Shown piece after piece: positions 1-64,000 of a stretch of DNA of 64,000 nucleotides. The notes under the pieces were generated by a model. The model was not told where the DNA came from and did not search any database. It saw nothing but the letters and a program-made list of their open reading frames with translations. The stretch comes from Stegostoma tigrinum. Its lineage: Eukaryota. Numbering within the stretch: the first letter of the stretch is position 1; each line of letters opens with the position of its first letter. A program made the position numbers and the translations under genes. The stretch spans positions 37,582,470 to 37,646,469 of the forward strand of contig NC_081359.1 of NCBI RefSeq assembly GCF_030684315.1, read 5' to 3'.

Positions 1-44
1 TTTCCAGTGCCTTCAAGCAAGCACATGTGAAACCCCATTGACAG

Positions 45-420
45 TTTTTTATGTTCATTTTTGGGATATGGGCCTCATTGTCTGGGCCAGAGTTTTAGTT
101 CCCATCCTGAGTTGCCCTTGCCTGGCTTGCAAGGTTATTTCAGATGGCATTTAAGCGCCAGCCACATTTCTGTATGTCTGGTGTCACATGCAGGCCAAAC
201 CAGGTATGGACAGCTGATTTCCTTCCTAAAAGGGAACAAATGAAATAGATGTTTTTCTTTTTCAGCATCTTTACAAAGTTGTCATTAGCCTGGTTTTTAA
301 TTTTAGATTTCTTTGAACTCAAATATCACCATCTCTACAGTGGGATTTGAATACCTTTTCCTAGAGCAGCATTCTCGATCTCAGGATTATAGTCCAGTGA
401 CACTACCGCTGCGCCACCAC
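45..420 (-). mobile_element. tRNA-headed bipartite SINE (5' head plus 3' tail of the LINE at 52280-59372)
   Basis: 121-420 resembles 59064-59372; 45-120 resembles the LINE 3' end at 52280-52360 (tgggatatgggcc...cccatcctgagttgcccttg). Confidence 0.75.
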
Positions 421-2526
421 CACCCCTCCATTCTAGCCCTCATTTTAGTAAATTCAGGAAGCTGAATATATATTCATTAAACCCCATTGTTGAAAAAGGG
501 ATCAACATCCGATAGACTTAATTTCAAAGGTTCGGACTTTGGGTTTAGCTCAGCTGCTTCCCTGAAAATATGTGCCAGACCATTGCAAAAGTGGTAGTGA
601 CCAATGGCTGTGTTCTAGGCAGGAGTGGAGCCAATCAGGATGAGGCGTATGGTGAACATCTGGGCTAGGAGTGGGCAGCAGTGTTGCTGTGAAGAAAGGA
701 AGATTTTTGCCTGGTCTTCAATAGAAAATGGTTGTCCTTTCATGAACCAAAGTTTATGCAGCTGTAAACCTTGCAAAACTAACTTCCAGTTGTGGTATGT
801 GCTCTCTCCATTTTGTTTGTTTACCAATTCTGGAGCGGAGTCTTACAATTGACTGCTTATTGAATAGTCCAGGAGCAACATGTCCATTTTAACTGATACC
901 AGAGATGTTTTTGGATCAGGGATCCAAAAACATTATTGATTTTGTTTCTGACACTACAGGAAATTAGTGTCCTAAATGCTCTTCATTTTATCCTGCCAAA
1001 ACACCTCTATCAAGTTTCATACTGTTACATTTTGCAAGTCAAATTAGTCTCTTCCTCATGGATGATTAATAGAGTTGAGGCAGAACGACAGTTCACCTGA
1101 CTGAATAAACTGCGTGGGTTTCCATGAAAACACACTTCCCACATTAGGCGAGGCTCCAGATGTTTTAAGTACTTTTGCTTTGGAACTTTCACAATTTGTT
1201 TTCTTAGGATGGCCCTGTTCATGCACTGACTTCATTTATCCTCATCGCTGCTCCAACTACAGCTGATACTTTTTGGCCCCTGCTCTTCTCTTGTGTAAGT
1301 CATAAAGATAGATGGAATGCAAAGCAAACGTTCGGCAGAGAGTAGAATTTGGACTCTGTTGCAACTATTAAAACAGTTGTAATAAGGTCTGATTAAAAGA
1401 GGCTAATAATTGGCCTAATTCTCATTTTAAGATGCACTGGATACCATACAGGTGAGTGGCTATCAGATTTGATTCCCTCAAGTTGCTGCCCTCAATGCGA
1501 ATGACTTTTCTTTGATATGGAGCTGGACAATGCAGGAGGTTATCTTCTGAATTCACAGCACACCAGAAGATCAACACTGGTGTTCAATTCCACTTTACTC
1601 CAGTAGCATGAGATAAAAGCTCTTAGCAACTCCCATACAACTAGGTCTTTGTTCATTGTGTAGATTGGACTTATTTTATGAATTGATATCAGTTTAGTTC
1701 ATTGTTTTCATTTTACCAAGTTCTTATCCTTCTGTTTTAATAACAGCAATTCTCTCCTTGATTTTAAGGCTGGATATTGACCTAAAGTGAAAGAAGTAAA
1801 AATCAGTTAGGATAGTAAACTGGCTACTGATTTTTTTTTTAATATTCATTTTAAAATAAAAGTCAATATCTTATCTTTTTATGTGACATGATTTCAATTC
1901 TGATTATGCTTTCTCGCTTCCCATGGAAGATTTTCAGTTCAGAATTTAAGATAAACCGAAAGTTTATATGGAGAAGTTGGTGGATCTTGCCCAAGCCTCA
2001 TACACCACATGTGCTTAATGAGGCTGGCAGAAAGATTGCAACATGTTGGTCTGTCAGTCGCAATAGTATCATACTGCGGCATATTCAAGCTTTTGTATTC
2101 AAGAAAGGCAGCTTCCTGGATGTATTTTTGTTATTCTGAAAGAATTTCCACATAAATACTCCCGGAGGTCCAGAGATAAACGTGCAAAATGTCATGTAAT
2201 TTTTCATCCTCGTTTTACCACTGTCCAACCTGCTAACATGTGCAGGTTAAAACCCCACTCTTCAACCCCAGCAACAGAAAAGCAGATGGTAAAATATCGC
2301 AGTGCACTTGTGCTATATGCGGAAAAGCAGAGTCAGCAAAAGAGTGAGGCATTTGCAATTTAATGAGTTATTCTATTAACATATTTTGTGCAGGGGGCAC
2401 CATTTAACCTTGAGCTAGGAAATGTTAGTACTATTACTAGAAGCAAACAAAAACAAACAATCAGCAGTAATAACATCATTGAAGTGTGCCACCAATTAGA
2501 TAAACCAATACCTAATTTACAATTGT

Positions 2527-3389
2527 ATCAGTGATAATGGGAACTGCAGATGCTGGAGAATCCAAGATAATGAAATGTGAGGCTGGATGAACACAGCAGG
2601 CCCAACCTCATCTCAGGAGCACAAAAGCTGACGTTTTTGGCCTAGACCCTTCATCAGAGAGGGGGATGGGGTGAGGGTTCTGGATTAAATAGGGAGAGAG
2701 GGGGAGGCAGACCGTAGGTGGAGAGGAGAACACCTCCGCTCGGTTCGCAATAAACAACTGCACCTCCTAGTCGCAAACCATTTCCACTCCCCCTCCCATT
2801 CTTGAGATGACGTGTCCATCATGGGCCTCCTGCAGTGCCACGATGATGCCACCCAAAGGTTGCAGGAACAGCAACTCATATTCCGCTTGGGAATCCTGCG
2901 GCCCAATGGTATCAATGTGGACTTCACCAGCTTCAAAATCTCCCCTTCCCCCACCGCATCCCAAAACCAGCCCAGTTCGTCCCCTCCCCCCACTGAACCA
3001 CACAACCAGCCCAGATCTTACCCTCCACCCACTGCTTCCCAAAACCAGTCCAACCTGTCTCTGCCTCCCTAACCTGTTCTTCCTCTCACCCATCCCTTCC
3101 TCCCACCCCAAGCCGCACCTCCATCTCCTACCTACTAACCTCATCCCACCTTCTTGACCTGTCCGTCTTCCTTGGACTGACCTATCTCCTCCCTACCTCC
3201 CCACCTATACTCTCCTCTCCACCTATCTTCTTTTCTCTCCATCTTCGGTCCGCCTCCCCCTCTCTCCCTATTTATTCCAGAACCCTCACCCCATCTCCCT
3301 CTCTGATGAAGGGTCTAGGCCCGAAACATCAGCTTTTGTGCTCCTGAGATGCTGCTGGGCCTGCTGTGTTCATCCAGCCTCAATTTCAT
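2527..3389. mobile_element. Two-armed Neptune-like PLE insertion, family A (left arm minus and tailed; right arm plus and tail-less)
   Basis: 18-bp TSD tacctaatttacaattgt at 2509-2526 and 3390-3407; arm junction with AGA microhomology at 2727-2729; right arm encodes the endonuclease C-terminus (MSIMGLLQC...GINVDF). Confidence 0.92.
3301..3332 (+). ncRNA. Minimal hammerhead ribozyme motif (family A, CpG-decayed stem III)
   Basis: CTGATGA-A-GGG tctagg CCC-GAAA-CATC. Confidence 0.6.
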
Positions 3390-3529
3390 TACCTAATTTA
3401 CAATTGTCCAGTTTCAGAAGATTCTCACCTCTACATCTAATAACTGCATAACAGCTTTGTGAAGTAATTTACTAGCCAGTTCCATCTGGCGCTTCCTCCT
3501 CCAAGCAACTGAGTACCTTAAAGTTGGCA

Positions 3530-3725
3530 TGAGTGTAATTTTTACATTACTGGGCTAGTAATCTTGTCTCCTAGAGGTATTGGTTAACTAACTAGGGATC
3601 ATGAGATCAAACCCCACCATAATTATTAGAGAATATATAAATTACGGAATAGAAAACAGATACCAGAGTATTCAAGAAGCTATTGGAATGTCATGTAAAC
3701 CTATCTGGTGCCTAAGGTAGTACAT
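3530..3725 (+). mobile_element. Degraded tRNA-headed SINE fragment
   Basis: Weak match to the SINE head (actgggctagtaatc...gatcaaaccccaccat...aaacctatctggtg). Confidence 0.45.
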
Positions 3726-5399
3726 TAATGAGCTTTGAGTGGAGAGAGAGAAGATTCAATTATTTACTTCAGGTTTTATGTATTTGCTGTTATTCTTTTA
3801 TTTCCACAGTCCTCCTATATTACCAAAAATAGTCAATATAGTTTGCAATCTGTCATTTTTTTCAATGTGAATTGAGAAAAGAAGTCAGCTTTCTAAAGGT
3901 CAGGGAAACAAACTGACTGATTCCTGTGATTTCTCCTGTGATTATTCAAAGAGATCACCATGGCATAAAAGATGAAGACAATAGTTGACTGTCTCTCAAG
4001 TTCTGAAGTTTTCAAATATTTCTGTCTAGAAAACCTTACAAAATGAGATGTTTCCAAGTGTCCTGTAAAAGCATAGAGATGCTGAGAGGATCCATACTTT
4101 TAAAATACAACAGGTGAATATTCTTCATCCACTTGTTTTAGAGCTCCTGGCAAATACATTGGCAATTCAGTTATGACCCCAGTTAATGAGCTTCAGATTT
4201 TGTACTAATGATGACATATTAAATGTTGTGTGTTGGAAATTCCAATGTGCACACCTGAAATTTGATAGCAAGAATGCGAAATAGGAAAATATAATTAGGC
4301 TTTAGCTAATTAAAAGTCAGTACTGTTCTGACTGCAAAAGACAATTTTTCTTAGCATCCAGTAATGTAAAGTGCTGTGAAAATGCTAATACCATTGTTGC
4401 TCTGATCACTGACCTGGATTAGCTCCTAGTTTAGCGAAAATGTGATTTTAAAATCTGCATTTTCCTTACAATCCCTCCCTACCTTTGTAATCTCTTCTAA
4501 ATCAAAAAGCCATCCCACCCCTAAGATATGTGCTCCTTGAATTCAAAAAATTGTCCATCCTGAGTTTAATAATCCTTTTCAAGCCCTAAGCCTTAAAATT
4601 CCCTCCATAAATTTATCTCAGTAGCATCATCAACATGGTGTCAGGGTATGGAAAGCCAAGAGAAAGCTATAATTTTTTGGCTGACTCTTAATAACATGTG
4701 TAAGTTCTCAAAGCTAATAGTTAAGTTTTTGGATGATGATGTTCAGGTCACAGGAATCCAGCCAATTTTTAAAGAGCCAAAGACTGTGGACCCAATTTCC
4801 CTTTATTTCTCAAGCATTATCATTAAGTATTAGAGTACAGGACCATGAACAATTACAACAAATTAAAAAATATTATTGGATGGACCAGGAACACACCTTC
4901 AGCTAGACACAAGTCTCGTGTGTTGCCCCTTAGTGTAAAAGGGGAGCTAAGTGTGACTCAGAGGCCAGCAGCCTGTGGATGCTGTTTTTGAAAAACTCCT
5001 AAAACTGAGACTATTTTACCATGTTGAACACTGAATAGCAAATTTCATTAAACAAGTGTACCGTAGCATAATGGCCTATATAAAGTAATCTTGAAGAGTA
5101 ATTTGGAATCATATTGCCACTATTCACAGACATAAGGTGTGAACACCCTCCGAGAAGGAGTTTGATATACATTAATCCTCCTGAAATCTCCAAAATGGCT
5201 GTATCTGTGGAGCCATCCATAAACTTGCCTTGTGAAGCACAGAAACTTTGAAAAGTTGGACAACGTGTTCAAAAATTATGTCCATGGTCAATAGGGAAAG
5301 CAAAACTTGGAGGGTGGGTGGTAAATGTAGATTAAAGGGTTAATTATACCTTAGCCTAACTAACTACTGAGCATGTGCAGAAGGAGTATTATCATAGTG

Positions 5400-5624
5400 A
5401 TAACACAGTATGGAGCTGGAGGAACACAGCACGCCAGGCAGCATCAGAGGGGCAGGAATGTCGATGTTTCGGGTTAGGAGTCTTCTTCAGAATTGGAAGA
5501 AGGGCCCCAACCTGAAATGAAAACTTTCCTACTTCTCTGATGCTGTCTGGTCTGCTGTGTTCCTTTAGCTCCACACCGTGTCGTCTCTGATTCCAGCATC
5601 TGCAGTTCTTACCATCTCCAAGTG
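5400..5624. mobile_element. Mini two-armed PLE hairpin (MITE-like)
   Basis: Inverted pLTR ends meeting near 5492; TSD attatcatagtg at 5388-5399 and 5625-5636; left arm tail-less, right arm tailed. Confidence 0.85.
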
Positions 5625-5889
5625 ATTATCATAGTGCTGTCGTGGAACGCCTAAAACCAGAAGATGACTCTTACCATCATATATGTGTACAGTTATGCCT
5701 AATAAATTCTATTAATTGCCGTTAACCTGAGTGTAGACCTGATCTCACTACAATCGCAGCAAGACCATAAGGAATTAAGATATCTAAGAAGTGACAAGTA
5801 ACATTTCCCAGCAAATTCTTTAGATGCATTCTAAGTATTTCATGGCTTATATCAAATGCATTGGTGAAGGAATAGAGAACTTTTCTTAG

Positions 5890-6370
5890 GAGCACAGAAA
5901 CTCAATAAAGCGGAGCAGGTGTCATTTGAACGTTCTCCACCATTCAATATGATCATGGTTCATAATCCAACTTAGTATCCTGTTCCCACTTTTTCCAGTT
6001 CCCCTTTGATCAATTTAGTACTAAGAACTACATCTAAATCCTTCTTGAAAACTTTCAGTGTTTTGGCCTCAAATACTTCATGTGGCAGAAATTTCTGTCA
6101 ACTTTCCACTCTTGAATCCAGAAAAAGTTTCAAGTCAAATCAAGTATTCAAGTCTGCATATGATGTGAAGTTTGAATTTGCACATGTAGATTCGAGCATG
6201 CATTTATTAAAGGCATTACATAGACAAGTGAGAAAAACTATGACAGATGGATTGTAATGTAAGTAAGTATAATGTTATTTACTTTGGATCTGAGACAGAC
6301 AGACCAGAATAATTTCTGAATAGTGACAGACTGGTACTGGCAGAAGCACAAATGGATTTAGGCTCCTTAT
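5890..6370. mobile_element. Decayed CR1 LINE fragments (minus-strand 3' end, then plus-strand RT piece)
   Basis: ccaccattcaatatgatcatgg 3'UTR-like motif; KFADD-like and VIHFG-like remnants at 6150-6290. Confidence 0.55.
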
Positions 6371-7204
6371 TTGATCAGTAGCAATAACTAGTCAATGGTA
6401 TTCAGGTAAAGATCAACAATAGTCTAATTGAAAAGATTGCAAGAACTAATCAGCAGAAATGGTTATTCCCGCACTTATCTTCATAAACATCAACAAAAAG
6501 TACTGCATTAAAAAAAAACCATAAAAATTGCATTACACTTACAATCGTCTGAGTGCCCAAAATAGCAGTAACAAGTTGATGGGCACTTCTGGTCAAAAGT
6601 GCATAAAATGTCATATGGAACGGTAGGGGACCTAATCATAGCTTGAGATCACCTCTATGATACCGGTTTGCAGCCAGAGCCATTGTGATCTTCTAGGAAA
6701 CTAGGCTTATAATTGCATGCAACACAGAAACTAAGCAACTTAAGTAAATACATTGCCAGGAAGAGCAGGTATGTTCCTCTTGACCAGACATATAAGGAGT
6801 GCTGGTTGTTGGTAGCAACAATCAACCTCCCCACTGATTTGCATCAAGAGCCTAAATCTCTCTGTTAGTTTAAGGCCTAATTTTTACCCTTCCGTCTAAT
6901 TGCTGACCTTGTGCTGAATCTCTAGTCCCCTGAGACAAATGTTCGGGATTATTCTGTCCCCATTTGCTCTTGACCTACGTACCCCTGACCTACAATTGCC
7001 TTCCACTCCCTAGCCTCCTTTGTTTTTCACCAAGGCACCCCTCATCCTTCCCATACCAAGCTTTGAATATCCCCCCTCTGGACACCTTTTCTCTAAGTTG
7101 CTCTTTAATTGTCTGATGGTCACAAATAACAACCTGATCCTTTCTCATTCAGGAGGGTCTTTAGCTCCTTGTCAGTTTGATCCTTATTGGGTCTGAGACC
7201 CAGT

Positions 7205-7690
7205 ATTAACTCTGACTTCACCAGCTGATAGTGGCAACATTTAAAAAGCTAAACACCATCCTGGACAAAACAGCTGCTTGGTTAGAACCTCACCCATTAC
7301 CTTCAATATTTACTCCTTCTACCCTGAGACACAGAGGCAGCACTGTGTATTATGTACAAAATACACTGCAACAACATGCCAATACTCTTTCAACAGCACC
7401 CTCTGGACCTCTATCACCTCTAAGAAAATGGAAGCAGTGTCATGGGAAAACCCCCACCAGCCTGTTACCCCAAAGTGACATATCACCCTGACTGAAAAAT
7501 ATATCGCTGCTCTTTGTCACTGTGTCAATAATCCTGAAACTTTTTTGCTAACAGCAGCCTGGGTTTGTGTACATAAATTGAACTGCAGTAGTTCAAGAAT
7601 TCAACCACACTGCCACATCCTCAGTAATGGATGATCAACAACTGGTGACTTTGCCAGTGACATCCACGGGCCATGGAAGATTTTTTTTAA
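7205..7690 (+). mobile_element. 3' fragment of the tRNA-headed LINE family
   Basis: Translates as FKKLNTILDKTAAW, matching LKKLDTIPDKAAHL at 52653-52994; ends ctttgccagtgacatccac. Confidence 0.7.
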
Positions 7691-9546
7691 GATTGACCAT
7701 TGTAGTTGCAGTCCAAGACTTATTTGTACCTTCATGCAAAATTTTAGCACCACCTGCTATATGAATATCTATCAAATTAGATGTAGTCTTACTTTTGTTT
7801 GCAAAGAGGATTTACAAGTGCTGCATTTTTAAAAACTTTGTTATTGCTTTTCCAATTGCATTGCAGGGCTGAACTTGAATAATATCGTTTAGATGGAGAA
7901 TATTGCATCTGGATCATGCATCGCTGCTGTCACACTTTGCATAATTGGCTTACACGCATAAAATGTTACTGAAGAATCCAAGAAAAGTGCACTTCCTGAA
8001 AAAAATCACATGCTTGAAAATGGAAAACTTGGTTTATCAGTTCCTCTGCAAAATCTTAGCTGTTGCACGATAACATAGAATCTAGAGAGTGTTGTATGTT
8101 AGTCAGGTTCTCATTAATCACCAAACAGTTGAATCTTTTACTGGACTGCTTGTAAATTCTTGCAGGCACTTTATTTATTGATAGCAAGAAACACTGTTGC
8201 ATGCCTAATAGCTAGAAACTGCAAGGCTTACTGATTTTCAGAGACATGCATGTAAATTCACCTTTAATCAATGGAAAAGAACAAGGTGTTTTGGTACAAC
8301 CTCGAAAATATCTGCTTCTATATCTGATTAAAATATTTAAAAAGACATGAATTGTTAATTTCAAAGATATAGAAACATGTATGCTTGAATGTCATTTCCC
8401 AGTCACATTCTTCAATGAAGCACCACTCATTCATTCACATCAGAGCATATTATAGTGGCTCTTCACATTTATAGAGATTGAAAGAAGGCTTAGATGTTGA
8501 TATTTTATGTTAAAGACAGGCCAAATCATGTTGCTTTGTAAATATTTTTATAAGAGGAAAGATACAATGGTATAATTTTCCTCCAGTGTTGTACTTTTCT
8601 AATAATAGCAACATAAATCTTAACAAATATCTCATCAAAACAAAATTCTATTTAGATATCTTCATGTCACTTTGACTTCTCTGTTTTACAGGAAATCATA
8701 ACAGTTAGTAAGTATTGATTTACAGTAATCAATACCTACTTGCTATTTTTGGATATTGATTATATTTCCATTCTAATGCCGCTTCTGTCTCACCTCCCTC
8801 ATTTGTGATGGCAAAGTGTATTACTCACAAGCGTTTTCAGCCAAATACTGCATGAGATGTGGTAACAGCTCAATGACAGCTCTTTCCCACGCTCTTCTGC
8901 ACCTTCTGCTCGGAGACAGCTGACCTCCCACATAACAAGGCTGAAATCGGGGCCACATGGCATGGTACATCAAATTTCTCACCCCAGCATTGCTCCAAAA
9001 TTGATTTTAGTTTCCTCCTGAAACACTGCAAAATGTGATGTCCCTTTACTTACATTTCCATTTAGCTGACTACCACTCATGACTTAGTTCACTATAGGCC
9101 TGAGCATGGTAGTTCCTTTCCTCTTCACTATAAAGGAAAGCAGAATGAATTGCACAAGGGGGAAATTGTAGCAATAGTTTATTGTCAATGTTCCAGATCT
9201 GACAGAATTAACCAAATTGTAGCTTGATTTAAAAAATGGAACTGACTGTTAAACATTGCAAGGTATGTAGCATTTAGAAAGGATACTGAAGGAAAGGTTG
9301 AGCAACTATTCTAATTCTCCATAACATAAAAAGTTTTAAAAATAAAGACTTAAAGGTCGGAATAAAATTCATATCAATTTAAAAGTGTAGAAAGAGATTA
9401 AGTGTGCTGATGTAGATCACCTGATAATGAAACAAGAATGAAATTTAAAAAATGCAAGCAACTCAATGAGATGAGTAGAAGATATAGAATAAACATTATA
9501 GTTTCAAGGCAAGTTGGGTGAACGGAGGTTCAGAATGGAGTTCTTC

Positions 9547-9681
9547 TAGAGATAATAGGAACTGCCGATGCTGAAGAATCTGAGATAACAAGGTGTAGAG
9601 CTGGATGAGCGCAGCAGGCCAAGCAGCATCAGAGGAGCAGGAAGGCTGATGTTTCGGGTTTTGGCCTTCCTTCAGAAATCA
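9547..9681 (-). mobile_element. Solo tailed PLE family A 3' end
   Basis: gagataataggaactgccgatgctg...ccttcagaaa; flanking direct repeat agttcttc at 9539-9546 and 9682-9689. Confidence 0.85.
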
Positions 9682-11031
9682 AGTTCTTCAACTGTGTATA
9701 TGCCAAATTATTTACAGCATACTTTCAAAGCCCAACCGAGGAATTATTCTTTAAGCTAGTTACAGAAAATGAGCCAGAACAGACAGGGCATGTTAGCATG
9801 AGGGAACCTCCAGGCAACAGTAATCATGATAATAATTTTTAAGATAATTATCGAATGCATCTGACCATAAGACCATAGTACTATAATAAATAGGAGCAGG
9901 AGTAGGTCATGTGTCCCATTAAGCCTGCTCTGCCATTCAATAGGATTATGATCCAATATTCCTCATGTCCACTTTGCTGCACTTTCCCCATAAACATTGA
10001 TTCCCTCCCTGGTCAAGAATCTATCTGTCTCAGTCTTAAATATAGACAAGGACTCTACGCCCATTATTCCTTGTGGCAAGGAGTTCCAAAGACACACACC
10101 TTAAGAGAAGAAATTCCTCCTCATCTCAGAATGAGATCTAACTGATAGCTAAGTTCTGTACCCATGAGGATGTCCTCAAGCACGATCTTGGGTTCATGTC
10201 ATGCTACTCATAACCTGACCATACTGTTCTATGTAAAACTTTCCTCACTGCTCTGTTTTGACCTGATCACCTTGATAACTTGTTATTATCTCTCTACCTT
10301 AATTAGCTTGTACGGTTTTGGATTACTTGTCACTTTGGGTAGGCCCTCGTCATGTGACTCTCAGACCTACAGTGTAATTCCATGCATTTAGTTTGTCTCT
10401 GTCAAGATCCCATTTTTGACATTTCATAGTTATTAATCAGATCATAGGTCATCCCTTCACTTGCTATTCAGCTGCTGATACTTTATTCAAACTATTTGAC
10501 ACTTTTGATCACCTGCAGAGACTTGTTATTTAGCTTGTTGAAAATCCACTCCAAATGTTTGTATTTATCTTTCAACATTATTAGTTATCTGGAATTATTT
10601 TTCCATTATCTGTCTGCATGTAAATTCTGTGCAATTCCCTCCATTTCACCTGATGAAGGAGCAGCGCTCCAAAAGATTATGATTTCAAATAAACCTGTTC
10701 TACAATAACCTGGTCAACAAAATGTGAGGCTGGATGAACACAGCAGGCCAAGCAGCATCTCAGGAGCACAAAAGCTGATGTTTTGGGCCTAGACCCTTCA
10801 TCAGAGAGGGGAATGGGGTGAGGGTTCTGGAATAAATAGGGAGAGAGGGGGAGGCGGACCGAAGATGGGGCGAAAAGAAGATAGGTGGAGAGGAGAGTAT
10901 AGGTGGGGAGGTAGGGAGGGGATAGGTCAGTCCAGGGAAGACGGACAGGTCAAGGAGGTGGGATGAGGTTAGTAGGTAGAGGGGTGTGCGGCTTGGGGTG
11001 GGAGGAAGGGATGGGTGAGAGGAAGAACAGG

Positions 11032-12792
11032 TTAGGGAGGTGGAGACAGGTTGGACTGGTTTTGGGATGCAGTGGGTGGAGGGGAAGAGCTGGGCTGGTT
11101 GTGTGGTTCAGTGGGGGTAGGGGACGAACTGGACTGGTTTAGGGATGCAGTTGGGGAAGGGGAGATTTTGAAACTGGTGAAGTCCACATTGATACCATTA
11201 GGCAGCAGGGTTCCCAGGCGGAAAATGAGTTGCTGTTCCTGCAACCTTCGGGTGGCATCATTGTGGCACTGCAGGAGGCCCATGATGGACATGTCATCTA
11301 AAGAATGGGCGGGGGAGTGGAAATGGTTTGCGACTGGGAGGTGCAGTAGTTTGTTGCAAACTGAGCGGAGGTGTTCTGCAAAGCGGCCTCCAAGCCTCCG
11401 CTTGGTTTCCCCAATGTAGAGGTAGCCACACCGGGTACAGTGGATGCAGTATACCACATTGGCAGATGTGCAGGTGAACCTCTGCTTAATGTGGAATGTC
11501 ATCTTGGGGCCTGGGATAGGGGTGAGGGGGGAGGTGTGGGGACAAGTGTAGCATTTCCTGCAGTTGCAGGAGAAGGTGCCGGGTGTGGTGGGGTTGGAGG
11601 GCAGTGTGGAGCGAACAAGGGAGTCACGGAGAGAGTGGTCTCTCTGGAAAGCAGACAGGGGTGGGGATGGAAAAATGTCTTGGGTGGTGGGGTCGGATTG
11701 TAAATGGCAGAAGTGTCGGAGGATGATGCGTTGTATCCGGAGGTTGGTGGGGTGGTGTGTGAGAACGACGGGGATCCTCTTTGGGCGGTTGTGGCGGGGG
11801 GGGCGGGGCGTGAGGGACGTGTTGCGGGAAATATGGGAGACGCGGTCGAGGGCGTTCTCGATCACTTGAAGAACTTGGACATCTGGGATGTGCGGGAGTG
11901 GAATGTCTTATCTTGGGAGCAGATGCGGCGGAGGCGGAGGAATTGGGAATAGGGGATGGAATTTTTGCAGGAGGGTGGGTGGGAGGAGGTGTATTCTAGG
12001 TAGCTGTGGGAGTCGGTGGGCTTGAAATGGACATCAGTTACAAGCTGGTTGCCTGAGATGGAGACTGAGAGGTCCAGGAAGGTGAGGGATGTGCTGGAGA
12101 TGGCCCAGGTGAACTGAAGGTTGGGGTTGAAGGTGTTGGTGAAGTGGATGAACTGTTCGAGCTCCTCTGGGGAGCAAGAGGTGGCGCCGATACAGTCATC
12201 AATGTACCGGAGGAAGAGGTGGGGTTTGGGGCCTGTGTAGGTGCGGAAGAGGGACTGTTCCACGTAACCTACAAAGAGGCAGGCATAGCTGGGGCCCATG
12301 AGGGTGCCCATGGCCACCCCCTTAGTCTGTAGGAAGTGGGAGGATTCAAAAGAGAAGTTGAGGGTGAGGATGAGTTCGGCTAGGCAGATGAGGGTGTCGG
12401 TGGAGGGGGACTGGTCGGGCCTGCGGGACAGGAAGAAGCGGAGGGCCTTGAGGCCATCTGCATGCGGAATGCAGGTGTATAGGGACTGGACGTCCATGGT
12501 GAAGATGAGGTGTTGGGGGCCAGGGAATTGGAAGTCCTGGAGGAAGTGGAGGGTGTGGGTGGTGTCACGGACGTAGGTGGGGAGTTCCTGGACCAAAGGA
12601 GAGAAAATGGAGTCCAGATAGGTGGAGATGTGTTCGGTGGGGCAGGAGCAGGCTGAGACGATTGGTCGACCAGGGCAGGCAGGTTTGTGGATTTTGGGAA
12701 GGAGATAGAATCGGGCCGTGCGGGGTTGGGGAACAATGAGGTTGGAGGCTGTGGGTGGGAGGCCCCCTGAGGTGATGAGGTCATGAATGGTT
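11032..12792 (-). pseudogene. PLE RT plus GIY-YIG ORF, 5'-truncated, with a 22-nt frameshifting deletion near 11866
   Basis: TMDVQSLYTCI, QTKGVAMGT, FLRYIDD, Cys linker CNCRKCYTC, NVVYCIHCTRCGYLYIGETKRRL; deletion seen against 61586-61607. Confidence 0.93.
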
Positions 12793-13237
12793 CACCTGCA
12801 CATCTGCCAATGTGGTATACTGCATCCACTGTACCCGGTGTGGCTACCTCTACATTGGGGAAACCAAGCGGAGGCTTGGAGACTGCTTTGCAGAACACTT
12901 CCACGCAGTTCGCAACAAACTACTGCACCTCCCAGTCGCAAACCATTTCCACTCCCCCTCCCATTCTTTAGATGACATGTCCATTATGGGCCTCCTGCAG
13001 TGCCACAATGATGCCACCCGAAGGTTGCAGGAACAGCAACTCATATTCTGCCTGGGAACCCTACAGCCTAGTGGTATCAATGTGGACTTCACCAGTTTCA
13101 AAATCTCCCCTTCCCCAACTGCATCCCTAAACCAGCCCAGTTCGTCCCCTCCCCCCACTGCACCACACAACCAGCCCAGCTCTTCCCCTCCACCCACTGC
13201 ATCCCAAAACCAGTCCAACCTGTCTCCGCCTCCCTAA
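12789..13237 (+). pseudogene. PLE GIY-YIG endonuclease fragment (right arm)
   Basis: VVYCIHCTRCGYLYIGETKRRLGDCFAEH...GINVDF. Confidence 0.92.
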
Positions 13238-13462
13238 CCTGTTCTTCCTCTCACCCATCCCTTCCTCCCACCCCAAGCCGCACCCCCATCTACCTACTAA
13301 CCTCATCCCACCTCCTTGACCTGTCCGTCTTCCCTGGACTGACCTATCCCCTCCCTACCTCCCCACCTATACTCTCCTCTCCACCTATCTTCTTTTCTCT
13401 CCATCTTCGGTCCGCCTCCCCCTCTCTCCCTATTTATTCCAGAACCCTCACCCCATCCCCCT

Positions 13463-13494
13463 CTCTGATGAAGGGTCTAGGCCCGAAACGTCAG
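13463..13494 (+). ncRNA. Minimal hammerhead ribozyme motif, intact core (family A)
   Basis: CTGATGA (13465-13471)-A-GGGTCTAGGCCC-GAAACGTC; palindromic ACGT stem III; predicted cleavage after C13492. Confidence 0.75.
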
Positions 13495-13997
13495 CTTTTG
13501 TGCTCCTGAGATGCTGCTTGGCCTGCTGTGTTCATCCAGCCTCACATTTTGTTGTCTTGGATTCTCCAGCATCTGCAGTTCGCATTATCTCTGCTACAAT
13601 AACCTGGTGTCGTGTGACTTTTAACTTTGTCTACCCCAGACCAACACCAGCATCTCCACATCATAGTTTGTATTCTGAGACTATGTCCTCTGTTCCTAGA
13701 TTCTCCCATGTGGAGATACATCACCCCAGCATCTACTTCTCATTCTTATAACTCCAATGAGTAGAGTCCTGACCTGTTTAGCCTTTATTCAAGACAATCC
13801 CTCCATACTGATGACCATCCCAGTAAATCTTCACTGAACTATTTCCAAAGAAATAATATCTTGCCTTAAATAAGGAAACCAAAACTGCTCACAGTACTCC
13901 AGATATGGTCTCTCCAGCACCTTCTACATTTGCAGTAAGACGTCCCTCTTCATATTCTTCGCCTCCCTTGAAGTAAGGACAAACATTCCATTAGCCT

Positions 13998-14216
13998 GAG
14001 CTAACAAGATGTAGAACTGGATGAACACAACCGGCCAAGCAGCATCAGAGGAGCAGGCAGGCTGACATTTTTTTTCTGAAATTTCTTCTGAAGAAGGGTC
14101 TAAGACTGAAACAACAGCCTTCCTGCTCCTCTGATGCTGCTTGGCTTGCTGTGTTCATCCAGCTCTACACCTTGCTATCTCAGATTCTCCAGTATCTATA
14201 GTTCCTACTATCTCTG
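13998..14216. mobile_element. Mini two-armed PLE hairpin
   Basis: Inverted pLTR ends; degenerate TSD attccattagcct (13985-13997) / attccataagcat (14217-14229); left arm tail-less, right arm tailed. Confidence 0.85.
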
Positions 14217-14519
14217 ATTCCATAAGCATTCCTGATTACCTGCGAGCTTTCTGGGTTCCATATGCAGGTCCACATGCCAAATCCTTTTGTGTTATAGCTT
14301 TGTGCAACTGTTCTGCATTTAAATAAGGCTTATGATAAAGATCAAATCAATATATTTGGGGAAATACAGCTTAAATTAAACTTAAACTAACTGAAGCATA
14401 AATATAACATATGCCTTATTAAATACAATATTAATTCAGGAGATTTTGTCTGCCCAGAGATTGGTTAGCCTGGAAACTTGCTTCTGCAGTTGAGGAGATG
14501 ATGTGTTTCAGGTGAACAG

Positions 14520-15840
14520 CAAACATACATTTCGGTTGAGTTAGAAATATACACAAAAGGGAAAGTTTTAGGAGGTTGATTGCAAAGTAGCAGGAGGCCA
14601 TACAGCCCAACAGTCTGCACGCTCTCTGCATTGAACAATCCAATTACGCTCTTCTCCAGCCATCTCACCTAGTGCTGCATAATATTTTCTTTTACATATG
14701 ACCACCTAGTTTCCATTTTAATGCTTCTGTTGAACCTGTCTCCACAACGTTCTCACACAGTGCATTCCATTCACTGACCACGTGCCTCATGAAAAGGTTT
14801 CTCATTATTTTTTGCTTCTCTTTGTGTTTGCTTCTCTTACAAACTCGCTCAAATCCTTGCCTGCTTATTCCCAGTCATTAGTGGGAACAATTCCTCTAAG
14901 CCCATTCTGTCCTAACTTCCTCAATCTTGGACCATTCACAAGGATACTTTCCTCAACCTCTTTATTCCCTCCACATCTTCTGTAAAGAATGACATTTAAA
15001 AGAATTGATAAAACTCTCGCTGAGACTGAAATTGTACCTCATGTAGGTTCAACACTACCTTCTTGTTCTTATGCTCCAGACCCCTAATAAAAAAAATACC
15101 CTCAGCAACTGTATGCTTAATCAACTGTTCTCTGAACCTGCACAACCATATTGAATGACTCGTTTATAAAAATACCAGACCCTTCTGCTTCTGCACTCCC
15201 TGACAAATTGATGTTTATTTTATTTCATTTCTCTCGAACAAGTAAATCACTTTGCATTTTTCTGCATTCAGTTTAGTTTGTCACTTATCCATCCAATCCA
15301 CCAAATTGTTTATGCTTTTTGGAATTACTATAATACCTTAGCTACAGCTTACAATGTTTTCAAATTTTGTATTATCAACAGATTTTGAAATTGTGCCCTA
15401 TGCCCTGTGGTCTGGGAGAAAAAAAAGCATTGTTCCCAATATTGACTCCTGAGGAAGTTGACAAGAATCCTTCTCCAGCGCTAGGAACATACAAAAAGCA
15501 TTACACATGTTTCTTGTCACTCAACAAACTTTGCATCCAAGTTGCTACTGTTCATTTTATTTCATGAATTCTACCTTTGCTCATGATGCTGTTGTGTAGC
15601 ATTGCATTAAATCCTTCACAGTCACTACATCAACATCATTGTCCTTCTCCATTGCTTTCCAAAACTAATAAGTAATAATACTTTCCAATAAGAAATACAT
15701 GCTAGCTTTCCTTAAGTAACCCACATTTGACAATGTGCTACTACCTTTTTTCTAAATTGTTATTTCCAGACGTTTCAAACCTTCTTAGTTAAACTGACTG
15801 GTTTGGAGCTGCTTAATATGTTCTTACCCTTTTTACAAAC
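14520..15840 (-). mobile_element. Heavily decayed CR1-like LINE fragments
   Basis: gcaggaggccatacagccc 3'UTR motif; tcactttgcatttttctgcattcagttt and gttaaactgactgg (RPVSL-like on minus) remnants. Confidence 0.5.
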
Positions 15841-15844
15841 AGAG

Positions 15845-16449
15845 TTCAATGATCCCTACTTACCAAACAAGTCGCATTCCAGAATTAAATCGTTATAGAT
15901 TATATGTTAAAATAGTTTGTTTAGTTTGTTAAATTGGTGGTTATTTACTGAAATACATTAACAGAAGGTTACAAATCATCTTTAACAACAGAACATAAGG
16001 TTATTGTGCAAAAGCTAGAAAATATCCAAACCATATGTATAACAAATCCATATATGTGTCAGAAAATCTTAAAACAGACATTAAAGAAAAGTTTCCCAAA
16101 ACCCTCCAGTGCACAGAATCAAATCCAGAGAAATATTAATCCAAATTCACCTCTAAGTTTCTACTCAGTTTCAACATCAAGACAAAACTCGGAGACAGTA
16201 ACAGGGAGAAATATACTGCAAGCTTTCAAACCCAGCCTTAAGACCCCAGAAACTGCTACTGAAAAACTAAAACTAATAATTCTGCTGCTGGGAGGCTGCA
16301 TCTATTGCTCCAACTATATAGAATTTAAAAAAGCCCCACAAGCTGTTTACTTTATTGCATTCAAATAGTTAACTCTATACCTCTGATTTAAAATCTCATT
16401 TCAAGAAAACAGGACAAAATATGCCTCATAGAACCATAGTATGGTCACA
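15845..16449. mobile_element. Probable solo LTR
   Basis: About 600 bp A-rich block with no ORF similarity, ending ...ggtcaca; no TSD confirmed. Confidence 0.35.
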
Positions 16450-19400
16450 ACCTTCAAGAGTCAGACTGGGTGTCATCTCTAGCAGAATGAAAGGGTTGTG
16501 TGAGATACATCATACAGTTTAAGCCTTTCAGAAATAATATCGGGATAACTTATAAAATAAGTTCTCGCCAAGTAGATTGTGCATTTGAATCCTCTGGAAA
16601 AGCATCTTTCTCCAGCATTGCAATGCTTTCCTTAGTCAATATTGGCACAACTCCCACCTTTATTCCTTTCCTGAACATATTGTATCCAGGAGTATTTATG
16701 GATTAAACAAACGCACTGCCCTTCTTTGTGTTAGTTCTCATTTATACTCACAACATAGTACTTGCAAAAAGCATTTTACCCATGTAACTCAATGATCTTA
16801 TATAAGGGTATATTTTCCATGGCAAACTCTCTGCCAGACTCTCCCCTCATACCGTATGTTGTAGCTTTTGCTTTACATTAGTATTTTTGTCAATTGCCCT
16901 GTTGAATACTAGACAAAAAGCTGCAACAAAATATGCATTTTTCAGCAATCTCATTACTTATTGGTGAAACTTGTTATTGCTAATAAACTTTCCCATATTA
17001 ATAAACCTTACTGCTACTAAGAAACTTAATAAATCCTGCAAATAATTAACATACCTTGGTGGTAGTATTTCCCCAGTGCCAGTTTGCAATATTTCACACA
17101 ATAAGAGAGAGAAAGAAATCTGAAAATTCAGCACCTACTAGTTTAACTGAACATTGACTTAATGCTTCTGGGCTTTAGCACTTCTGTCCTGCTTCTGGTC
17201 TCCAGATTTCTCTCTTGTCTGACTCATTTTATGTAGTAAGTGAGGACAGTGCCTCCTCCATTAGAGTACCAACTTCTTCACTCATGAAGATCTAAACTCA
17301 CATTATGTATCTTGCTGAAGTCAATCACAAGCTGCTCTCTTCCCATACACTTTGTGTACTTTGTGAAACCACCTACATTTATACTAATTTAAAAGCCTCG
17401 AGAAACTAGTACAAGCTAGTCTCCTAGTTAACTAACCATAGATGCGTCATCAGTAAGGAGTTTATGCATGATTTGGACTGACAGGGTCTAAACTTTAATA
17501 ACAAATCATAATTAAATGTTAAATGCAAATTGGATTAGATGTAAGAGATAAGTTAATGTTCACTCAGTTGCCAAATTCCATATTTTATGTACTGTTGCAC
17601 TCAATGACAAGCCGCTCCCTTCGCACTCACTAAGTTAAGTGTTGCAGGATGCCTCCGCAGAATATAAACACTGGCACAGTGACTTATCTACCTTACTTCT
17701 GTGCTGCATATTCTACACATTTCTACATAATACCAAAAAGACTTTACAATGAATACTTGGAGATGGCCTTGGTATTTCATGTCAGTTGTGCCCAATGTTT
17801 GCTGGTGGTCTTGAGAAAAAAATGATTAGTTCCCTTTGCTTGTGCCCATGAATATATATGCCAATTTTGATCAAGTTTATAAATGGAGGACCCAAGCATT
17901 AATATTTTAGTATGAATATTATCACAGCGTTATTACTTTCTTTGAATTTAATTTTATGAGCATTTTGCAAATTTATAAGCCCCTGATTATGGACCTTCAA
18001 GCACATATTCAGCCCTTATAGTTTTAATGAGTATATGAGCTAAAAAAAAGTTAGAGGAAAATTATTTTAGGTACATGTAAGTATAAACATAAATTTGAAA
18101 TCTACATTATGTTTCTGATCAGTGTTAATTATATATAATTTAATGTTTCAACTTTTAATTTCTCCTACATTCTTTAAATTTAAGTACTTTGCCTGCTTTC
18201 ACGATACTTGAACACATCAAAATTAAATAACAATTTAGGGGCCACTGGACTTCCATCATTAGTTTGCGTTTTGTGGGGGAAAATGGTAAAATATCTAGTG
18301 GCTGTTTGGGAATCAGTTCATACTCTGTTGCAAAAGTAGGGTGCTGGATGTGGAAGTAGCATAAGAAATACATGAGCACCGAAATAATTTTAGGAATTCA
18401 CAATGGAAATGATGAAATCGTTTTATTTTAATTGTTACATGGAGAATAATTATTAGACATATTGAATAATAATTTTTCCTATTTTGGCAGTTTCATTACA
18501 GACAAAACAGGCTAATGTTGCTGTCATATACAATATGTTTAAAGTATTACATTTGTTTGTTTATCTTGTAAATGTCGCTAGAATTTCCTCAATGAATCCA
18601 TTGACAAAATGTATAACAACAAGGGTATTATACTATGTAACATAAAATGCATTGCCAGGGTAATTGACTTAGAAAACTTGAGTAAGGAAATAATGTTTTG
18701 CTAACAAACTGTGCCTCATTTTCACCAATGATTTGAGGATTAAGCTTGTTTACGAAGGGAATAGAAAAGACTATTGATGAGTTGGACAACTGTGGCTATG
18801 GTTTACTTTATACAGATCCAAAGAAAGATGCAAAAGTGGATTGAAAATGTCAAGTGAAATAAGTTGGAACGTGATTTTAATAATTTTCAGCTTGAATGAT
18901 GAATTAGGTGGTTATTGTTTGAATTATGAAAAATCAATGATATTGGCTGAAGTGTTTCAACTCAGTAGAAAAGAAATGGTGTGCATTAGTCACCTAGCTG
19001 ATAACAGCTCATAAAATTGTGGCAGAGCAGACTTCATTGGCTGAATGACCTGCTTCTTCTGCTCCCACATCTTATGGTTTACTTGTAGACTTGTCGGTGA
19101 AGATTTCCTGTAATGTGATGTGAGTGGTGATACTATTGCTGATGATGAGGATGGGGTGATGTTTGGATGGATGAGAGAAGGGGGAAAAGAATGAGATGTC
19201 TAGACTGAGATGGTGCCAGAGGAAGAAAGAGAGGAATGCTGACTTGTTTTATATTAGAGAAAATTTAATGGACAAGGGCAGATCTTTTCTGCAATTATAC
19301 TCGTATTAGGGACAAATCCATTGATAGGACTGCCACAAAGCACAAAGTATCTTTGACAGCAACTCCTAGATTTCTGTGTTTATGGACGTGGTTATTCCAG

Positions 19401-19699
19401 AAGTGCCTGACTCCTTTCATTGTAGCATTTCTCGTCTCAGTGATATCCTCACTGCATATTCTGCGCTGTTGCTTTATTGTCCATGACAGCTGAAGAAATA
19501 GCTGAATATATGTTTGTCTAAGCATCATCTTTTGTCTCTGTGTCACCCTTTACTAGCGTTCTTCCTTTCCAAACTAAAATGAAACAGTTCGATAAACCGT
19601 AGCTCTAAAATAAGCTACTTCTGCTACAGTTGTTTGGGAGAGTAACTTATTCTGCTTTAGTCTGAGAAAAGGCCATAATACAGATCAAGGTTATTCAAA

Positions 19700-20495
19700 A
19701 CAAGGGCTAAAGTATGAGCTGAACCGAGCCAGACCCCATCCACTCTGACCACTTTTCTTTTCACTTTCCTTGTTTTCCTTTCTATTTTCATTGGCTTACT
19801 TGTGCATAGGTGGCATCGGCGGCAGCAAAAGCCCAGTGTGGATCTTGAGTGAGGTCAGCACGGATGTTGAGTGAACCCAGCATGGGCCTCAAGTGGGCCC
19901 AGTGCAGACTTGAGTGAGCTTTTCCTTACTTTTCCAGGTCGAAGATGGGACCTGGCATTGGAATTGGCGGATGCTCCATCGGCAGAGATGATGTCGGCGA
20001 GGTAGGCTCAGCAGCTAAAGATGGTGCCTGACAATCAGCAACTTCATTGCTAGTTGGGTCCAGTGCAGGTGATGGTGAAGCAGTGGCAGAAAAGAATCAG
20101 ACTGACATTGAGGTAGGCCCAGTAGAGAGTGTCTGATGTTGGTGGGTCCAACATAGGCAGCAGTGAGGCGGTGGTGGAGAAAAATCAGCCTAGTGGTAAA
20201 AAATGACATCTGAGGATTGGCAGCTTTGAACAATGGTTGAATCTAATGTTGAAAGCAGTGAGGTGGTGGAAGGTGGATGCTGGAGCTGGTATCGTTGATA
20301 ATGATGAATTGGCTCAGAAGTGAAGGGCTCTCTTTAAGCTTTACTTTCCCATTTTTTTCTTTTTCTTAAATTATTCAAAATAACACTAGTTGGAATGACA
20401 TTGGAAAAGCTTTTGACTATATTTTACAGTTTTTTTCTCACCGTAAAACACATATGGCAGTAATATTATTTGCTCGCTCACTCACGCACTCATTC
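19700..20495 (+). mobile_element. Unclassified retroposon with internal ~21-bp repeats and a LINE-like tail
   Basis: Four degenerate ccagtgtggatcttgagtgag units at 19832-19919; tail aaagcttttgactatatt...catatggcagtaataa followed by (ctca)n. Confidence 0.35.
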
Positions 20496-20661
20496 CAATT
20501 AAGCAGTAATCATTTTGAACTTCAGGTGTTAGAGAAGGTCATTGAGGATGAACAGCAATAGGTGAATAACATTTGCTAGAATCTGCAGTAGGTGCAGTGC
20601 TTTACTCTATCCTCCAAGCTTACAGGGAATTCAGAACTGGTAGGCAGTTACAAAAGTCGTG

Positions 20662-20778
20662 GAGAAGGTCTTGACCTGAAATGTCAGCTTTTCTGCTCCT
20701 CTGATGCTGCCTGGCCTGCATCCGGCTCTACACCTTGTTATCTCAGATTCTACGGCATCAGCAGTTCCTACTATTTCT
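20662..20778 (+). mobile_element. Solo tailed PLE family A 3' end
   Basis: gaaggtcttgacctgaaatgtcagc...gcagttcctactatttct. Confidence 0.8.
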
Positions 20779-20805
20779 GTCAAGTCTGTTATTCCATCTG
20801 CTGAG

Positions 20806-20985
20806 ATTAAACAAAAAAAATCTGCCAATGTTGGATATCCAAATCAAAGAAAGATTGAAACTCTGAACGAACTCAACAGGCCTGGCAACACTTGTGGGGA
20901 AAAGGATAGAGTTAACATTAACTGTGTTTTGTCTCCATATATGTAGCCAGACCTACTGTGCCTCTTTAGCTGGTTTTGTTCGATC
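20806..20985. mobile_element. Old inverted pair of PLE family C-like 3' ends
   Basis: actcaacaggcctggcaacacttgtggggaaaaggatagagttaac followed by ttaactgtgttttgtctccatatatgtagccagacctactgtg. Confidence 0.5.
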
Positions 20986-22799
20986 TACTCATCTGTTTTG
21001 CACAAAGACCACTAGGATTGACTGCGTACTCTTAATTCTGTCAGTCAGAATTCAGAACTTGAGCATCTAATCCTGGTTGATTCGATGGCCAAGAAAATGG
21101 AATGGAGGCAGACTAAGTAGATAAATAAATAGTTTAAATCTTATTGTCAGAGATCTGCAAGCTCCTCAGTGGAGGATGGGGAATGGGAGCAGGGGGTGTT
21201 GTTTAAGGAGATATTTGACGGTGAGGAAAAAAAGCATTGAGAAGTATTTTTGTACTAAAATCAGATCCTAATATAGTGAGCAATTTTGACAGAAGAACTG
21301 GGCTTTTTAGTGCTTGGTGACTCACCATCACTATCTTTTTACACCTTCTACCATCATTCCTTGCATTTATTCCTTTTATCCTTTACTCCTTTTCTTCAGT
21401 TGTGTTTTAAAGTAAGTTCTGAAACAAGTGAAATCTTAAAACATTTTTTTCCTATTCCTTTAGAAATTATCCAAGTATCTCCAATATTTTATGTTTTTTT
21501 TAATTGAGCTGCCCTGTATTTACAGGTACCTTGTTTGGAAGATTTTCTCAATGACATCCTGGGGAAGGATTTATGGTAGACTTTTTAGTATTAAACAGCA
21601 GACACAATGGAATTTTTATTTATGCAACCCTAGAACTGGACAGATTTATGGCGTTTGATATTGTTTGTTGTCAATTTGCAGAGGACATATGGATATGCTG
21701 AAAGTGGAGATATTGGAAATAAGAAAGACAACTGTATTTATATGTGTGAAGCATCAATTAATATTTTACCAGCACAGCCCTTGGTAATGCAAAAATGCAT
21801 GTCAGCAACAAATATTTGTAAATTTAAGAATTAACAGATGTCTAAACAATGAAATTAATTGATTAGAAAAATCTCCATTCACAGAATCCAGAACAGTTAT
21901 GTTATAAAGTATATATTTGCAATGGTCACTAAATGCAAAACAACAGGACCAATAATTAACTTTCGTACAGATCAATCGGGAATCTGACCCCTCTTAGCAA
22001 TGCATTAGAAGCCCTTTGCTGATTTTATTTCACAAATAATATTTGTTTGTCCATTACTTTTAATGCAGATATTAACTCATTTAACTATTAAGGACCTAAA
22101 TTTAACCGACAGACTGATTATGAAATCTGACGACAGCAAAAAGCACTAGTCGATAGTGGAGTCAGAGCTCTTTACCACAACCAAATTGGATTAAAAAACT
22201 TTAGGGAGATTTTAGTCTCTATTTAGTGCTTTCAGATCATTTACCCAAGAGCTGCACTGCTTTACTGACTAGGTATGTATAGAAAGTTTTTTTTATGAAT
22301 AAACTATATTTTTGAAATAAAAGTTGCACAAAGGCAGGAGGAAACCTAATTACGTAAAACTGATCTTTAAAAATAGCCACCTGCTTTTTCAATTTCTGTC
22401 CTGTGGTTGGAACTGTGGTGTGAATTGAGGGTAGGTCAAATTTTAAAATTAAAGGTTACAGTATAAACTAACTCTCCTGCTCTCATTACATCAATCCACT
22501 TTGTCTGTACCTGCATCCATACCCACTCCTGCCCTGTACACATACCCAAGCTCCTGCCACGCGCTCTGAGCTAACTTAATGCCCTGTACCCACACCTGTG
22601 GTCGATCACACACTATGCCACCCAATGCCCATTTACCCATGTCCGTAGATGTACATCATTCTCGTGCCCCCATGGCCCTCTTTAGCCACATGCTAACTCA
22701 TGCTGTGCCCTCACCCCCACCCACCCACCCACTACCATTTGCTTTTTCCTCCATTCTAACTGTCCTACTGTCCAACATGGGCAAATCTCAGGAGGCATC

Positions 22800-25720
22800 T
22801 TGACAGAAATGAGGTTGTGCCTGCTGATGATTTCACTATTGATACAAACCGCCTTCAATACATTGAAATTGGGGAAGGTTACTTGAAATGATGATTGTGA
22901 ATAGGCAATGGAAAACATTTCCAGAGTAAATTCATCAATTGTTCATTCCTGTCTGGAATAAAACTAAAATGATGAGATGGCTTTACCATGACTTACACAG
23001 GAAATTAGGGATAGTATTGGATCCAAGGAAGGAGTATGGAAACTGGCCAAAAATAACAGACCTGAGATTTGAGAATATCTTAGATTTCAGCAAAACAGAG
23101 TATGAGAATGAATTTTTGGAGAACATACAAACTGGTTGTCAAAATGGCTATAAGTATGCGAAGAGAAAATTATTACTGAACTTAAATATAGGTACCTAAC
23201 ATTCAGAAACAGGGGAACTTATAATGGAGAGCCAAGAGATCACAGACCAATTATCTACATAGTGTAGCTCTCTCTTCACAAAGGAGATATAATTAATGTT
23301 CCAAAAATGTTAGGGGACACAAGTTCTAATGAAAGAGGGGAACTAAAGGAAATCAGTATAAAGAGATTTGGCTTTGGAGAAATTGTTGGGATTGAAGGTC
23401 AATAATTCTCAGGGGCTGGTAATCTGCATCCCAGAGTACTTAAGGAAGTGGCTGTAGAAATGGTGAAGCATTGGTGATCATCTTTAAAGATTCTATAGAT
23501 TTGGGATGAGTTCCTATATACTGGAGGGTTGCTAAAGTCACCTCACTATTTAAAAAAGGATGTCAAGAGAAAACAAGGAACTTGATGAGAGGCATGGATA
23601 GGGAGAATTGTGGCATTCTTTTGCCTAGGGTTGAAAGATCAAATACTCAGGGCATGGGTTTAAAGTAAGAGAGGAAAAGCTTAAAGGAGAATGTGCGAGG
23701 CACTTTTTTTTGTGGAGAGGGCGATAGGTGCCTCAAATGTGCTGCCAGGAAAAGTAGTAGAAGCAGATATAATGACAGTGTTCAAAAGGCACATAGACAG
23801 ACACATGGACAAGCAGGGTACAGAGGAACATGAGTTAGCTGTAGACAGATGAGATTAGTTTAGAAATGCATCATTATCAGCACAGACATGGCGGGCTGAA
23901 GGTCCTGTTCCTGCACTGTAATGTTCTATGTAGTGTAGACTGATGAGCCTGACACCACTAGTAGGGAAATTGCTAATCTCGTAAAAGATTTAATGGAAAG
24001 CAGTGACTGAGTCAGCACAGATATGTGACAGTAAAGCCATGCTTGACAAATCTACTAGAATTCTTTGAGGATGTAGATAGCTGAGTAAGGGGAAGCCAGT
24101 GAATGTGGTTTAACTGGACTTTCATAAGGCTTTTGAAAAGGTCCCACATAAGAGATTTGTATGTTAAATTCAAGTATGTGAGATGAGGGCAGTGCACTGA
24201 CATGAATGAACAGGAAACAGAGCAACAATTAAGCAATCTTTATCCAAGTGGTAGCCAATGACTAGTAGGGTACCTCAGGGATGAGTGCTTGGACCCCAGC
24301 TATTTGCAATATTATTAATGATTTAGATGAAGGAACTAAGTGTGGTAGCTTCAAATATGCAAACAACACAAAGCTGGATGGGAAGTTGAGTTGTGAGGAA
24401 AATGCAGAGATGCTTCAGTGTGCTTTGGCCAAAGTTGAGTGAATGGGAAAATATATGGCAGATAATGTACAACGGGGTTAAGGGTGTGGTCATCCACTTG
24501 GGCCGCAACAACTGGAAAGCAAATTATTAGCTGAATGCTGACTGATCGGGAAAGGGGAAGGTGAAATGAGACCTGAATGTTCTTGAACACCTGCTGAAAG
24601 TAAAATGCAGGTGCAGAAGGCATGTGGTACATTAATCTTCATATTGATAGGACTTAGAGGAGAGGTGAAGGCCTAGTGTTACTACTAGTCTATATCAATC
24701 AAAAACTGCATAGACTGTAAGCACCTGGGTTCAAATCCCACCATAGCGTTGGTGAAATTTGAATCTGATAAAGAATCTCAAGGAATTAAGTGTCTAACGA
24801 TAATGGTGAGACCATTGTCAGTCAACCCAATCTGGTTCATCTTTCTTAAAGGGAGAGAAAACTATCATCATTACCTGGACCATCATACTTGTGATGCCAA
24901 ACTCACAGCAGTATGGTTAACTTTTAACGGGAAATTCACACAAAAAATGCTGACCTAACCAGTGACACCCACAACCCATGAGAGAATTAAAACAAAAGAT
25001 TTGAAAACAGGAGCAATTTTGCCGCAATTTTACAGAGCTCTGATGAGACCACACACAACACATTTTGTCCAAATTTGGTTTCCTTATGTAAGGAAGGCTG
25101 TTTTGTCTGTAGAGTGTGTGTAACAAAAATTAACCAGTGTGCTTCCTGAAATGGCAAGACTGATGTATGAAGAAAAATTAGATTGGTTAGGCCTATTTTG
25201 ATTGGCGTTTAGAAAAATAAGGGTTTTTTCATAGAAATCGATAGAATTTTAACAGGACTAGGAAGGGCAAATGTGGGAATGATGTTCTCAATGGCTACAA
25301 GAGGAGGTCAAAGACTAAGAATCCCGTGCCTGGTAATTCACCTTGTGACTCCCTGAAGCTTATCCATCATTGACAACGTATAAGTCAGAAGTGTGATGGC
25401 ATACTCTCCACTCAGCTGTTTGAGTGCAACTCCAACAACGCTCAAAAGTCTCAAACGGTCTTTTTCCTAGGACAGGCGAGTGTAACACTGGAGGGGCATA
25501 GGTTTAAGGTGAGAAGGGAAGGATTCAAAATGGACCAAAAGGTCAACTTTTCACACAGAGGGTGATGTGTGTATGGAATGAGCTGCCAGAGGAAGTGATG
25601 GAGGCTGGTATAATTACAACAGTTAAAAGGCATCTGAATGGGTACATAAATAGAAAGGCTTTAGCGGGATATGGGCCAAATGCTGGCAAATGGGACCATT
25701 TAATTTAAGAACAGTTGGAC
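22800..25720 (+). mobile_element. Cluster of decayed CR1 LINE RT pieces, with a nested CR1 3' end (23581-23930) and a SINE
   Basis: LFKKG, LDFHKAFEKVPHKR, TSRVPQG-VLGPQLF motifs; 3'UTR gggctgaaggtcctgttcctgcactgtaatgttctatg. Confidence 0.75.
24661..24990 (+). mobile_element. tRNA-headed bipartite SINE
   Basis: ggcctagtg A-box-like, B box GTTCAAATC at 24729-24737, head shared with 59064-59372, tail aatgctgacctaaccagtgacacccacaacccatgag. Confidence 0.75.
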
Positions 25721-26051
25721 AGACAAAGAAGTGGATAATTATCTGGCTAGGAGGGTGAATAGCTGTTAATGAAGACTGTTTTAACAATGGGTTGTGTGTA
25801 ATAGCCAACTATGAGTTAACAAAGCTTAATGTATGGGAGTCAAAATGAAGACATGGGAGACCTCAAGCCCTAAAGTTATTGAGCTTGATATTGAGTCCAC
25901 AGGGCTGCCAGGTCCCCAAGTGGAAAATGAAATGCAGCTCTTCCAGCTTGCACTGAAACTCATTGGAGCAACACAGCAAGCCTGAGACATGGGTATTCAC
26001 CAGGAAACAGACTGATGTGTTGAAGTGGCCAGCAACTGGAAGCTCAGGGAC
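25720..26051 (-). mobile_element. PLE family C GIY-YIG C-terminal fragment
   Basis: Minus strand reads PELPVAGHFN...FIFHLGTWQPCGLNIKLNNFRA*. Confidence 0.75.
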
Positions 26052-26059
26052 TTAGTTGG

Positions 26060-26453
26060 CATGTTATCCACCGCCTTCAATTTTTTTTCTTTTTACCACC
26101 ATTGCACAGCTGCAGTGTGCATCATCTGCAAGGTACTTTGCAGTAACTCACCAAGATTCCTATGATATCACCTTCTGAACTTGTGCCCTCTATCACCTAG
26201 AAATACAAAGACAGCAAATGCATGGAAACACTCCAATAAACTCATCAAACTCTCGCCAACTTTGCCATTCCTTCATTTGTCACTGGGTCAAAATCCTGCA
26301 ACTCCCTTTGTAATAGCATTGCGGGTGTATCTACATCACAGGGATTGAAGTGGTTCAGGAAGGTGGCTCACTCCAATATTTTCAAGCATAACTAAGGATG
26401 GAGAAAGAATAGTGGCCCAGGCAAGATGCCATACCTCATGAAGAACAAAAAAT
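26060..26453 (+). mobile_element. 3' fragment of the tRNA-headed LINE family
   Basis: gcagtgtgcatcatctgcaag...cactgggtcaaaatcctgcaactccc...A-rich end. Confidence 0.7.
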
Positions 26454-27415
26454 GAGTTAATGAACATGTTATGCCCAAACATGACTACTTTTCATCAACT
26501 CTACATGTGCCTTAAATCTTCCAAGTTCATATTTTAGTTCCATCAAACGTGTCATGGGTCAGTTCTGGGTTAATATCTTACCTCTGTAAAAGGGTATCTG
26601 AATATCCAAAAGAAGTGCTGTGACAACAGATGTGTTCTAACCAAACTTAATCTGTATAGACAAGTTACACACTCTAGGTTTTGAAATTTGATTTTATTAG
26701 AGACAACTGGTCAGCTATCTCTGGCAAGTAAAAGCTGCAGATTATCCCAAATCTGACCCCACAAAGAGGAGAGAGGCTGAGATTCAGTATTAGTTTCTGG
26801 ACTTCTGCTGTCCTCTTCACCATGCACTATCTACTATGTCAAAAGTATGGATTTTTACTTGCTGTTATAGCCAGTTAGTCCATTTTTATTGTAGATTTCC
26901 CTCCACAGAGGATAATGGTGGAGCTGATAGCCCTGTCTTCATCTGAATTCACCTTGAAATTATGAATTATGACAGCAATGTCTCAGTTTAGCAGATGCAC
27001 TGGCTTTATTGTGCACCTGTATGAGTGAGAGAGCTGAAGAGTGCAGACATTATACTATACAGACAGATCCTTGCCTTCAAGCAGCTTGAAGAACATATCT
27101 TCCTCCTGGGAAATAATGCAAATAGAATTTTGACTACTACTTGGGATCCCCTATTTACCCTTAGTTACTTAGTCCTATTTCTAACTAGAATCCTTTTCAG
27201 GTTGACCCAATTTCTGATGCAATACTACATGAAGACAGTTAATGATAGATCAGGAGGATACAACATCCTTAAAATTATTCTTTTCTCAACAGTTCAGGTC
27301 TTCATTAATTGCACCCATAACATTTAAGTTCCATTAGGCTATAATATAACCTATATAAATAAAAAGGGACACCACTCAACAAGGTTAATTTTATCTCTCG
27401 GAGCTAAGGTACAAT

Positions 27416-27561
27416 GGGTGATTTAACTTTGGCTACGCATTACACACTCAAACCTATGCTCCTTTTGATGGCCTTCAATGTTAGTGAAGTCAGGCAGCAT
27501 TTATAATGGGCAGCTAATTCAATGTTGCCAGTTTTACATCAGGCAAAGCTAAAATTACTCT
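27416..27561. mobile_element. Possible old MITE
   Basis: Imperfect terminal inverted repeats gggtgatttaactttg / caaagctaaaattactc, flanked by caat on both sides. Confidence 0.35.
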
Positions 27562-27999
27562 CAATCAATTGTGTGTCTTCCACATTAATAACAGGTATCT
27601 AGCCAGCTGTTATGATTCCTATATTCTGCAGCATGCAAGCATTTTGAATTTGCTTCTCGGAGATGGCAAGCTACAAAGCTGACTACTGGGTATGTGTGAC
27701 TGTGACCTATGTTGCCTGTCATGATGATAGCAAGCTGAGTTGTCATGATGCCTCTAAATCTAACTTTTACAGTTTCCATTCCAGGCCTATTCTATAACTT
27801 GAGGAATTGGCCTCTTGAGGAATCTGGAGTTCTCCAGATTGACTACCATGTTCAAAGAATAGCCTGAAGAGCACCTGTTCTTTTTATTTTTTTTCTTTTT
27901 CCTGGTGTTATAGTAGACCAGTAGTACATCACCTCAACTGTCATTGAAATAATACATCAAGAGTCAGTCTGCTCGTCCAATTATTAAGGATCTAAGATG

Positions 28000-28320
28000 G
28001 CAGCTTCTGTGGCAAGAATTAGAGTTTATGTTTCAGGTCGAGTGACCCTTCCTCAGAAAAGATCGAGTCAGATTATTTGAAAAAGTGCAAAAGTTATCTC
28101 AATATCCTGGCAAACATTGTTTCTATGGAGTAAAATGTTAACCATGACTTTATTGAAAAAGTAGCTACTAAGAATTGCTTAAGGAACTATGTTTTTGTTC
28201 CCAACATTATTTAAGAAATTATTAGAAAAGCTCAACACTCGAACAGCATCTATGGAGGGAAATCGAAACAGGGTATAAGGAACAATTCTGAGAAAGGGTC
28301 ACCGATCCTGAAATGTTGGA
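28000..28320. mobile_element. Short PLE family C pLTR fragments with hammerhead motifs
   Basis: Minus 28025-28058 reads CTGAGGA-A-GGGTC actc GACCT-GAAA; a more degenerate plus copy lies at about 28287-28318. Confidence 0.55.
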
Positions 28321-28849
28321 ACACTGTGAAGCCCATCACCAGCAGAGCGCAGAGGGTGAAGGACATGGCCAGCTCGCATTCCGATAGCAGAGGATCGGGA
28401 TAAACTTTAGGGGAAGTCAGCAGCAATGTGATTTAACAGAGAAAGACATCAAGACTGAACCAGCCTAGCTGCAAACATAAACAACATGTATGCTGACTTG
28501 AACTTTGATGACCAATGATTGCCTCTTTATTTCACACATAACCTTTGCAAAGGTAGAGTGCCATAGAGGATGAACAAGAATATGGAGACCTTAGAGAGCA
28601 TAGAAATAAAGTATACCCTGCAGCAACAAAAGAAGAAAAGGCACCAATCACCATTTTGCAAGCTTACCCTGCTAGTGTGAGGAAGGTCCATAGGGAGGAA
28701 GAATGTAATGCCAACATAACTATAAACCATTGCTGCAGTAACAGTAATCATATTTTGACAGTGGACTGTTTACAGAAGCCCATATTTAAAAAAAGAAACA
28801 CAAGGTAACTATTCTTAAAGGCAACACCACGTGACAAATTCTTTCTCTT

Positions 28850-30800
28850 GGGGAAGTCAGAGACAGTTATATCCAGGATCTCTCACAGGCAATGGTCATC
28901 ATACACATTAAAATTGGATACAGATCTGCCAATGACTTTGGCTGCAAATGATTACCCCAAAGCTTTCATCTGGCAAAGTCATGGGCAGAATCTGTCTCTA
29001 AGTCAAAGATTAGTTTTTGGCAACGTAAGCACACAGAGACAAAGAATTTGTTGAAACATTGTATAATATCCATAACCAGTCATGTTCACTGCTAAATCGT
29101 AGAACCTGTAAAGCTGTCAGTCTCATCCTTAATTTGGAAGTTGTCATCAGACAAGAACCAGCCATTCAGTTTAAGCACTAGTTTCCAAAACTCTTTGGAA
29201 GTCTGGCAAAACTGAACACTACATCCCTCATTGCAGTGAATGTCAATGCCAAATCCATCTTCCTGTTCACACTTGGAAATGTCAAAAATCCACTTCAGGC
29301 AGGATATAAGCTGTGAGATGCTCTAAAAGTGGGGTTATTTCAAAAATCAGACGACAGTCTACATGATGCTCTGCTTGTGGTGTCAGTTTCCTAAGTGGAT
29401 AATGAATTCATTAGAATTTGCCTGAACATACATGAAAAAGTCAAGAGGTCCATCTGAGGTACTTGTGCATAATAATTTTGCACTTTCTAATATAATAGTG
29501 GATACGTCATCCACAGATCTCTGAACTCTCTTATACCAGAGCCTTCCCAGAGCTCTCACTGACATGGAAAAATACTTAACATCATTGAGGAAGAATCTAC
29601 ATGCAATGGCTTGGGTGTGTGAGAAATTCCTCAATCTGTCTTAGGCCTACTCGTCAATATTGAGATGGATCACAAGCTATTGGTGACTTTATTGAACATA
29701 AAATTGATCTTATAAATACCACTTAGAATCCAAAGATTTAGATTGTGGTTGATGCCATAATTACAGAAAATTGTACGGGGAAAACACAAGACCAATGTTG
29801 ATCTTCAGTGAAAGATCCCCATCAAATACCCAGGGAAGTAGGACCAAAAAATATTTCAGAAATTGAGACCTTAGTGGCCTTCATGACTCATTATTTGCCA
29901 GTCACAATAAATATGAGATCTTGAGGTTAAATTGCTTGACGAAGAATCTGCGTGGATGTGTATGTTCTGCCAAGGTGGTTTGCCAGAGGATATCTCCAGC
30001 AACACTATTCCTGCGATAGTACTTTGCACAACACCATCAAAATGGTATTATCAATACTATCAATGATTGCTTGGTTGTCCCACAGGCTCTCCATCTCGAA
30101 ATATTTGAAAAGATTGACTAGGGAGTTCTAGGTATTTTCAAGTGTTGGACTAGGGCAGTGATCTGCATGGTGGTTTTACATATCTCAATTCCTCGAGGCC
30201 ATGGTTTCCAATTGAGCCACCTGTGTCAATCACAGACAAGGAAAGAACATCTTACGCCCTTCTTCTGTCTGCCCATGGGAACATATTGGTCTTGGTCTGT
30301 CCACTTTTAAGGGGACAATGTTTTTTTTTATTTTGGTTGTCTATTTTGCCCGATGATTGACAACCAGAAGCTCATCAAATCTGTTTCAAAATCCACTATA
30401 ACTACTTTGAAGGTATCCCAGACATTGTTATCCATTGTCAATTAATGTTTCCAGTCCTTTGAGGGCCTCACATGAGTTATTCAACTTACAGTTCCTTTGA
30501 GATGCCACAAGACAACTACAAATGGGTGTAGGCCAGAAAAAACCTGCTAAGAAAGCATGGTGATTTTTATTTAGCTCTATTCAATCACAGTTCAAAACCA
30601 TTACATTTGGCTTTACTCATCACCTGAAGACTCATTTGAAGAAGCAGCCAGTAGACTAATGAATTGCGATGGCTGATCTTCAAGCGCAAATGATAACAAC
30701 GTAGTTAAAATATAACAAAGACATGGGATGAAATCCCTCAGGGGATTGCGCAGATCCTCCAATATCCCGTAAACAAGTTAAAGTACATTTAGGGACATTG
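28850..30800 (+). pseudogene. Highly decayed Gypsy-type pol
   Basis: Ordered remnants: LKLDT (protease, ~28907), DTSST (RNase H, ~29500), integrase zinc-finger-like region (~30090-30160), PWEHIGL (~30272). Confidence 0.55.
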
Positions 30801-31684
30801 ATGAAACTTCTCTGCAAAGTTTCTATTGTGAAGGACAGAACATTGGAAGGAATGAATAATGAGTGAAGTAGTAAGTTGCCTAAACCTTGCAAATTGGTAT
30901 AAGACAGAAAGTGGAGTATGGTGATAAAGACTTGGGGGTGTTGTGGGATTAAGGGCAAGCGGTACCTTTATTCTCTAAAGCTACTGAGCAGGCATATATC
31001 CAAAGGACAGTGGGATTAAAAAAATGCTAAAACTAGCAAATCAGTTGTAGTGTCTGATTTATCTTGTATGCTTCAAATTGGGTATCCTTATGACCAGAAT
31101 ACATGTTTCCAAATACTGGAGCTGGCATGATGAAATCACATGGAACTGGGACCCGACTCTGTCAGGTTTCAGTGATATTCTCTTGCAAACAGTTGCAGCT
31201 AATAAAGCTCATTGATGTTTGCTTGGGCTTCCTTCCATCAACGATCCAGTCCAAAGCTTATTACAGCTTCCTCAACCACAACAATGTAACTGATGAACTG
31301 GTTATTTATTACATCAGCTGTTGGTGAATTGTTATAGCTTGGAAACAGATTGCTGCATTTGCCTGCATAAAAGTGGCATTCCACAACATGTTTATAAGCT
31401 GTAAAGTGCTTTAGAATGGTCTAAGATCTTTAAAAATTTACACAAGTCAACTTTTTTTTCAGTTCCTGGGATAAAATTCCATTACTTTATTCATATAGAC
31501 AGGGACATTTTGAAGAGCAATCTACACAAGACAGATGAACTAATCTAGTACATTAAAAATGACACAAATTTATACATGTTCATTGGGCTCTTTGTTCCTG
31601 AGAAAACAATTATCCTTCAATAGTTTTGATTTGTATTTTTCTTTATAAACTGTGAACTCATATCCATATTTAGAGCGTGGCATG

Positions 31685-32002
31685 GTGGCACTGTGGCACA
31701 GTGGTGAGCACTGCTGCCTTATAGTGCCAGGGACCCGGGTTCAATTCCAGCCTTGGGCAACTGTCTGTGTGGAGTTTGCACATTCTCCCCATGTTTATGT
31801 AGGTTTCCTCCTGATGCTTCAGTTTCCTCCCACAATCCAAAGATGTGCAGGTTAGGTGGATTGGGCATGCTAAATTGCCCATAGTGTTCAGGGAGGTGTA
31901 GATTAGGTGGGATATAGGGGGACAGGTCTGGGTGGGATGCACTGAAGTTCCATGTGGACTTGTTGGGTCAAAGGGCCTCATTCCACACTGTAGGGATTCT
32001 AT
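31685..32002 (+). mobile_element. HE1-type V-SINE (tRNA head, V-domain, CR1/HER1 tail)
   Basis: A box tggcacagtgg, B box ggttcaattcc, tgtgtggagtttgcacattctcccc V-domain, tail gggcctcattccacactgtagggattctat. Confidence 0.88.
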
Positions 32003-32089
32003 AATATAATCAAAGGCATTTCCAATGAGTGACCAGTCTCTGGATTGATCATTTTCTTTGGTGGGTTTGGGGAGCGGGTCATAGTTCCC

Positions 32090-32990
32090 CAATTATTTGT
32101 GGGATGTGTGTCACTTGCTGGTCAGCATTTTTATTGCCATCCTGAGATGCTCCTGAGAATGTGAAGTACTTTCTTGATCAACTGCTGTCCCCTTGCCGTG
32201 GGTTGACCCACGATTCCAAAAAGGAGGGAATCCCAGGGTTTTGTCCCAGCAACAGTGACCCACAATTCCAAAAAGGAGGGAATTCCAGGATTTTGACCCA
32301 GCAACAGTGAATGAATGGTAATATATTTCCAAGTCAGGAATGTAAGTGGCTTGGAGAGGACCTAGTAGGTGGTGGTGTTCCTATGTATCTATAGTTCTTG
32401 TCCATCTGGACGGAAGTAGTTGTTGATTTTGAAGGTGCTGCCTGAGGATCAATAGTAACCCCCAGGATATAGATATTGTCGGGGGTGGGGAGGGGTTCAG
32501 TAACGTTAACACCATTGAATTGTCTTTTATTGGTGGTGGTCAAAGCCTGGCATTTGTGTGGCACAAATATCACTTGCCACTTGTCAGCCCAAGCCTGAAT
32601 ATAGTCTTGATCTTGTTGCATTTGAACATGGACTACTACAGTCAGCTTGGCCAGTAATACTACTGCCAAACCACTCTTGGTGATGGGCGTTGAAATCTCT
32701 ATCCAGAGTTCATTTTGCACCCTTGGCCCCCTCAGTGCTTCTTCTAAGTGGTCTTCAAACTGGAAGAATACTGATTCATAAGCAAGAGAGGGCATTACAT
32801 AATAATTAACAGGTTCTTTCCTTGCCTGTGTCACATCTTAAGCCTCAAGCCTTCATGGGATCCAGAGTCAATGTTGAGGGCTTCTAAAGCAACTCCCTCC
32901 TGATTGTGTACCACTGTGAGCCACCACTGTTGAGTCCATCCTGCTAGTGGGACAGGACATAGCCAGAGATTATAGTGGTGGTAGTGATAG
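32090..32990 (-). mobile_element. Internally deleted copy of the tRNA-headed LINE (resumes at 34720-34800)
   Basis: QDQDYIQAWADKWQVIFVPHKCQA and HLEEALR motifs; 52-bp tandem duplication at 32204-32307. Confidence 0.75.
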
Positions 32991-32994
32991 GGTC

Positions 32995-34718
32995 ACTGTT
33001 ATCCTTATTTACCATCCAACGAGTATCCACATCTAAAGGATTCTTAGCCCCACTTCTGCCTCCAGCGTGATGCCACCATGAGACACATATTCCTCTCCCC
33101 TACCTTGTCAATTTTTCTCAAGGATCATTCCCTGTGGGGCACCTGGTCTACTCCTTTATTCCCAACATATCCCCACAGCCCCAAGGCACCCCGCTCCCCT
33201 GCAATCGCAGAAGATGTAACACTTGCTCATTTACTTTCTTCCTCCTTAATATCCAAGGGCCCAAACTTGTCTTGCAGGTGTGGCAGCACTTTACCTCCAC
33301 TTCATTTAATGTAGTCTACTGTATTTCCTGCTCTAAATGTGGTCTCCTCTATACTGGAAAACGAAGCATAAACTGCATGACTGCTTTGCAGAACACCGAC
33401 ATTAGAACATAGAACATAGAACAATACAGCGTAGAACAGGCCCTTCAGCCCTCGATGTTGCGCTGACCTGTGAACTAATCTAAGCCCATCCCCTTCCACT
33501 ATCCCATCATCATCCATATGCTTATCCAAGGGCTGTTTAAATGTCCCTCATGTGGCTGAGTTAATTACATTGGCAGGCAGGGCATTCTACGCCCTTACCA
33601 CTCTGAGTAAAGAACCTGCCTCTGACATCTGTCTTAAATCCATCACCCCTCAATGTGTAGCTGTGGCCCCTTGTACAAGCTGAAGTCATCATCCTCGGAA
33701 AAAGACTCTCACTGTCCACCCTATCTAATCTTTCTCTGATCATCTTGTATGTCTCTATTAAATCCCCTCTTAGCCTCCTTCTCTCCAATGAGAACAGACC
33801 CAAGTTCCTCAGCCTTTCTTCATAAGACCATCGCTCCAGACCAGGCAACATCCTGGTAAATCTCCTCTGCACATGTTCCAACAATTCCACATCCTTCCTG
33901 TAATGGAGCGACCACGTAATATTCAAAGTGAGGCTGCACTAGCATTTTGTAGAGTTGCAGCATGACGCCACGTCTCCGGAACTCAATCCCTCTACCAATG
34001 CAACCTAAAACACCATCAGACTTCTGAACAGCTCTATCAACCTCGGTGGCAATTTTCAGGAATCTATGTACATGGACACCAAATCCCTCTGCACACTACC
34101 AAGAATCTTTCCGTTGACCCGGTGTTCTGCCTTCCTATTATTCCTCCCAAAGTGAATCACCTCACATTTATTCATATTAATCTGACATTCTGTTTGCAAA
34201 AATGATCCTGAGCTTCCAGTTGCCTGCCACTTCAACATATCATCATGTTTACTGGCCAACATCTCTATGAGGCTTGCTGAAGTGTTTCAAAGAAGCTCAG
34301 CACTTGCTGGAAGAACAGCACCTCATTTTCCACTTGGGTACTCTACAGTTTTCTGGACTTTTTCAGCAATTTTAGGGCTTGAGCACCTTCCTGTCACACT
34401 AGGCATTTTTTATCACATGCTCTGCTATTACATACAACCCATTGTAGCCACTAATAGTCTCCATTAGCAGCTATTCAGTCTCCTCAGCTGATCGTTACCC
34501 ACTCGTTTGTCCAATTTTTTTCTCTTTTTGGGCTTCATGTCCACCTATCATTTACTCCTTACCTTATCCCCCTACCCCACTTTCTGCATTTAAACAAAAG
34601 TCATTTTTTCCTAATTATCACTCTGAAGAAGGGTCACTGGACCTGAAATGTTAACTCTGATTTCTCTCCACAGATGCTGTCAGACCTGCTGAGTTTTTCC
34701 AGCAATTTATGTATTGGT
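32995..34718 (+). mobile_element. PLE family C 3' portion interrupted by a CR1
   Basis: PCNRRRCNTC...NVVYCISCSKCGLLYTG at 33190-33360, resuming PELPVACHFN at 34207; hammerhead CTGAAGA-A-GGGTC actg GACCT-GAAA at 34623-34648. Confidence 0.85.
33402..34180 (-). mobile_element. CR1 (HER1-like) LINE 3' end
   Basis: (tagaaca)3 tail; LLEHVQRRFTRMLPGL...LGLFSLERRRLRGDLIETYK; NKCEVIHFGRNN. Confidence 0.93.
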
Positions 34719-34799
34719 GTGAGGTGGTGATGGCAGTGCCTGGGACATTGCCTGTAATATATCATCCTATGGATATGACTATGTCAGGCAGTTGATCGA

Positions 34800-35487
34800 T
34801 TAGCGAGTTTTGAGAAGATTTGTAGCTCAGGTTGAGGTTCTGGATGTGAGTTTGCTTGCTGAGCTGGAAGGTTAGTTTTCAGACGTTTCGTCACCATTCT
34901 AGGTAACATCATCAGTGAGCCTCCAACGAAGCGCTGGTGTTATGTCCCGCTTTCTATTTATATGTTTAGGTTTCCTTGGGTTGGTGATGTCATTTCCTGC
35001 ATTGGTGATGTCATTTCATGTTCTTTTTCTCAGAGGATGGTAGATTGGCTCCAAATCAATGTGTTTGTTGATGGAGTTCCGGTTGGAATGCCATGCTTTT
35101 AGGAATTCTTGTGCGTGTCTCTGTTTGGCTTGTCCTAGGATGGATGTGTTGTCTCAATCAAAGTGGTGTCCTCCCTCATTTGTATGTAAGGATATGAGTG
35201 ATAGTGGGTCATGTCGTTTTGTGGCTAGTTGATGTTCATGTATTCTGGTGGCTAGCTTTCTGCCAGTTTGTCCAACGTAGTGTTTGTCACAGTTCTTGCA
35301 AGGTATTTTGTAGATGACGTTCGTTTTGCTTGTTGTCTGTATAGACATTTCCGAAATGACTGCCAGACTATTCAGACCTCTTGGCATCAGGGTAGCCCAC
35401 AAACCCACCAACACACTAAAACAGCAGCTAATGAACTTAAAAGACCCTATACAGACAACAAGGAAAATGAACGTATTTATTTACAAT
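34800..35487 (-). mobile_element. Poseidon/Penelope-like PLE with a 5' inversion (35343-35487 on plus)
   Basis: NVIYKIPCKNCDKHYVGQTGRKLATRIHEH on minus; the upstream ORF part DISEMTARLFRPLGIRVAHKPTNTL on plus. Confidence 0.88.
34880..34918 (-). ncRNA. Minimal hammerhead ribozyme motif (Poseidon-like PLE)
   Basis: Minus strand CTGATGA-T-GTTACC tagaat GGTGAC-GAAACGTC. Confidence 0.75.
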
Positions 35488-38400
35488 ACAAAAGTAAGTA
35501 TAATACAAGAAAGAAAAGTAAACACAATGAACAGTGATTAACACAATCAATTATACAGAGGGCTGTAAGGTTATTAAATATACTATTAGCTAGATTAAAC
35601 ACTATTAAAACTTAAAAAGAGTTTTTAAGCACAGAAGCTTTAGTCAGGATTACTGCTCTTGGGGAGCCTTACACAGTCACCACCAGCCTTCCCCTTCCTG
35701 CTAGCTAGATTGGAAACGTTGGGGCCTCTGAAGTTGAAGCTCACTGAGGAAAACATGATTTTGAAGTACATCTGGCTGTTCCTGCTTGCTGTACTTGGTG
35801 GTTGGATGCAAACTTTGGACTGCGTAGGCCTTTAGTCTGGGTTGAGTCCACTGATGCAGTATGAAGCACAGTGGAGCTATTGAGTAAGTACTTGGATTTC
35901 CTTACCCCAAGCCTATTTTTCATCTCAGGATATGTTTGAGGCCTCATGGCGTCAATCAGGTAGTGGCTTTCAGCATCTGGTATTTCTTGGGCCTGTTGGT
36001 CCTCGTCGGTTGCAGTTGGCTTGCCTGGCTCGGAACAGGCCTGTGTTGTTAACTCTCGGAATTGCTGTTGGGATTCCCCTTCTAGAGAAAGCTCTTGGAA
36101 ATAGCCAATGGTATTGGCTGTTTGATTTCTTCTTCTGGAAATAGATTTCTTAAATGGTCCTCCCAGGATAGCTATTTGGAATTGCTCTGGGGATCACTGC
36201 CTCAGGTGAGTTTGGGGCCTAGCATAATACAAATTGTGGGCCCCTTCTCTTCACACCAAATCTTTGCCTTCCATTGTGTTTCTGGTGTTCTTTTTAAAGT
36301 CAATGGATTCCCAATTGCTTTAGAGGCCCTCAATTCCCAATATGAAAATATGTATGTATGGATTTTGATTGAAGTGGTATCTTTGTAGACCCCATAATGC
36401 CTGAGCTGGGTAGCCCAAGGTATAAAAAATAATTGTGGCCTGGAGTGTTAAGTTTGGTTGATTATTCTCTTAGAATGGAGGTGTAAATTGGAATTCCAAG
36501 CTGAACAATAGTCCCAGACAGAAATCATTCTGACTCTGTTGTGTGTTTGTTGTAGTCTGAGCTCAGGTTTTTGTCTAGCATTTTTGATATTAGAAAAGTC
36601 CAATACTTTAAGATGATGGGGATTTTTGCTCAATCCTACATATATCCCTACAGAACTTGGAAACAGCAGTAGGTTATTTCATCCTTTGAACTTGTTGCTG
36701 CATTCAACATGATAATGGCTGATATTTGTCCTAGCATTTTACAACTTTCTTATATCTTTGGTAAACTAAAATCTGTCACTTGCAGACTTAAAAATGAACA
36801 CGAGACCCAGCATTAAGCAGTTTTAGGACGAGGATTCAAGATTTCTTCCTGTGTAGGAATGTTTCCCAGCCTCATTCTCATATATGCAGGCTCTGTCCCT
36901 GGATGCTACATTTGTCACTCAGTGGGAATGGTTTCTCTCTACCTTCAATATCATTCCATTTGTTAGCTAAGAACTTCACTCAAATCACACCCTAACTTTT
37001 TATAGTGCGTGGAATGCCATTGAATTTTCTTTAAGATCTTTTTGAAAGTTGTGACTTAGACATGATGAGGCTGGATTTTTCCATCACTGATCGGACTGGA
37101 ATGCAGCTGTAAAGGAGAAAGAAAATAGCTGCTATTCCATGCAGCTGGATCTTCCACTTTGTGGCCGTGCCAGCTCCTTCCATGTGGTATGATTCAGCAC
37201 AGGCCTCAAAAATAACCCTTGCCCATTAAGATGCCAACTGAAACATTTAAGAGCTGGATAAAATTTCATTTTTCCCATCATTTTCACATTGACTGAAGCT
37301 TCCTAGATCTCTGGCACTCGCAATGTTCAGACATAGTTGTGAGCATGCATACATATATTAGCTAAAAGGTAAGTCAGTGAAAAATAAGACTTTTCTGGGA
37401 GCTAGTAGGAGCTGTCCAATATGTGTAATAATTACTCTTTGGAGTGAAAAATTACAGGAGTACATCCAGGAACAGAAAAGGAGACAGCGGCAGACCCAGA
37501 CCACCTCAGGCAGTCATTTCATTTCTTGGCCACTGGATATCTGGGCAAGACTATGTTGATTGATTGATTAATTAAGCAATAAATTTCATTTGTGTTTTGA
37601 AACAGTGATGGACTCAGCAACGTATTATCCTCTGAACTTGTTCCTGTTACTGCCTCAGAGAAGTTGGAGGCAGCCTGCTCACATACAGTTGGCATACATC
37701 TCTTGAACTGATTCCAGAGACCCTTTAGCTTAACACACTTTAACTGAGATTATCTTCATTGAATAGCTGTCCACAAAAGCCTCTGCTACACCCAAAATTG
37801 TGTGGCCCTTTAATAAATATCATCCCCAATTGCACAAAAGGCACTCAACAATAATTGTATCCAGAGGTGGTGAGATAATTCAGTGTGATGCCCACACCTG
37901 ACTTGTATACCTGTAAGCAAAGGGTGCTTGGAATAAAAATGTGTGAGGGACAAATGAATCTGATGAGGGAGTTAGGCTTGGAGGCCCTGAAGGCTTTGCT
38001 GTGTTGAGGTGTTCTAAAATCAGTTAACATTTGGTGTGCTTTCAGATGAACTTTAGGAAACCTGCCAACCACCAAATGCACATATCTCTTTCAATAACAG
38101 AACATGTATGGGAGTCTTCATTGTTCATGAGCACTTGGTTTGACAATCTCACTAATCTCACTATCACAATACGAGGGACTCTTGTAATGTACGTGATAGC
38201 CTCCTTGACTGACTTTGGTCATGAACGTACCTATTATCCTATAGTGACAAGAAAAAGAGGCAGTTAATTGCACAGCAGGCTTGAAAATTAGAAGCAGCAC
38301 ATTGCTGTCATTGCATCTCTTCAGGAACATCATATTCCTTACATTGGCCATAGGCTGAATGTCCTGGGAATGAGTTCCTCCACAGTTGAGAAACAGCATG

Positions 38401-38807
38401 AAGCTTTTGTTTCTTTGGTTGCTGAGAATGCTGTAGTGTCCTTCCCTCAGGATCTGTCTAATTTGATGACTGTGTCTTGTAGCATTCTCGACTGAATAAG
38501 ATCTTTAAAGCAAATGCAACACTGCACCCAGCTTTGCCAGATGCTCTACGCATCGTGAATGGTTTTTGGTGGTTTGATTTTGGTTTGTTTGAAGAGGTTG
38601 TCTCTCAATTCCCATGTGGCATCAACGTGGATGCCAGTGTCCAAAGAAACAAGCTCAGCCTCTTCTCTTGGAGGTTCATTGGCTACGGTATTGGAGTGGA
38701 AGAATGTAGTGGCATCATGTGTATCTTTGTTTTATTTAGAGTATCACATCAACAAAGCGACATTACAATAATTTTGACAACTGGTCAGTTGTAGCTAACA
38801 AAGAAAT

Positions 38808-38924
38808 CAGAGATAATGGGAACTGCAGATGCTGGAGATTCCAAGATAATAAAATGTGAGGCTGGATGAACACAGCAGGCCAAGCAGCATCTCAGGAGCA
38901 CAAAAGCTGACGTTTCGGGCCTAG
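38808..38924 (-). mobile_element. Solo tailed PLE family A 3' end (young)
   Basis: Near-identical to 60403-60520; 10-bp TSD acaaagaaat at 38798-38807 and 38925-38934. Confidence 0.92.
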
Positions 38925-39129
38925 ACAAAGAAATGACTGGTTTCACATTTGTAGGATTGGTTGCCTCACTGTGTGGGGCACCATGGAGCTTTGAGTGGCA
39001 AGATCAATCAGTATATCTTACTGATTTCTTTCTTCCCATGCAAGGTACATTGTTAGTTCTGTGCAGGGCATTGTTAAATCAAAGTGTCTCACCCTTAAAG
39101 TTTTCCCCTGGGATTGTTGAGTAAAAACT

Positions 39130-39505
39130 ACTTAGCCATATATCCAGGCACACAGTGGCAGCAATGTTTACTAAATGCAAGTTGCACTACAACAACTCAC
39201 CAATGCCCTTTCAACAGCACCTTCCAAACCTCTGACCTGTACCATGTAGAAAGACAATGGCAACAGAATTGGGGAGCACAACTACCTGCTAGTTTGTCCT
39301 TAAGGCACACACCATACTGATGTGAACTAATTTGCTATTCCCTTACTGTTGCCAGGTTGTAATCCTGGAGCTCCATGCCTAACAGCATTGCAGGTCTGCA
39401 ATGACTGCAGTGGTTCAAGAAGGTAGGTCAGTGTCACGTCCTTGAGAGGATTTAGGGATGGATTATAAGTACTGGCCAAGCCAACAATGTTCACATCCTT
39501 GGGAA
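39130..39505 (+). mobile_element. 3' fragment of the tRNA-headed LINE family
   Basis: cacacagtggcagcaatg...gactgcagtggttcaagaagg...ggccaagccaacaatgttcacatcc. Confidence 0.7.
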
Positions 39506-39562
39506 AAGAATAGGAGGTTCCTTGACCCTCAGAAAACCAAATTTCCTTTACCTTTCTAAGAT

Positions 39563-39900
39563 CGTGGTGGTGGTAATCCAGAAACTAAGGCCAATGCTTG
39601 GGGACATGAGTTCTAAATCCATTCTGAAGATGTTAAATTTAGAATTCTCCTAAAAAACAAAAATGTTTGCAATGAAAATCTAGCCTAATGGCAAACAAAT
39701 AACTGTTATAAATTGCTGTAAAACCCAACCGGCCTGTTAACATCTTTTAGGGAAGGAAAAATGCCATCCTTACCTCATCAGATCTATATTTGACTCTAGA
39801 GCCATAGCAATGTGTTTGAATCTCAAATTTGCATCTGGTTACTTAGAGATGAGCAGTAAATGCTGGTCTAGCTAATGATGTCTACCTGTCCTGAATAAAA
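39563..39900 (+). mobile_element. tRNA-headed bipartite SINE
   Basis: taatccagaaact...ttttagggaaggaaaaatgccatccttacc...gatgagcagtaaatgctggtctagc tail. Confidence 0.7.
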
Positions 39901-40455
39901 ATAACTTTAAATAAAAACTTTACCATGACTTTTTAAATATCTATGTACATGGACGATTTAGCATTATAGACCTGAACTGTAGCCATATTTTTAAAATTAT
40001 TTTGAAATGACTTTGAATTATCATTTCTGGATAGCAGAAGCAGCTTGATTAGTTTCTCCAAAAACAGCTGGCTCAGAATTACACTGTGGCCATACAACCC
40101 TTCAAGGAGTAACAGGTTGAAGATTTCAATGAGTTTCCAAGACTTATGGTGGAAACTAGACAAAACACAAAATCTAATAGCATCATCTGTGCTGGCATAG
40201 GATCATTTTGTCAACAGGAAGGAAGATTCAGATTTTATACAACTGGTTGAAGTGTCTTCTATTCTTATCATCATTGAAGAATGTTTCAAGCTCTCATCTT
40301 TTAAAACAAAACTGTCAGTTCATGTGACAGATGGTGCTGTATGAGCAACTATTGTTTTGAATCATGACTGGTGTAAAAATGTCTAGTTAACCAGAAAAAT
40401 ATCAAAAGAGAGTTACTGAATATATCAATGCTAATCAACAAGTTGACATTGTCAG

Positions 40456-41420
40456 TTTTTTTTAACTCACTCAGGGAATGTGGGCATTGTTGGCTCGATC
40501 AAAATGTGCTGCTTATCCCTGCTCAGCTCAAGTTATCCTTGAGAATGTAGTGGTGAGCTGACTTCTTGAACTGGGTCCTTGAGCTGTAAATACAACCACA
40601 ACTTAATTAAGGAGGGATTTCCAGGAGTTTGAACCAGCAATAATGAAGAAACAATGATATTTTCCATGTCTGGATGGTGAGGGTCCCATGCATCTGCTGC
40701 CCTTGGCCTTCTAGGTGGAAAGGGTCATGGGTTTGGAAGATGCTAAATATGGATCTTCGCTGAATTTCTGAAATGCATCTTGTAACTGGTACACACTTCT
40801 GCTACAGACCGCCATTGGTGGAGGGAGTGGATGTTTGTAGATGTGCCACTCAAACAGGCTGCTTTGTCCTGGATGGTGTCAAGCTTTTTGATTGTTGTTG
40901 GAGCTTCACTCATCTATACAAGTAGAGAATTATTCTAGCATTTTTTGACTTATACTTTCTAGATGGCAGATAGTTACTTGCTGCAGTATCCTAAGCCTCT
41001 GTCTTGTCACAATATTTAGACATTTGGTTAAATACAATTTCTGGTCAGTGGTAACTCCACTAATTGTGGAGGTTCAGTGTGGTAACTTCACTGAATGTCA
41101 AGAGACAATGTTTAGATTCTCTCTACTTGGAGATGCTCATTGTCTGGTATTTGTGTAATGTAAATGTTACTTGCCACTTTTCAGTCCAGGCTGGGGCTTG
41201 TTGCATTTGTACATACTCTGTTTCTGAGTTACATCCAAGGTATTGTGAATTATGCTGCACGTCTTGCAATCAGTGGCCAATGTACCTTTATTCTGATCGT
41301 GTGAAGGAGGAAAGTTCATTGATGAAGCAACTGAAGGTGTTTTGTCCCAGGACACTCTCCAGACCCAACCCCTCTCCTTCCTGCACATTTAAAAACTTAA
41401 CCAAGAGCTCATTGCCCACT
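40456..41420 (-). mobile_element. 3' kilobase of the tRNA-headed LINE family
   Basis: Collinear with 52280-53098 and extends into the RT segment missing from that copy. Confidence 0.8.
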
Positions 41421-42423
41421 GTCACTGCAAGCCCGCACCAACCACATTCTGGCATAGGCAGCTTTTCCCAAACTCAGTTGTTTGTTTTGTTTTTAACAGA
41501 TGGTAGGCTAGGTGCTGATTTTGTTGGCTGAATACAACACCCATTGTTTTATGGGAATGAGCTCAGGGTTGTGTAGGGAGTGTTCAGCTGGGCACCCCTG
41601 TACTACATGATGTCTGCTTAAAACACTTTCAAAATAGGCATGAAATATCCAGTATGATGCCAAATGTAAATCTTATGCTATTCGTGTAATGGAGTTGGCT
41701 TGGAGGATATTTACCAAAATCAAAAAATGCTGTTTCAGGAAAAAATATACACAATTTTCTTCATATTAAAATGTCATTTTATTATGTGCTTACGTAAATC
41801 TCATGGAATATCTTAGATATGAAATTAACAGCAACTTTTTTACTTCTCAGTGTGCACACATGCTGAAATTTTATCATTGCACTGATTACTGCGGCTCAGT
41901 TAAATATATATATAAAGTTTGCCATTGAATAAACAGTGAATACACATTCATTCCAAGTTTCTTGCAAATTCTATGGTCACAAATTCGCCTAAGATTGCTC
42001 ATGGCTAAAACTCACTTCTGTCTTTGGGTATTGACAGTTCTTGTTGTCTCCATAAAGCCCGTGACAGTAGCCTGTTTGCGATCAAGGTTCAATAAAGGAC
42101 TTTAATTTGCAGTTGCCTTGGATACCAAAGGTGATTTTTATCTTATGTCTCCTTTGGCTCTGTCATTCTTCCTGGCGATGGTGCTTTTGCAGTGTTTTGA
42201 TGCTTTTACAGATTTAGTTGGGAAGGAATTCAATTGAATTTATTTTATAATTGCTGAAAGAGCAAAGACACATTTTGTTGAAGATTTACAGTGAATTGTA
42301 GCATTGTTATGATGTTTATTATGTTGGTTGCATGTCTTAAAGATTGATGGATTGTATCAAATCATGTTTCTGTTCTGCTGTTTGCAGCAACCAAAGTAGT
42401 GAACATACCCATTTCACTTCAGT

Positions 42424-42520
42424 TTTGACAGGGAGTCATCTCAGCTCAAAATGTTAGCTTGTTTTCTCTCTGCGGATGCTGCCTGACCTGATGTGATCTC
42501 CAGAATTTTTTTGTTTTCAG
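42424..42520 (+). mobile_element. Diverged PLE pLTR end (possible further family)
   Basis: gagtcatctcagctcaaaatgttagc...ggatgctgcctgacctg...tccagaatttttt. Confidence 0.5.
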
Positions 42521-42783
42521 AAGGGAGTGTAACCAGTTCTTGTAAAACTCAAACATAGTCCCCAATATCACATCAGATTCTGAAAATGGACAGCATATGC
42601 TAAATAATCCTAAATATGTTAAAGATTATACTTATGACCAATTTAGGATTGTTAACTGTTCTAAAACACTCGATGATAAATACATTAATTCGCAAGACCC
42701 TGTTCTTAGTAGAAAGAAGAAGAAAATGTAGCCATGTTGTGTCTATCTCAATGTGAAAAAAATAGGCAGCAACATTCTAGGAA

Positions 42784-42923
42784 GAGATAGTAGGAACTGC
42801 TGATGCTGGAGTCTGAGATAACAAGGAAATTTCTGAAGAAAGGTCCAGACCCAAAACGTCAGGTTTCCTGCTCCTATGATGCTGCCTGGCCTGCTGTATT
42901 TATCCAGCTCTACACCTTGTTAT
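42784..42923. mobile_element. Mini two-armed PLE insertion (43-nt tailed left arm, tail-less right arm)
   Basis: TSD aacattctaggaa (42771-42783) / aacattctaagaa (42924-42936). Confidence 0.88.
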
Positions 42924-43104
42924 AACATTCTAAGAATCCTTAGTTTTATGCCTTGACCAAGCAGACACAATTTGGCTTGCTTAGTTTGAAATTGTAGCAG
43001 TTAACTGTCAGTCAGCATCATACTGTTGTGTTCTCCATGAAATGTCTAATATGCCAATCAATCAGCACTCTTTTCATACAATATAAAATTTTGTTCCCTT
43101 TTAG

Positions 43105-43360
43105 GCAGGTATGAAATTTGCACTCAGAATCTATAATTTAAAACTAGCCTAATGGCAACCATGAGACAAATGTCAGTTGTTGTAAAAAAAATCTGGTCAC
43201 TAATGCCCTTTAAGGGAGGTGACCGCACAAACCTTAACTTTTACTGATCTACATGTAGTGCCAGATCCACAGCAATAGTGGTGACTCCTTTCTATCATCT
43301 GGGAAATTGATTATTAACAATAAATGTGGACACACCAAAATTTCATGAACAAATAAAAAA
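43105..43360 (+). mobile_element. 5'-eroded bipartite SINE
   Basis: aatctggtcactaatgccctttaaggga...tccacagcaat...caataaatgtgg...catgaacaaataaaaaa. Confidence 0.6.
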
Positions 43361-44260
43361 ATGACATTCTTGCAAATTAACCTGATGAGTGCAATGCAAG
43401 CTGAAAGCTTTGAAAGAAGAATTTGTTTTTTCGACAACACTCAAGACACTACTCCACATTAATATTGTTTTATTTTATTATCTGAAGTTTCCTTCAAATT
43501 TGCAAAGAATTAACTCCTAGAAATAGAAAGGGTGGAATCTTCCTGGTGCACCCTGAGATTTTAGAAGACTGAACAGAGGTTCTAGTCAGGTGGGATGCAA
43601 ACTCATGTGAGTTAAAATTTTGCTATTATGTTTTCAGATCTTCCAGTTGAGTCAAGTTACCAATCCCAATCAGCAGATCCATTTCTACCTTCCACCTTCA
43701 TCAACATGACATGAGCCTGCATTAACAACCCAGCCCACTGGATTTACATTCTGAGATCCAATAATGCTACTGAAGAATATGAAACAGCTATATAGGAAAA
43801 ACATGTACCTGGCAGGGTGGAATGCTTCCATCAACTTCAAGAGAGCAAAACCTTCTTCATTAACTTGTCTCCTTGAAAACAAAGCTATCTAATATATAAG
43901 AACTGCATCACACAGGGTAATGCAGAGTAAATAGATTCACTTTGTGCTCTTTGATGCATAGGCTTAAAACAATACTAAAATAAAGGCCTCCATGTACTGA
44001 TGACAACAGGCAAGTTTTGGAAGAAGCCAGGAACAACCAAGTAAATGTCCAAAGCTGCCATTGACTATAAGCAAATGCCAATTGCAACATATATATCTTA
44101 TCCCTGCTCATTTTATCATAGACCTGTTATTCTGTATCAAATACAATGAATCTGAAACCAGCAGCAGTCTTAGAATTACAAAATCACAGAACTCTTATTG
44201 CACAAAAAGAGGCCATTCAGGCCCATCGTGTCTGTACAGATGTTCAAATGGGCATCATAA

Positions 44261-47200
44261 ATTAGTGACTGTAACAAGTTCATCCAGGGAGACATCATAA
44301 AATACGACTTCCCTGATGAGAGCTGTTAAGATCGCCCAATCAGAGAGCTCTGGCTGGCCGATAGAAACAGGAGCAACATAGATTCTGGTCATTCTCTGAC
44401 AGCTGGCTGTGAAGAAGCCAGACCAGTGTCAAATGCTATGCACTTGTCAATAAAGGGTAAATTGGTGACCAAATACCAGCCTCTGTGCAGTTATTTCTGT
44501 GGCAGTGAAAGAAAAAATGTGCTCCTGAAGAAATATACTTGGAACAGCCGTCTTTGAGTTGGGATATGCATTCCTGGCATTGTGCCATTACTTTGGAAGT
44601 TTGACTGTTTGGTCCTGCTGTTGAAGACTGAGCACAGGATGTGGAAAGAATGTTTCAGAGGTAGTAGGAACTGCAGATGCTTGAGAATCTGAGATAACAA
44701 GGTGTAGAGCTGGATGAACACAGCTGGCCAAGCAGCATCAGAGGAGCAGGAAGGCTGACGTTTCGTGCCTAGATCCTTCAGCTCTTTTTCAGAAAAAAAT
44801 GCTTTTTTTTTCTGGGCAAATGATATTAGGGCAGATGAAAAATAATGTGTAATTCTTCTGACAGCTTGCAGACCCACAGCTTTTTTGGTTATTAGGAGCT
44901 GAATATTTCCAGAGGCATCAGATACTAAAACCTTTCAAGAGTTCAAGGATTTAGTCCCGAAATATTATGACCCCAGGTCTCCTCTAATTGTGAGATGCTG
45001 TCAATTTTACTTGGCAATTGAAAAACCTGGAGAATCTGTTCCAAGAATTGTGACAGGAATAAGACACTTGGCAGAGGTAAGTAATTTTGGCTTAACGAGA
45101 TGGTGAGAGACCAGATGGTATGTGGGATTAATGATGTAACGGTACAAAAGCACCTACTAGCTGAAGCCCAACTAGACTTCAAACAGGCACTACATTTAGT
45201 TTTATTATTAGAAAATGTGGCAAGTGGAGCATATGAGTTACAGGGTATGCCGATGGAAGGCTGGTTAAGCTTAGGGAATGTCACTTGAGTGAAGGCAATT
45301 GCACTGCCTCACTTCGGACATATCCTGAACAGAGGGACTCTAGGTCAGTCCACAGCAAAACAGCAAAACAAAACCAAGCCATGGCCAAATGGTTGACATT
45401 TTCTTCAGGATCCACGCCGGCAAGCCACTATGGTTGCTGCCAGTAGGTGAACTCAAGACGACAACTAGGCCTAAATTGTTTGAGAAAATTCATGGGCCGG
45501 TATTCAAAAGAATGCACGCCCTGAAAATCCCACTTACATCTGACTTAGCACACTTATATTGCTTAGCAAAATTCAAATCAGCACCAGTCCAAATTAATTT
45601 TTAGTTACATGTCAATTGGTTCTAATGAGGTTGATACAGGTGCCATTATATCAGTGATTGCTGAATCAATCTTTCACAAAATTCTCTTTGGAATCCAGCA
45701 CTTAGGTTTGTGTGAAACCTTGGCTAAATTCAGAACCTACATAGGGGAACCTTTACAGATTAAAGGCACAACTTTGATTTCAGTCTCGTATGAGAAGCAG
45801 CTGGCTCAGGTACCACTGACCCTAGTAAAAGGCTCAGGCCCAAGCTTGATGGGGTGAAATTGTTTGAGAAAAATTCACACAGATTTGTTCCACATTTTCT
45901 GATTTAAAAATTCATTAATTTGGTGAAGCCTTAATTAAATACCAGGAAGTTTTTCAGGAAGTCTGGGATGATCAAGGGAGCCAAATCCACCTTGTATGTT
46001 GGCCCGGAAGTAATTCCATGATTATGCAAAGCCAGCCCAGTGCCATTTGCATTACATACAAAGGTAGATGCAGCACCGGCCTTACTGATTATGAAGCCTG
46101 ACCAGTCAGTTTGCCTTAGTGGGCAACTTAGTCAACAGGAAACTGCTTCTTACAGCTGGATAAATACCTCACCTGACACAAAGAGGACTTGCATGCAAAG
46201 CTGGACATGAGCGATATGTACCCCCACTTGAGGTTAGATAAGGATTCTCAGACATATACTACAATTAATACCCATTAGGGTTTGTACCAATATATGAGAC
46301 TGCCATTTGGGTATCGTCAGCCTCTGCCATTTTTGGTGGACAATGGAGAACATTTTATAAGTCCTACCCCACGTCACAATTTATCTGGATGACATGCGAA
46401 TAACAGTGAAGACCAATAAAAAGCACTTTGAGAACCTGGGCATAATCCTTAGATATTTCTTCAAGGCAAGCATATACCAAAACATAGCCTTTAGAGAAAT
46501 GAAAAAATAAATCATCATCTGAGGCATTGGCAAACACTGATCCCAACAGAGATTTGGTCCTGACATGCAATGCCTCCCCATATGGCATCAGGTTAGTTTT
46601 GGCTCACAGATGGCCCAACAGAGAGGAATGCCCAATGCGAATGCTTCCTGGACTTTGGCTGATGAAGAGACAAAATATGCACAGATAGAGTAGAAGGTTT
46701 GGCCAACATATTTGGTGTGAGAAAGTTCCATCAATATTGTTATGGATATAAATTTGCAATCATAACAGGCCCTTGCTGAGGCTACTCAAAGAGGACACAG
46801 CCATGACATCCACGGCTTCAGGTTGAACTTAGGGGTGGGCTGTCATTCTCAGGGCATACAATTACAAGTGGGAACACCACCCAGGAGGCCAAGTAGCAAA
46901 TGCAGATGCCTTGAGCAATCTCCACTGGCAGAAGTACCACCGATGGTGCCACCACTAGAAGACTTCATTATAATTTTAATTTTTCTGGACCCCATCTGGT
47001 CACTGCTGACAATATCAGACTATAGAAATAAAACAATCTGGTCCTGGCAAAACGGTTGGTAGTGATGGGGGACAAAAAAAGGACTACTGCAACCAGAATT
47101 GAAACCTCTTGAGACTAGCCAAACTAGATCTCCACAGAGAATGGCAGGAATGCATTATTATGGGGAGCAAAACTCCTAAACAAAGGTTGGCACCAGATTC

Positions 47201-48615
47201 TAGCTGAACTCCACCAAAGTTGACCAGGGATGCTCGAAATAAATATTTTGGAAGACAGTTATGTCTGGTGTAACCAGCATAGGTTGCAGACGTAGCCATA
47301 TTAGTGCAGCAGTGCCCAGAGTGCTGACAAAGACAGAAATTACCATCAGCATCTCCCTGACATTTGTGGGAATGGCCATGTAAACCATCAATTCGATTAT
47401 ACACCAAAATTCTGACCTTTTCATGTGGTCAATGTTCTTAGTTATTGTGGATGTGCACTCAAAGTGGATAGAATTCATTTGTCAAACATGGGAAGATGAT
47501 AGAAAAGCTGCAAGTACGTTTTGCAGTACACACACTCCTGGATGTTGGTCACAGGCAATGGACAATCATTTATCAGCAGACAATTTGTGTACTTTGTAAA
47601 GTCCAATAGCATTCAGCATATAAAGACTTCCCCATACCATCCATCGTCGAATAGTCTGGCAGAAAGAGTAATCTAAACTTTGAGGACAGGCTTAAAGAAA
47701 CAGCCTACAGCTTCACTCAATACCAAACTGTCCCAATTCCTATTGGATTATGGGACTACCTCTCACGCAACTACAGGGATAACTCCAGCAGAGCTGCTAA
47801 TAGGGAGAAGACTCTGCACCAGGTTAAATCTGATCTTCCTGGACCTTGGCTGGGGGTGGAGGCTGGGGCTGCACTGATGTCAAATGGTGGCAGGAATACA
47901 ACAGAGTGCAAGACTCCTCTATGCATGAGACACAGTTTACTTGAGGAGACCAAGTTTGGTGCTGAAACCGTGGAAATGATCCTTCATGTGTGAGAGTCAT
48001 GGTCAATGTGAAGTCAGACTCCGTGATGTACAAAGGTTTGGTCGGTGAAGCGGTCTTGAACAAGTATGTGGGCTACATGAAAGCTGCAGACTCTTAAACG
48101 AGCAGGAACAAAACACACCCTGCCCTCAGAACAGCCAGGAAGGCTGTCAGAACCTCTAGGTTCACCCCCTTTTTCCAGCATTGAAGAAATCTTGGACTTT
48201 TAAATGGACACCAGAGGATGTTGCAGCCTCAATGCCTCTACCACTGAAAGAAGATGATGAATTTCTTCTACGACACTCTGGCTGCAGGAGGCAAACTATG
48301 GTCTGAAGCACACCACCCATGCCCAAGTCTGATTCAGGGGAACCAGATCCAGTGTAAAAACACACTAGGAGGTGCTACAGGAAAAAGAACAGCTCTATAT
48401 CCCCAGACTCAGAGGAGGACTGATGCGGTGATTGTAATGAGGTCAGCCAGATGGACCGCTCAAATATGAGTTCCCTGATTGGGACTGTTAACCTGGCCCA
48501 ATCAGGGATTTCTGGCTGACAGAAATCTGTTCTGTCTGAAACCTGGCAAGTATTATACACATGTAAATAAAAGATGACTTGGTGACAGGATACTTGCCAA
48601 TGTGAAGGTATTTCA
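44261..48615 (+). mobile_element. Full-length decayed Gypsy LTR retrotransposon inserted in a CR1 3' end
   Basis: LTRs 44261-44498 and 48424-48615; PBS-like tggcagtgaaag; purine tract 48410-48423; TSD cataa/catga; gag RDQMVCGIND, protease VDTGA, RT YLDD, RNase H CNASPYG, integrase PYHPSSNSLAER. Confidence 0.9.
44657..44785 (-). mobile_element. Solo tailed PLE family A 3' end inside the Gypsy gag region
   Basis: gaggtagtaggaactgcagatgc...ctgacgtttcgtgcctagatccttca. Confidence 0.88.
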
Positions 48616-48759
48616 CATGACGTAGTGCCATTTCTATAGTCTCTTCCCATATACTTGCATCTTGTTTCTATTTAAATTTTCATCCATTGCTCTTTTGAAT
48701 GCTCCAGTTGAACTGCCTCTACTATACTTCCAGGCAATGCGTTTCAGACTGAATCACCA

Positions 48760-49520
48760 CTCAGGGATATCTTGCTACAATTGTACAGGGCCTTAGTGAG
48801 ACCATGCCTGGAGGACTGTGTGCAGTTTTGTTCCCATTAACTACAGGCTTGCCAAAGTGGAAATGCAGTGAAGAGTCATTAGGCTGATACCAGGAATGGT
48901 GGCTCCATCTTTTGTTTCATTAGGTTTTTATTAATTAGGGTTTAGAAAGATGAGACTGATCTTTTTTATGTCCCAAACTCTCAATATTGCAATCGGTTTG
49001 TGCTCAAATAACAAGAGTTTCAGCTTATTAGGGTGTTTACAAGGGCATACAGGACACTTGCTTTTATCAGTCAAGGCATAGATTTTATGACGGAAGTAAT
49101 CCAAGAGACATCCAGACTTTGGTTAAGCCCCAGTGGAGTACTGTGTGCATTTCTGGGTACCACACTGTAGGAAGGATGAGATTGCACTGGAGGAGGTGCA
49201 GAGGGGACTCATGAGGATATGGGATGGAACACATTAGCTATGAAGGGGGCCAGAATTATTTTCACTGGAGCAGAGAAAGGTGAGAGGGAAGCTCACTGAG
49301 GTGAATAAGAGATTACAGGTAAGGACATATTGCATTGGAACCATCTGAAGCAACAATAACAAGGGGACATTTTATAAGGTGAAAGGCAGGAGGTTTAGAG
49401 GGAATTTAAGGAAAAATCTTTTCACCCAAACAGTAGTGTAAGTTTGGAATGCACTGTCTGGGAGAACAGTTGAGGGGAGTAACTGTGGGATGTTTAAAAG
49501 TGGTTGAATGAGCACTTAAA
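48760..49520 (+). mobile_element. Decayed CR1 3' fragments
   Basis: LQLYRALVRPCLEDCVQF; HCRKDEIALEEVQR; FSLEQRKVRG. Confidence 0.75.
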
Positions 49521-49529
49521 ATGTTACAA

Positions 49530-50310
49530 TTGTCTGTGCTTTGTGCACTTTAACCAGTTTATGTATTAAAATGCTTTACCCAAGCACTCTTGTTGGTGAA
49601 ATGGTAAAAAGATAGAACGCAAAATTGGATTTGCAGTTCAGCTTTATTTTATTAACAATATATTCCTTATTAAACATACCATGTCAACATTTCTCAAATT
49701 CCCATAAGATTTGCCCCCTATCTGGGTCTGTCCATCTGAGAAAGTATATTACCCACAGTGATCCACCAATTTGAGCTGGGTCTTTGGAATCTACCCCCTC
49801 TCTGATGTAGGGCAGGCTGTCCTCCACTAAGGTCAGTCTCTCAGGTTGGTACAGATCTTCTCCTGAATTGCTGCATGGTCTTCTGCCACAATTCTTGCTG
49901 TGAGATCATTGAGGGTGTGTTTTGTACCTCTTGACCCAAACCTCCCTGGATGTTTCTATGACCTTTGGCCAACAGAGGCATGATATAGCTTCAAATCATC
50001 AATTGAGGTCACACTGACTCCCTTCGGGGATGTCGAAAGTGCACATCTTCAGGCACTGGCTGGAAGTCAAAGTGCCAGAAAGTCTGATCAATCCTCTGCC
50101 CATATACAATCCCCAGGCAGGTTGTAACCAATTCTGCCCGAACATTTGTGATTTTTTTGACTTCAGTTTTCACTCTTCTCTGTAGCTGATAACTGTTGAC
50201 TGCTGTTTGGTATAGTTTGGCCAATTTGCTGTCAGACTCGATATCTCCAGCTATAGATCAATTTAGAATTTCAAATTTTGGACTTGTCATTGCTCATCCA
50301 CATAATATTA
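49530..50310 (-). mobile_element. Possible Gypsy 3' remnant (integrase end, purine tract, LTR)
   Basis: ...PERLTL*-like ORF end near 49830-49850, agatagggggc tract, then an AATAAA-containing block. Confidence 0.35.
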
Positions 50311-50329
50311 AAGGCTAAGGGCCCAATGC

Positions 50330-51210
50330 AGGAATGTGGGGCGAGTGTGAATTTACTGTAGCTTTGATGATATAGACCTGATGGGCCAAAGTCCCTCCTA
50401 TCTCCTCCATGATTATATGATTTAGCCAATTGAGCCAGCTCTGCCACTTAATGAGATCATTGCTGATCTGATAATACACAATTCCACTCTCCTTCCTTTT
50501 CATCATAACAACTCAATACGGGAAGAATGTTTTAGAACATAGAACAGTACAGCACAGAACAGGCCCTTCAGCCCACGATATTGTGCCGACCATTGATCCT
50601 CATGTATGCACCCTCAAATTTCTATAGAACATAGAACAGTCTTCTGGGGTATCTAGAACCAGAGGACACTAAGGATACAGAATAGACAGTCTAGGTCTGA
50701 GATGAGTTTAGGTTTTTCTCAAAGGGCAGCAAACCTGTGGAATTCTCCACCACAGGAGGCAGTGCATGCCAAGTAACCGAATATTTTGAAGAAAGATTTT
50801 TTTGAGGAGTATGGAGACAATGTTAAAATATATGTAGGACCTGTCATGATCATATTGAAAGGTGAAGCAGATTCAAAGGGCTGAATGGTTGACTGTTGCT
50901 CCTAGTTTCTATGCTTCACTGTCAAGAAAAACGTTTCTGTCACATGATATTTGTTTCCTTTGTTGGTCACTTTGAATCTGTGCCTCTAATTCTCAACCTT
51001 TTACAAATGGTAAAAGTTTGTCATGATCTACTCCATTTCAGTTCCTTGTTGTTTTGAAAACCTCTACGGAATGACCTCGTAGCCTTCTCCTCTCTAATGA
51101 GAACAATCCCAACCTCTCCAGGTTATCCTCATAACTGAAGTTCATCATCTCTGGAGACATTCTTTTAAATTGGTTCTGTCCTCTCTCCAATATATCCACA
51201 TCTACAGTAC
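50330..51210. mobile_element. Mixed small CR1 3' fragments
   Basis: tagaacatagaacagtacagcacagaacaggccc at 50533; ctgtggaattctccaccacag; ggctgaatggttgactgttgctcctagtttctatg. Confidence 0.65.
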
Positions 51211-53098
51211 AGTATCCAGGTTGCTTTCACAAGACCCAGAACACAAAAGGTAAGGAGAAAAAAAAAATAACCGCAGAATTAGCCATGTGTGTCAGCATGG
51301 TGCATCTGTCGATGAACAAGCAACTTGTGAAACGGGGAACCACATCTTCAACAATGTCAGCCACTCTCCAGAAAAGGGTGTGCAGAAAGCATTCCAGCTA
51401 CCTGCTAATGAGTGAAAGTCAGTGCAGGAGACATCATCACAAAACTAGAGAAGCTGGCACCTAGATCTGCTTGCCTTCTCACTTCTACGCATATGCACAT
51501 AAGATGGTTCAGTGCCTGAGGAGTCATGACTGAGTTGAAAATTGTGCAATCATCAGTGGCCATCCCAAATTCTAACCTAATGATACAGGAAACATCATTA
51601 ATGAAACAGCTTCAAGTCTCATTTGCTCTAGAACTGTGTCATAACATCGCTGAACAGGTTCATGCAGAAAATACCTACACTGAGGAATTCCTGCAGAAAT
51701 GTACTGAGAGTGAGATGATTACCATCCACAACCAGGATATGGATCAAGAAAGATACACTCTGCTTGTGAGAAGACAAAGAAGACAGGAGTAACTTGTCAC
51801 ATTGAATGAGAGAAATTGCTCAAAACTCATCAATTTCTAACCTTGGTGACTGGGGACATTTAGATGAAACTGTTTTCTTAAACAATATATGTAAATTGAA
51901 CAACAATATAGAAAGCTAAAGCAGTGAATCTCATAAAATAAACATTGAAATTTATGCAAGGATCCTTCCAAATATTTTCCTACCTGTTTTGCCTTTAAAA
52001 CAGGGTCTTTGTACTGGGCATCAGTCAGGTCCAGAGGAAGGGGCAATGGCTTCTTACAGTCACAGAGCCGTGGCAGTGCACAACACGGAAACAGAGCCTT
52101 CATCCATGCTGACCAAATGGCCTAAATTAATCAATTCCCATTTGCCAGCGTTTGGCCCAAATCCCTCTAAATCCTTACTACTTACATACCCCATCAAAAG
52201 CCTTTTAAATGTTGTAATTTTACCAGCCTCCATCATCTCCTCTTACAGCTCATTCCATACAAGCACCACTCTACATGAAATTTTTTTTTTCAGTCGTTTG
52301 TGGGATGTAGGCATTGCTGACTGGACAGCATTGCTTGCCCATCCCAAGTTGCCCTTGAGAACGTGGTGGTGAACTGCCTTCTTGAACCACTGCAGTCCTC
52401 CTGCTGTGGGTTGATCTACAATGCCCTTAGGGAGGGAATTCCAGGATTTTGACCAAGTGACAGTGAAGGAACGATGATGTATTTCGAAGTCAGGATAGTG
52501 AGTGACTTGGAGGAGAACTTGGAGGTAGTGGTGTTCCCATATATCTGCTGCCGCTAACCTTCTAGATGGAAGTGGCTGTGTGTTTGGAAGGTGCTGACTG
52601 AGGATCTTTGGTGAATTTCTGCTGTGCATCTTGTAGATAGTACACACTGCTGCTACTGAGCGTTGGTGGTGGAGGGAGTGAATGCCTGTGGATGTAATAT
52701 AATCAAGTGGGCTGCTTTGTCCGGGATAGTGTCAAGCTTCTTGAGTGTTGTTGGGGCCGCACTCATCCAGGTAAGTGGGGAGTATTCTACCACACTCCTG
52801 ACTTGTGTCTTGTAGATGGTGGTCAGGCTTTGAGGCATCAGGAGGTGAGTTACTCGCTGCAGTATTCCCAGCTTCTGGCCTGCCCTTGTGGCCACTGTGT
52901 TTATGTGGTGAGTACAGTTAAGTTTCCCATCAATAGTAACCCCCGGGATGTTAACAGTGTGGGACTCAGTGATGGTAACACCATTGAATATCAAGGGACG
53001 GTGGTTAGATTGTCACTTATTGGTGATGGTCATAGTCTGGCATTTGTATGACGCGAATGTCACTTGCCACTTGTCAGCCTCAAACTGAATATTATGCA

Positions 53099-53223
53099 GA
53101 GATAATGGGAACTGCAGATGCTAGAGTATCTAAGATAACAGAGTGTGAAGCTAGCTGAACACAGCAGGCCAAACTGCATCTCAGGAGCACAAAAGCTGAC
53201 GTTTCGGGCCTAGACCCTTCATC
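53099..53223 (-). mobile_element. Solo tailed PLE family A 3' end, coinciding with a deletion in the host LINE
   Basis: gagataatgggaactgcagatgc...ctgacgtttcgggcctagacccttcatc; LINE sequence present after 41200 is absent here. Confidence 0.9.
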
Positions 53224-54049
53224 CACGACCGTCTTCCTACGTGACAGGTATGACTCCAATTACCGGAGTGTTTGCCCCCGATACCCATTGGTTCCAGTTT
53301 TGCTAGGGCTCCTTGATGCCACACTTGTTTAAATGCAGCCTTGATATCAAAGGTTATCACTCTCCCCTCACCTTTAGAATTCAGCTTTTTTGTCCATGTT
53401 TGAACCAAGGCTGTAATGAAATGAGGAACTGAGTGGCCTCCGCGGAACCCAGACTGGGCGTCACAGAGCAGGTTATTTATGAGCAGATGCTGCTTGATAG
53501 CACTGTTGGTGACACATTCCATCACTTTACTGATGATCAAAAGTAGACTGATGGGGCAGTCATTAGCTGGGATGGATTTGTCCTGCTTTTTGTGTACAGG
53601 ATATACTTGGGCAATTTGCCACATTGTCAGGTAGATATCAGTGTCCCCTCCTCCCACCCCAAGCCCCACACCCATCTCCTACCTACTAACCTCATCCTGC
53701 CCTCTTGACCTCCTTGTCCTCCCTGAATTGACCTATTTCCTCTACATCCCAACCTGCACTCACCTCTACTTGCTCCATCCCTGCCTCTGACCTGTCTGTC
53801 TCCCCTCCACCTATCTTCTCCTCTACCTATCTTCTATCTGCCTCACCCTGTCTCCTTATTTATTCCCCTCCCCCATTTCTGAAGAAAGGTCTAGGCCCAA
53901 AATGTCAGCCTTCCTATTCCTCACCTTGTTATTTCAGATTGTCCAGCATCTGCAGTTCCTACTATCTCAAAAACAATTCTAACCCCACTGCGAAGCCTCT
54001 TCTAAGGATTCCTACTCAGAAGAAGCTACCCTCCTCCCTCCAAAACAAC

Positions 54050-57000
54050 TTCAGTGGTTGTCTCTTCCACTACAACTTTCTTGTGATCTCTTCAGCCTTG
54101 AAACTGCTCAATCTCATCCTGAAGCAAACCGAGGGACTGCAGCCACATCACTTTTTTTTAGTACCTGCCTGCAAAACCAGATCATCCCCAATGAACTACA
54201 GTAGTCCACATTCAGGACTTCCTAACTTTGCCCCAACAGTGACAATATCTGTGTTCAGAACACTGAGACCCTTCACAAGCGTTTCTCCCTGCGACCCCTG
54301 AGACACTTACTCGCAGGAATGCGCTGGCATCTCCAGGCACTACAATCAAGCCTACCCCAGCTCAGAGCCTCCCTCTCCCAGACCTGCAAAAGACCTGTCC
54401 TGTTTTTTATTCTTCTTCAGATCCATAACCTGAACTCACATTTCTACACAGCTTTATTTGAAACTAAAAACCATAAGTACAGTAAACTTACTGGTACCTA
54501 CCACCCAAAATGGGCCTACTCCACCTCCCAAATCACCAACCCTACTCAGAACCCTCCCCACAATGTACCCGCCACCATTGGCCATGTGGCCACTATTGGA
54601 GCACCCACAGCTAATGTCACATCCTCCGCTGCCAGGCACACCACTTCTGAGACAGCGAACGCCATCGACACTGCTGCTGATGACATTTCCAAGGCTAACA
54701 CCATAGACACTGAGGACGCACCTACCATCACCCCTGCTGCCACCACCTACCCCGCTCTGCTGACCACTGACACTGCTCCACCCACCACCGACCCCAACGC
54801 AACTCCGCCCACCGCCAACGCTGATACAACTCTGCCCAGCGCCGACACTGATGCAATGCCGCCCACCACCGCCGATGCAACTCCGCCCATAGCTGATGCT
54901 GCATGGCCCACCACGAATGCTGACATCACTCCGTCCACCGCGTCTACAGCCAGCAGCTCCAGAGGAGACATCAGCACCCAGCCCTGCCGAGTCTTCGCCA
55001 TCCTCCCAGATCTCGCCCTTGCAGAGAATGAACAGTCAGTCCCCAGTAAAGGGCTAATCTTTGACCCCCTCCACCCACACATCAACGAATACCGGTCACA
55101 TTTGGACATTGAGCAATTTTTCCGCCGCCTCTGCCTCCGTGTTTACTTCTTTAACAGTGAACCTAACCCTCCCTCTACTGACCCCTTCTCCCACCTCCAA
55201 CACAGCCCCTCCTCCTGGACGCCACCCCAAGGCCTTCTACCCTCCCTCGATCTCTTCATCTCCAATTGTCGTTGAGATATCAGTTACCACAACTTTTCCA
55301 CTCCTCTCACCCAATCCATCCTCCCCCCCACAGAATATGCAGCCCTCCACTTCCTCTGCTCCAATTCCAATCTCACCATAAAACCCGCGGACAAGGGAGG
55401 CGCAATTGTAGTATGGCACACTGATCTCTGCATCGCCGAGGCCAGGCATCAACTCTCCAACACCACCTCCTACCGCCCCCTTAATCACCCGATCACTGAA
55501 CCATCATCTCCCAAACCATCCACAATCTCATCACTTCAGGTGACCTCCCACCCACAACCTCCAACCTCATCGTTCCCCAACCCCACACCGACCGCTTCTG
55601 TCTCCTTCCCAAAATCCACAAACCTGACTGCCCTGGTCGACCCATAGTCTCCGCCTGCGCCTGCCCCACCGAACTTGTCTCCACCCATCTCAACTCCTTT
55701 TTTCTCCCACTTTGGCCAGGAACTCCCTACCTAAGTCCGTGATACCACCCACGCCGTCCAGAACTTCCAATTCCCTGATCCCCAACACCTCATCTTTACC
55801 ATGGACATTCCCCATACAGGTGGCCTAAAGGCCCTCTGCTTCTTCCTGTCCCGCAGGCCCAACCTGTCCCCCTCCACTGACATCCTCATCCGCTTAGCTG
55901 AACTCATCCTCACCCTCAACAACTTTTCTTTCAATTCCTCCCACTTCCTACAGACAAACGGGATGGCCATGGGTACCCACATGGGCCCAAGTTAAGCCTG
56001 CATCTTCATAGGTTACATGGAACAATCCCTCTTCTGTATCTACACTGGCCCCAAACCCCACCTCTTCCTCCGATACATTGATGACTGTATCAGCGCTGCC
56101 CCGTGCACCCTTGAGGAACTTGAACAGTTCATCCACTTCACCAGCACCTTCAACCTCAACCTTAAGTTCACCTGGACCATCTCTAATACCTCTCTCCTTC
56201 CTGGACCTCTCTGTCTCCAGCCTCTTTGGCAGCCACCTAGAAACCGATATCTATTTCAAGCCCACCAACTCCCACAGCTACCTAAAATACACCTCCTCCC
56301 ACCTACTTTCCTGCAAAAATGCCATCACCTATTCGCACTTCCTTCGGCTCCGCCACATCTGCTCCCAGAATGAGGCATTCCACTCACGTACACCTCAGAT
56401 GTCCTTATTTTTCAAGGACCGCAACTTCCCCCCATCAGTGGTCGAAAACGCCCTCTACCGTGTCTCCTGCATTTCCCACAACTCATATCTCACACCCCCT
56501 CCCCACAATAAAAACCAAAACAGAATCCCCCTCGTCCTCACGTACCAGCCCACCAACCTCTGGATCTAACGCATAATCTTCCGACACTTCCGCCATCTGC
56601 AATCTGACCCCATCACCAAAGACATTTTTTCTCTCCCCACCCTTATCTGCCATCCAGAAGTACCACTCTCTGGAACTCCCTGGTCCGCTCCACACTTCCA
56701 TCCATCCCCAGCACTTTTCTCTGCAACCTCAGGAAGTGCTGCACCTGCCCCTATACCTCCACCCTCACCCCCATCCCAGGCCCCAAGAAGACTTTCCACA
56801 TCAAGCAGATGATCACCTGCACATCTGCTAATGTGGTATACTGCATCTGCTGTTCCCGTTGTGACCTCCTCCACGCTGGAGAAACCAAGCAGAAGCTTGG
56901 GAACCGCTTTGCAGAACACCTCCGCTCAGTTTGCACTAAACAACTGCACCTCCCAGTCGCGAACCATTTTAACTCCACCTCGCATTCCTCAGACAACATG

Positions 57001-57180
57001 GCCATCCAGGGTCCCCTGCAGTGTCACAACAATGCTACCCGAAGTTTGCAGGAACAGCATCTCATATTCCACTTGGGAACCCTGCAACCCAATAGTATCA
57101 ATGTGGACTTCACAAGCTCCAAAATCTCCTCTCCCCCTACCACATCCCAAAACCAGCCCAGCTTGTCCCCGCCTCCCTAA
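54050..57180 (+). pseudogene. PLE polyprotein (N-terminal domain, low-complexity insert, RT, Cys linker, GIY-YIG), disrupted
   Basis: TCLQNQIIP; PSKGLIFDP; IKPADKGGAIVVW; LLPKIHKPDCPGRPIVS; QTNGMAMGT; RYIDD; NVVYCICCSRCDLLHAGETKQKL. Confidence 0.9.
54720..54950 (+). repeat. In-frame degenerate minisatellite encoding Thr/Ala/Pro/Asp repeats
   Basis: TTDTAPP TTDPNATPP TANADTTLPS ADTDAMPP TTADATPP IADAAWP TTNADITPS. Confidence 0.8.
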
Positions 57181-60100
57181 CCTGTCCTTCCTCCCACCTG
57201 TCCCCTCCTCCCACCTCAAACCCCACCCTCATTCCCTACCTACTAACCTCATCCCACCCCCTTGACCTGTCCGTCCTCCCTGGGCAGAGCTATGTCCTCC
57301 CTACCTCCCCACCTACACTCACCTTTACTGGCTCCATCCCCACCTCTTTGAACTGTCCATCTCCTCTCCACCTATCTTCTCCTCTATCCATCTTCAATCC
57401 GCCTCCCCCTCTCTCCCTATTTATTTCAGAAACCCCTTCCCGTCCCCCATTTCTGAAGAAGGGTCTAGGCCTAAAACGTCAGCTATCCTGCTCCTCTGAT
57501 ACTGTTTGGCCTGCTGCATTCATCCAGCTCTACAACTAGTTATCTCCTTGTTGTAACTGTGCTGGAACAGCTTGGCTAGGGCAGTGGCAAGTTCTGGAGC
57601 ACAAGTCTTCAGTACTATTGCTGGACTGTTGTCAGGGCCGGTAGCTTTTGCAGTATCCATTGCCTCCAACTGTTTCTTGATATCACTTGGAGTGAATCAA
57701 ATTGGTGGAAGACTGGTATCTGTCATGCTGGGGATCATTTGAGTCCAAGATGAATCATGTACTCAGTACTTCTGGCTGAACATTGCTGCAAATGTTTCAG
57801 TCTAATCTTTTGCACTGATGTTCTGGGCTCTTCCATCATTGAGGATAGGAGTATTTGTGGAGCCTCCTCCTCCAGTGAATAGTCTAATTGTCCACCACCA
57901 TTCACAACTGGATGTGGCAGGACTGCAGAGGTTAAATCTGATCTGTTGGTTATGGGATCACTTCACTCTGTCTATCACTTACTGTTTTCACTGTTTGGCA
58001 TGGAAGTGGTCTTGTTTGGTGGCTTCACCACGTTGATACCTGAAGATGAGATATGCCTGGTGCTACTCCTGGCATGCCCTCCTGCAATCTTCATTGAACC
58101 AAGGTTGATCCCCTGGCTTCATTATAATGGTTGAGTGGGGGGATATGCTTGGCCATGAGGTAACAGATTGTGGTGGAATATATTTCGGCCACTGTTGATG
58201 GCCCACAGCACCTCATGGATGCGCAGTCGTGAGTTTCTAGATCTGTGTGAAGACTGTCCCATTTGGCATGCTGATTGTGCCACCCAACACAATGGAGGTT
58301 GTTCTCAATGTGAAGGTGGGACTTCATCTCTACAAGGACTGTGCAATGGTCACGCTTACTGATTCTGTTATGGGCAAATGTAACTGCAGCTGGCAGATTG
58401 GAAGGGCTGAGGTCAAGTGTGCTTTTCCCTCTTGGTTCCCTCACCAACTGCTGCAGAACCAGTCTCACAGCTGTGTCCTTTAGGACCTGACCAACTCGAT
58501 CGGTAGAGCTGTTGCTGTGCCACTGTTGGTGGTGAACATTGAAAGCCCCCACCCAGGGTACATTTTGTGCCCTTGCCATCCTCAGTGCTTCCTCCAAATA
58601 TTGCTCAGCATTGAGTACTGATTCATCAGCTGAAGGAAGACAGTATGTGATAATCAGCAGGAGGTTACCTTGCCCATGTTTAACTTGAAGCCATGAGACT
58701 TTATGGGGTCCAGACCTCACATTCAGGACTCCTAGACCAACATCCTTGACTATATACCACTGCGCCACCCCCCTCTGCTGGGTCTGTCTTGCTGGTGAGA
58801 CAGGACATATCCAGGGATGATAATTGTGGTGTCAGGCACATTGTTTGTAAGGTATCATTCTGTGAGTATGAATATGTCAGGTTGTTGCTTGAATAGTCTG
58901 TGAGACAGCTCTCCCAACTTTGGCGTGAATCCCCAGATGTTAGTGAGGAGGACTTTGCATGGTTGACAGGGCTGTTTCTGCCATTGTCTTTTCCAGTACC
59001 TAGATCGATGTTAGGTGACCCATCTAGTTTCATTTCTTTGAGTCTTTGCAGCAATTGGTGCATCTGAGTGGCTTGTTAGGCCATTTCAGAGGGTAGCTGA
59101 GAGTCTACCAAATTGCAGCGGGTCTGGAGTCTCATGTAGGCCAGACCAGGTGAGTGGTAGCAGATTTCCTTCACTGAAAGACATTAGTGAACCAGATGGG
59201 TTTTTCTGATCATTGGCAATTATTTCATGCTGATCAGTAGATTCTTAATTCCAGACATTTTTTTGAATTCCAATTCTGCCTTCTGCCATGGTGGTATTTG
59301 AACCTGGGGCACCAGAACATCAACTGGGTCTCTAGATTAATAGTCTGGTGCTAAAAGTACTAGGCCATCACCTAACCTCAGGACCTCATTTTAAATTTTT
59401 CACCTGCCCTCTAGTTTTGGACTTCACTACTCCGTGAAAAAGACCTCGACTATTAACCATATCCATTGTCAAGATTTTATAAATGTCTATTAGGTCACCC
59501 TCAGCCTTCGATCCTCTGGGGAAAATAGCCCTGGCCTATTCATCCTCTCCCTCTCGCCCAACCCGTCCAACACTGGAAACATCCTAGTAAATCTTTTCTG
59601 AAACACTTTCAAGTTCCACGACACCCTCCCTATAGCAGAGAGACCAGAATTGAATGCAGTATTCCAAGAGTGACCTGACTAATGCCCTGTACAGCCACAA
59701 CATGACCTCCAATCTCCTATATTAAATACACTGACCAATAATGGTAAGCAAACCAAATGCCATCTTCACCATCCTGACTACCTGTGACTCCACCTTCAAG
59801 GAACCCTTCCTCAGCTGTTATGGCTTCCTGATTCATTAGTATCCCCTAAGTTATCCTTTTTAGCCCTTTGTCTGGCCATTGAGATATGCCTAGTGCTGCT
59901 CCTGGCATGCCCTCTTACATTCTTCATTGATCCAATGTTGATTATAATGGTTGTGTGGGGTATATGCTGGGCCATGAGGTTACAGATTGTGGTGGAATAC
60001 AGTTCTGCCACTGTTGATGGCCCACAGCACCTCATGGATGCGCAGTCTTGAGTTTCTCGATCGGTGTGAATCTCAGCTCATTTATTCCCTTCACACAGGA

Positions 60101-60500
60101 CATCAGCTTTCAAGTGGGCTTTTACCCTGATGGACTTCATACTGTTGCTGTGGCTTCTTGGTGAGTACATCTCAAATCATTTGGTGCATTGGGATGGTCA
60201 GAAGTGATTTCATCTCAGTGGAGGTAAAACCTTTCCAGACCCAAAAAGCCAAATACTTGGTATATTTGAAAATGGACTTAGCGTATATCGAGTAAAGCAT
60301 GGGAAATTCCTGGGTGAGTGACCATATAGGTTGGTGCTAGTAGCTCCCCCTACTTTACAAGAACCCTTTCATTTTCCCAAACTTGTTCCTGGCATTGAAT
60401 TCGAGATAATGGGAACTGCAGATGCTGGAGAATTCCAAGATGATAAAATGTGAGGCTGGATGAACACAGCAGGCCAAGCAGCATCTCAGGAGCACAAAAG

Positions 60501-60532
60501 CTGACGTTTCGGGCCTAGACCCTTCATCAGAG
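60501..60532 (-). ncRNA. Minimal hammerhead ribozyme motif, intact core (family A)
   Basis: Reverse complement CTCTGATGAAGGGTCTAGGCCCGAAACGTCAG. Confidence 0.75.
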
Positions 60533-60754
60533 AGGGGGATGGGGAGAGGGAACTGGAATAAATAGGGAGAGAGGGGGAGGCGGACCGAAGATGGAGAGTA
60601 AAGAAGGTAGGTGGAGAGAGTATAGGTGGGGAGGTAGGGAGGGGATAGGTCAGTCCAGGGAAGACGGACAGGTCAAGGAGGTGGGATGAGGTTAGTAGGT
60701 AGATGGGGGTGCGGCTTGGGGTGGGAGGAAGAGATGGGTGAAAGGAAGAACCGG

Positions 60755-61723
60755 TTAGGGAGGCAGAGACAGGTTGGACTGGTTTTGGGATGCAGTGGGT
60801 GGGGGGGAAGAGCTGGGCTGGTTGTGTGGTGCAGTGGGGGGAGGGGACGAACTGGGCTGGTTTAGGGATGCAGTAGGGGAAGGGGAGATTTTGAAACTGG
60901 TGAAGTCCACATTGATACCATATGGCTGCAGGGTTCCCAGGCGGAATATGAGTTGCTGTTCCTGCAACCTTCGGGTGGCATCATTGTGGCAGTGCAGAAG
61001 GCCCATGATGGACATGTCATCTAGAGAATGGGAGGGGGAGTGGAAATGGTTTGCGACTGGGAGGTGCAGTTGTTTGTTGCGAACTGAGCGGAGGTGTTCT
61101 GCAAAGCGGTCCCCAAACCTCCGCTTGGTTTCTCCAATGTAGAGGAAGCCGCACCGGGTACAGTGGATGCAGTAAACCACATTGGCAGATGTGCAGGTGA
61201 ACCTCTGCTTAATGTGGAATGTCATCTTGGGGCCTGGGATAGGGGTGAGGGAAGAGGTGTGGGGACAAGTGTAGCATTCCCTGCGGTTGCAGGGGAAGGT
61301 GCCGGGTGTGGTGGGGTTGGAGGGCAGTGTGGAGCGAACAAGGGAGTCACGGAGAGAGTGGTCTCTCCAGAAAGCAGACAGGGGTGGGGATGGAAAAATG
61401 TCTTGGGTGGTGGGGTCGGATTGTAAATGACGGAAGTGTCGGAGGATGATGCGTTGTATCCGGAGGTTGGTAGGGTGGTGTGTGAGAACGAGGGGGATCC
61501 TCTTAGGGTGGTTGTGGCGGGGGCGGGGTGTGAGCGATGTGTTGCGGGAAATACGGGAGACGCGGTCAAGGGCGTTCTCGATCACTGTGGGGGGAAAGTT
61601 GCGGTCCTTAAAGAACTTGGACATCTGGGATGTGCGGGAGTGGAATGTCTTATCGTGGGAGCAGATGCGGCGGAGGCGGAGGAATTGGGAATAGGGGATG
61701 GAATTTTTGCAGGGGGGTGGGTG
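60755..61723 (-). pseudogene. Uninterrupted but 5'-truncated PLE ORF (RT thumb, Cys linker, GIY-YIG)
   Basis: SIPYSQFLRLRRICS...GTFPCNRRECYTC...NVVYCIHCTRCGFLYIGETKRRFGDRFAEH; no stops over about 320 codons. Confidence 0.93.
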
Positions 61724-62014
61724 AAGCCGCACCCCCATCTACCTACTAACCTCATCCCACCTCCTTGACCTGTCCGTCTTCCCTGGACTGACCTGTCCCC
61801 TCCCTACCTCCCCAACTATACTCTCTCCACCTATCTTCTTTACTCTCCATCTTCGGTCCGCCTCCCTTCTCTCCCTATTTATTCCAGTTCCCTCTCCCCG
61901 TCCCCCTCTCTGATGAAGTGTCTAGGCCCGAAACGTCAGCTTTTGTGCTCCTGAGGTGCTGCTTGGCCTGCTGTGTTCATCCAGCCTCACATTTTATCAT
62001 CCTGGCATTGAATT

Positions 62015-63930
62015 GATACCTTTGCTAAGTGCCCCTGCAAATCATATGGTTTCATTGTCACTGTCTTGTTGTATACATCCATTGCGCATATCCTGTCTTT
62101 CGCCAGCAGGGGAACAATCATAATCCCTAGTTACTACATATTCCCGTTAAATTTCTGGGAATCCCACTCTCAGAATCAAATCTTTTGATACTTCACCCAT
62201 CACCCATGAAAGCCTCCAGTAGTTATGATCATCCATGTGAGAGAGGTGATCCTAGTCATTTTGATGAATGGATTCTCGAGCAACATGCATTGGTGTCTAT
62301 TAGATATTTTCCCATTCCCCATCCACACATATAAGGAAACAGAATCTTGCTCATTCATTGCACACTGTTGAGCACAAGTATTCAGACTGAGCACAGCCCC
62401 TTCAGAGTGCCGCCGGGACGGAACAGAGGGAGAGATTCCATCCTCAATCTGGGAATGTACCTTTACCTCTGCGTTCCGAGTTCGGCTGCCTCTTGGCGTT
62501 GATCTTCTACCTTTCAGATGTCAAACGGGCCTTCCTTCTTTCAACTATTTGTTGGGAAGATTTCCTTAGGACTCTGTATTCCCAAGTTAAGTAACCCTTC
62601 TGGCCACAACTGTAGCATTTTCTGTCTGCTTTCGGGACCCCGTTTTCCCCTTCTATTCTTCCGTTCCTTCTTCCATATCTTGAAGCTAGGGATTTTGCTA
62701 AGCACACTTTTCTCTTCGACTTCTGTTCTGGCCTCAGTTTTTTTAAATTTCAATGCCTATTTTTGAAACATTTCCCTCAACACTGCTGCTACCATGCTAT
62801 TAGTGACTGGAGGATTGTATTCTTCAAACATTGCCTAAATAAGTAAGGTTTGCCCTATCGAAATCCTCAACCAGTTACTTAAGGTGATATCAATCAGGTC
62901 TTTTCTGTGTCTGGGAGCCCTGAAATGATCATTTCATAAGCTTCCTATAATTGATCCGCATATGAGGCAGCGGCCTTCTTAGGCCATTGCTGATGATTGT
63001 CTAAGAGCTTGGTCAATGGCAACCACTGTATCATTTTGAAGTGCAGCATAGTCTCCTGTTTCCCGTTTAGACATAGCAACGAGGACAGCAAAAAGGCTAC
63101 CAATTAGATAAATAACTATACTCCCCACATCCCTGGACCCTTCCCCTCCCCCCCGCAACTAAATTCTGGAAGTTAGCTATCTAATCCATATCCTGGGAAT
63201 GTCCTAATGGGCCCATCTTAATGTCTAAGTTTGGGAGTTCTGCAGCCATTTGTCAAAATTGGCCAGAGGTATATTGTACCATGTGTTCATGTGCTATCTC
63301 CCAATCCTGTCCACTTGCACTTGGCTTACACCAGCTCTATATCATATGGGCCGTTGGTAGATGTTTACATGGATTCTGGGATGGGGGCCGTCCATGTGAC
63401 TGTCCCTTATCTGAACATCGCTTTCTCGTCCATCTGCCTCAGACCCACCCTTTACATGCGCAACCTGTCTTGTTCACCTCAGAGCCTCCCATATCCTGTC
63501 TACTTCATCCTGAAGTGGCCAATGATATCCCTCCTGATGCTGCCTTTGGGACTTTTCTTTGACCAGACACTGAAAAGCTATTTTCACATCTGTACACTGA
63601 TTTTTTTTGCTTCCTCGGCTCTGCAGGATTGTTTAAATTCCTTTTCTGTCAGACTGTTACACTGCTATTGACTATTGACACATAACAAACTGCAGTCAGC
63701 TAAATCACTTCTCCCTTTCTAACTCAAGAATTTTGATTCCCCTCCTGGTCCACACCTCTGCTTCTCAAATTCCTTCAACAACTTCTCACAACTGCTTCCT
63801 TTTCTGCCTTTTTTTTGTTTCAATTCCTCTATCTCTTGTTGTAAGTTCCGTTCTTTTCTTTGAAATGCCATTAATCAGATAAGTTTTGCTATTCCTGTCT
63901 TAGGATTAGTCCCTCAAGACGACTCATCTG
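62015..63930 (-). pseudogene. Decayed gag-protease region of an LTR retroelement (may continue at 60070-60400)
   Basis: Zinc-knuckle remnant CYSCGQKGYLTWEY (~62575-62618) followed by KYLIDTNA protease-like motif (~62287-62310). Confidence 0.55.
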
Positions 63931-64000
63931 CTTCCTCCATTAGACACTCACACCAAAAAATACGATCTATTGTCACTGGTCTCAACACACATGGACAAAG

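Follow-up and report, generated by a model that had tools for sequence, protein, structure and literature searches.

Two-armed insertions of a Penelope-like element (PLE), family A of the window (the whole 64,000-nt stretch of Stegostoma tigrinum DNA analysed here), pair one arm that carries a 3' tail with one that lacks it, and the most probable origin of this pairing, at a rough probability of 0.6, is that one RNA is copied twice, in which case a dimeric reverse transcriptase-endonuclease (RT-EN) would nick both strands of the target and each nick would prime at one of two template sites, T or U. The pairing comes with a Target Site Duplication (TSD), a flank motif common to both nicks, 5' limits common to the two arms, and common subfamily letters. 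Positions are given on a scale on which 0 is the last C of the first TTATC-like motif, i.e., the tail-less site (U), with T, the tailed site, at about +33 to +41; "long" and "short" refer to the 5' reach of the arms, and a solo is a one-armed copy.

The pairing was counted in 1.36 Mb of the same genome and in a separate set of 40 loci. The sample excludes the C3 block (200 kb of satellite repeats in tandem, without family matches), the half of the C10 block that is a duplicate, arms scoring below 44 in alignment, and, of 210 loci, 8 whose arm patterns were more complex; the C12 and C20 blocks had been placed around matches of a tailed query, and thus hold one selected copy each. In the 1.36 Mb, exactly one arm is tailed in 55 of the 55 TSD-bounded two-armed inserts (p=6e-17 vs 50%), and T/T pairs are absent from the 74 two-armed loci, while 22 of the 23 script-called pairs of the separate set are T/U. 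The exceptions among the 74 are three U/U pairs and seven with an off-site end, eight of these ten having no TSD, and in one U/U case a segmental duplicate holds a tailed paralogue, so later deletions do occur. Given that a TSD score of at least 6 was reached by 55 of the 74 two-armed loci and by none of 150 mismatched flank pairs, the TSDs do not arise by chance; they measure 13-16 bp in 39 of the 55.

A sequence-only reading of the window had described six two-armed insertions, placed head to head with their 3' ends outward, each with one tailed and one tail-less arm. All six are present (Table 1) and the pairing holds in every one, although the TSDs span 11-18 bp rather than 12-18 bp and one insert begins at 13996, not 13998. 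In the wider sample the rule stands as well: tailed/tailed pairs are absent, tail-less/tail-less pairs occur but are few, and the end positions are bimodal, not continuous.

Table 1. Family A insertions and sequence features in the window (ends on the scale defined in the text)
Feature	Position	Strand	Details
Two-armed insert	2527..3389	.	tailed arm 2527-2725 (-), tail-less arm 2727-3389 (+); T +39, U -4; TSD 18 bp at 2509-2526 / 3390-3407
Two-armed insert, older subfamily	5400..5624	.	tail-less arm -, tailed arm +; T +41, U -1; TSD 12 bp
Two-armed long/long insert	10715..13593	.	tail-less arm 10715-12791 (-), tailed arm 12789-13593 (+); T +37, U -2; TSD 15 bp; junction overlap 3 nt
Two-armed short insert	13996..14216	.	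tail-less arm -, tailed arm +; T +37, U +4; TSD 11 bp, 1 mismatch
Two-armed insert	42784..42923	.	tailed arm 42 nt (-), tail-less arm 95 nt (+); T +35, U -1; TSD 13 bp, 1 mismatch
Two-armed long/long insert	60402..61999	.	tailed arm 60402-61723 (-), tail-less arm 61724-61999 (+); T +36, U -2; TSD 15 bp; blunt junction
Tailed solo	9547..9681	-	about -95 to +35; TSD 8 bp
Tailed solo	20660..20782	+	TSD not found
Tailed solo	38808..38924	-	TSD 10 bp
Tailed solo	44656..44783	-	weak TSD, 7 bp
Tailed solo	53098..53223	-	TSD not found
Decayed near-full-length partial tandem	53642..57546	+	3' end U +2; no clear TSD
RT thumb, CX4CxxC linker, GIY-YIG endonuclease with CCHH residues	11032..11907	-	motif definitions from PMC8557442
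RT fragment, upstream of endonuclease motif	11862..12791	-	weak Pfam RVT_1 match, under curated cut-off
TATA-like TATTTAT, -125 to -119	13431..13437	+	putative promoter role
5' ceiling of short copies, -97 to -92, initiator-like	13459..13464	+	likely transcription start
Minimal hammerhead motif: CUGAUGA, extra A, stem II, GAAACGUC	13465..13494	+	definition PMC4209133
Tail-less priming region U, CCAGC...TTRTC	13523..13556	+	0 = 13556
Tail, 37 nt, degenerate repeat of U region	13557..13593	+	ends at T

By its sequence features family A is a Neptune-type PLE, as regards the PLE in agreement with what had been claimed, the linker being the one character by which the Neptune type is assigned. It has the pseudo-LTRs (pLTRs) from partial tandems, the truncated inverted copy and the 30-40 bp tail that are hallmarks of EN+ PLEs. 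The RT fragment scores 27.3 bits in the Pfam profile comparison, against a cut-off of 29.6; the endonuclease part of the element gave no match in a Pfam search, and C-terminal of the RT the GIY-YIG endonuclease was recognized by eye from VVYCIHCTRCG.LYIG and conserved R, H, E and N residues. Three copies have CxxC between GIY and YIG with His residues downstream, i.e., the CCHH zinc finger, a motif whose two Cys between GIY and YIG define EN+ PLEs (PMC8557442), and between RT and EN lies the zinc-finger linker CX2-5CxxC (CNRRECYTC, CNCRKCYTC, CNLRKCCTC), which is found in Neptune and Nematis and is absent from Penelope/Poseidon (PMC8557442). The ORF is broken or truncated in every copy of the window. 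The copy at 53642-57546, previously placed from 53645 and named as a tail-less exception, is indeed one; its upstream pLTR continues through the tail into the ORF, and its host site is a LINE RT remnant.

The element and its architecture are ordinary, and the inverted arm, the one-sided tail and the two RT start sites have already been published. The asymmetry, which had been suggested to be under-described, is likewise in print in its qualitative form (PMC8557442, Fig. 2 legend; PMC3846280). In the canonical EN+ PLE unit (Craig et al. 2021, PMC8557442; Arkhipova et al. 2013, PMC3846280) the tail is optional and documented by examples, whereas the pairing is strict here. The present TSDs also exceed theirs in length (mode 13-16), TSD-bounded solos are fewer than two-armed inserts (30 against 55), and the lengths of the arms speak against self-priming, the explanation given in those papers.

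If one RNA is copied twice, the RT-EN dimer would nick the two target strands ~14 bp apart, and each nick would prime cDNA on the same RNA, one at T and the other at U, ~37 nt upstream. Both polymerases would then copy the same RNA segment, the trailing one displacing the leading cDNA, after which the two cDNA 3' ends would be united by end-joining, and the loss of either cDNA would leave a solo. The reach of the arms would be set by the template, which may be an RNA starting at ~-96, at a likely pLTR promoter, in a minority of cases an RNA cut by the hammerhead at -63, and, for the long arms, a read-through RNA or a 3' pLTR copy.

The reach of the two arms is concordant, with 14 long/long, 50 short/short and only 3 mixed pairs among 67 (p=2e-11), and in 9 of the 50 short pairs both arms end inside -66 (p=4e-4); this shared 5' limit points to one RNA primed twice. 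The subfamily-diagnostic letters agree between arms at 641 of 695 positions (92%; shuffled mean 59%, maximum 68%), and none of 66 pairs is chimeric, i.e., of mixed subfamily. Rare variants common to both partners amount to 32 of 272 (12%; null 2.5%), so most of the rare letters arose later. Gene conversion between the arms may also produce such agreement. Two fixed template sites, primed at both nicks, had been proposed before and are supported as the most likely arrangement, without support for the proposed order; the joining of two cDNAs is likewise supported, at junctions that had been given as GGTT, AGA or blunt and that, in 55 inserts, overlap by at least 1 nt (22), are blunt (6) or hold extra or unaligned letters (27).

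A precedent from another clade is the Poseidon element of Anolis carolinensis, PAc, whose RT was shown in vitro to start at two sites that flank the tail (Frangieh et al. 2024, PMC11167929). As here, these starts are adjacent, internal and downstream of the hammerhead, both strands are nicked and extended, the target is AT-rich, a dimer is predicted, and mostly uncleaved RNA serves as the template. On the other hand, PAc lacks the CX2-5CxxC linker, no strand difference in the start site was reported, the pairing within one insertion was not addressed, and none of the RNA-seq reads was found to end where the ribozyme cuts. The same start sites were used on both PAc strands in vitro, with no strict T/U pairing, which speaks against the twofold copying of one RNA, as do the need for strand displacement when a segment is copied twice, the T arms, which show no clear pile-up at U (six 5' ends at -14..+3; in 50 short pairs T is the shorter arm in 28 and U in 18, under detection bias), and the ten exceptional pairs among the 74.

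Two RNAs of one locus, kept together in an asymmetric particle, e.g., by the dimeric hammerhead, might instead prime one nick each, a form of dual priming already postulated for L1 (PMC2837659). Strand displacement would not be required in this case, and a dimeric hammerhead (PMC4209133) could cut both RNAs, giving the shared -63 limit; at two-armed -63 loci, 4 of 21 partners run on to -92..-95, which fits two RNAs better than one (the 21 are the 23 script-called pairs minus L178, an intact copy with an insertion, and L185, a spurious partner). However, a symmetric RNA pair leaves the absence of T/T pairs unexplained, about 23 mixed long/short pairs would be expected under independent choice (arithmetic from the margins) instead of 3 in 67, and no arm pair mixes subfamilies, so that two RNAs seem rather unlikely.

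The template limits to which the copying of one RNA appeals are visible in the arm 5' ends, of which 132 of 270 fall in -98..-66 and 2 in -131..-99. They stop at a promoter-like site near -96, likely the pLTR transcription start, with the TATTTAT ~30 nt upstream of this ceiling. A splice acceptor was rejected as the cause, given that no AG precedes -96 and that the CAG near -118 falls within the empty stretch.

The adjoining hammerhead motif, predicted to cut between 13492 and 13493 (-64/-63), was identified by anatomy (definition PMC4209133); an Rfam scan of window positions 10000-15000 matched hairpins below threshold but no hammerhead. It shares with the published minimal hammerhead (PMC4209133) the CUGANGA + GAAA core, the unpaired base before stem II, G10.1-C11.1, the palindromic 15.2-16.2 and the absence of loop 3. 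Over 132 copies these features are conserved, with core positions kept in 90-131 of 132 (N7 varies U/A) and stem II pairs in 111-127 of about 131. Helix I has only 2 bp rather than 4-5 (U-A in 124 of 132; second pair C-G in 68, U-G in 39, U-A in 16), a third pair being found in 1 of 118 copies; this fits the D. virilis variant, whose helix I of 2 bp is known (PMC4209133), and not the standard minimal hammerhead. Minimal PLE hammerheads have been proposed to act as dimers, with low activity in vitro and no in vivo evidence (PMC4209133), whereas here the 5' ends of the genomic copies have their peak at the bond predicted to be cut.

Genome-wide, 5' ends number 151 at -70, 468 at -67, 166 at -65, 369 at -64 (about 245 being expected spill from -63), 1306 at -63, 407 at -62, 478 at -61 and 781 at -53, with counting patterns that represent one subfamily and control positions that also hold unsubtracted microhomology and indel matches. 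The peak is one base wide (1306 vs 166-478 within two bases either side) and falls on the predicted GUC/A bond, and 35 of the first 40 matches at -63 have no same-strand continuation. The partners of -63 arms lie inside -65 in 17 of 23 cases (28% background, p=6e-6). The peak is likely the footprint of hammerhead cleavage in vivo; the -63 cut, like the -96 start, is read from DNA footprints. Neither this footprint, nor the promoter-like ceiling, nor the shared 5' limit of the arms was found in the literature searched.

The peak might also reflect preferred joining at the AGCT palindrome at -63..-60 or at short inverted matches, or stalling of the RT at the folded motif, and at other positions partner microhomology clearly raises the counts. 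However, microhomology of at least 2 nt occurs in only 5 of the 21 -63 junctions and extra letters in 13, 12 of 40 -63 loci have no inverted partner, and the 100-nt tandem units at L177 begin at -63 and end at T; together with the width of the peak and the confinement of the partners inside -65, these observations make this alternative unlikely. Stalling at stem II would be expected to leave ends near -71, where the counts are lowest.

As for the nicks, an A-rich flank motif lies outside both of them in similar strength (131 vs 130 of 240 positions; background 29%). The U and T regions form a degenerate direct repeat (p=0.005-0.19), which counts in favour of the one-RNA reading, although its significance in only 3 of 5 copies counts against, and single-sequence folding of two read-through copies gave no common structure at U and T. 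The sequence-only reading had the tail site primed at the first nick and the upstream site at a later, second nick, on the basis that all five solos of the window are tailed. This is true of those five, of which only 9547 and 38808 have a clear TSD, but solos elsewhere include both classes, 10 T and 10 U at a TSD score of at least 8, and all 128 solos divide into 53 T, 58 U and 17 others; the basis was thus a five-copy effect, and the order is not supported. The ratio of 16 T to 10 U at a score of at least 7, the extra letters at several T ends and the slightly higher primer-template microhomology at U (1.47 vs 1.09 nt at T, both above the 0.7 null) would suit a strict order, yet the microhomology difference has p=0.16, the target motif is the same at both nicks, and a T-first cDNA would cover U on the same RNA. 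Strictly ordered priming is therefore improbable, and the order tests (solo class, motif, microhomology and arm length) gave no decision as to which of T and U fires first.

The T/U pairing and identical arms would follow automatically if a T-primed cDNA folded back, was copied into sense and was trimmed at U by the endonuclease, as proposed in print under self-priming or "EN-mediated resolution" (PMC3846280, PMC8557442), and some junctions are palindromic. In this case, the U arm could never outreach the T arm, yet it is the longer one in 29 of 55 inserts (e.g., 2079 against 768 nt at 10715-13593, and 96 against 7 at 42784), U solos with a TSD exist, and U ends show template microhomology, so that fold-back, unless central deletions are often asymmetric, is largely refuted by the arm lengths and is very improbable.

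In L1 twin or dual priming (Meyer et al. 2010, PMC2837659), two nicks also give two cDNAs, an inverted insert and one TSD of ~14 bp, but in twin priming the internal site used by the second primer varies, and there is no overlap between the arms. In the PLE, both sites are fixed 37 nt apart, the second near 0, the arms copy the same segment and overlap in template, and the same flank motif lies at both nicks; its insertion resembles twin priming in the way it works, yet the product is a different one. It may be, with somewhat less than even odds, that the two-armed product is the default of PLE integration, with a symmetric EN dimer, two RTs that sit on a duplicated RNA motif and copy one RNA at once from sites 37 nt apart, and three recorded template states (promoter-started at ~-96, cleaved at -63, and read-through). 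If so, there would for the first time be in vivo evidence of cleavage by a minimal PLE hammerhead, and of reverse transcription of the 3' product and its re-priming into tandems. The integration route of PLEs, inverted units with a one-sided tail, and hammerhead cleavage in cells have been stated to be open questions (PMC8557442, PMC11167929, PMC4209133), and with a family this abundant the genome serves as an archive of reaction products, the value of which lies in constraints on the mechanism. Three predictions follow: each target nicked on both strands should carry one T start and one U start, the two arms should derive from a single RNA, and RNA should have ends at -96 and -63.

That the two arms entered the same site separately, or were shaped by later recombination, is hardly credible, even if later deletions occur, given the single TSD around both arms and their 92% subfamily concordance, and it is refuted for 2527-3389, where contigs of a related species (organism B) have a base-exact empty site with one TSD copy, skipping 881 nt (863 + 18), i.e., both arms are absent together and entered in one event. 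The solo at 38808-38924 is also absent from these contigs, in which 38767 joins 38925, though not base-exactly; at 5400, 9547, 42784 and 44657 the contigs break and show no empty site. Scaled to the 3.2-Gb genome, and provided that the sample is typical, the 74 two-armed loci in 1.36 Mb correspond to an order of 10^5.

The repeats in question in the window, which lies on contig C6 of the 3.2-Gb genome, are fragments of a single Penelope-like element (PLE) family with two main subfamilies. The coding part of the longer copies comprises a reverse transcriptase fragment (a weak Pfam RVT_1 match), a GIY-YIG endonuclease that has the CCHH residues, and a CX4CxxC linker. By the definitions in the available text of PMC8557442, the linker of this predicted protein would place the family in Neptune or Nematis. 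Positions at the element end are counted from the final C in the first TTATC-like motif (position 0); the tail-less end, U, falls close to 0 and the tailed one, T, at about +33 to +41. These two regions look like degenerate repeats of each other (three copies at p=0.005-0.05, two at 0.16-0.19).

The sequence-only reading had described six window insertions made of two inverted arms, one tailed and one tail-less, within one Target Site Duplication (TSD), and all six were borne out, with measured TSDs of 11-18 bp. The wider sample drew on eight 200-kb genome blocks; with a satellite block and one further block's duplicated half discarded, it came to 1.36 Mb including the window and contained 210 loci (74 two-armed, 128 single-armed or solo, and 8 complex, which were set aside). 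The two-armed loci were T/U in 64 cases and had one or both ends off site in seven, and like-ended pairs were infrequent (T/T, 0/74; U/U, 3/74). A TSD was found in 55/74, versus 0/150 shuffled flank pairs, and exactly one arm was tailed in 55/55 of these TSD-bounded inserts, the left arm in 28; in two of them, the non-tailed arm ends further upstream (-25 and -48). In one U/U pair the tail was lost later, as its paralogue in a segmental duplicate is tailed, and some apparent solos, which conceal a minute inverted arm, are really two-armed inserts.

The T/U pattern is real and strict, and both the kind of element and the insertion architecture are already known. The consulted parts of PMC8557442 and PMC3846280 describe inverted PLE copies with the tail often at only one end and TSDs of 8-10 bp, whereas 39 of the 55 TSDs here have 13-16 bp. 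The pairing of arms is unaddressed in the portions seen of bioRxiv 10.64898/2026.07.22.740005, PMC3681739, PMC6431247 and PMC9977147, and in the literature accessible to the search, T/U pairs are nowhere counted, shared limits are not analysed and a genomic pile-up at a PLE hammerhead cut is not reported. Two open PLE questions become directly testable through the common template limit of the arms and the footprint at the ribozyme cut.

As for the origin of the arms, in a related species (organism B) the contigs join window position 2510 straight to 3392, confirming an empty site at 2527-3389; the 881 bases skipped are exactly accounted for by the insert (863) and one copy of the TSD (18), and both arms therefore came in a single event. 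The solo at 38808 is likewise missing from these contigs, with a join that is not base-exact. The arms also share their limits and their subfamily letters: reach is concordant within inserts (of 67, 14 have two long arms, 50 two short arms and 3 one of each; p=2e-11), both arms lie inside -66 in 9/50 short pairs (p=4e-4), subfamily-diagnostic letters agree in 92% versus 59% when shuffled, mixed-subfamily pairs number 0/66, and rare variants are common to both arms in 12% versus a null of 2.5%. The arm 5' ends accumulate immediately 5' of the hammerhead and are almost absent beyond that zone (132/270 in -98..-66, 2/270 in -131..-99), and this ceiling, together with a TATA-like box at -125 and a sequence resembling an initiator near -96, points to a likely RNA start near -96, which is also supported by one C1 copy that has its 5' end at this point and continues across the tail into the ORF. 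Promoters within the pseudo-LTR (pLTR) of PLEs are described in the available parts of PMC2377424 and PMC6765202.

Strict pairing, the TSD, a symmetric nick motif, shared limits and a single event are all observed, and the reading that we favour, with a probability of about 0.6, is that a dimer nicks both strands and both nicks prime on one RNA, at T and U, before the cDNA ends are joined. The dimeric protein would cut the target strands about 14 bp apart, and the two nicked 3' ends would prime on a single RNA, one using T and the other U, with both cDNAs extending toward the RNA 5' end and the trailing one displacing the leading one. Joining would often use short homology (the junctions overlap by at least 1 nt in 22/55 TSD-bounded two-armed inserts), and solos, whose TSDs are slightly shorter (median 12 vs 14, p=0.048), would be the products left after either cDNA is lost. 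In vitro, according to the sections available of PMC11167929, two RT start sites bound the tail and both strands are nicked and extended; a dimer is predicted there, and RNA-seq reads at the ribozyme cut are absent. Twin priming and dual priming of L1 are described in the part seen of PMC2837659. That two co-processed RNAs, rather than one, serve as templates for these concordant arms is unlikely.

A strict order in which the tail site is primed first, as the sequence-only reading proposed, is unsupported and more doubtful still. The five solos on which it drew are indeed tailed, with a clear TSD in only two; the rule that all solos are tailed fails to generalise, as solos with a TSD divide into 10 T and 10 U at a score of at least 8 (16 T and 10 U at a score of at least 7; 53 T and 58 U among all 128). 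An A-rich flank outside the TSD is common to both nicks (positions -8 to -6 and -3 to -2; 131/240 and 130/240), and primer-template microhomology slightly exceeds the chance level at each end (T 1.09, U 1.47, null 0.7), with no T versus U difference (p=0.16). The data are thus better matched by two equivalent nicks than by a first nick that is specific and a second that is loose. Fold-back copying of T-primed cDNA is highly improbable, given that the U arm is longer than the T arm in 29/55 inserts, which excludes its simple form.

The minimal hammerhead motif spans -91 to -62, with the predicted cut between -64 and -63, and its palindromic stem II could allow two RNAs to pair through it besides stem III. 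Genome-wide 5' ends were counted in one subfamily, as copies with all four letters upstream of a position unlike the element. At -70, -67, -65, -64, -63, -62, -61 and -53, the raw counts were 151, 468, 166, 369 (about 245 of them expected as spill from -63), 1306, 407, 478 and 781, and the base-composition-corrected counts 386, 1660, 528, 1173, 3722, 1294, 1520 and 2483; partner-arm letters are visibly enriched among the hits at -67 and -53. Of the 1306 hits at -63, the first 40 divide into 23 called two-armed, 5 whose match carries on along that strand (indels or internal deletions) and 12 that lack an inverted partner. Among the 23, 22 are T/U and 17 have partners inside -65, versus a 28% background (p=6e-6). 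With two miscalls removed, the 21 remaining junctions have extra letters in 13, a blunt join in 1, and microhomology of 1 nt in 2 and of 2 or more nt in 5. The -63 peak probably reflects ribozyme cleavage, although 4/21 partners extend to about -93 and all of the evidence comes from DNA, which counts against it. Arm starts in -65..-33 number 38/270; templates that had been cut thus form the smaller share, which agrees with uncleaved RNA as the main substrate in vitro. The tandem units of L177 look as if cDNA had run off cleaved RNA and then re-primed at T, and at locus L201 the second unit begins at -63.

Coordinates of features in the window and in the sampled blocks
Feature	Location	Remarks
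39-bp tandem repeat (2.9 copies), younger subfamily	window 2941-3052, 11052-11163, 13106-13217, 60775-60886	codes for Ser/Pro-rich tail after the endonuclease; missing from the 53642-57546 copy
Low-complexity Thr/Ala/Asp-rich region	window 54226-55275 (+)	27-bp repeat; N-terminal part of PLE ORF
Hammerhead stem II, near-perfect palindrome	window 13473-13484 and homologues	GGGTCTAGGCCC; GGGTCTAGACCC in many copies
LINE remnants (RVT_1, Exo_endo_phos_2 matches)	window 53181-53678 (-), 57547-57650, 58091-58831 (-), 52243-52731 (-)	
PLE copy	window 53642-57546	splits one LINE remnant
Tailed solo	window 53098	adjoins that remnant
Tail-less-looking solos, L003 and L190	C6 block 86080-86168 (L003)	conceal 15-18 nt inverted tailed arm
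Tandem segmental duplication, L061-L080	C10:30000001-30200000	unit ~95 kb, 96-99% identity; PLE paralogues not alike, one having lost its tail
Satellite-like tandem DNA, L041-L060	C3:50000001-50200000	200 kb; no PLE arm, no match to window
Tandem 100-nt units, L177	C1:4383190-4384417	each from -63 (predicted cut) to T site
Short partial tandems (about 150-330 nt), L167-L172 and L029	C1 block 87605-88160 (within L029)	pLTR end, ORF start, jump back into pLTR; one within 15-bp TSD, start near -96; resemble retrozyme-like non-autonomous multimers

Follow-up and report, generated by a model that had tools for sequence, protein, structure and literature searches.

A tRNA-Ser-like head and sense-strand T-run avoidance in a shark Zenon LINE suggest transcription by RNA polymerase III

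In the textbook division, LINEs are expressed as capped mRNAs by RNA polymerase II (Pol II) and SINEs as non-coding RNAs through RNA polymerase III (Pol III). LINEs of the Zenon clade, which is known to lack ORF1, have been published from elasmobranchs, and RhiTyp_Zenon-1, CarCar_Zenon-1 and others share with the element described here a single ORF, the absence of ORF1 and a poly(A) tail (PMC13343379). In the main text of that paper the words tRNA, promoter, polymerase and pol III are missing, as are IRES and start codon. The element and its absence of ORF1 are known already; its head, its T-run avoidance and its missing AUG are unremarked in PMC13343379. In the available part of PMC6740152, lepidopteran Zenon likewise has a single ORF in 3.1-3.7 kb and spawns non-autonomous derivatives made of head and tail. 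Persaeus, the internally deleted derivative of the moth Zenon, is described there as lacking both homology to tRNA and a Pol III promoter, whereas the shark derivative is tRNA-headed from birth. The available part of PMC5786205 describes Bov-tA, AfroSINE and CoeSINE4, which share with the shark derivatives a tRNA head followed by a LINE 5' part and a LINE 3' part; in those SINEs the head was joined to what deletion had left of a Pol II LINE, a non-coding product, whereas here a coding LINE bears the head. The same source reports in one sentence, on which our comparison relies, a LINE with a tRNA-like sequence, RTE-1_DAn, which is a loose precedent and, unlike Zenon, belongs to the RTE clade. 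In a literature search that left Repbase, Dfam and subscription papers outside, no description of a tRNA-headed or Pol III-transcribed Zenon was found; the supplement of PMC4824008 had no matching entries, and the available parts of PMC11481361 and 10.1101/788562 add nothing on a headed Zenon.

The window analysed here (64,000 nt of Stegostoma tigrinum contig NC_081359.1) contains on its minus strand a decayed full-length LINE (59377-52280), which is interrupted by a Penelope element and matches the family consensus at about 88-90% identity in three segments (59377-57549, 53644-53220 and 53100-52280). The start of the consensus is nearly identical by eye to RhiTyp_Zenon-1 (3293 nt) over the first 400 nt, which the comparison covers, and the window element is, judging by its sequence, a dead copy of the shark and ray Zenon LINE. 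A first-pass annotation had seen a decayed copy with a complete 5' end, which was confirmed, but the copy extends further than was described, past the Penelope insertion to a poly(A) end at about 52280. The features of the locus are as follows.

59284-59377, minus strand: tRNA-Ser-like head spanning consensus nt 1-95 and containing the A box at 59367-59357, the hairpin of the enlarged variable arm and the B box at 59304-59294
59090-59283, minus strand: 5' UTR body, highly conserved across shark and ray Zenons and common to the SINE derivatives; not a Deu domain by eye
59063-59089, minus strand: predicted hairpin whose 7-nt loop resembles that of an anticodon (CU-AGC-AA in the consensus; the window copy differs by one change)
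59050-59052, minus strand: in-frame GCT codon, a candidate non-AUG start (frames compared by eye)
57549-59052, minus strand: 5' part of the single ORF, with basic N-terminus, APE endonuclease (PF14529; VLLTNIWG from 58953) and linker; stops and frameshifts disrupt the frame in this copy
53645-57548, plus strand: Penelope-like element inserted in the LINE and foreign to it
53220-53644, minus strand: first part of the RT domain (PF00078; consensus 1837-2262)
53101-53219, no strand given: Penelope terminal-repeat fragment, where the RT lost about 210 nt
52346-53100, minus strand: second part of the RT and C-terminus up to the stop codon (consensus 2471-3226)
52280-52345, minus strand: poly(A) tail preceded by a short 3' UTR, both common to the SINE derivatives
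59389-59802, minus strand: older canonical CR1 fragment, the insertion target of the LINE (5' flank by tblastn, 3' flank by eye)

Both ends of the window copy are fixed, because the CR1 reading frame was found on either side, by tblastn on the 5' side and by eye beyond 52280, where it picks up again. The motifs annotated earlier were present: the A-box-like motif placed at 59357-59367 lies at 59367-59357 on the minus strand, the B-box-like motif placed at 59293-59304 lies at 59304-59294, and the APE entry, given as near 58950, begins at 58953. The supposed spacer of about 110 nt between head and APE consists largely of the ORF's basic N-terminus, and to that extent is coding. A separate 200-nt fragment of the same LINE (consensus 1135-1339) lies on the same strand at 59879-60070, 500 nt upstream of the head, and older fragments of the same LINE or SINE family, 67-90% similar, occur at 32095-34803, 39153-39826, 40520-41356 and 43158-43287. 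Penelope-like elements, with a GIY-YIG-type C-terminus and some with inverted partial copies, are found at 53645-57548, 60455-61985 and 10716-13553, and solo Penelope terminal fragments are numerous throughout the window.

A search of the shark's own genome (3.2 Gb) with the head plus APE (531 nt) gave 9947 candidates, of which 40 places were scored. All 40 covered most of the query and showed the same head-APE junction, at 82-85% identity to the query (self match excepted), and 31 began within its first 13 nt. Thirty aligned copies had a sharp common start with unrelated flanks upstream. The first-pass annotation had proposed counting copies in which the head joins the APE at one point, and had named a different 5' UTR in other copies as what would contradict it. 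When 30 loci were picked blind to the head, with APE DNA alone (a set that includes the query and several copies already seen), 18 extended to consensus nt 12 or less, 10 were cut inside the same UTR, two were cut just before the APE and none had another shared 5' sequence. The tRNA-Ser-like head is the true 5' end of the family. A chimera of SINE and LINE formed once only, or the chance landing of a SINE upstream of a truncated LINE, could be envisaged given that SINEs with this head far outnumber headed LINEs; it is refuted by the head-blind loci and by a junction shared among the 40 scored places, 61 distinct LINE copies and the consensuses of five other species, and we regard it as extremely improbable.

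Eighteen of 20 copies fetched long extended to a common 3' end. The consensus, 3.29 kb long, has a single stop-to-stop frame of 977 codons, then about 55 nt of 3' UTR and the A tail; Pfam located APE and RT in the one ORF, and there is no ORF1. The description of the window copy as a LINE of autonomous type, with one ORF and a 5' end derived from a tRNA, holds for the whole family. The absence of ORF1 also stood; as a known trait of every Zenon element, headed or not (PMC13343379), it does not follow from the presence of the head. The copies were 84-92% identical to the consensus, and the family is therefore inactive in this genome. Matches to the consensus, those of the SINE derivatives among them, made up 15.6 kb (4.6%) of 340 kb of arbitrarily chosen sequence. 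No convincing target-site duplications were seen in 20 copies. Queries made from diverged copies to reach older subfamilies retrieved mostly the young family and yielded no old consensus, and all the consensus evidence comes from one young family in one genome. In one copy (L016; G000:C5 near 64893800-64894230) a head-and-tail SINE lies inside the APE region of the LINE, with a possible 4-nt target duplication. Database gene models from several sharks (P0003, P0017, P0022 and P0059) contain RT pieces of this LINE fused to host proteins and are probably annotation errors.

Homologues were found in other sharks, in amphioxus, in Hydra and in 3.5-kb contigs; no relative was found in viral contigs. 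In an RT tree of 28 of the 84 homologues, among which there was no named Zenon protein, the element grouped (99/98) with amphioxus and Hydra proteins, away from canonical shark CR1.

The A box (TGGCCTAGTGG) and B box (GGTTCGAATCC) of the family consensus are textbook sequences. Tested against this genome's own tRNAs (29 different sequences, covering six amino acids), the head gave z scores against shuffles of 7.7 for Ser, 5.0 for Cys, 4.9 for Thr, 4.5 for Lys, 2.5 for Sec and 0.4 for Trp, and tRNA-Ser was the best fit for the LINE head and for both SINE heads (z 7.7-8.8). The long spacing between the A and B boxes fits an enlarged variable arm, for which a hairpin is still predicted. ARAGORN called no tRNA in the window, and Rfam made no tRNA or IRES call on the window copy and only a sub-threshold tRNA match (14.4 bits) on a better copy, L034; SINE heads usually escape being called as tRNA by these programs. 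Five tRNA-Sec-like matches lie within 13 kb (L301-L303, L310 and L329; G000:C50:8359551-8372515), the best tRNA-Sec match being elsewhere, on C4. Inspected by eye over the first 400 nt, all seven published shark and ray Zenon consensuses have a head with A and B boxes, and the three from hagfish and coelacanth have none. Since the head occurs in sharks and rays and is absent from the hagfish and coelacanth elements and from Persaeus, it was likely gained in a single event before the shark-ray divergence.

SINE families of this genome are the same head and tail with the ORF deleted. About 13 head-bearing places were seen by eye in the 340 kb, nine joining the last ~70 nt of the LINE directly, one entering the ORF and three being ambiguous. 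Among 112 matches to the body, which came from targeted searches and are no census, 61 were LINE, 32 short SINE, 8 long SINE and 11 other. The derivatives have at least three deletion points, and their tails begin within the last codons of the ORF. They are short (about 360-400 nt) and non-coding; the LINE, with 3.29 kb and a 977-codon frame, is thus not itself a SINE. The short SINE head resembles by eye the white-shark Zenon head and the long SINE head that of dogfish Zenon, and this match to different heads suggests that SINEs were born repeatedly from successive LINE subfamilies. An identity with Deu-SINEs was considered and rejected, as the body is unlike the Deu alignment in the supplement of PMC7245038 (by eye). 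SacSINE1 and the Deu-SINEs of sharks, in the available part of PMC5499810, are likewise tRNA-headed shark SINEs; the Zenon SINE body differs from the printed Deu domain by eye, a comparison made through the Deu alignment.

Vertebrate Pol III terminates at runs of at least four Ts and, with lower efficiency, at interrupted T-runs. The first-pass annotation had suggested a scan of the sense strand of the consensus for TTTT. No run of four or more Ts (T4+) and three T3 runs were present, compared with 13 A4+, 11 C4+ and 10 G4+ runs, a result that favours Pol III reading; the antisense strand has 13 T4+ runs. TTT was the most depleted trinucleotide of the consensus (o/e 0.21). Codon shuffles (n = 2000), which preserve the protein and codon use, had a mean of 12.3 T3+ runs against the three observed, and none of the 2000 was so low. 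No 5-mer had four or more Ts against 23.8 expected (A equivalent, 87 against 89), the shuffles having a mean of 11 and a minimum of 1. The absence of T4+ runs, taken alone, was not significant (0 against 1.9 under codon shuffling, P 0.11), and the T-depletion signal rests on the T3 and 4-of-5-T counts. A further set of 26 copies, chosen with RT DNA, showed over 2.6 kb no T4+ run and one such 5-mer against 18.7. A bias for the Phe codon TTC, taken alone, was equalled by Penelope; Phe content was low (1.7%) and was left out as evidence because P0004 has even less.

The same counts were made in other elements. A CR1 control from the same genome, built in the same way, had 46 T3+ runs, 11 T4+ runs and 57 of the T-rich 5-mers against 47 expected, and a Penelope control from this genome, of similar T content, had 16, 5 and 21 against 19. 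All 80 metagenome relatives contained T4+ runs (ratio 0.64-2.3 where listed, median 1.15), nine of them with less than 25% T. No A and B boxes were found upstream of these 80 relatives, many of which are 5'-incomplete; ARAGORN at a low threshold made two calls among the 80 loci, both within coding matches, and these were attributed to chance. In the first 400 nt of the published Zenons, by eye, TTTT was absent from all seven headed elasmobranch consensuses and present in all three unheaded ones from hagfish and coelacanth. T-runs directly before the A tail were not clearly enriched (10 of 50 ends, against a background of 13%); copies with a T-run adjoining the A tail include L036, L038, L041, L042, L274, L279 and L292. 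Four presumed-RNA contig sets cover the element, and as assembled contigs they are mute on start, strand and cap. The coding RNA beats shuffles in folding in many windows (mean z -1.1; CR1 mean 0.0), which may mean constraint at the RNA level; such windows include consensus nt 481-600 (z -5.6; about 58900-58780 in the window), 1261-1380, 1501-1670, 2041-2160 and 3001-3120.

The loss is specific to the strand and to T, the footprint expected of selection for Pol III read-through. Pol III transcription is likely because a tRNA-derived promoter head is combined with an absence of oligo-T terminators along 3.3 kb, and we consider it highly probable that the replicating RNA is transcribed by Pol III. 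The head could instead be vestigial or structural, the SINE-like front end of a Pol II LINE, with T-runs avoided through surveillance of U-rich RNA, through base composition or as a relic. LINEs are regarded as Pol II units in the available part of PMC5786205, and the above-average folding of the ORF RNA indicates that other RNA-level constraints exist. Such causes fit poorly with an avoidance that is confined to sense-strand T-runs while A-runs are as expected and the antisense strand is rich in T4+ runs, that is missing in this genome's CR1 and Penelope as well as in the 80 relatives, and that tracks the head in all ten published Zenons; both boxes are, in addition, intact in sharks and rays. 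This explanation is improbable.

Pol III RNA is uncapped, and the way in which the proposed Pol III transcript might be translated was considered from the leader. Within the first 440 nt there are 12 ATGs, none of them in frame, and Met first appears in frame at codon 171, downstream of the TNIWG and ILTES motifs of the APE. Homologues open with Met and a basic leader, and a similar basic leader is present in this LINE. The gap between the hairpin and the GCT codon, both of them conserved, is 11 nt in one published consensus species and 12 nt in four, and four species have 15 or 18 nt from GCT into the ORF (all by eye); in this genome that second distance is 15 nt in 40 of 46 measurable copies. 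The GCT is in frame in four of six alignable published consensuses and out of frame in two, both from dogfish (by eye). These spacings would point to a translation start at or just past the GCT. A conserved AUG lies out of frame directly after the GCT (consensus 346), is kept in six of seven published shark and ray consensuses (by eye), and could serve as a start through frameshifting.

That AUG bears on an alternative in which the labour is split, with the Pol III RNA being copied and the protein coming from a capped Pol II or host read-through RNA, its start being reached by leaky scanning, set at a near-cognate codon or shifted into frame from the out-of-frame AUG. T-run avoidance would then be accounted for without translation of uncapped RNA, and the conserved AUG, the lack of an IRES fold and the lack of an Rfam match are in line with it. 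Scanning is unlikely, however, because of the 12 out-of-frame AUGs in the leader, and non-CpG differences past the AUG at 346 were silent in five cases for the main frame against one for the AUG frame (by eye). LINE proteins, moreover, mostly act on their own mRNA, which counts against such a division. We regard this alternative as doubtful, and cap-independent translation of some kind as more likely than not.

Dicistrovirus IRESs use an anticodon-like mimic, and GCU is their commonest first codon (available parts of PMC10516663 and PMC12221177); a review, in the part available, floated such IRESs in LINEs and gave no case (PMC3894237). The shark leader resembles these type 6 (dicistrovirus intergenic) IRESs in having no in-frame AUG, a predicted anticodon-like hairpin beside the candidate start, and a GCU there. 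The AGC of its predicted 7-nt loop, CU-AGC-AA, is complementary to the in-frame GCU. This pairing, spotted post hoc, is of 3-4 bp only and has no covariation, and in contrast to the type 6 IRESs as described in the same available parts, no PKII/PKIII, L1.1, SLIV or SLV layout appeared in the helix listing of the 5' body and no Rfam IRES matched at E<=10 (window copy and copy L034). Folding of the 5' body was ordinary against shuffles (z -0.9 to +0.5), and one compensatory change (G-C to A-U) was seen between LINE and SINE consensuses in another helix of the body. The loop after the B box (consensus nt 85-103; about 59294-59276 in the window) is complementary over 7 nt to a hairpin loop of the body (216-225; about 59165-59155), a possible kissing-loop. 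A new type 6 IRES subtype is possible, and a type-6-like mimic is a speculative idea that we think rather unlikely to be correct.

Taken as a whole, we assign a probability of roughly 0.6 to the reading in which full-length Zenon RNA is made by Pol III and doubles as messenger and retrotransposition template. TFIIIC, TFIIIB and Pol III would initiate at nt 1, and Pol III would read through the 3.3 kb and the A tail and halt at the next genomic T-run. T-runs would have been purged because copies carrying them internally could not replicate. Ribosomes would enter the uncapped RNA internally and independently of AUG, guided by the conserved 5' body, and begin at the GCU codon or just after, and the encoded protein would bind the 3' tail and perform target-primed reverse transcription. 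The internal promoter would thereby be recopied into every full-length insertion, and internal deletions retaining head and tail would yield ready-made SINEs. A stronger version is tentative and on balance unlikely, namely a vertebrate mobile gene that codes for protein wholly independently of Pol II, transcribed by Pol III from a tRNA-Ser promoter that it captured and translated from a dicistrovirus-like IRES that mimics a tRNA and needs no AUG, cap or initiator tRNA, lasting through the shark-ray radiation and repeatedly spawning SINEs by internal deletion.

Pol III normally makes only small non-coding RNAs, and its transcription of a protein-coding element would be unusual. If true, a long-lived LINE selected for Pol III readability would break the polymerase division between LINEs and SINEs, and its RNA would be a vertebrate example of a natural mRNA made by Pol III, requiring a cap-independent translation signal. 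The T-run test is cheap and may be applied to whole repeat libraries to find similar elements. Pol III RNAs were found to retrotranspose without ORF1 (available part of PMC2666806), and the shark element bears on that process. Deletion of the ORF would give a direct path to the birth of SINEs, and the LINE offers an origin for one conserved SINE body, a question left open in the available part of PMC5786205.
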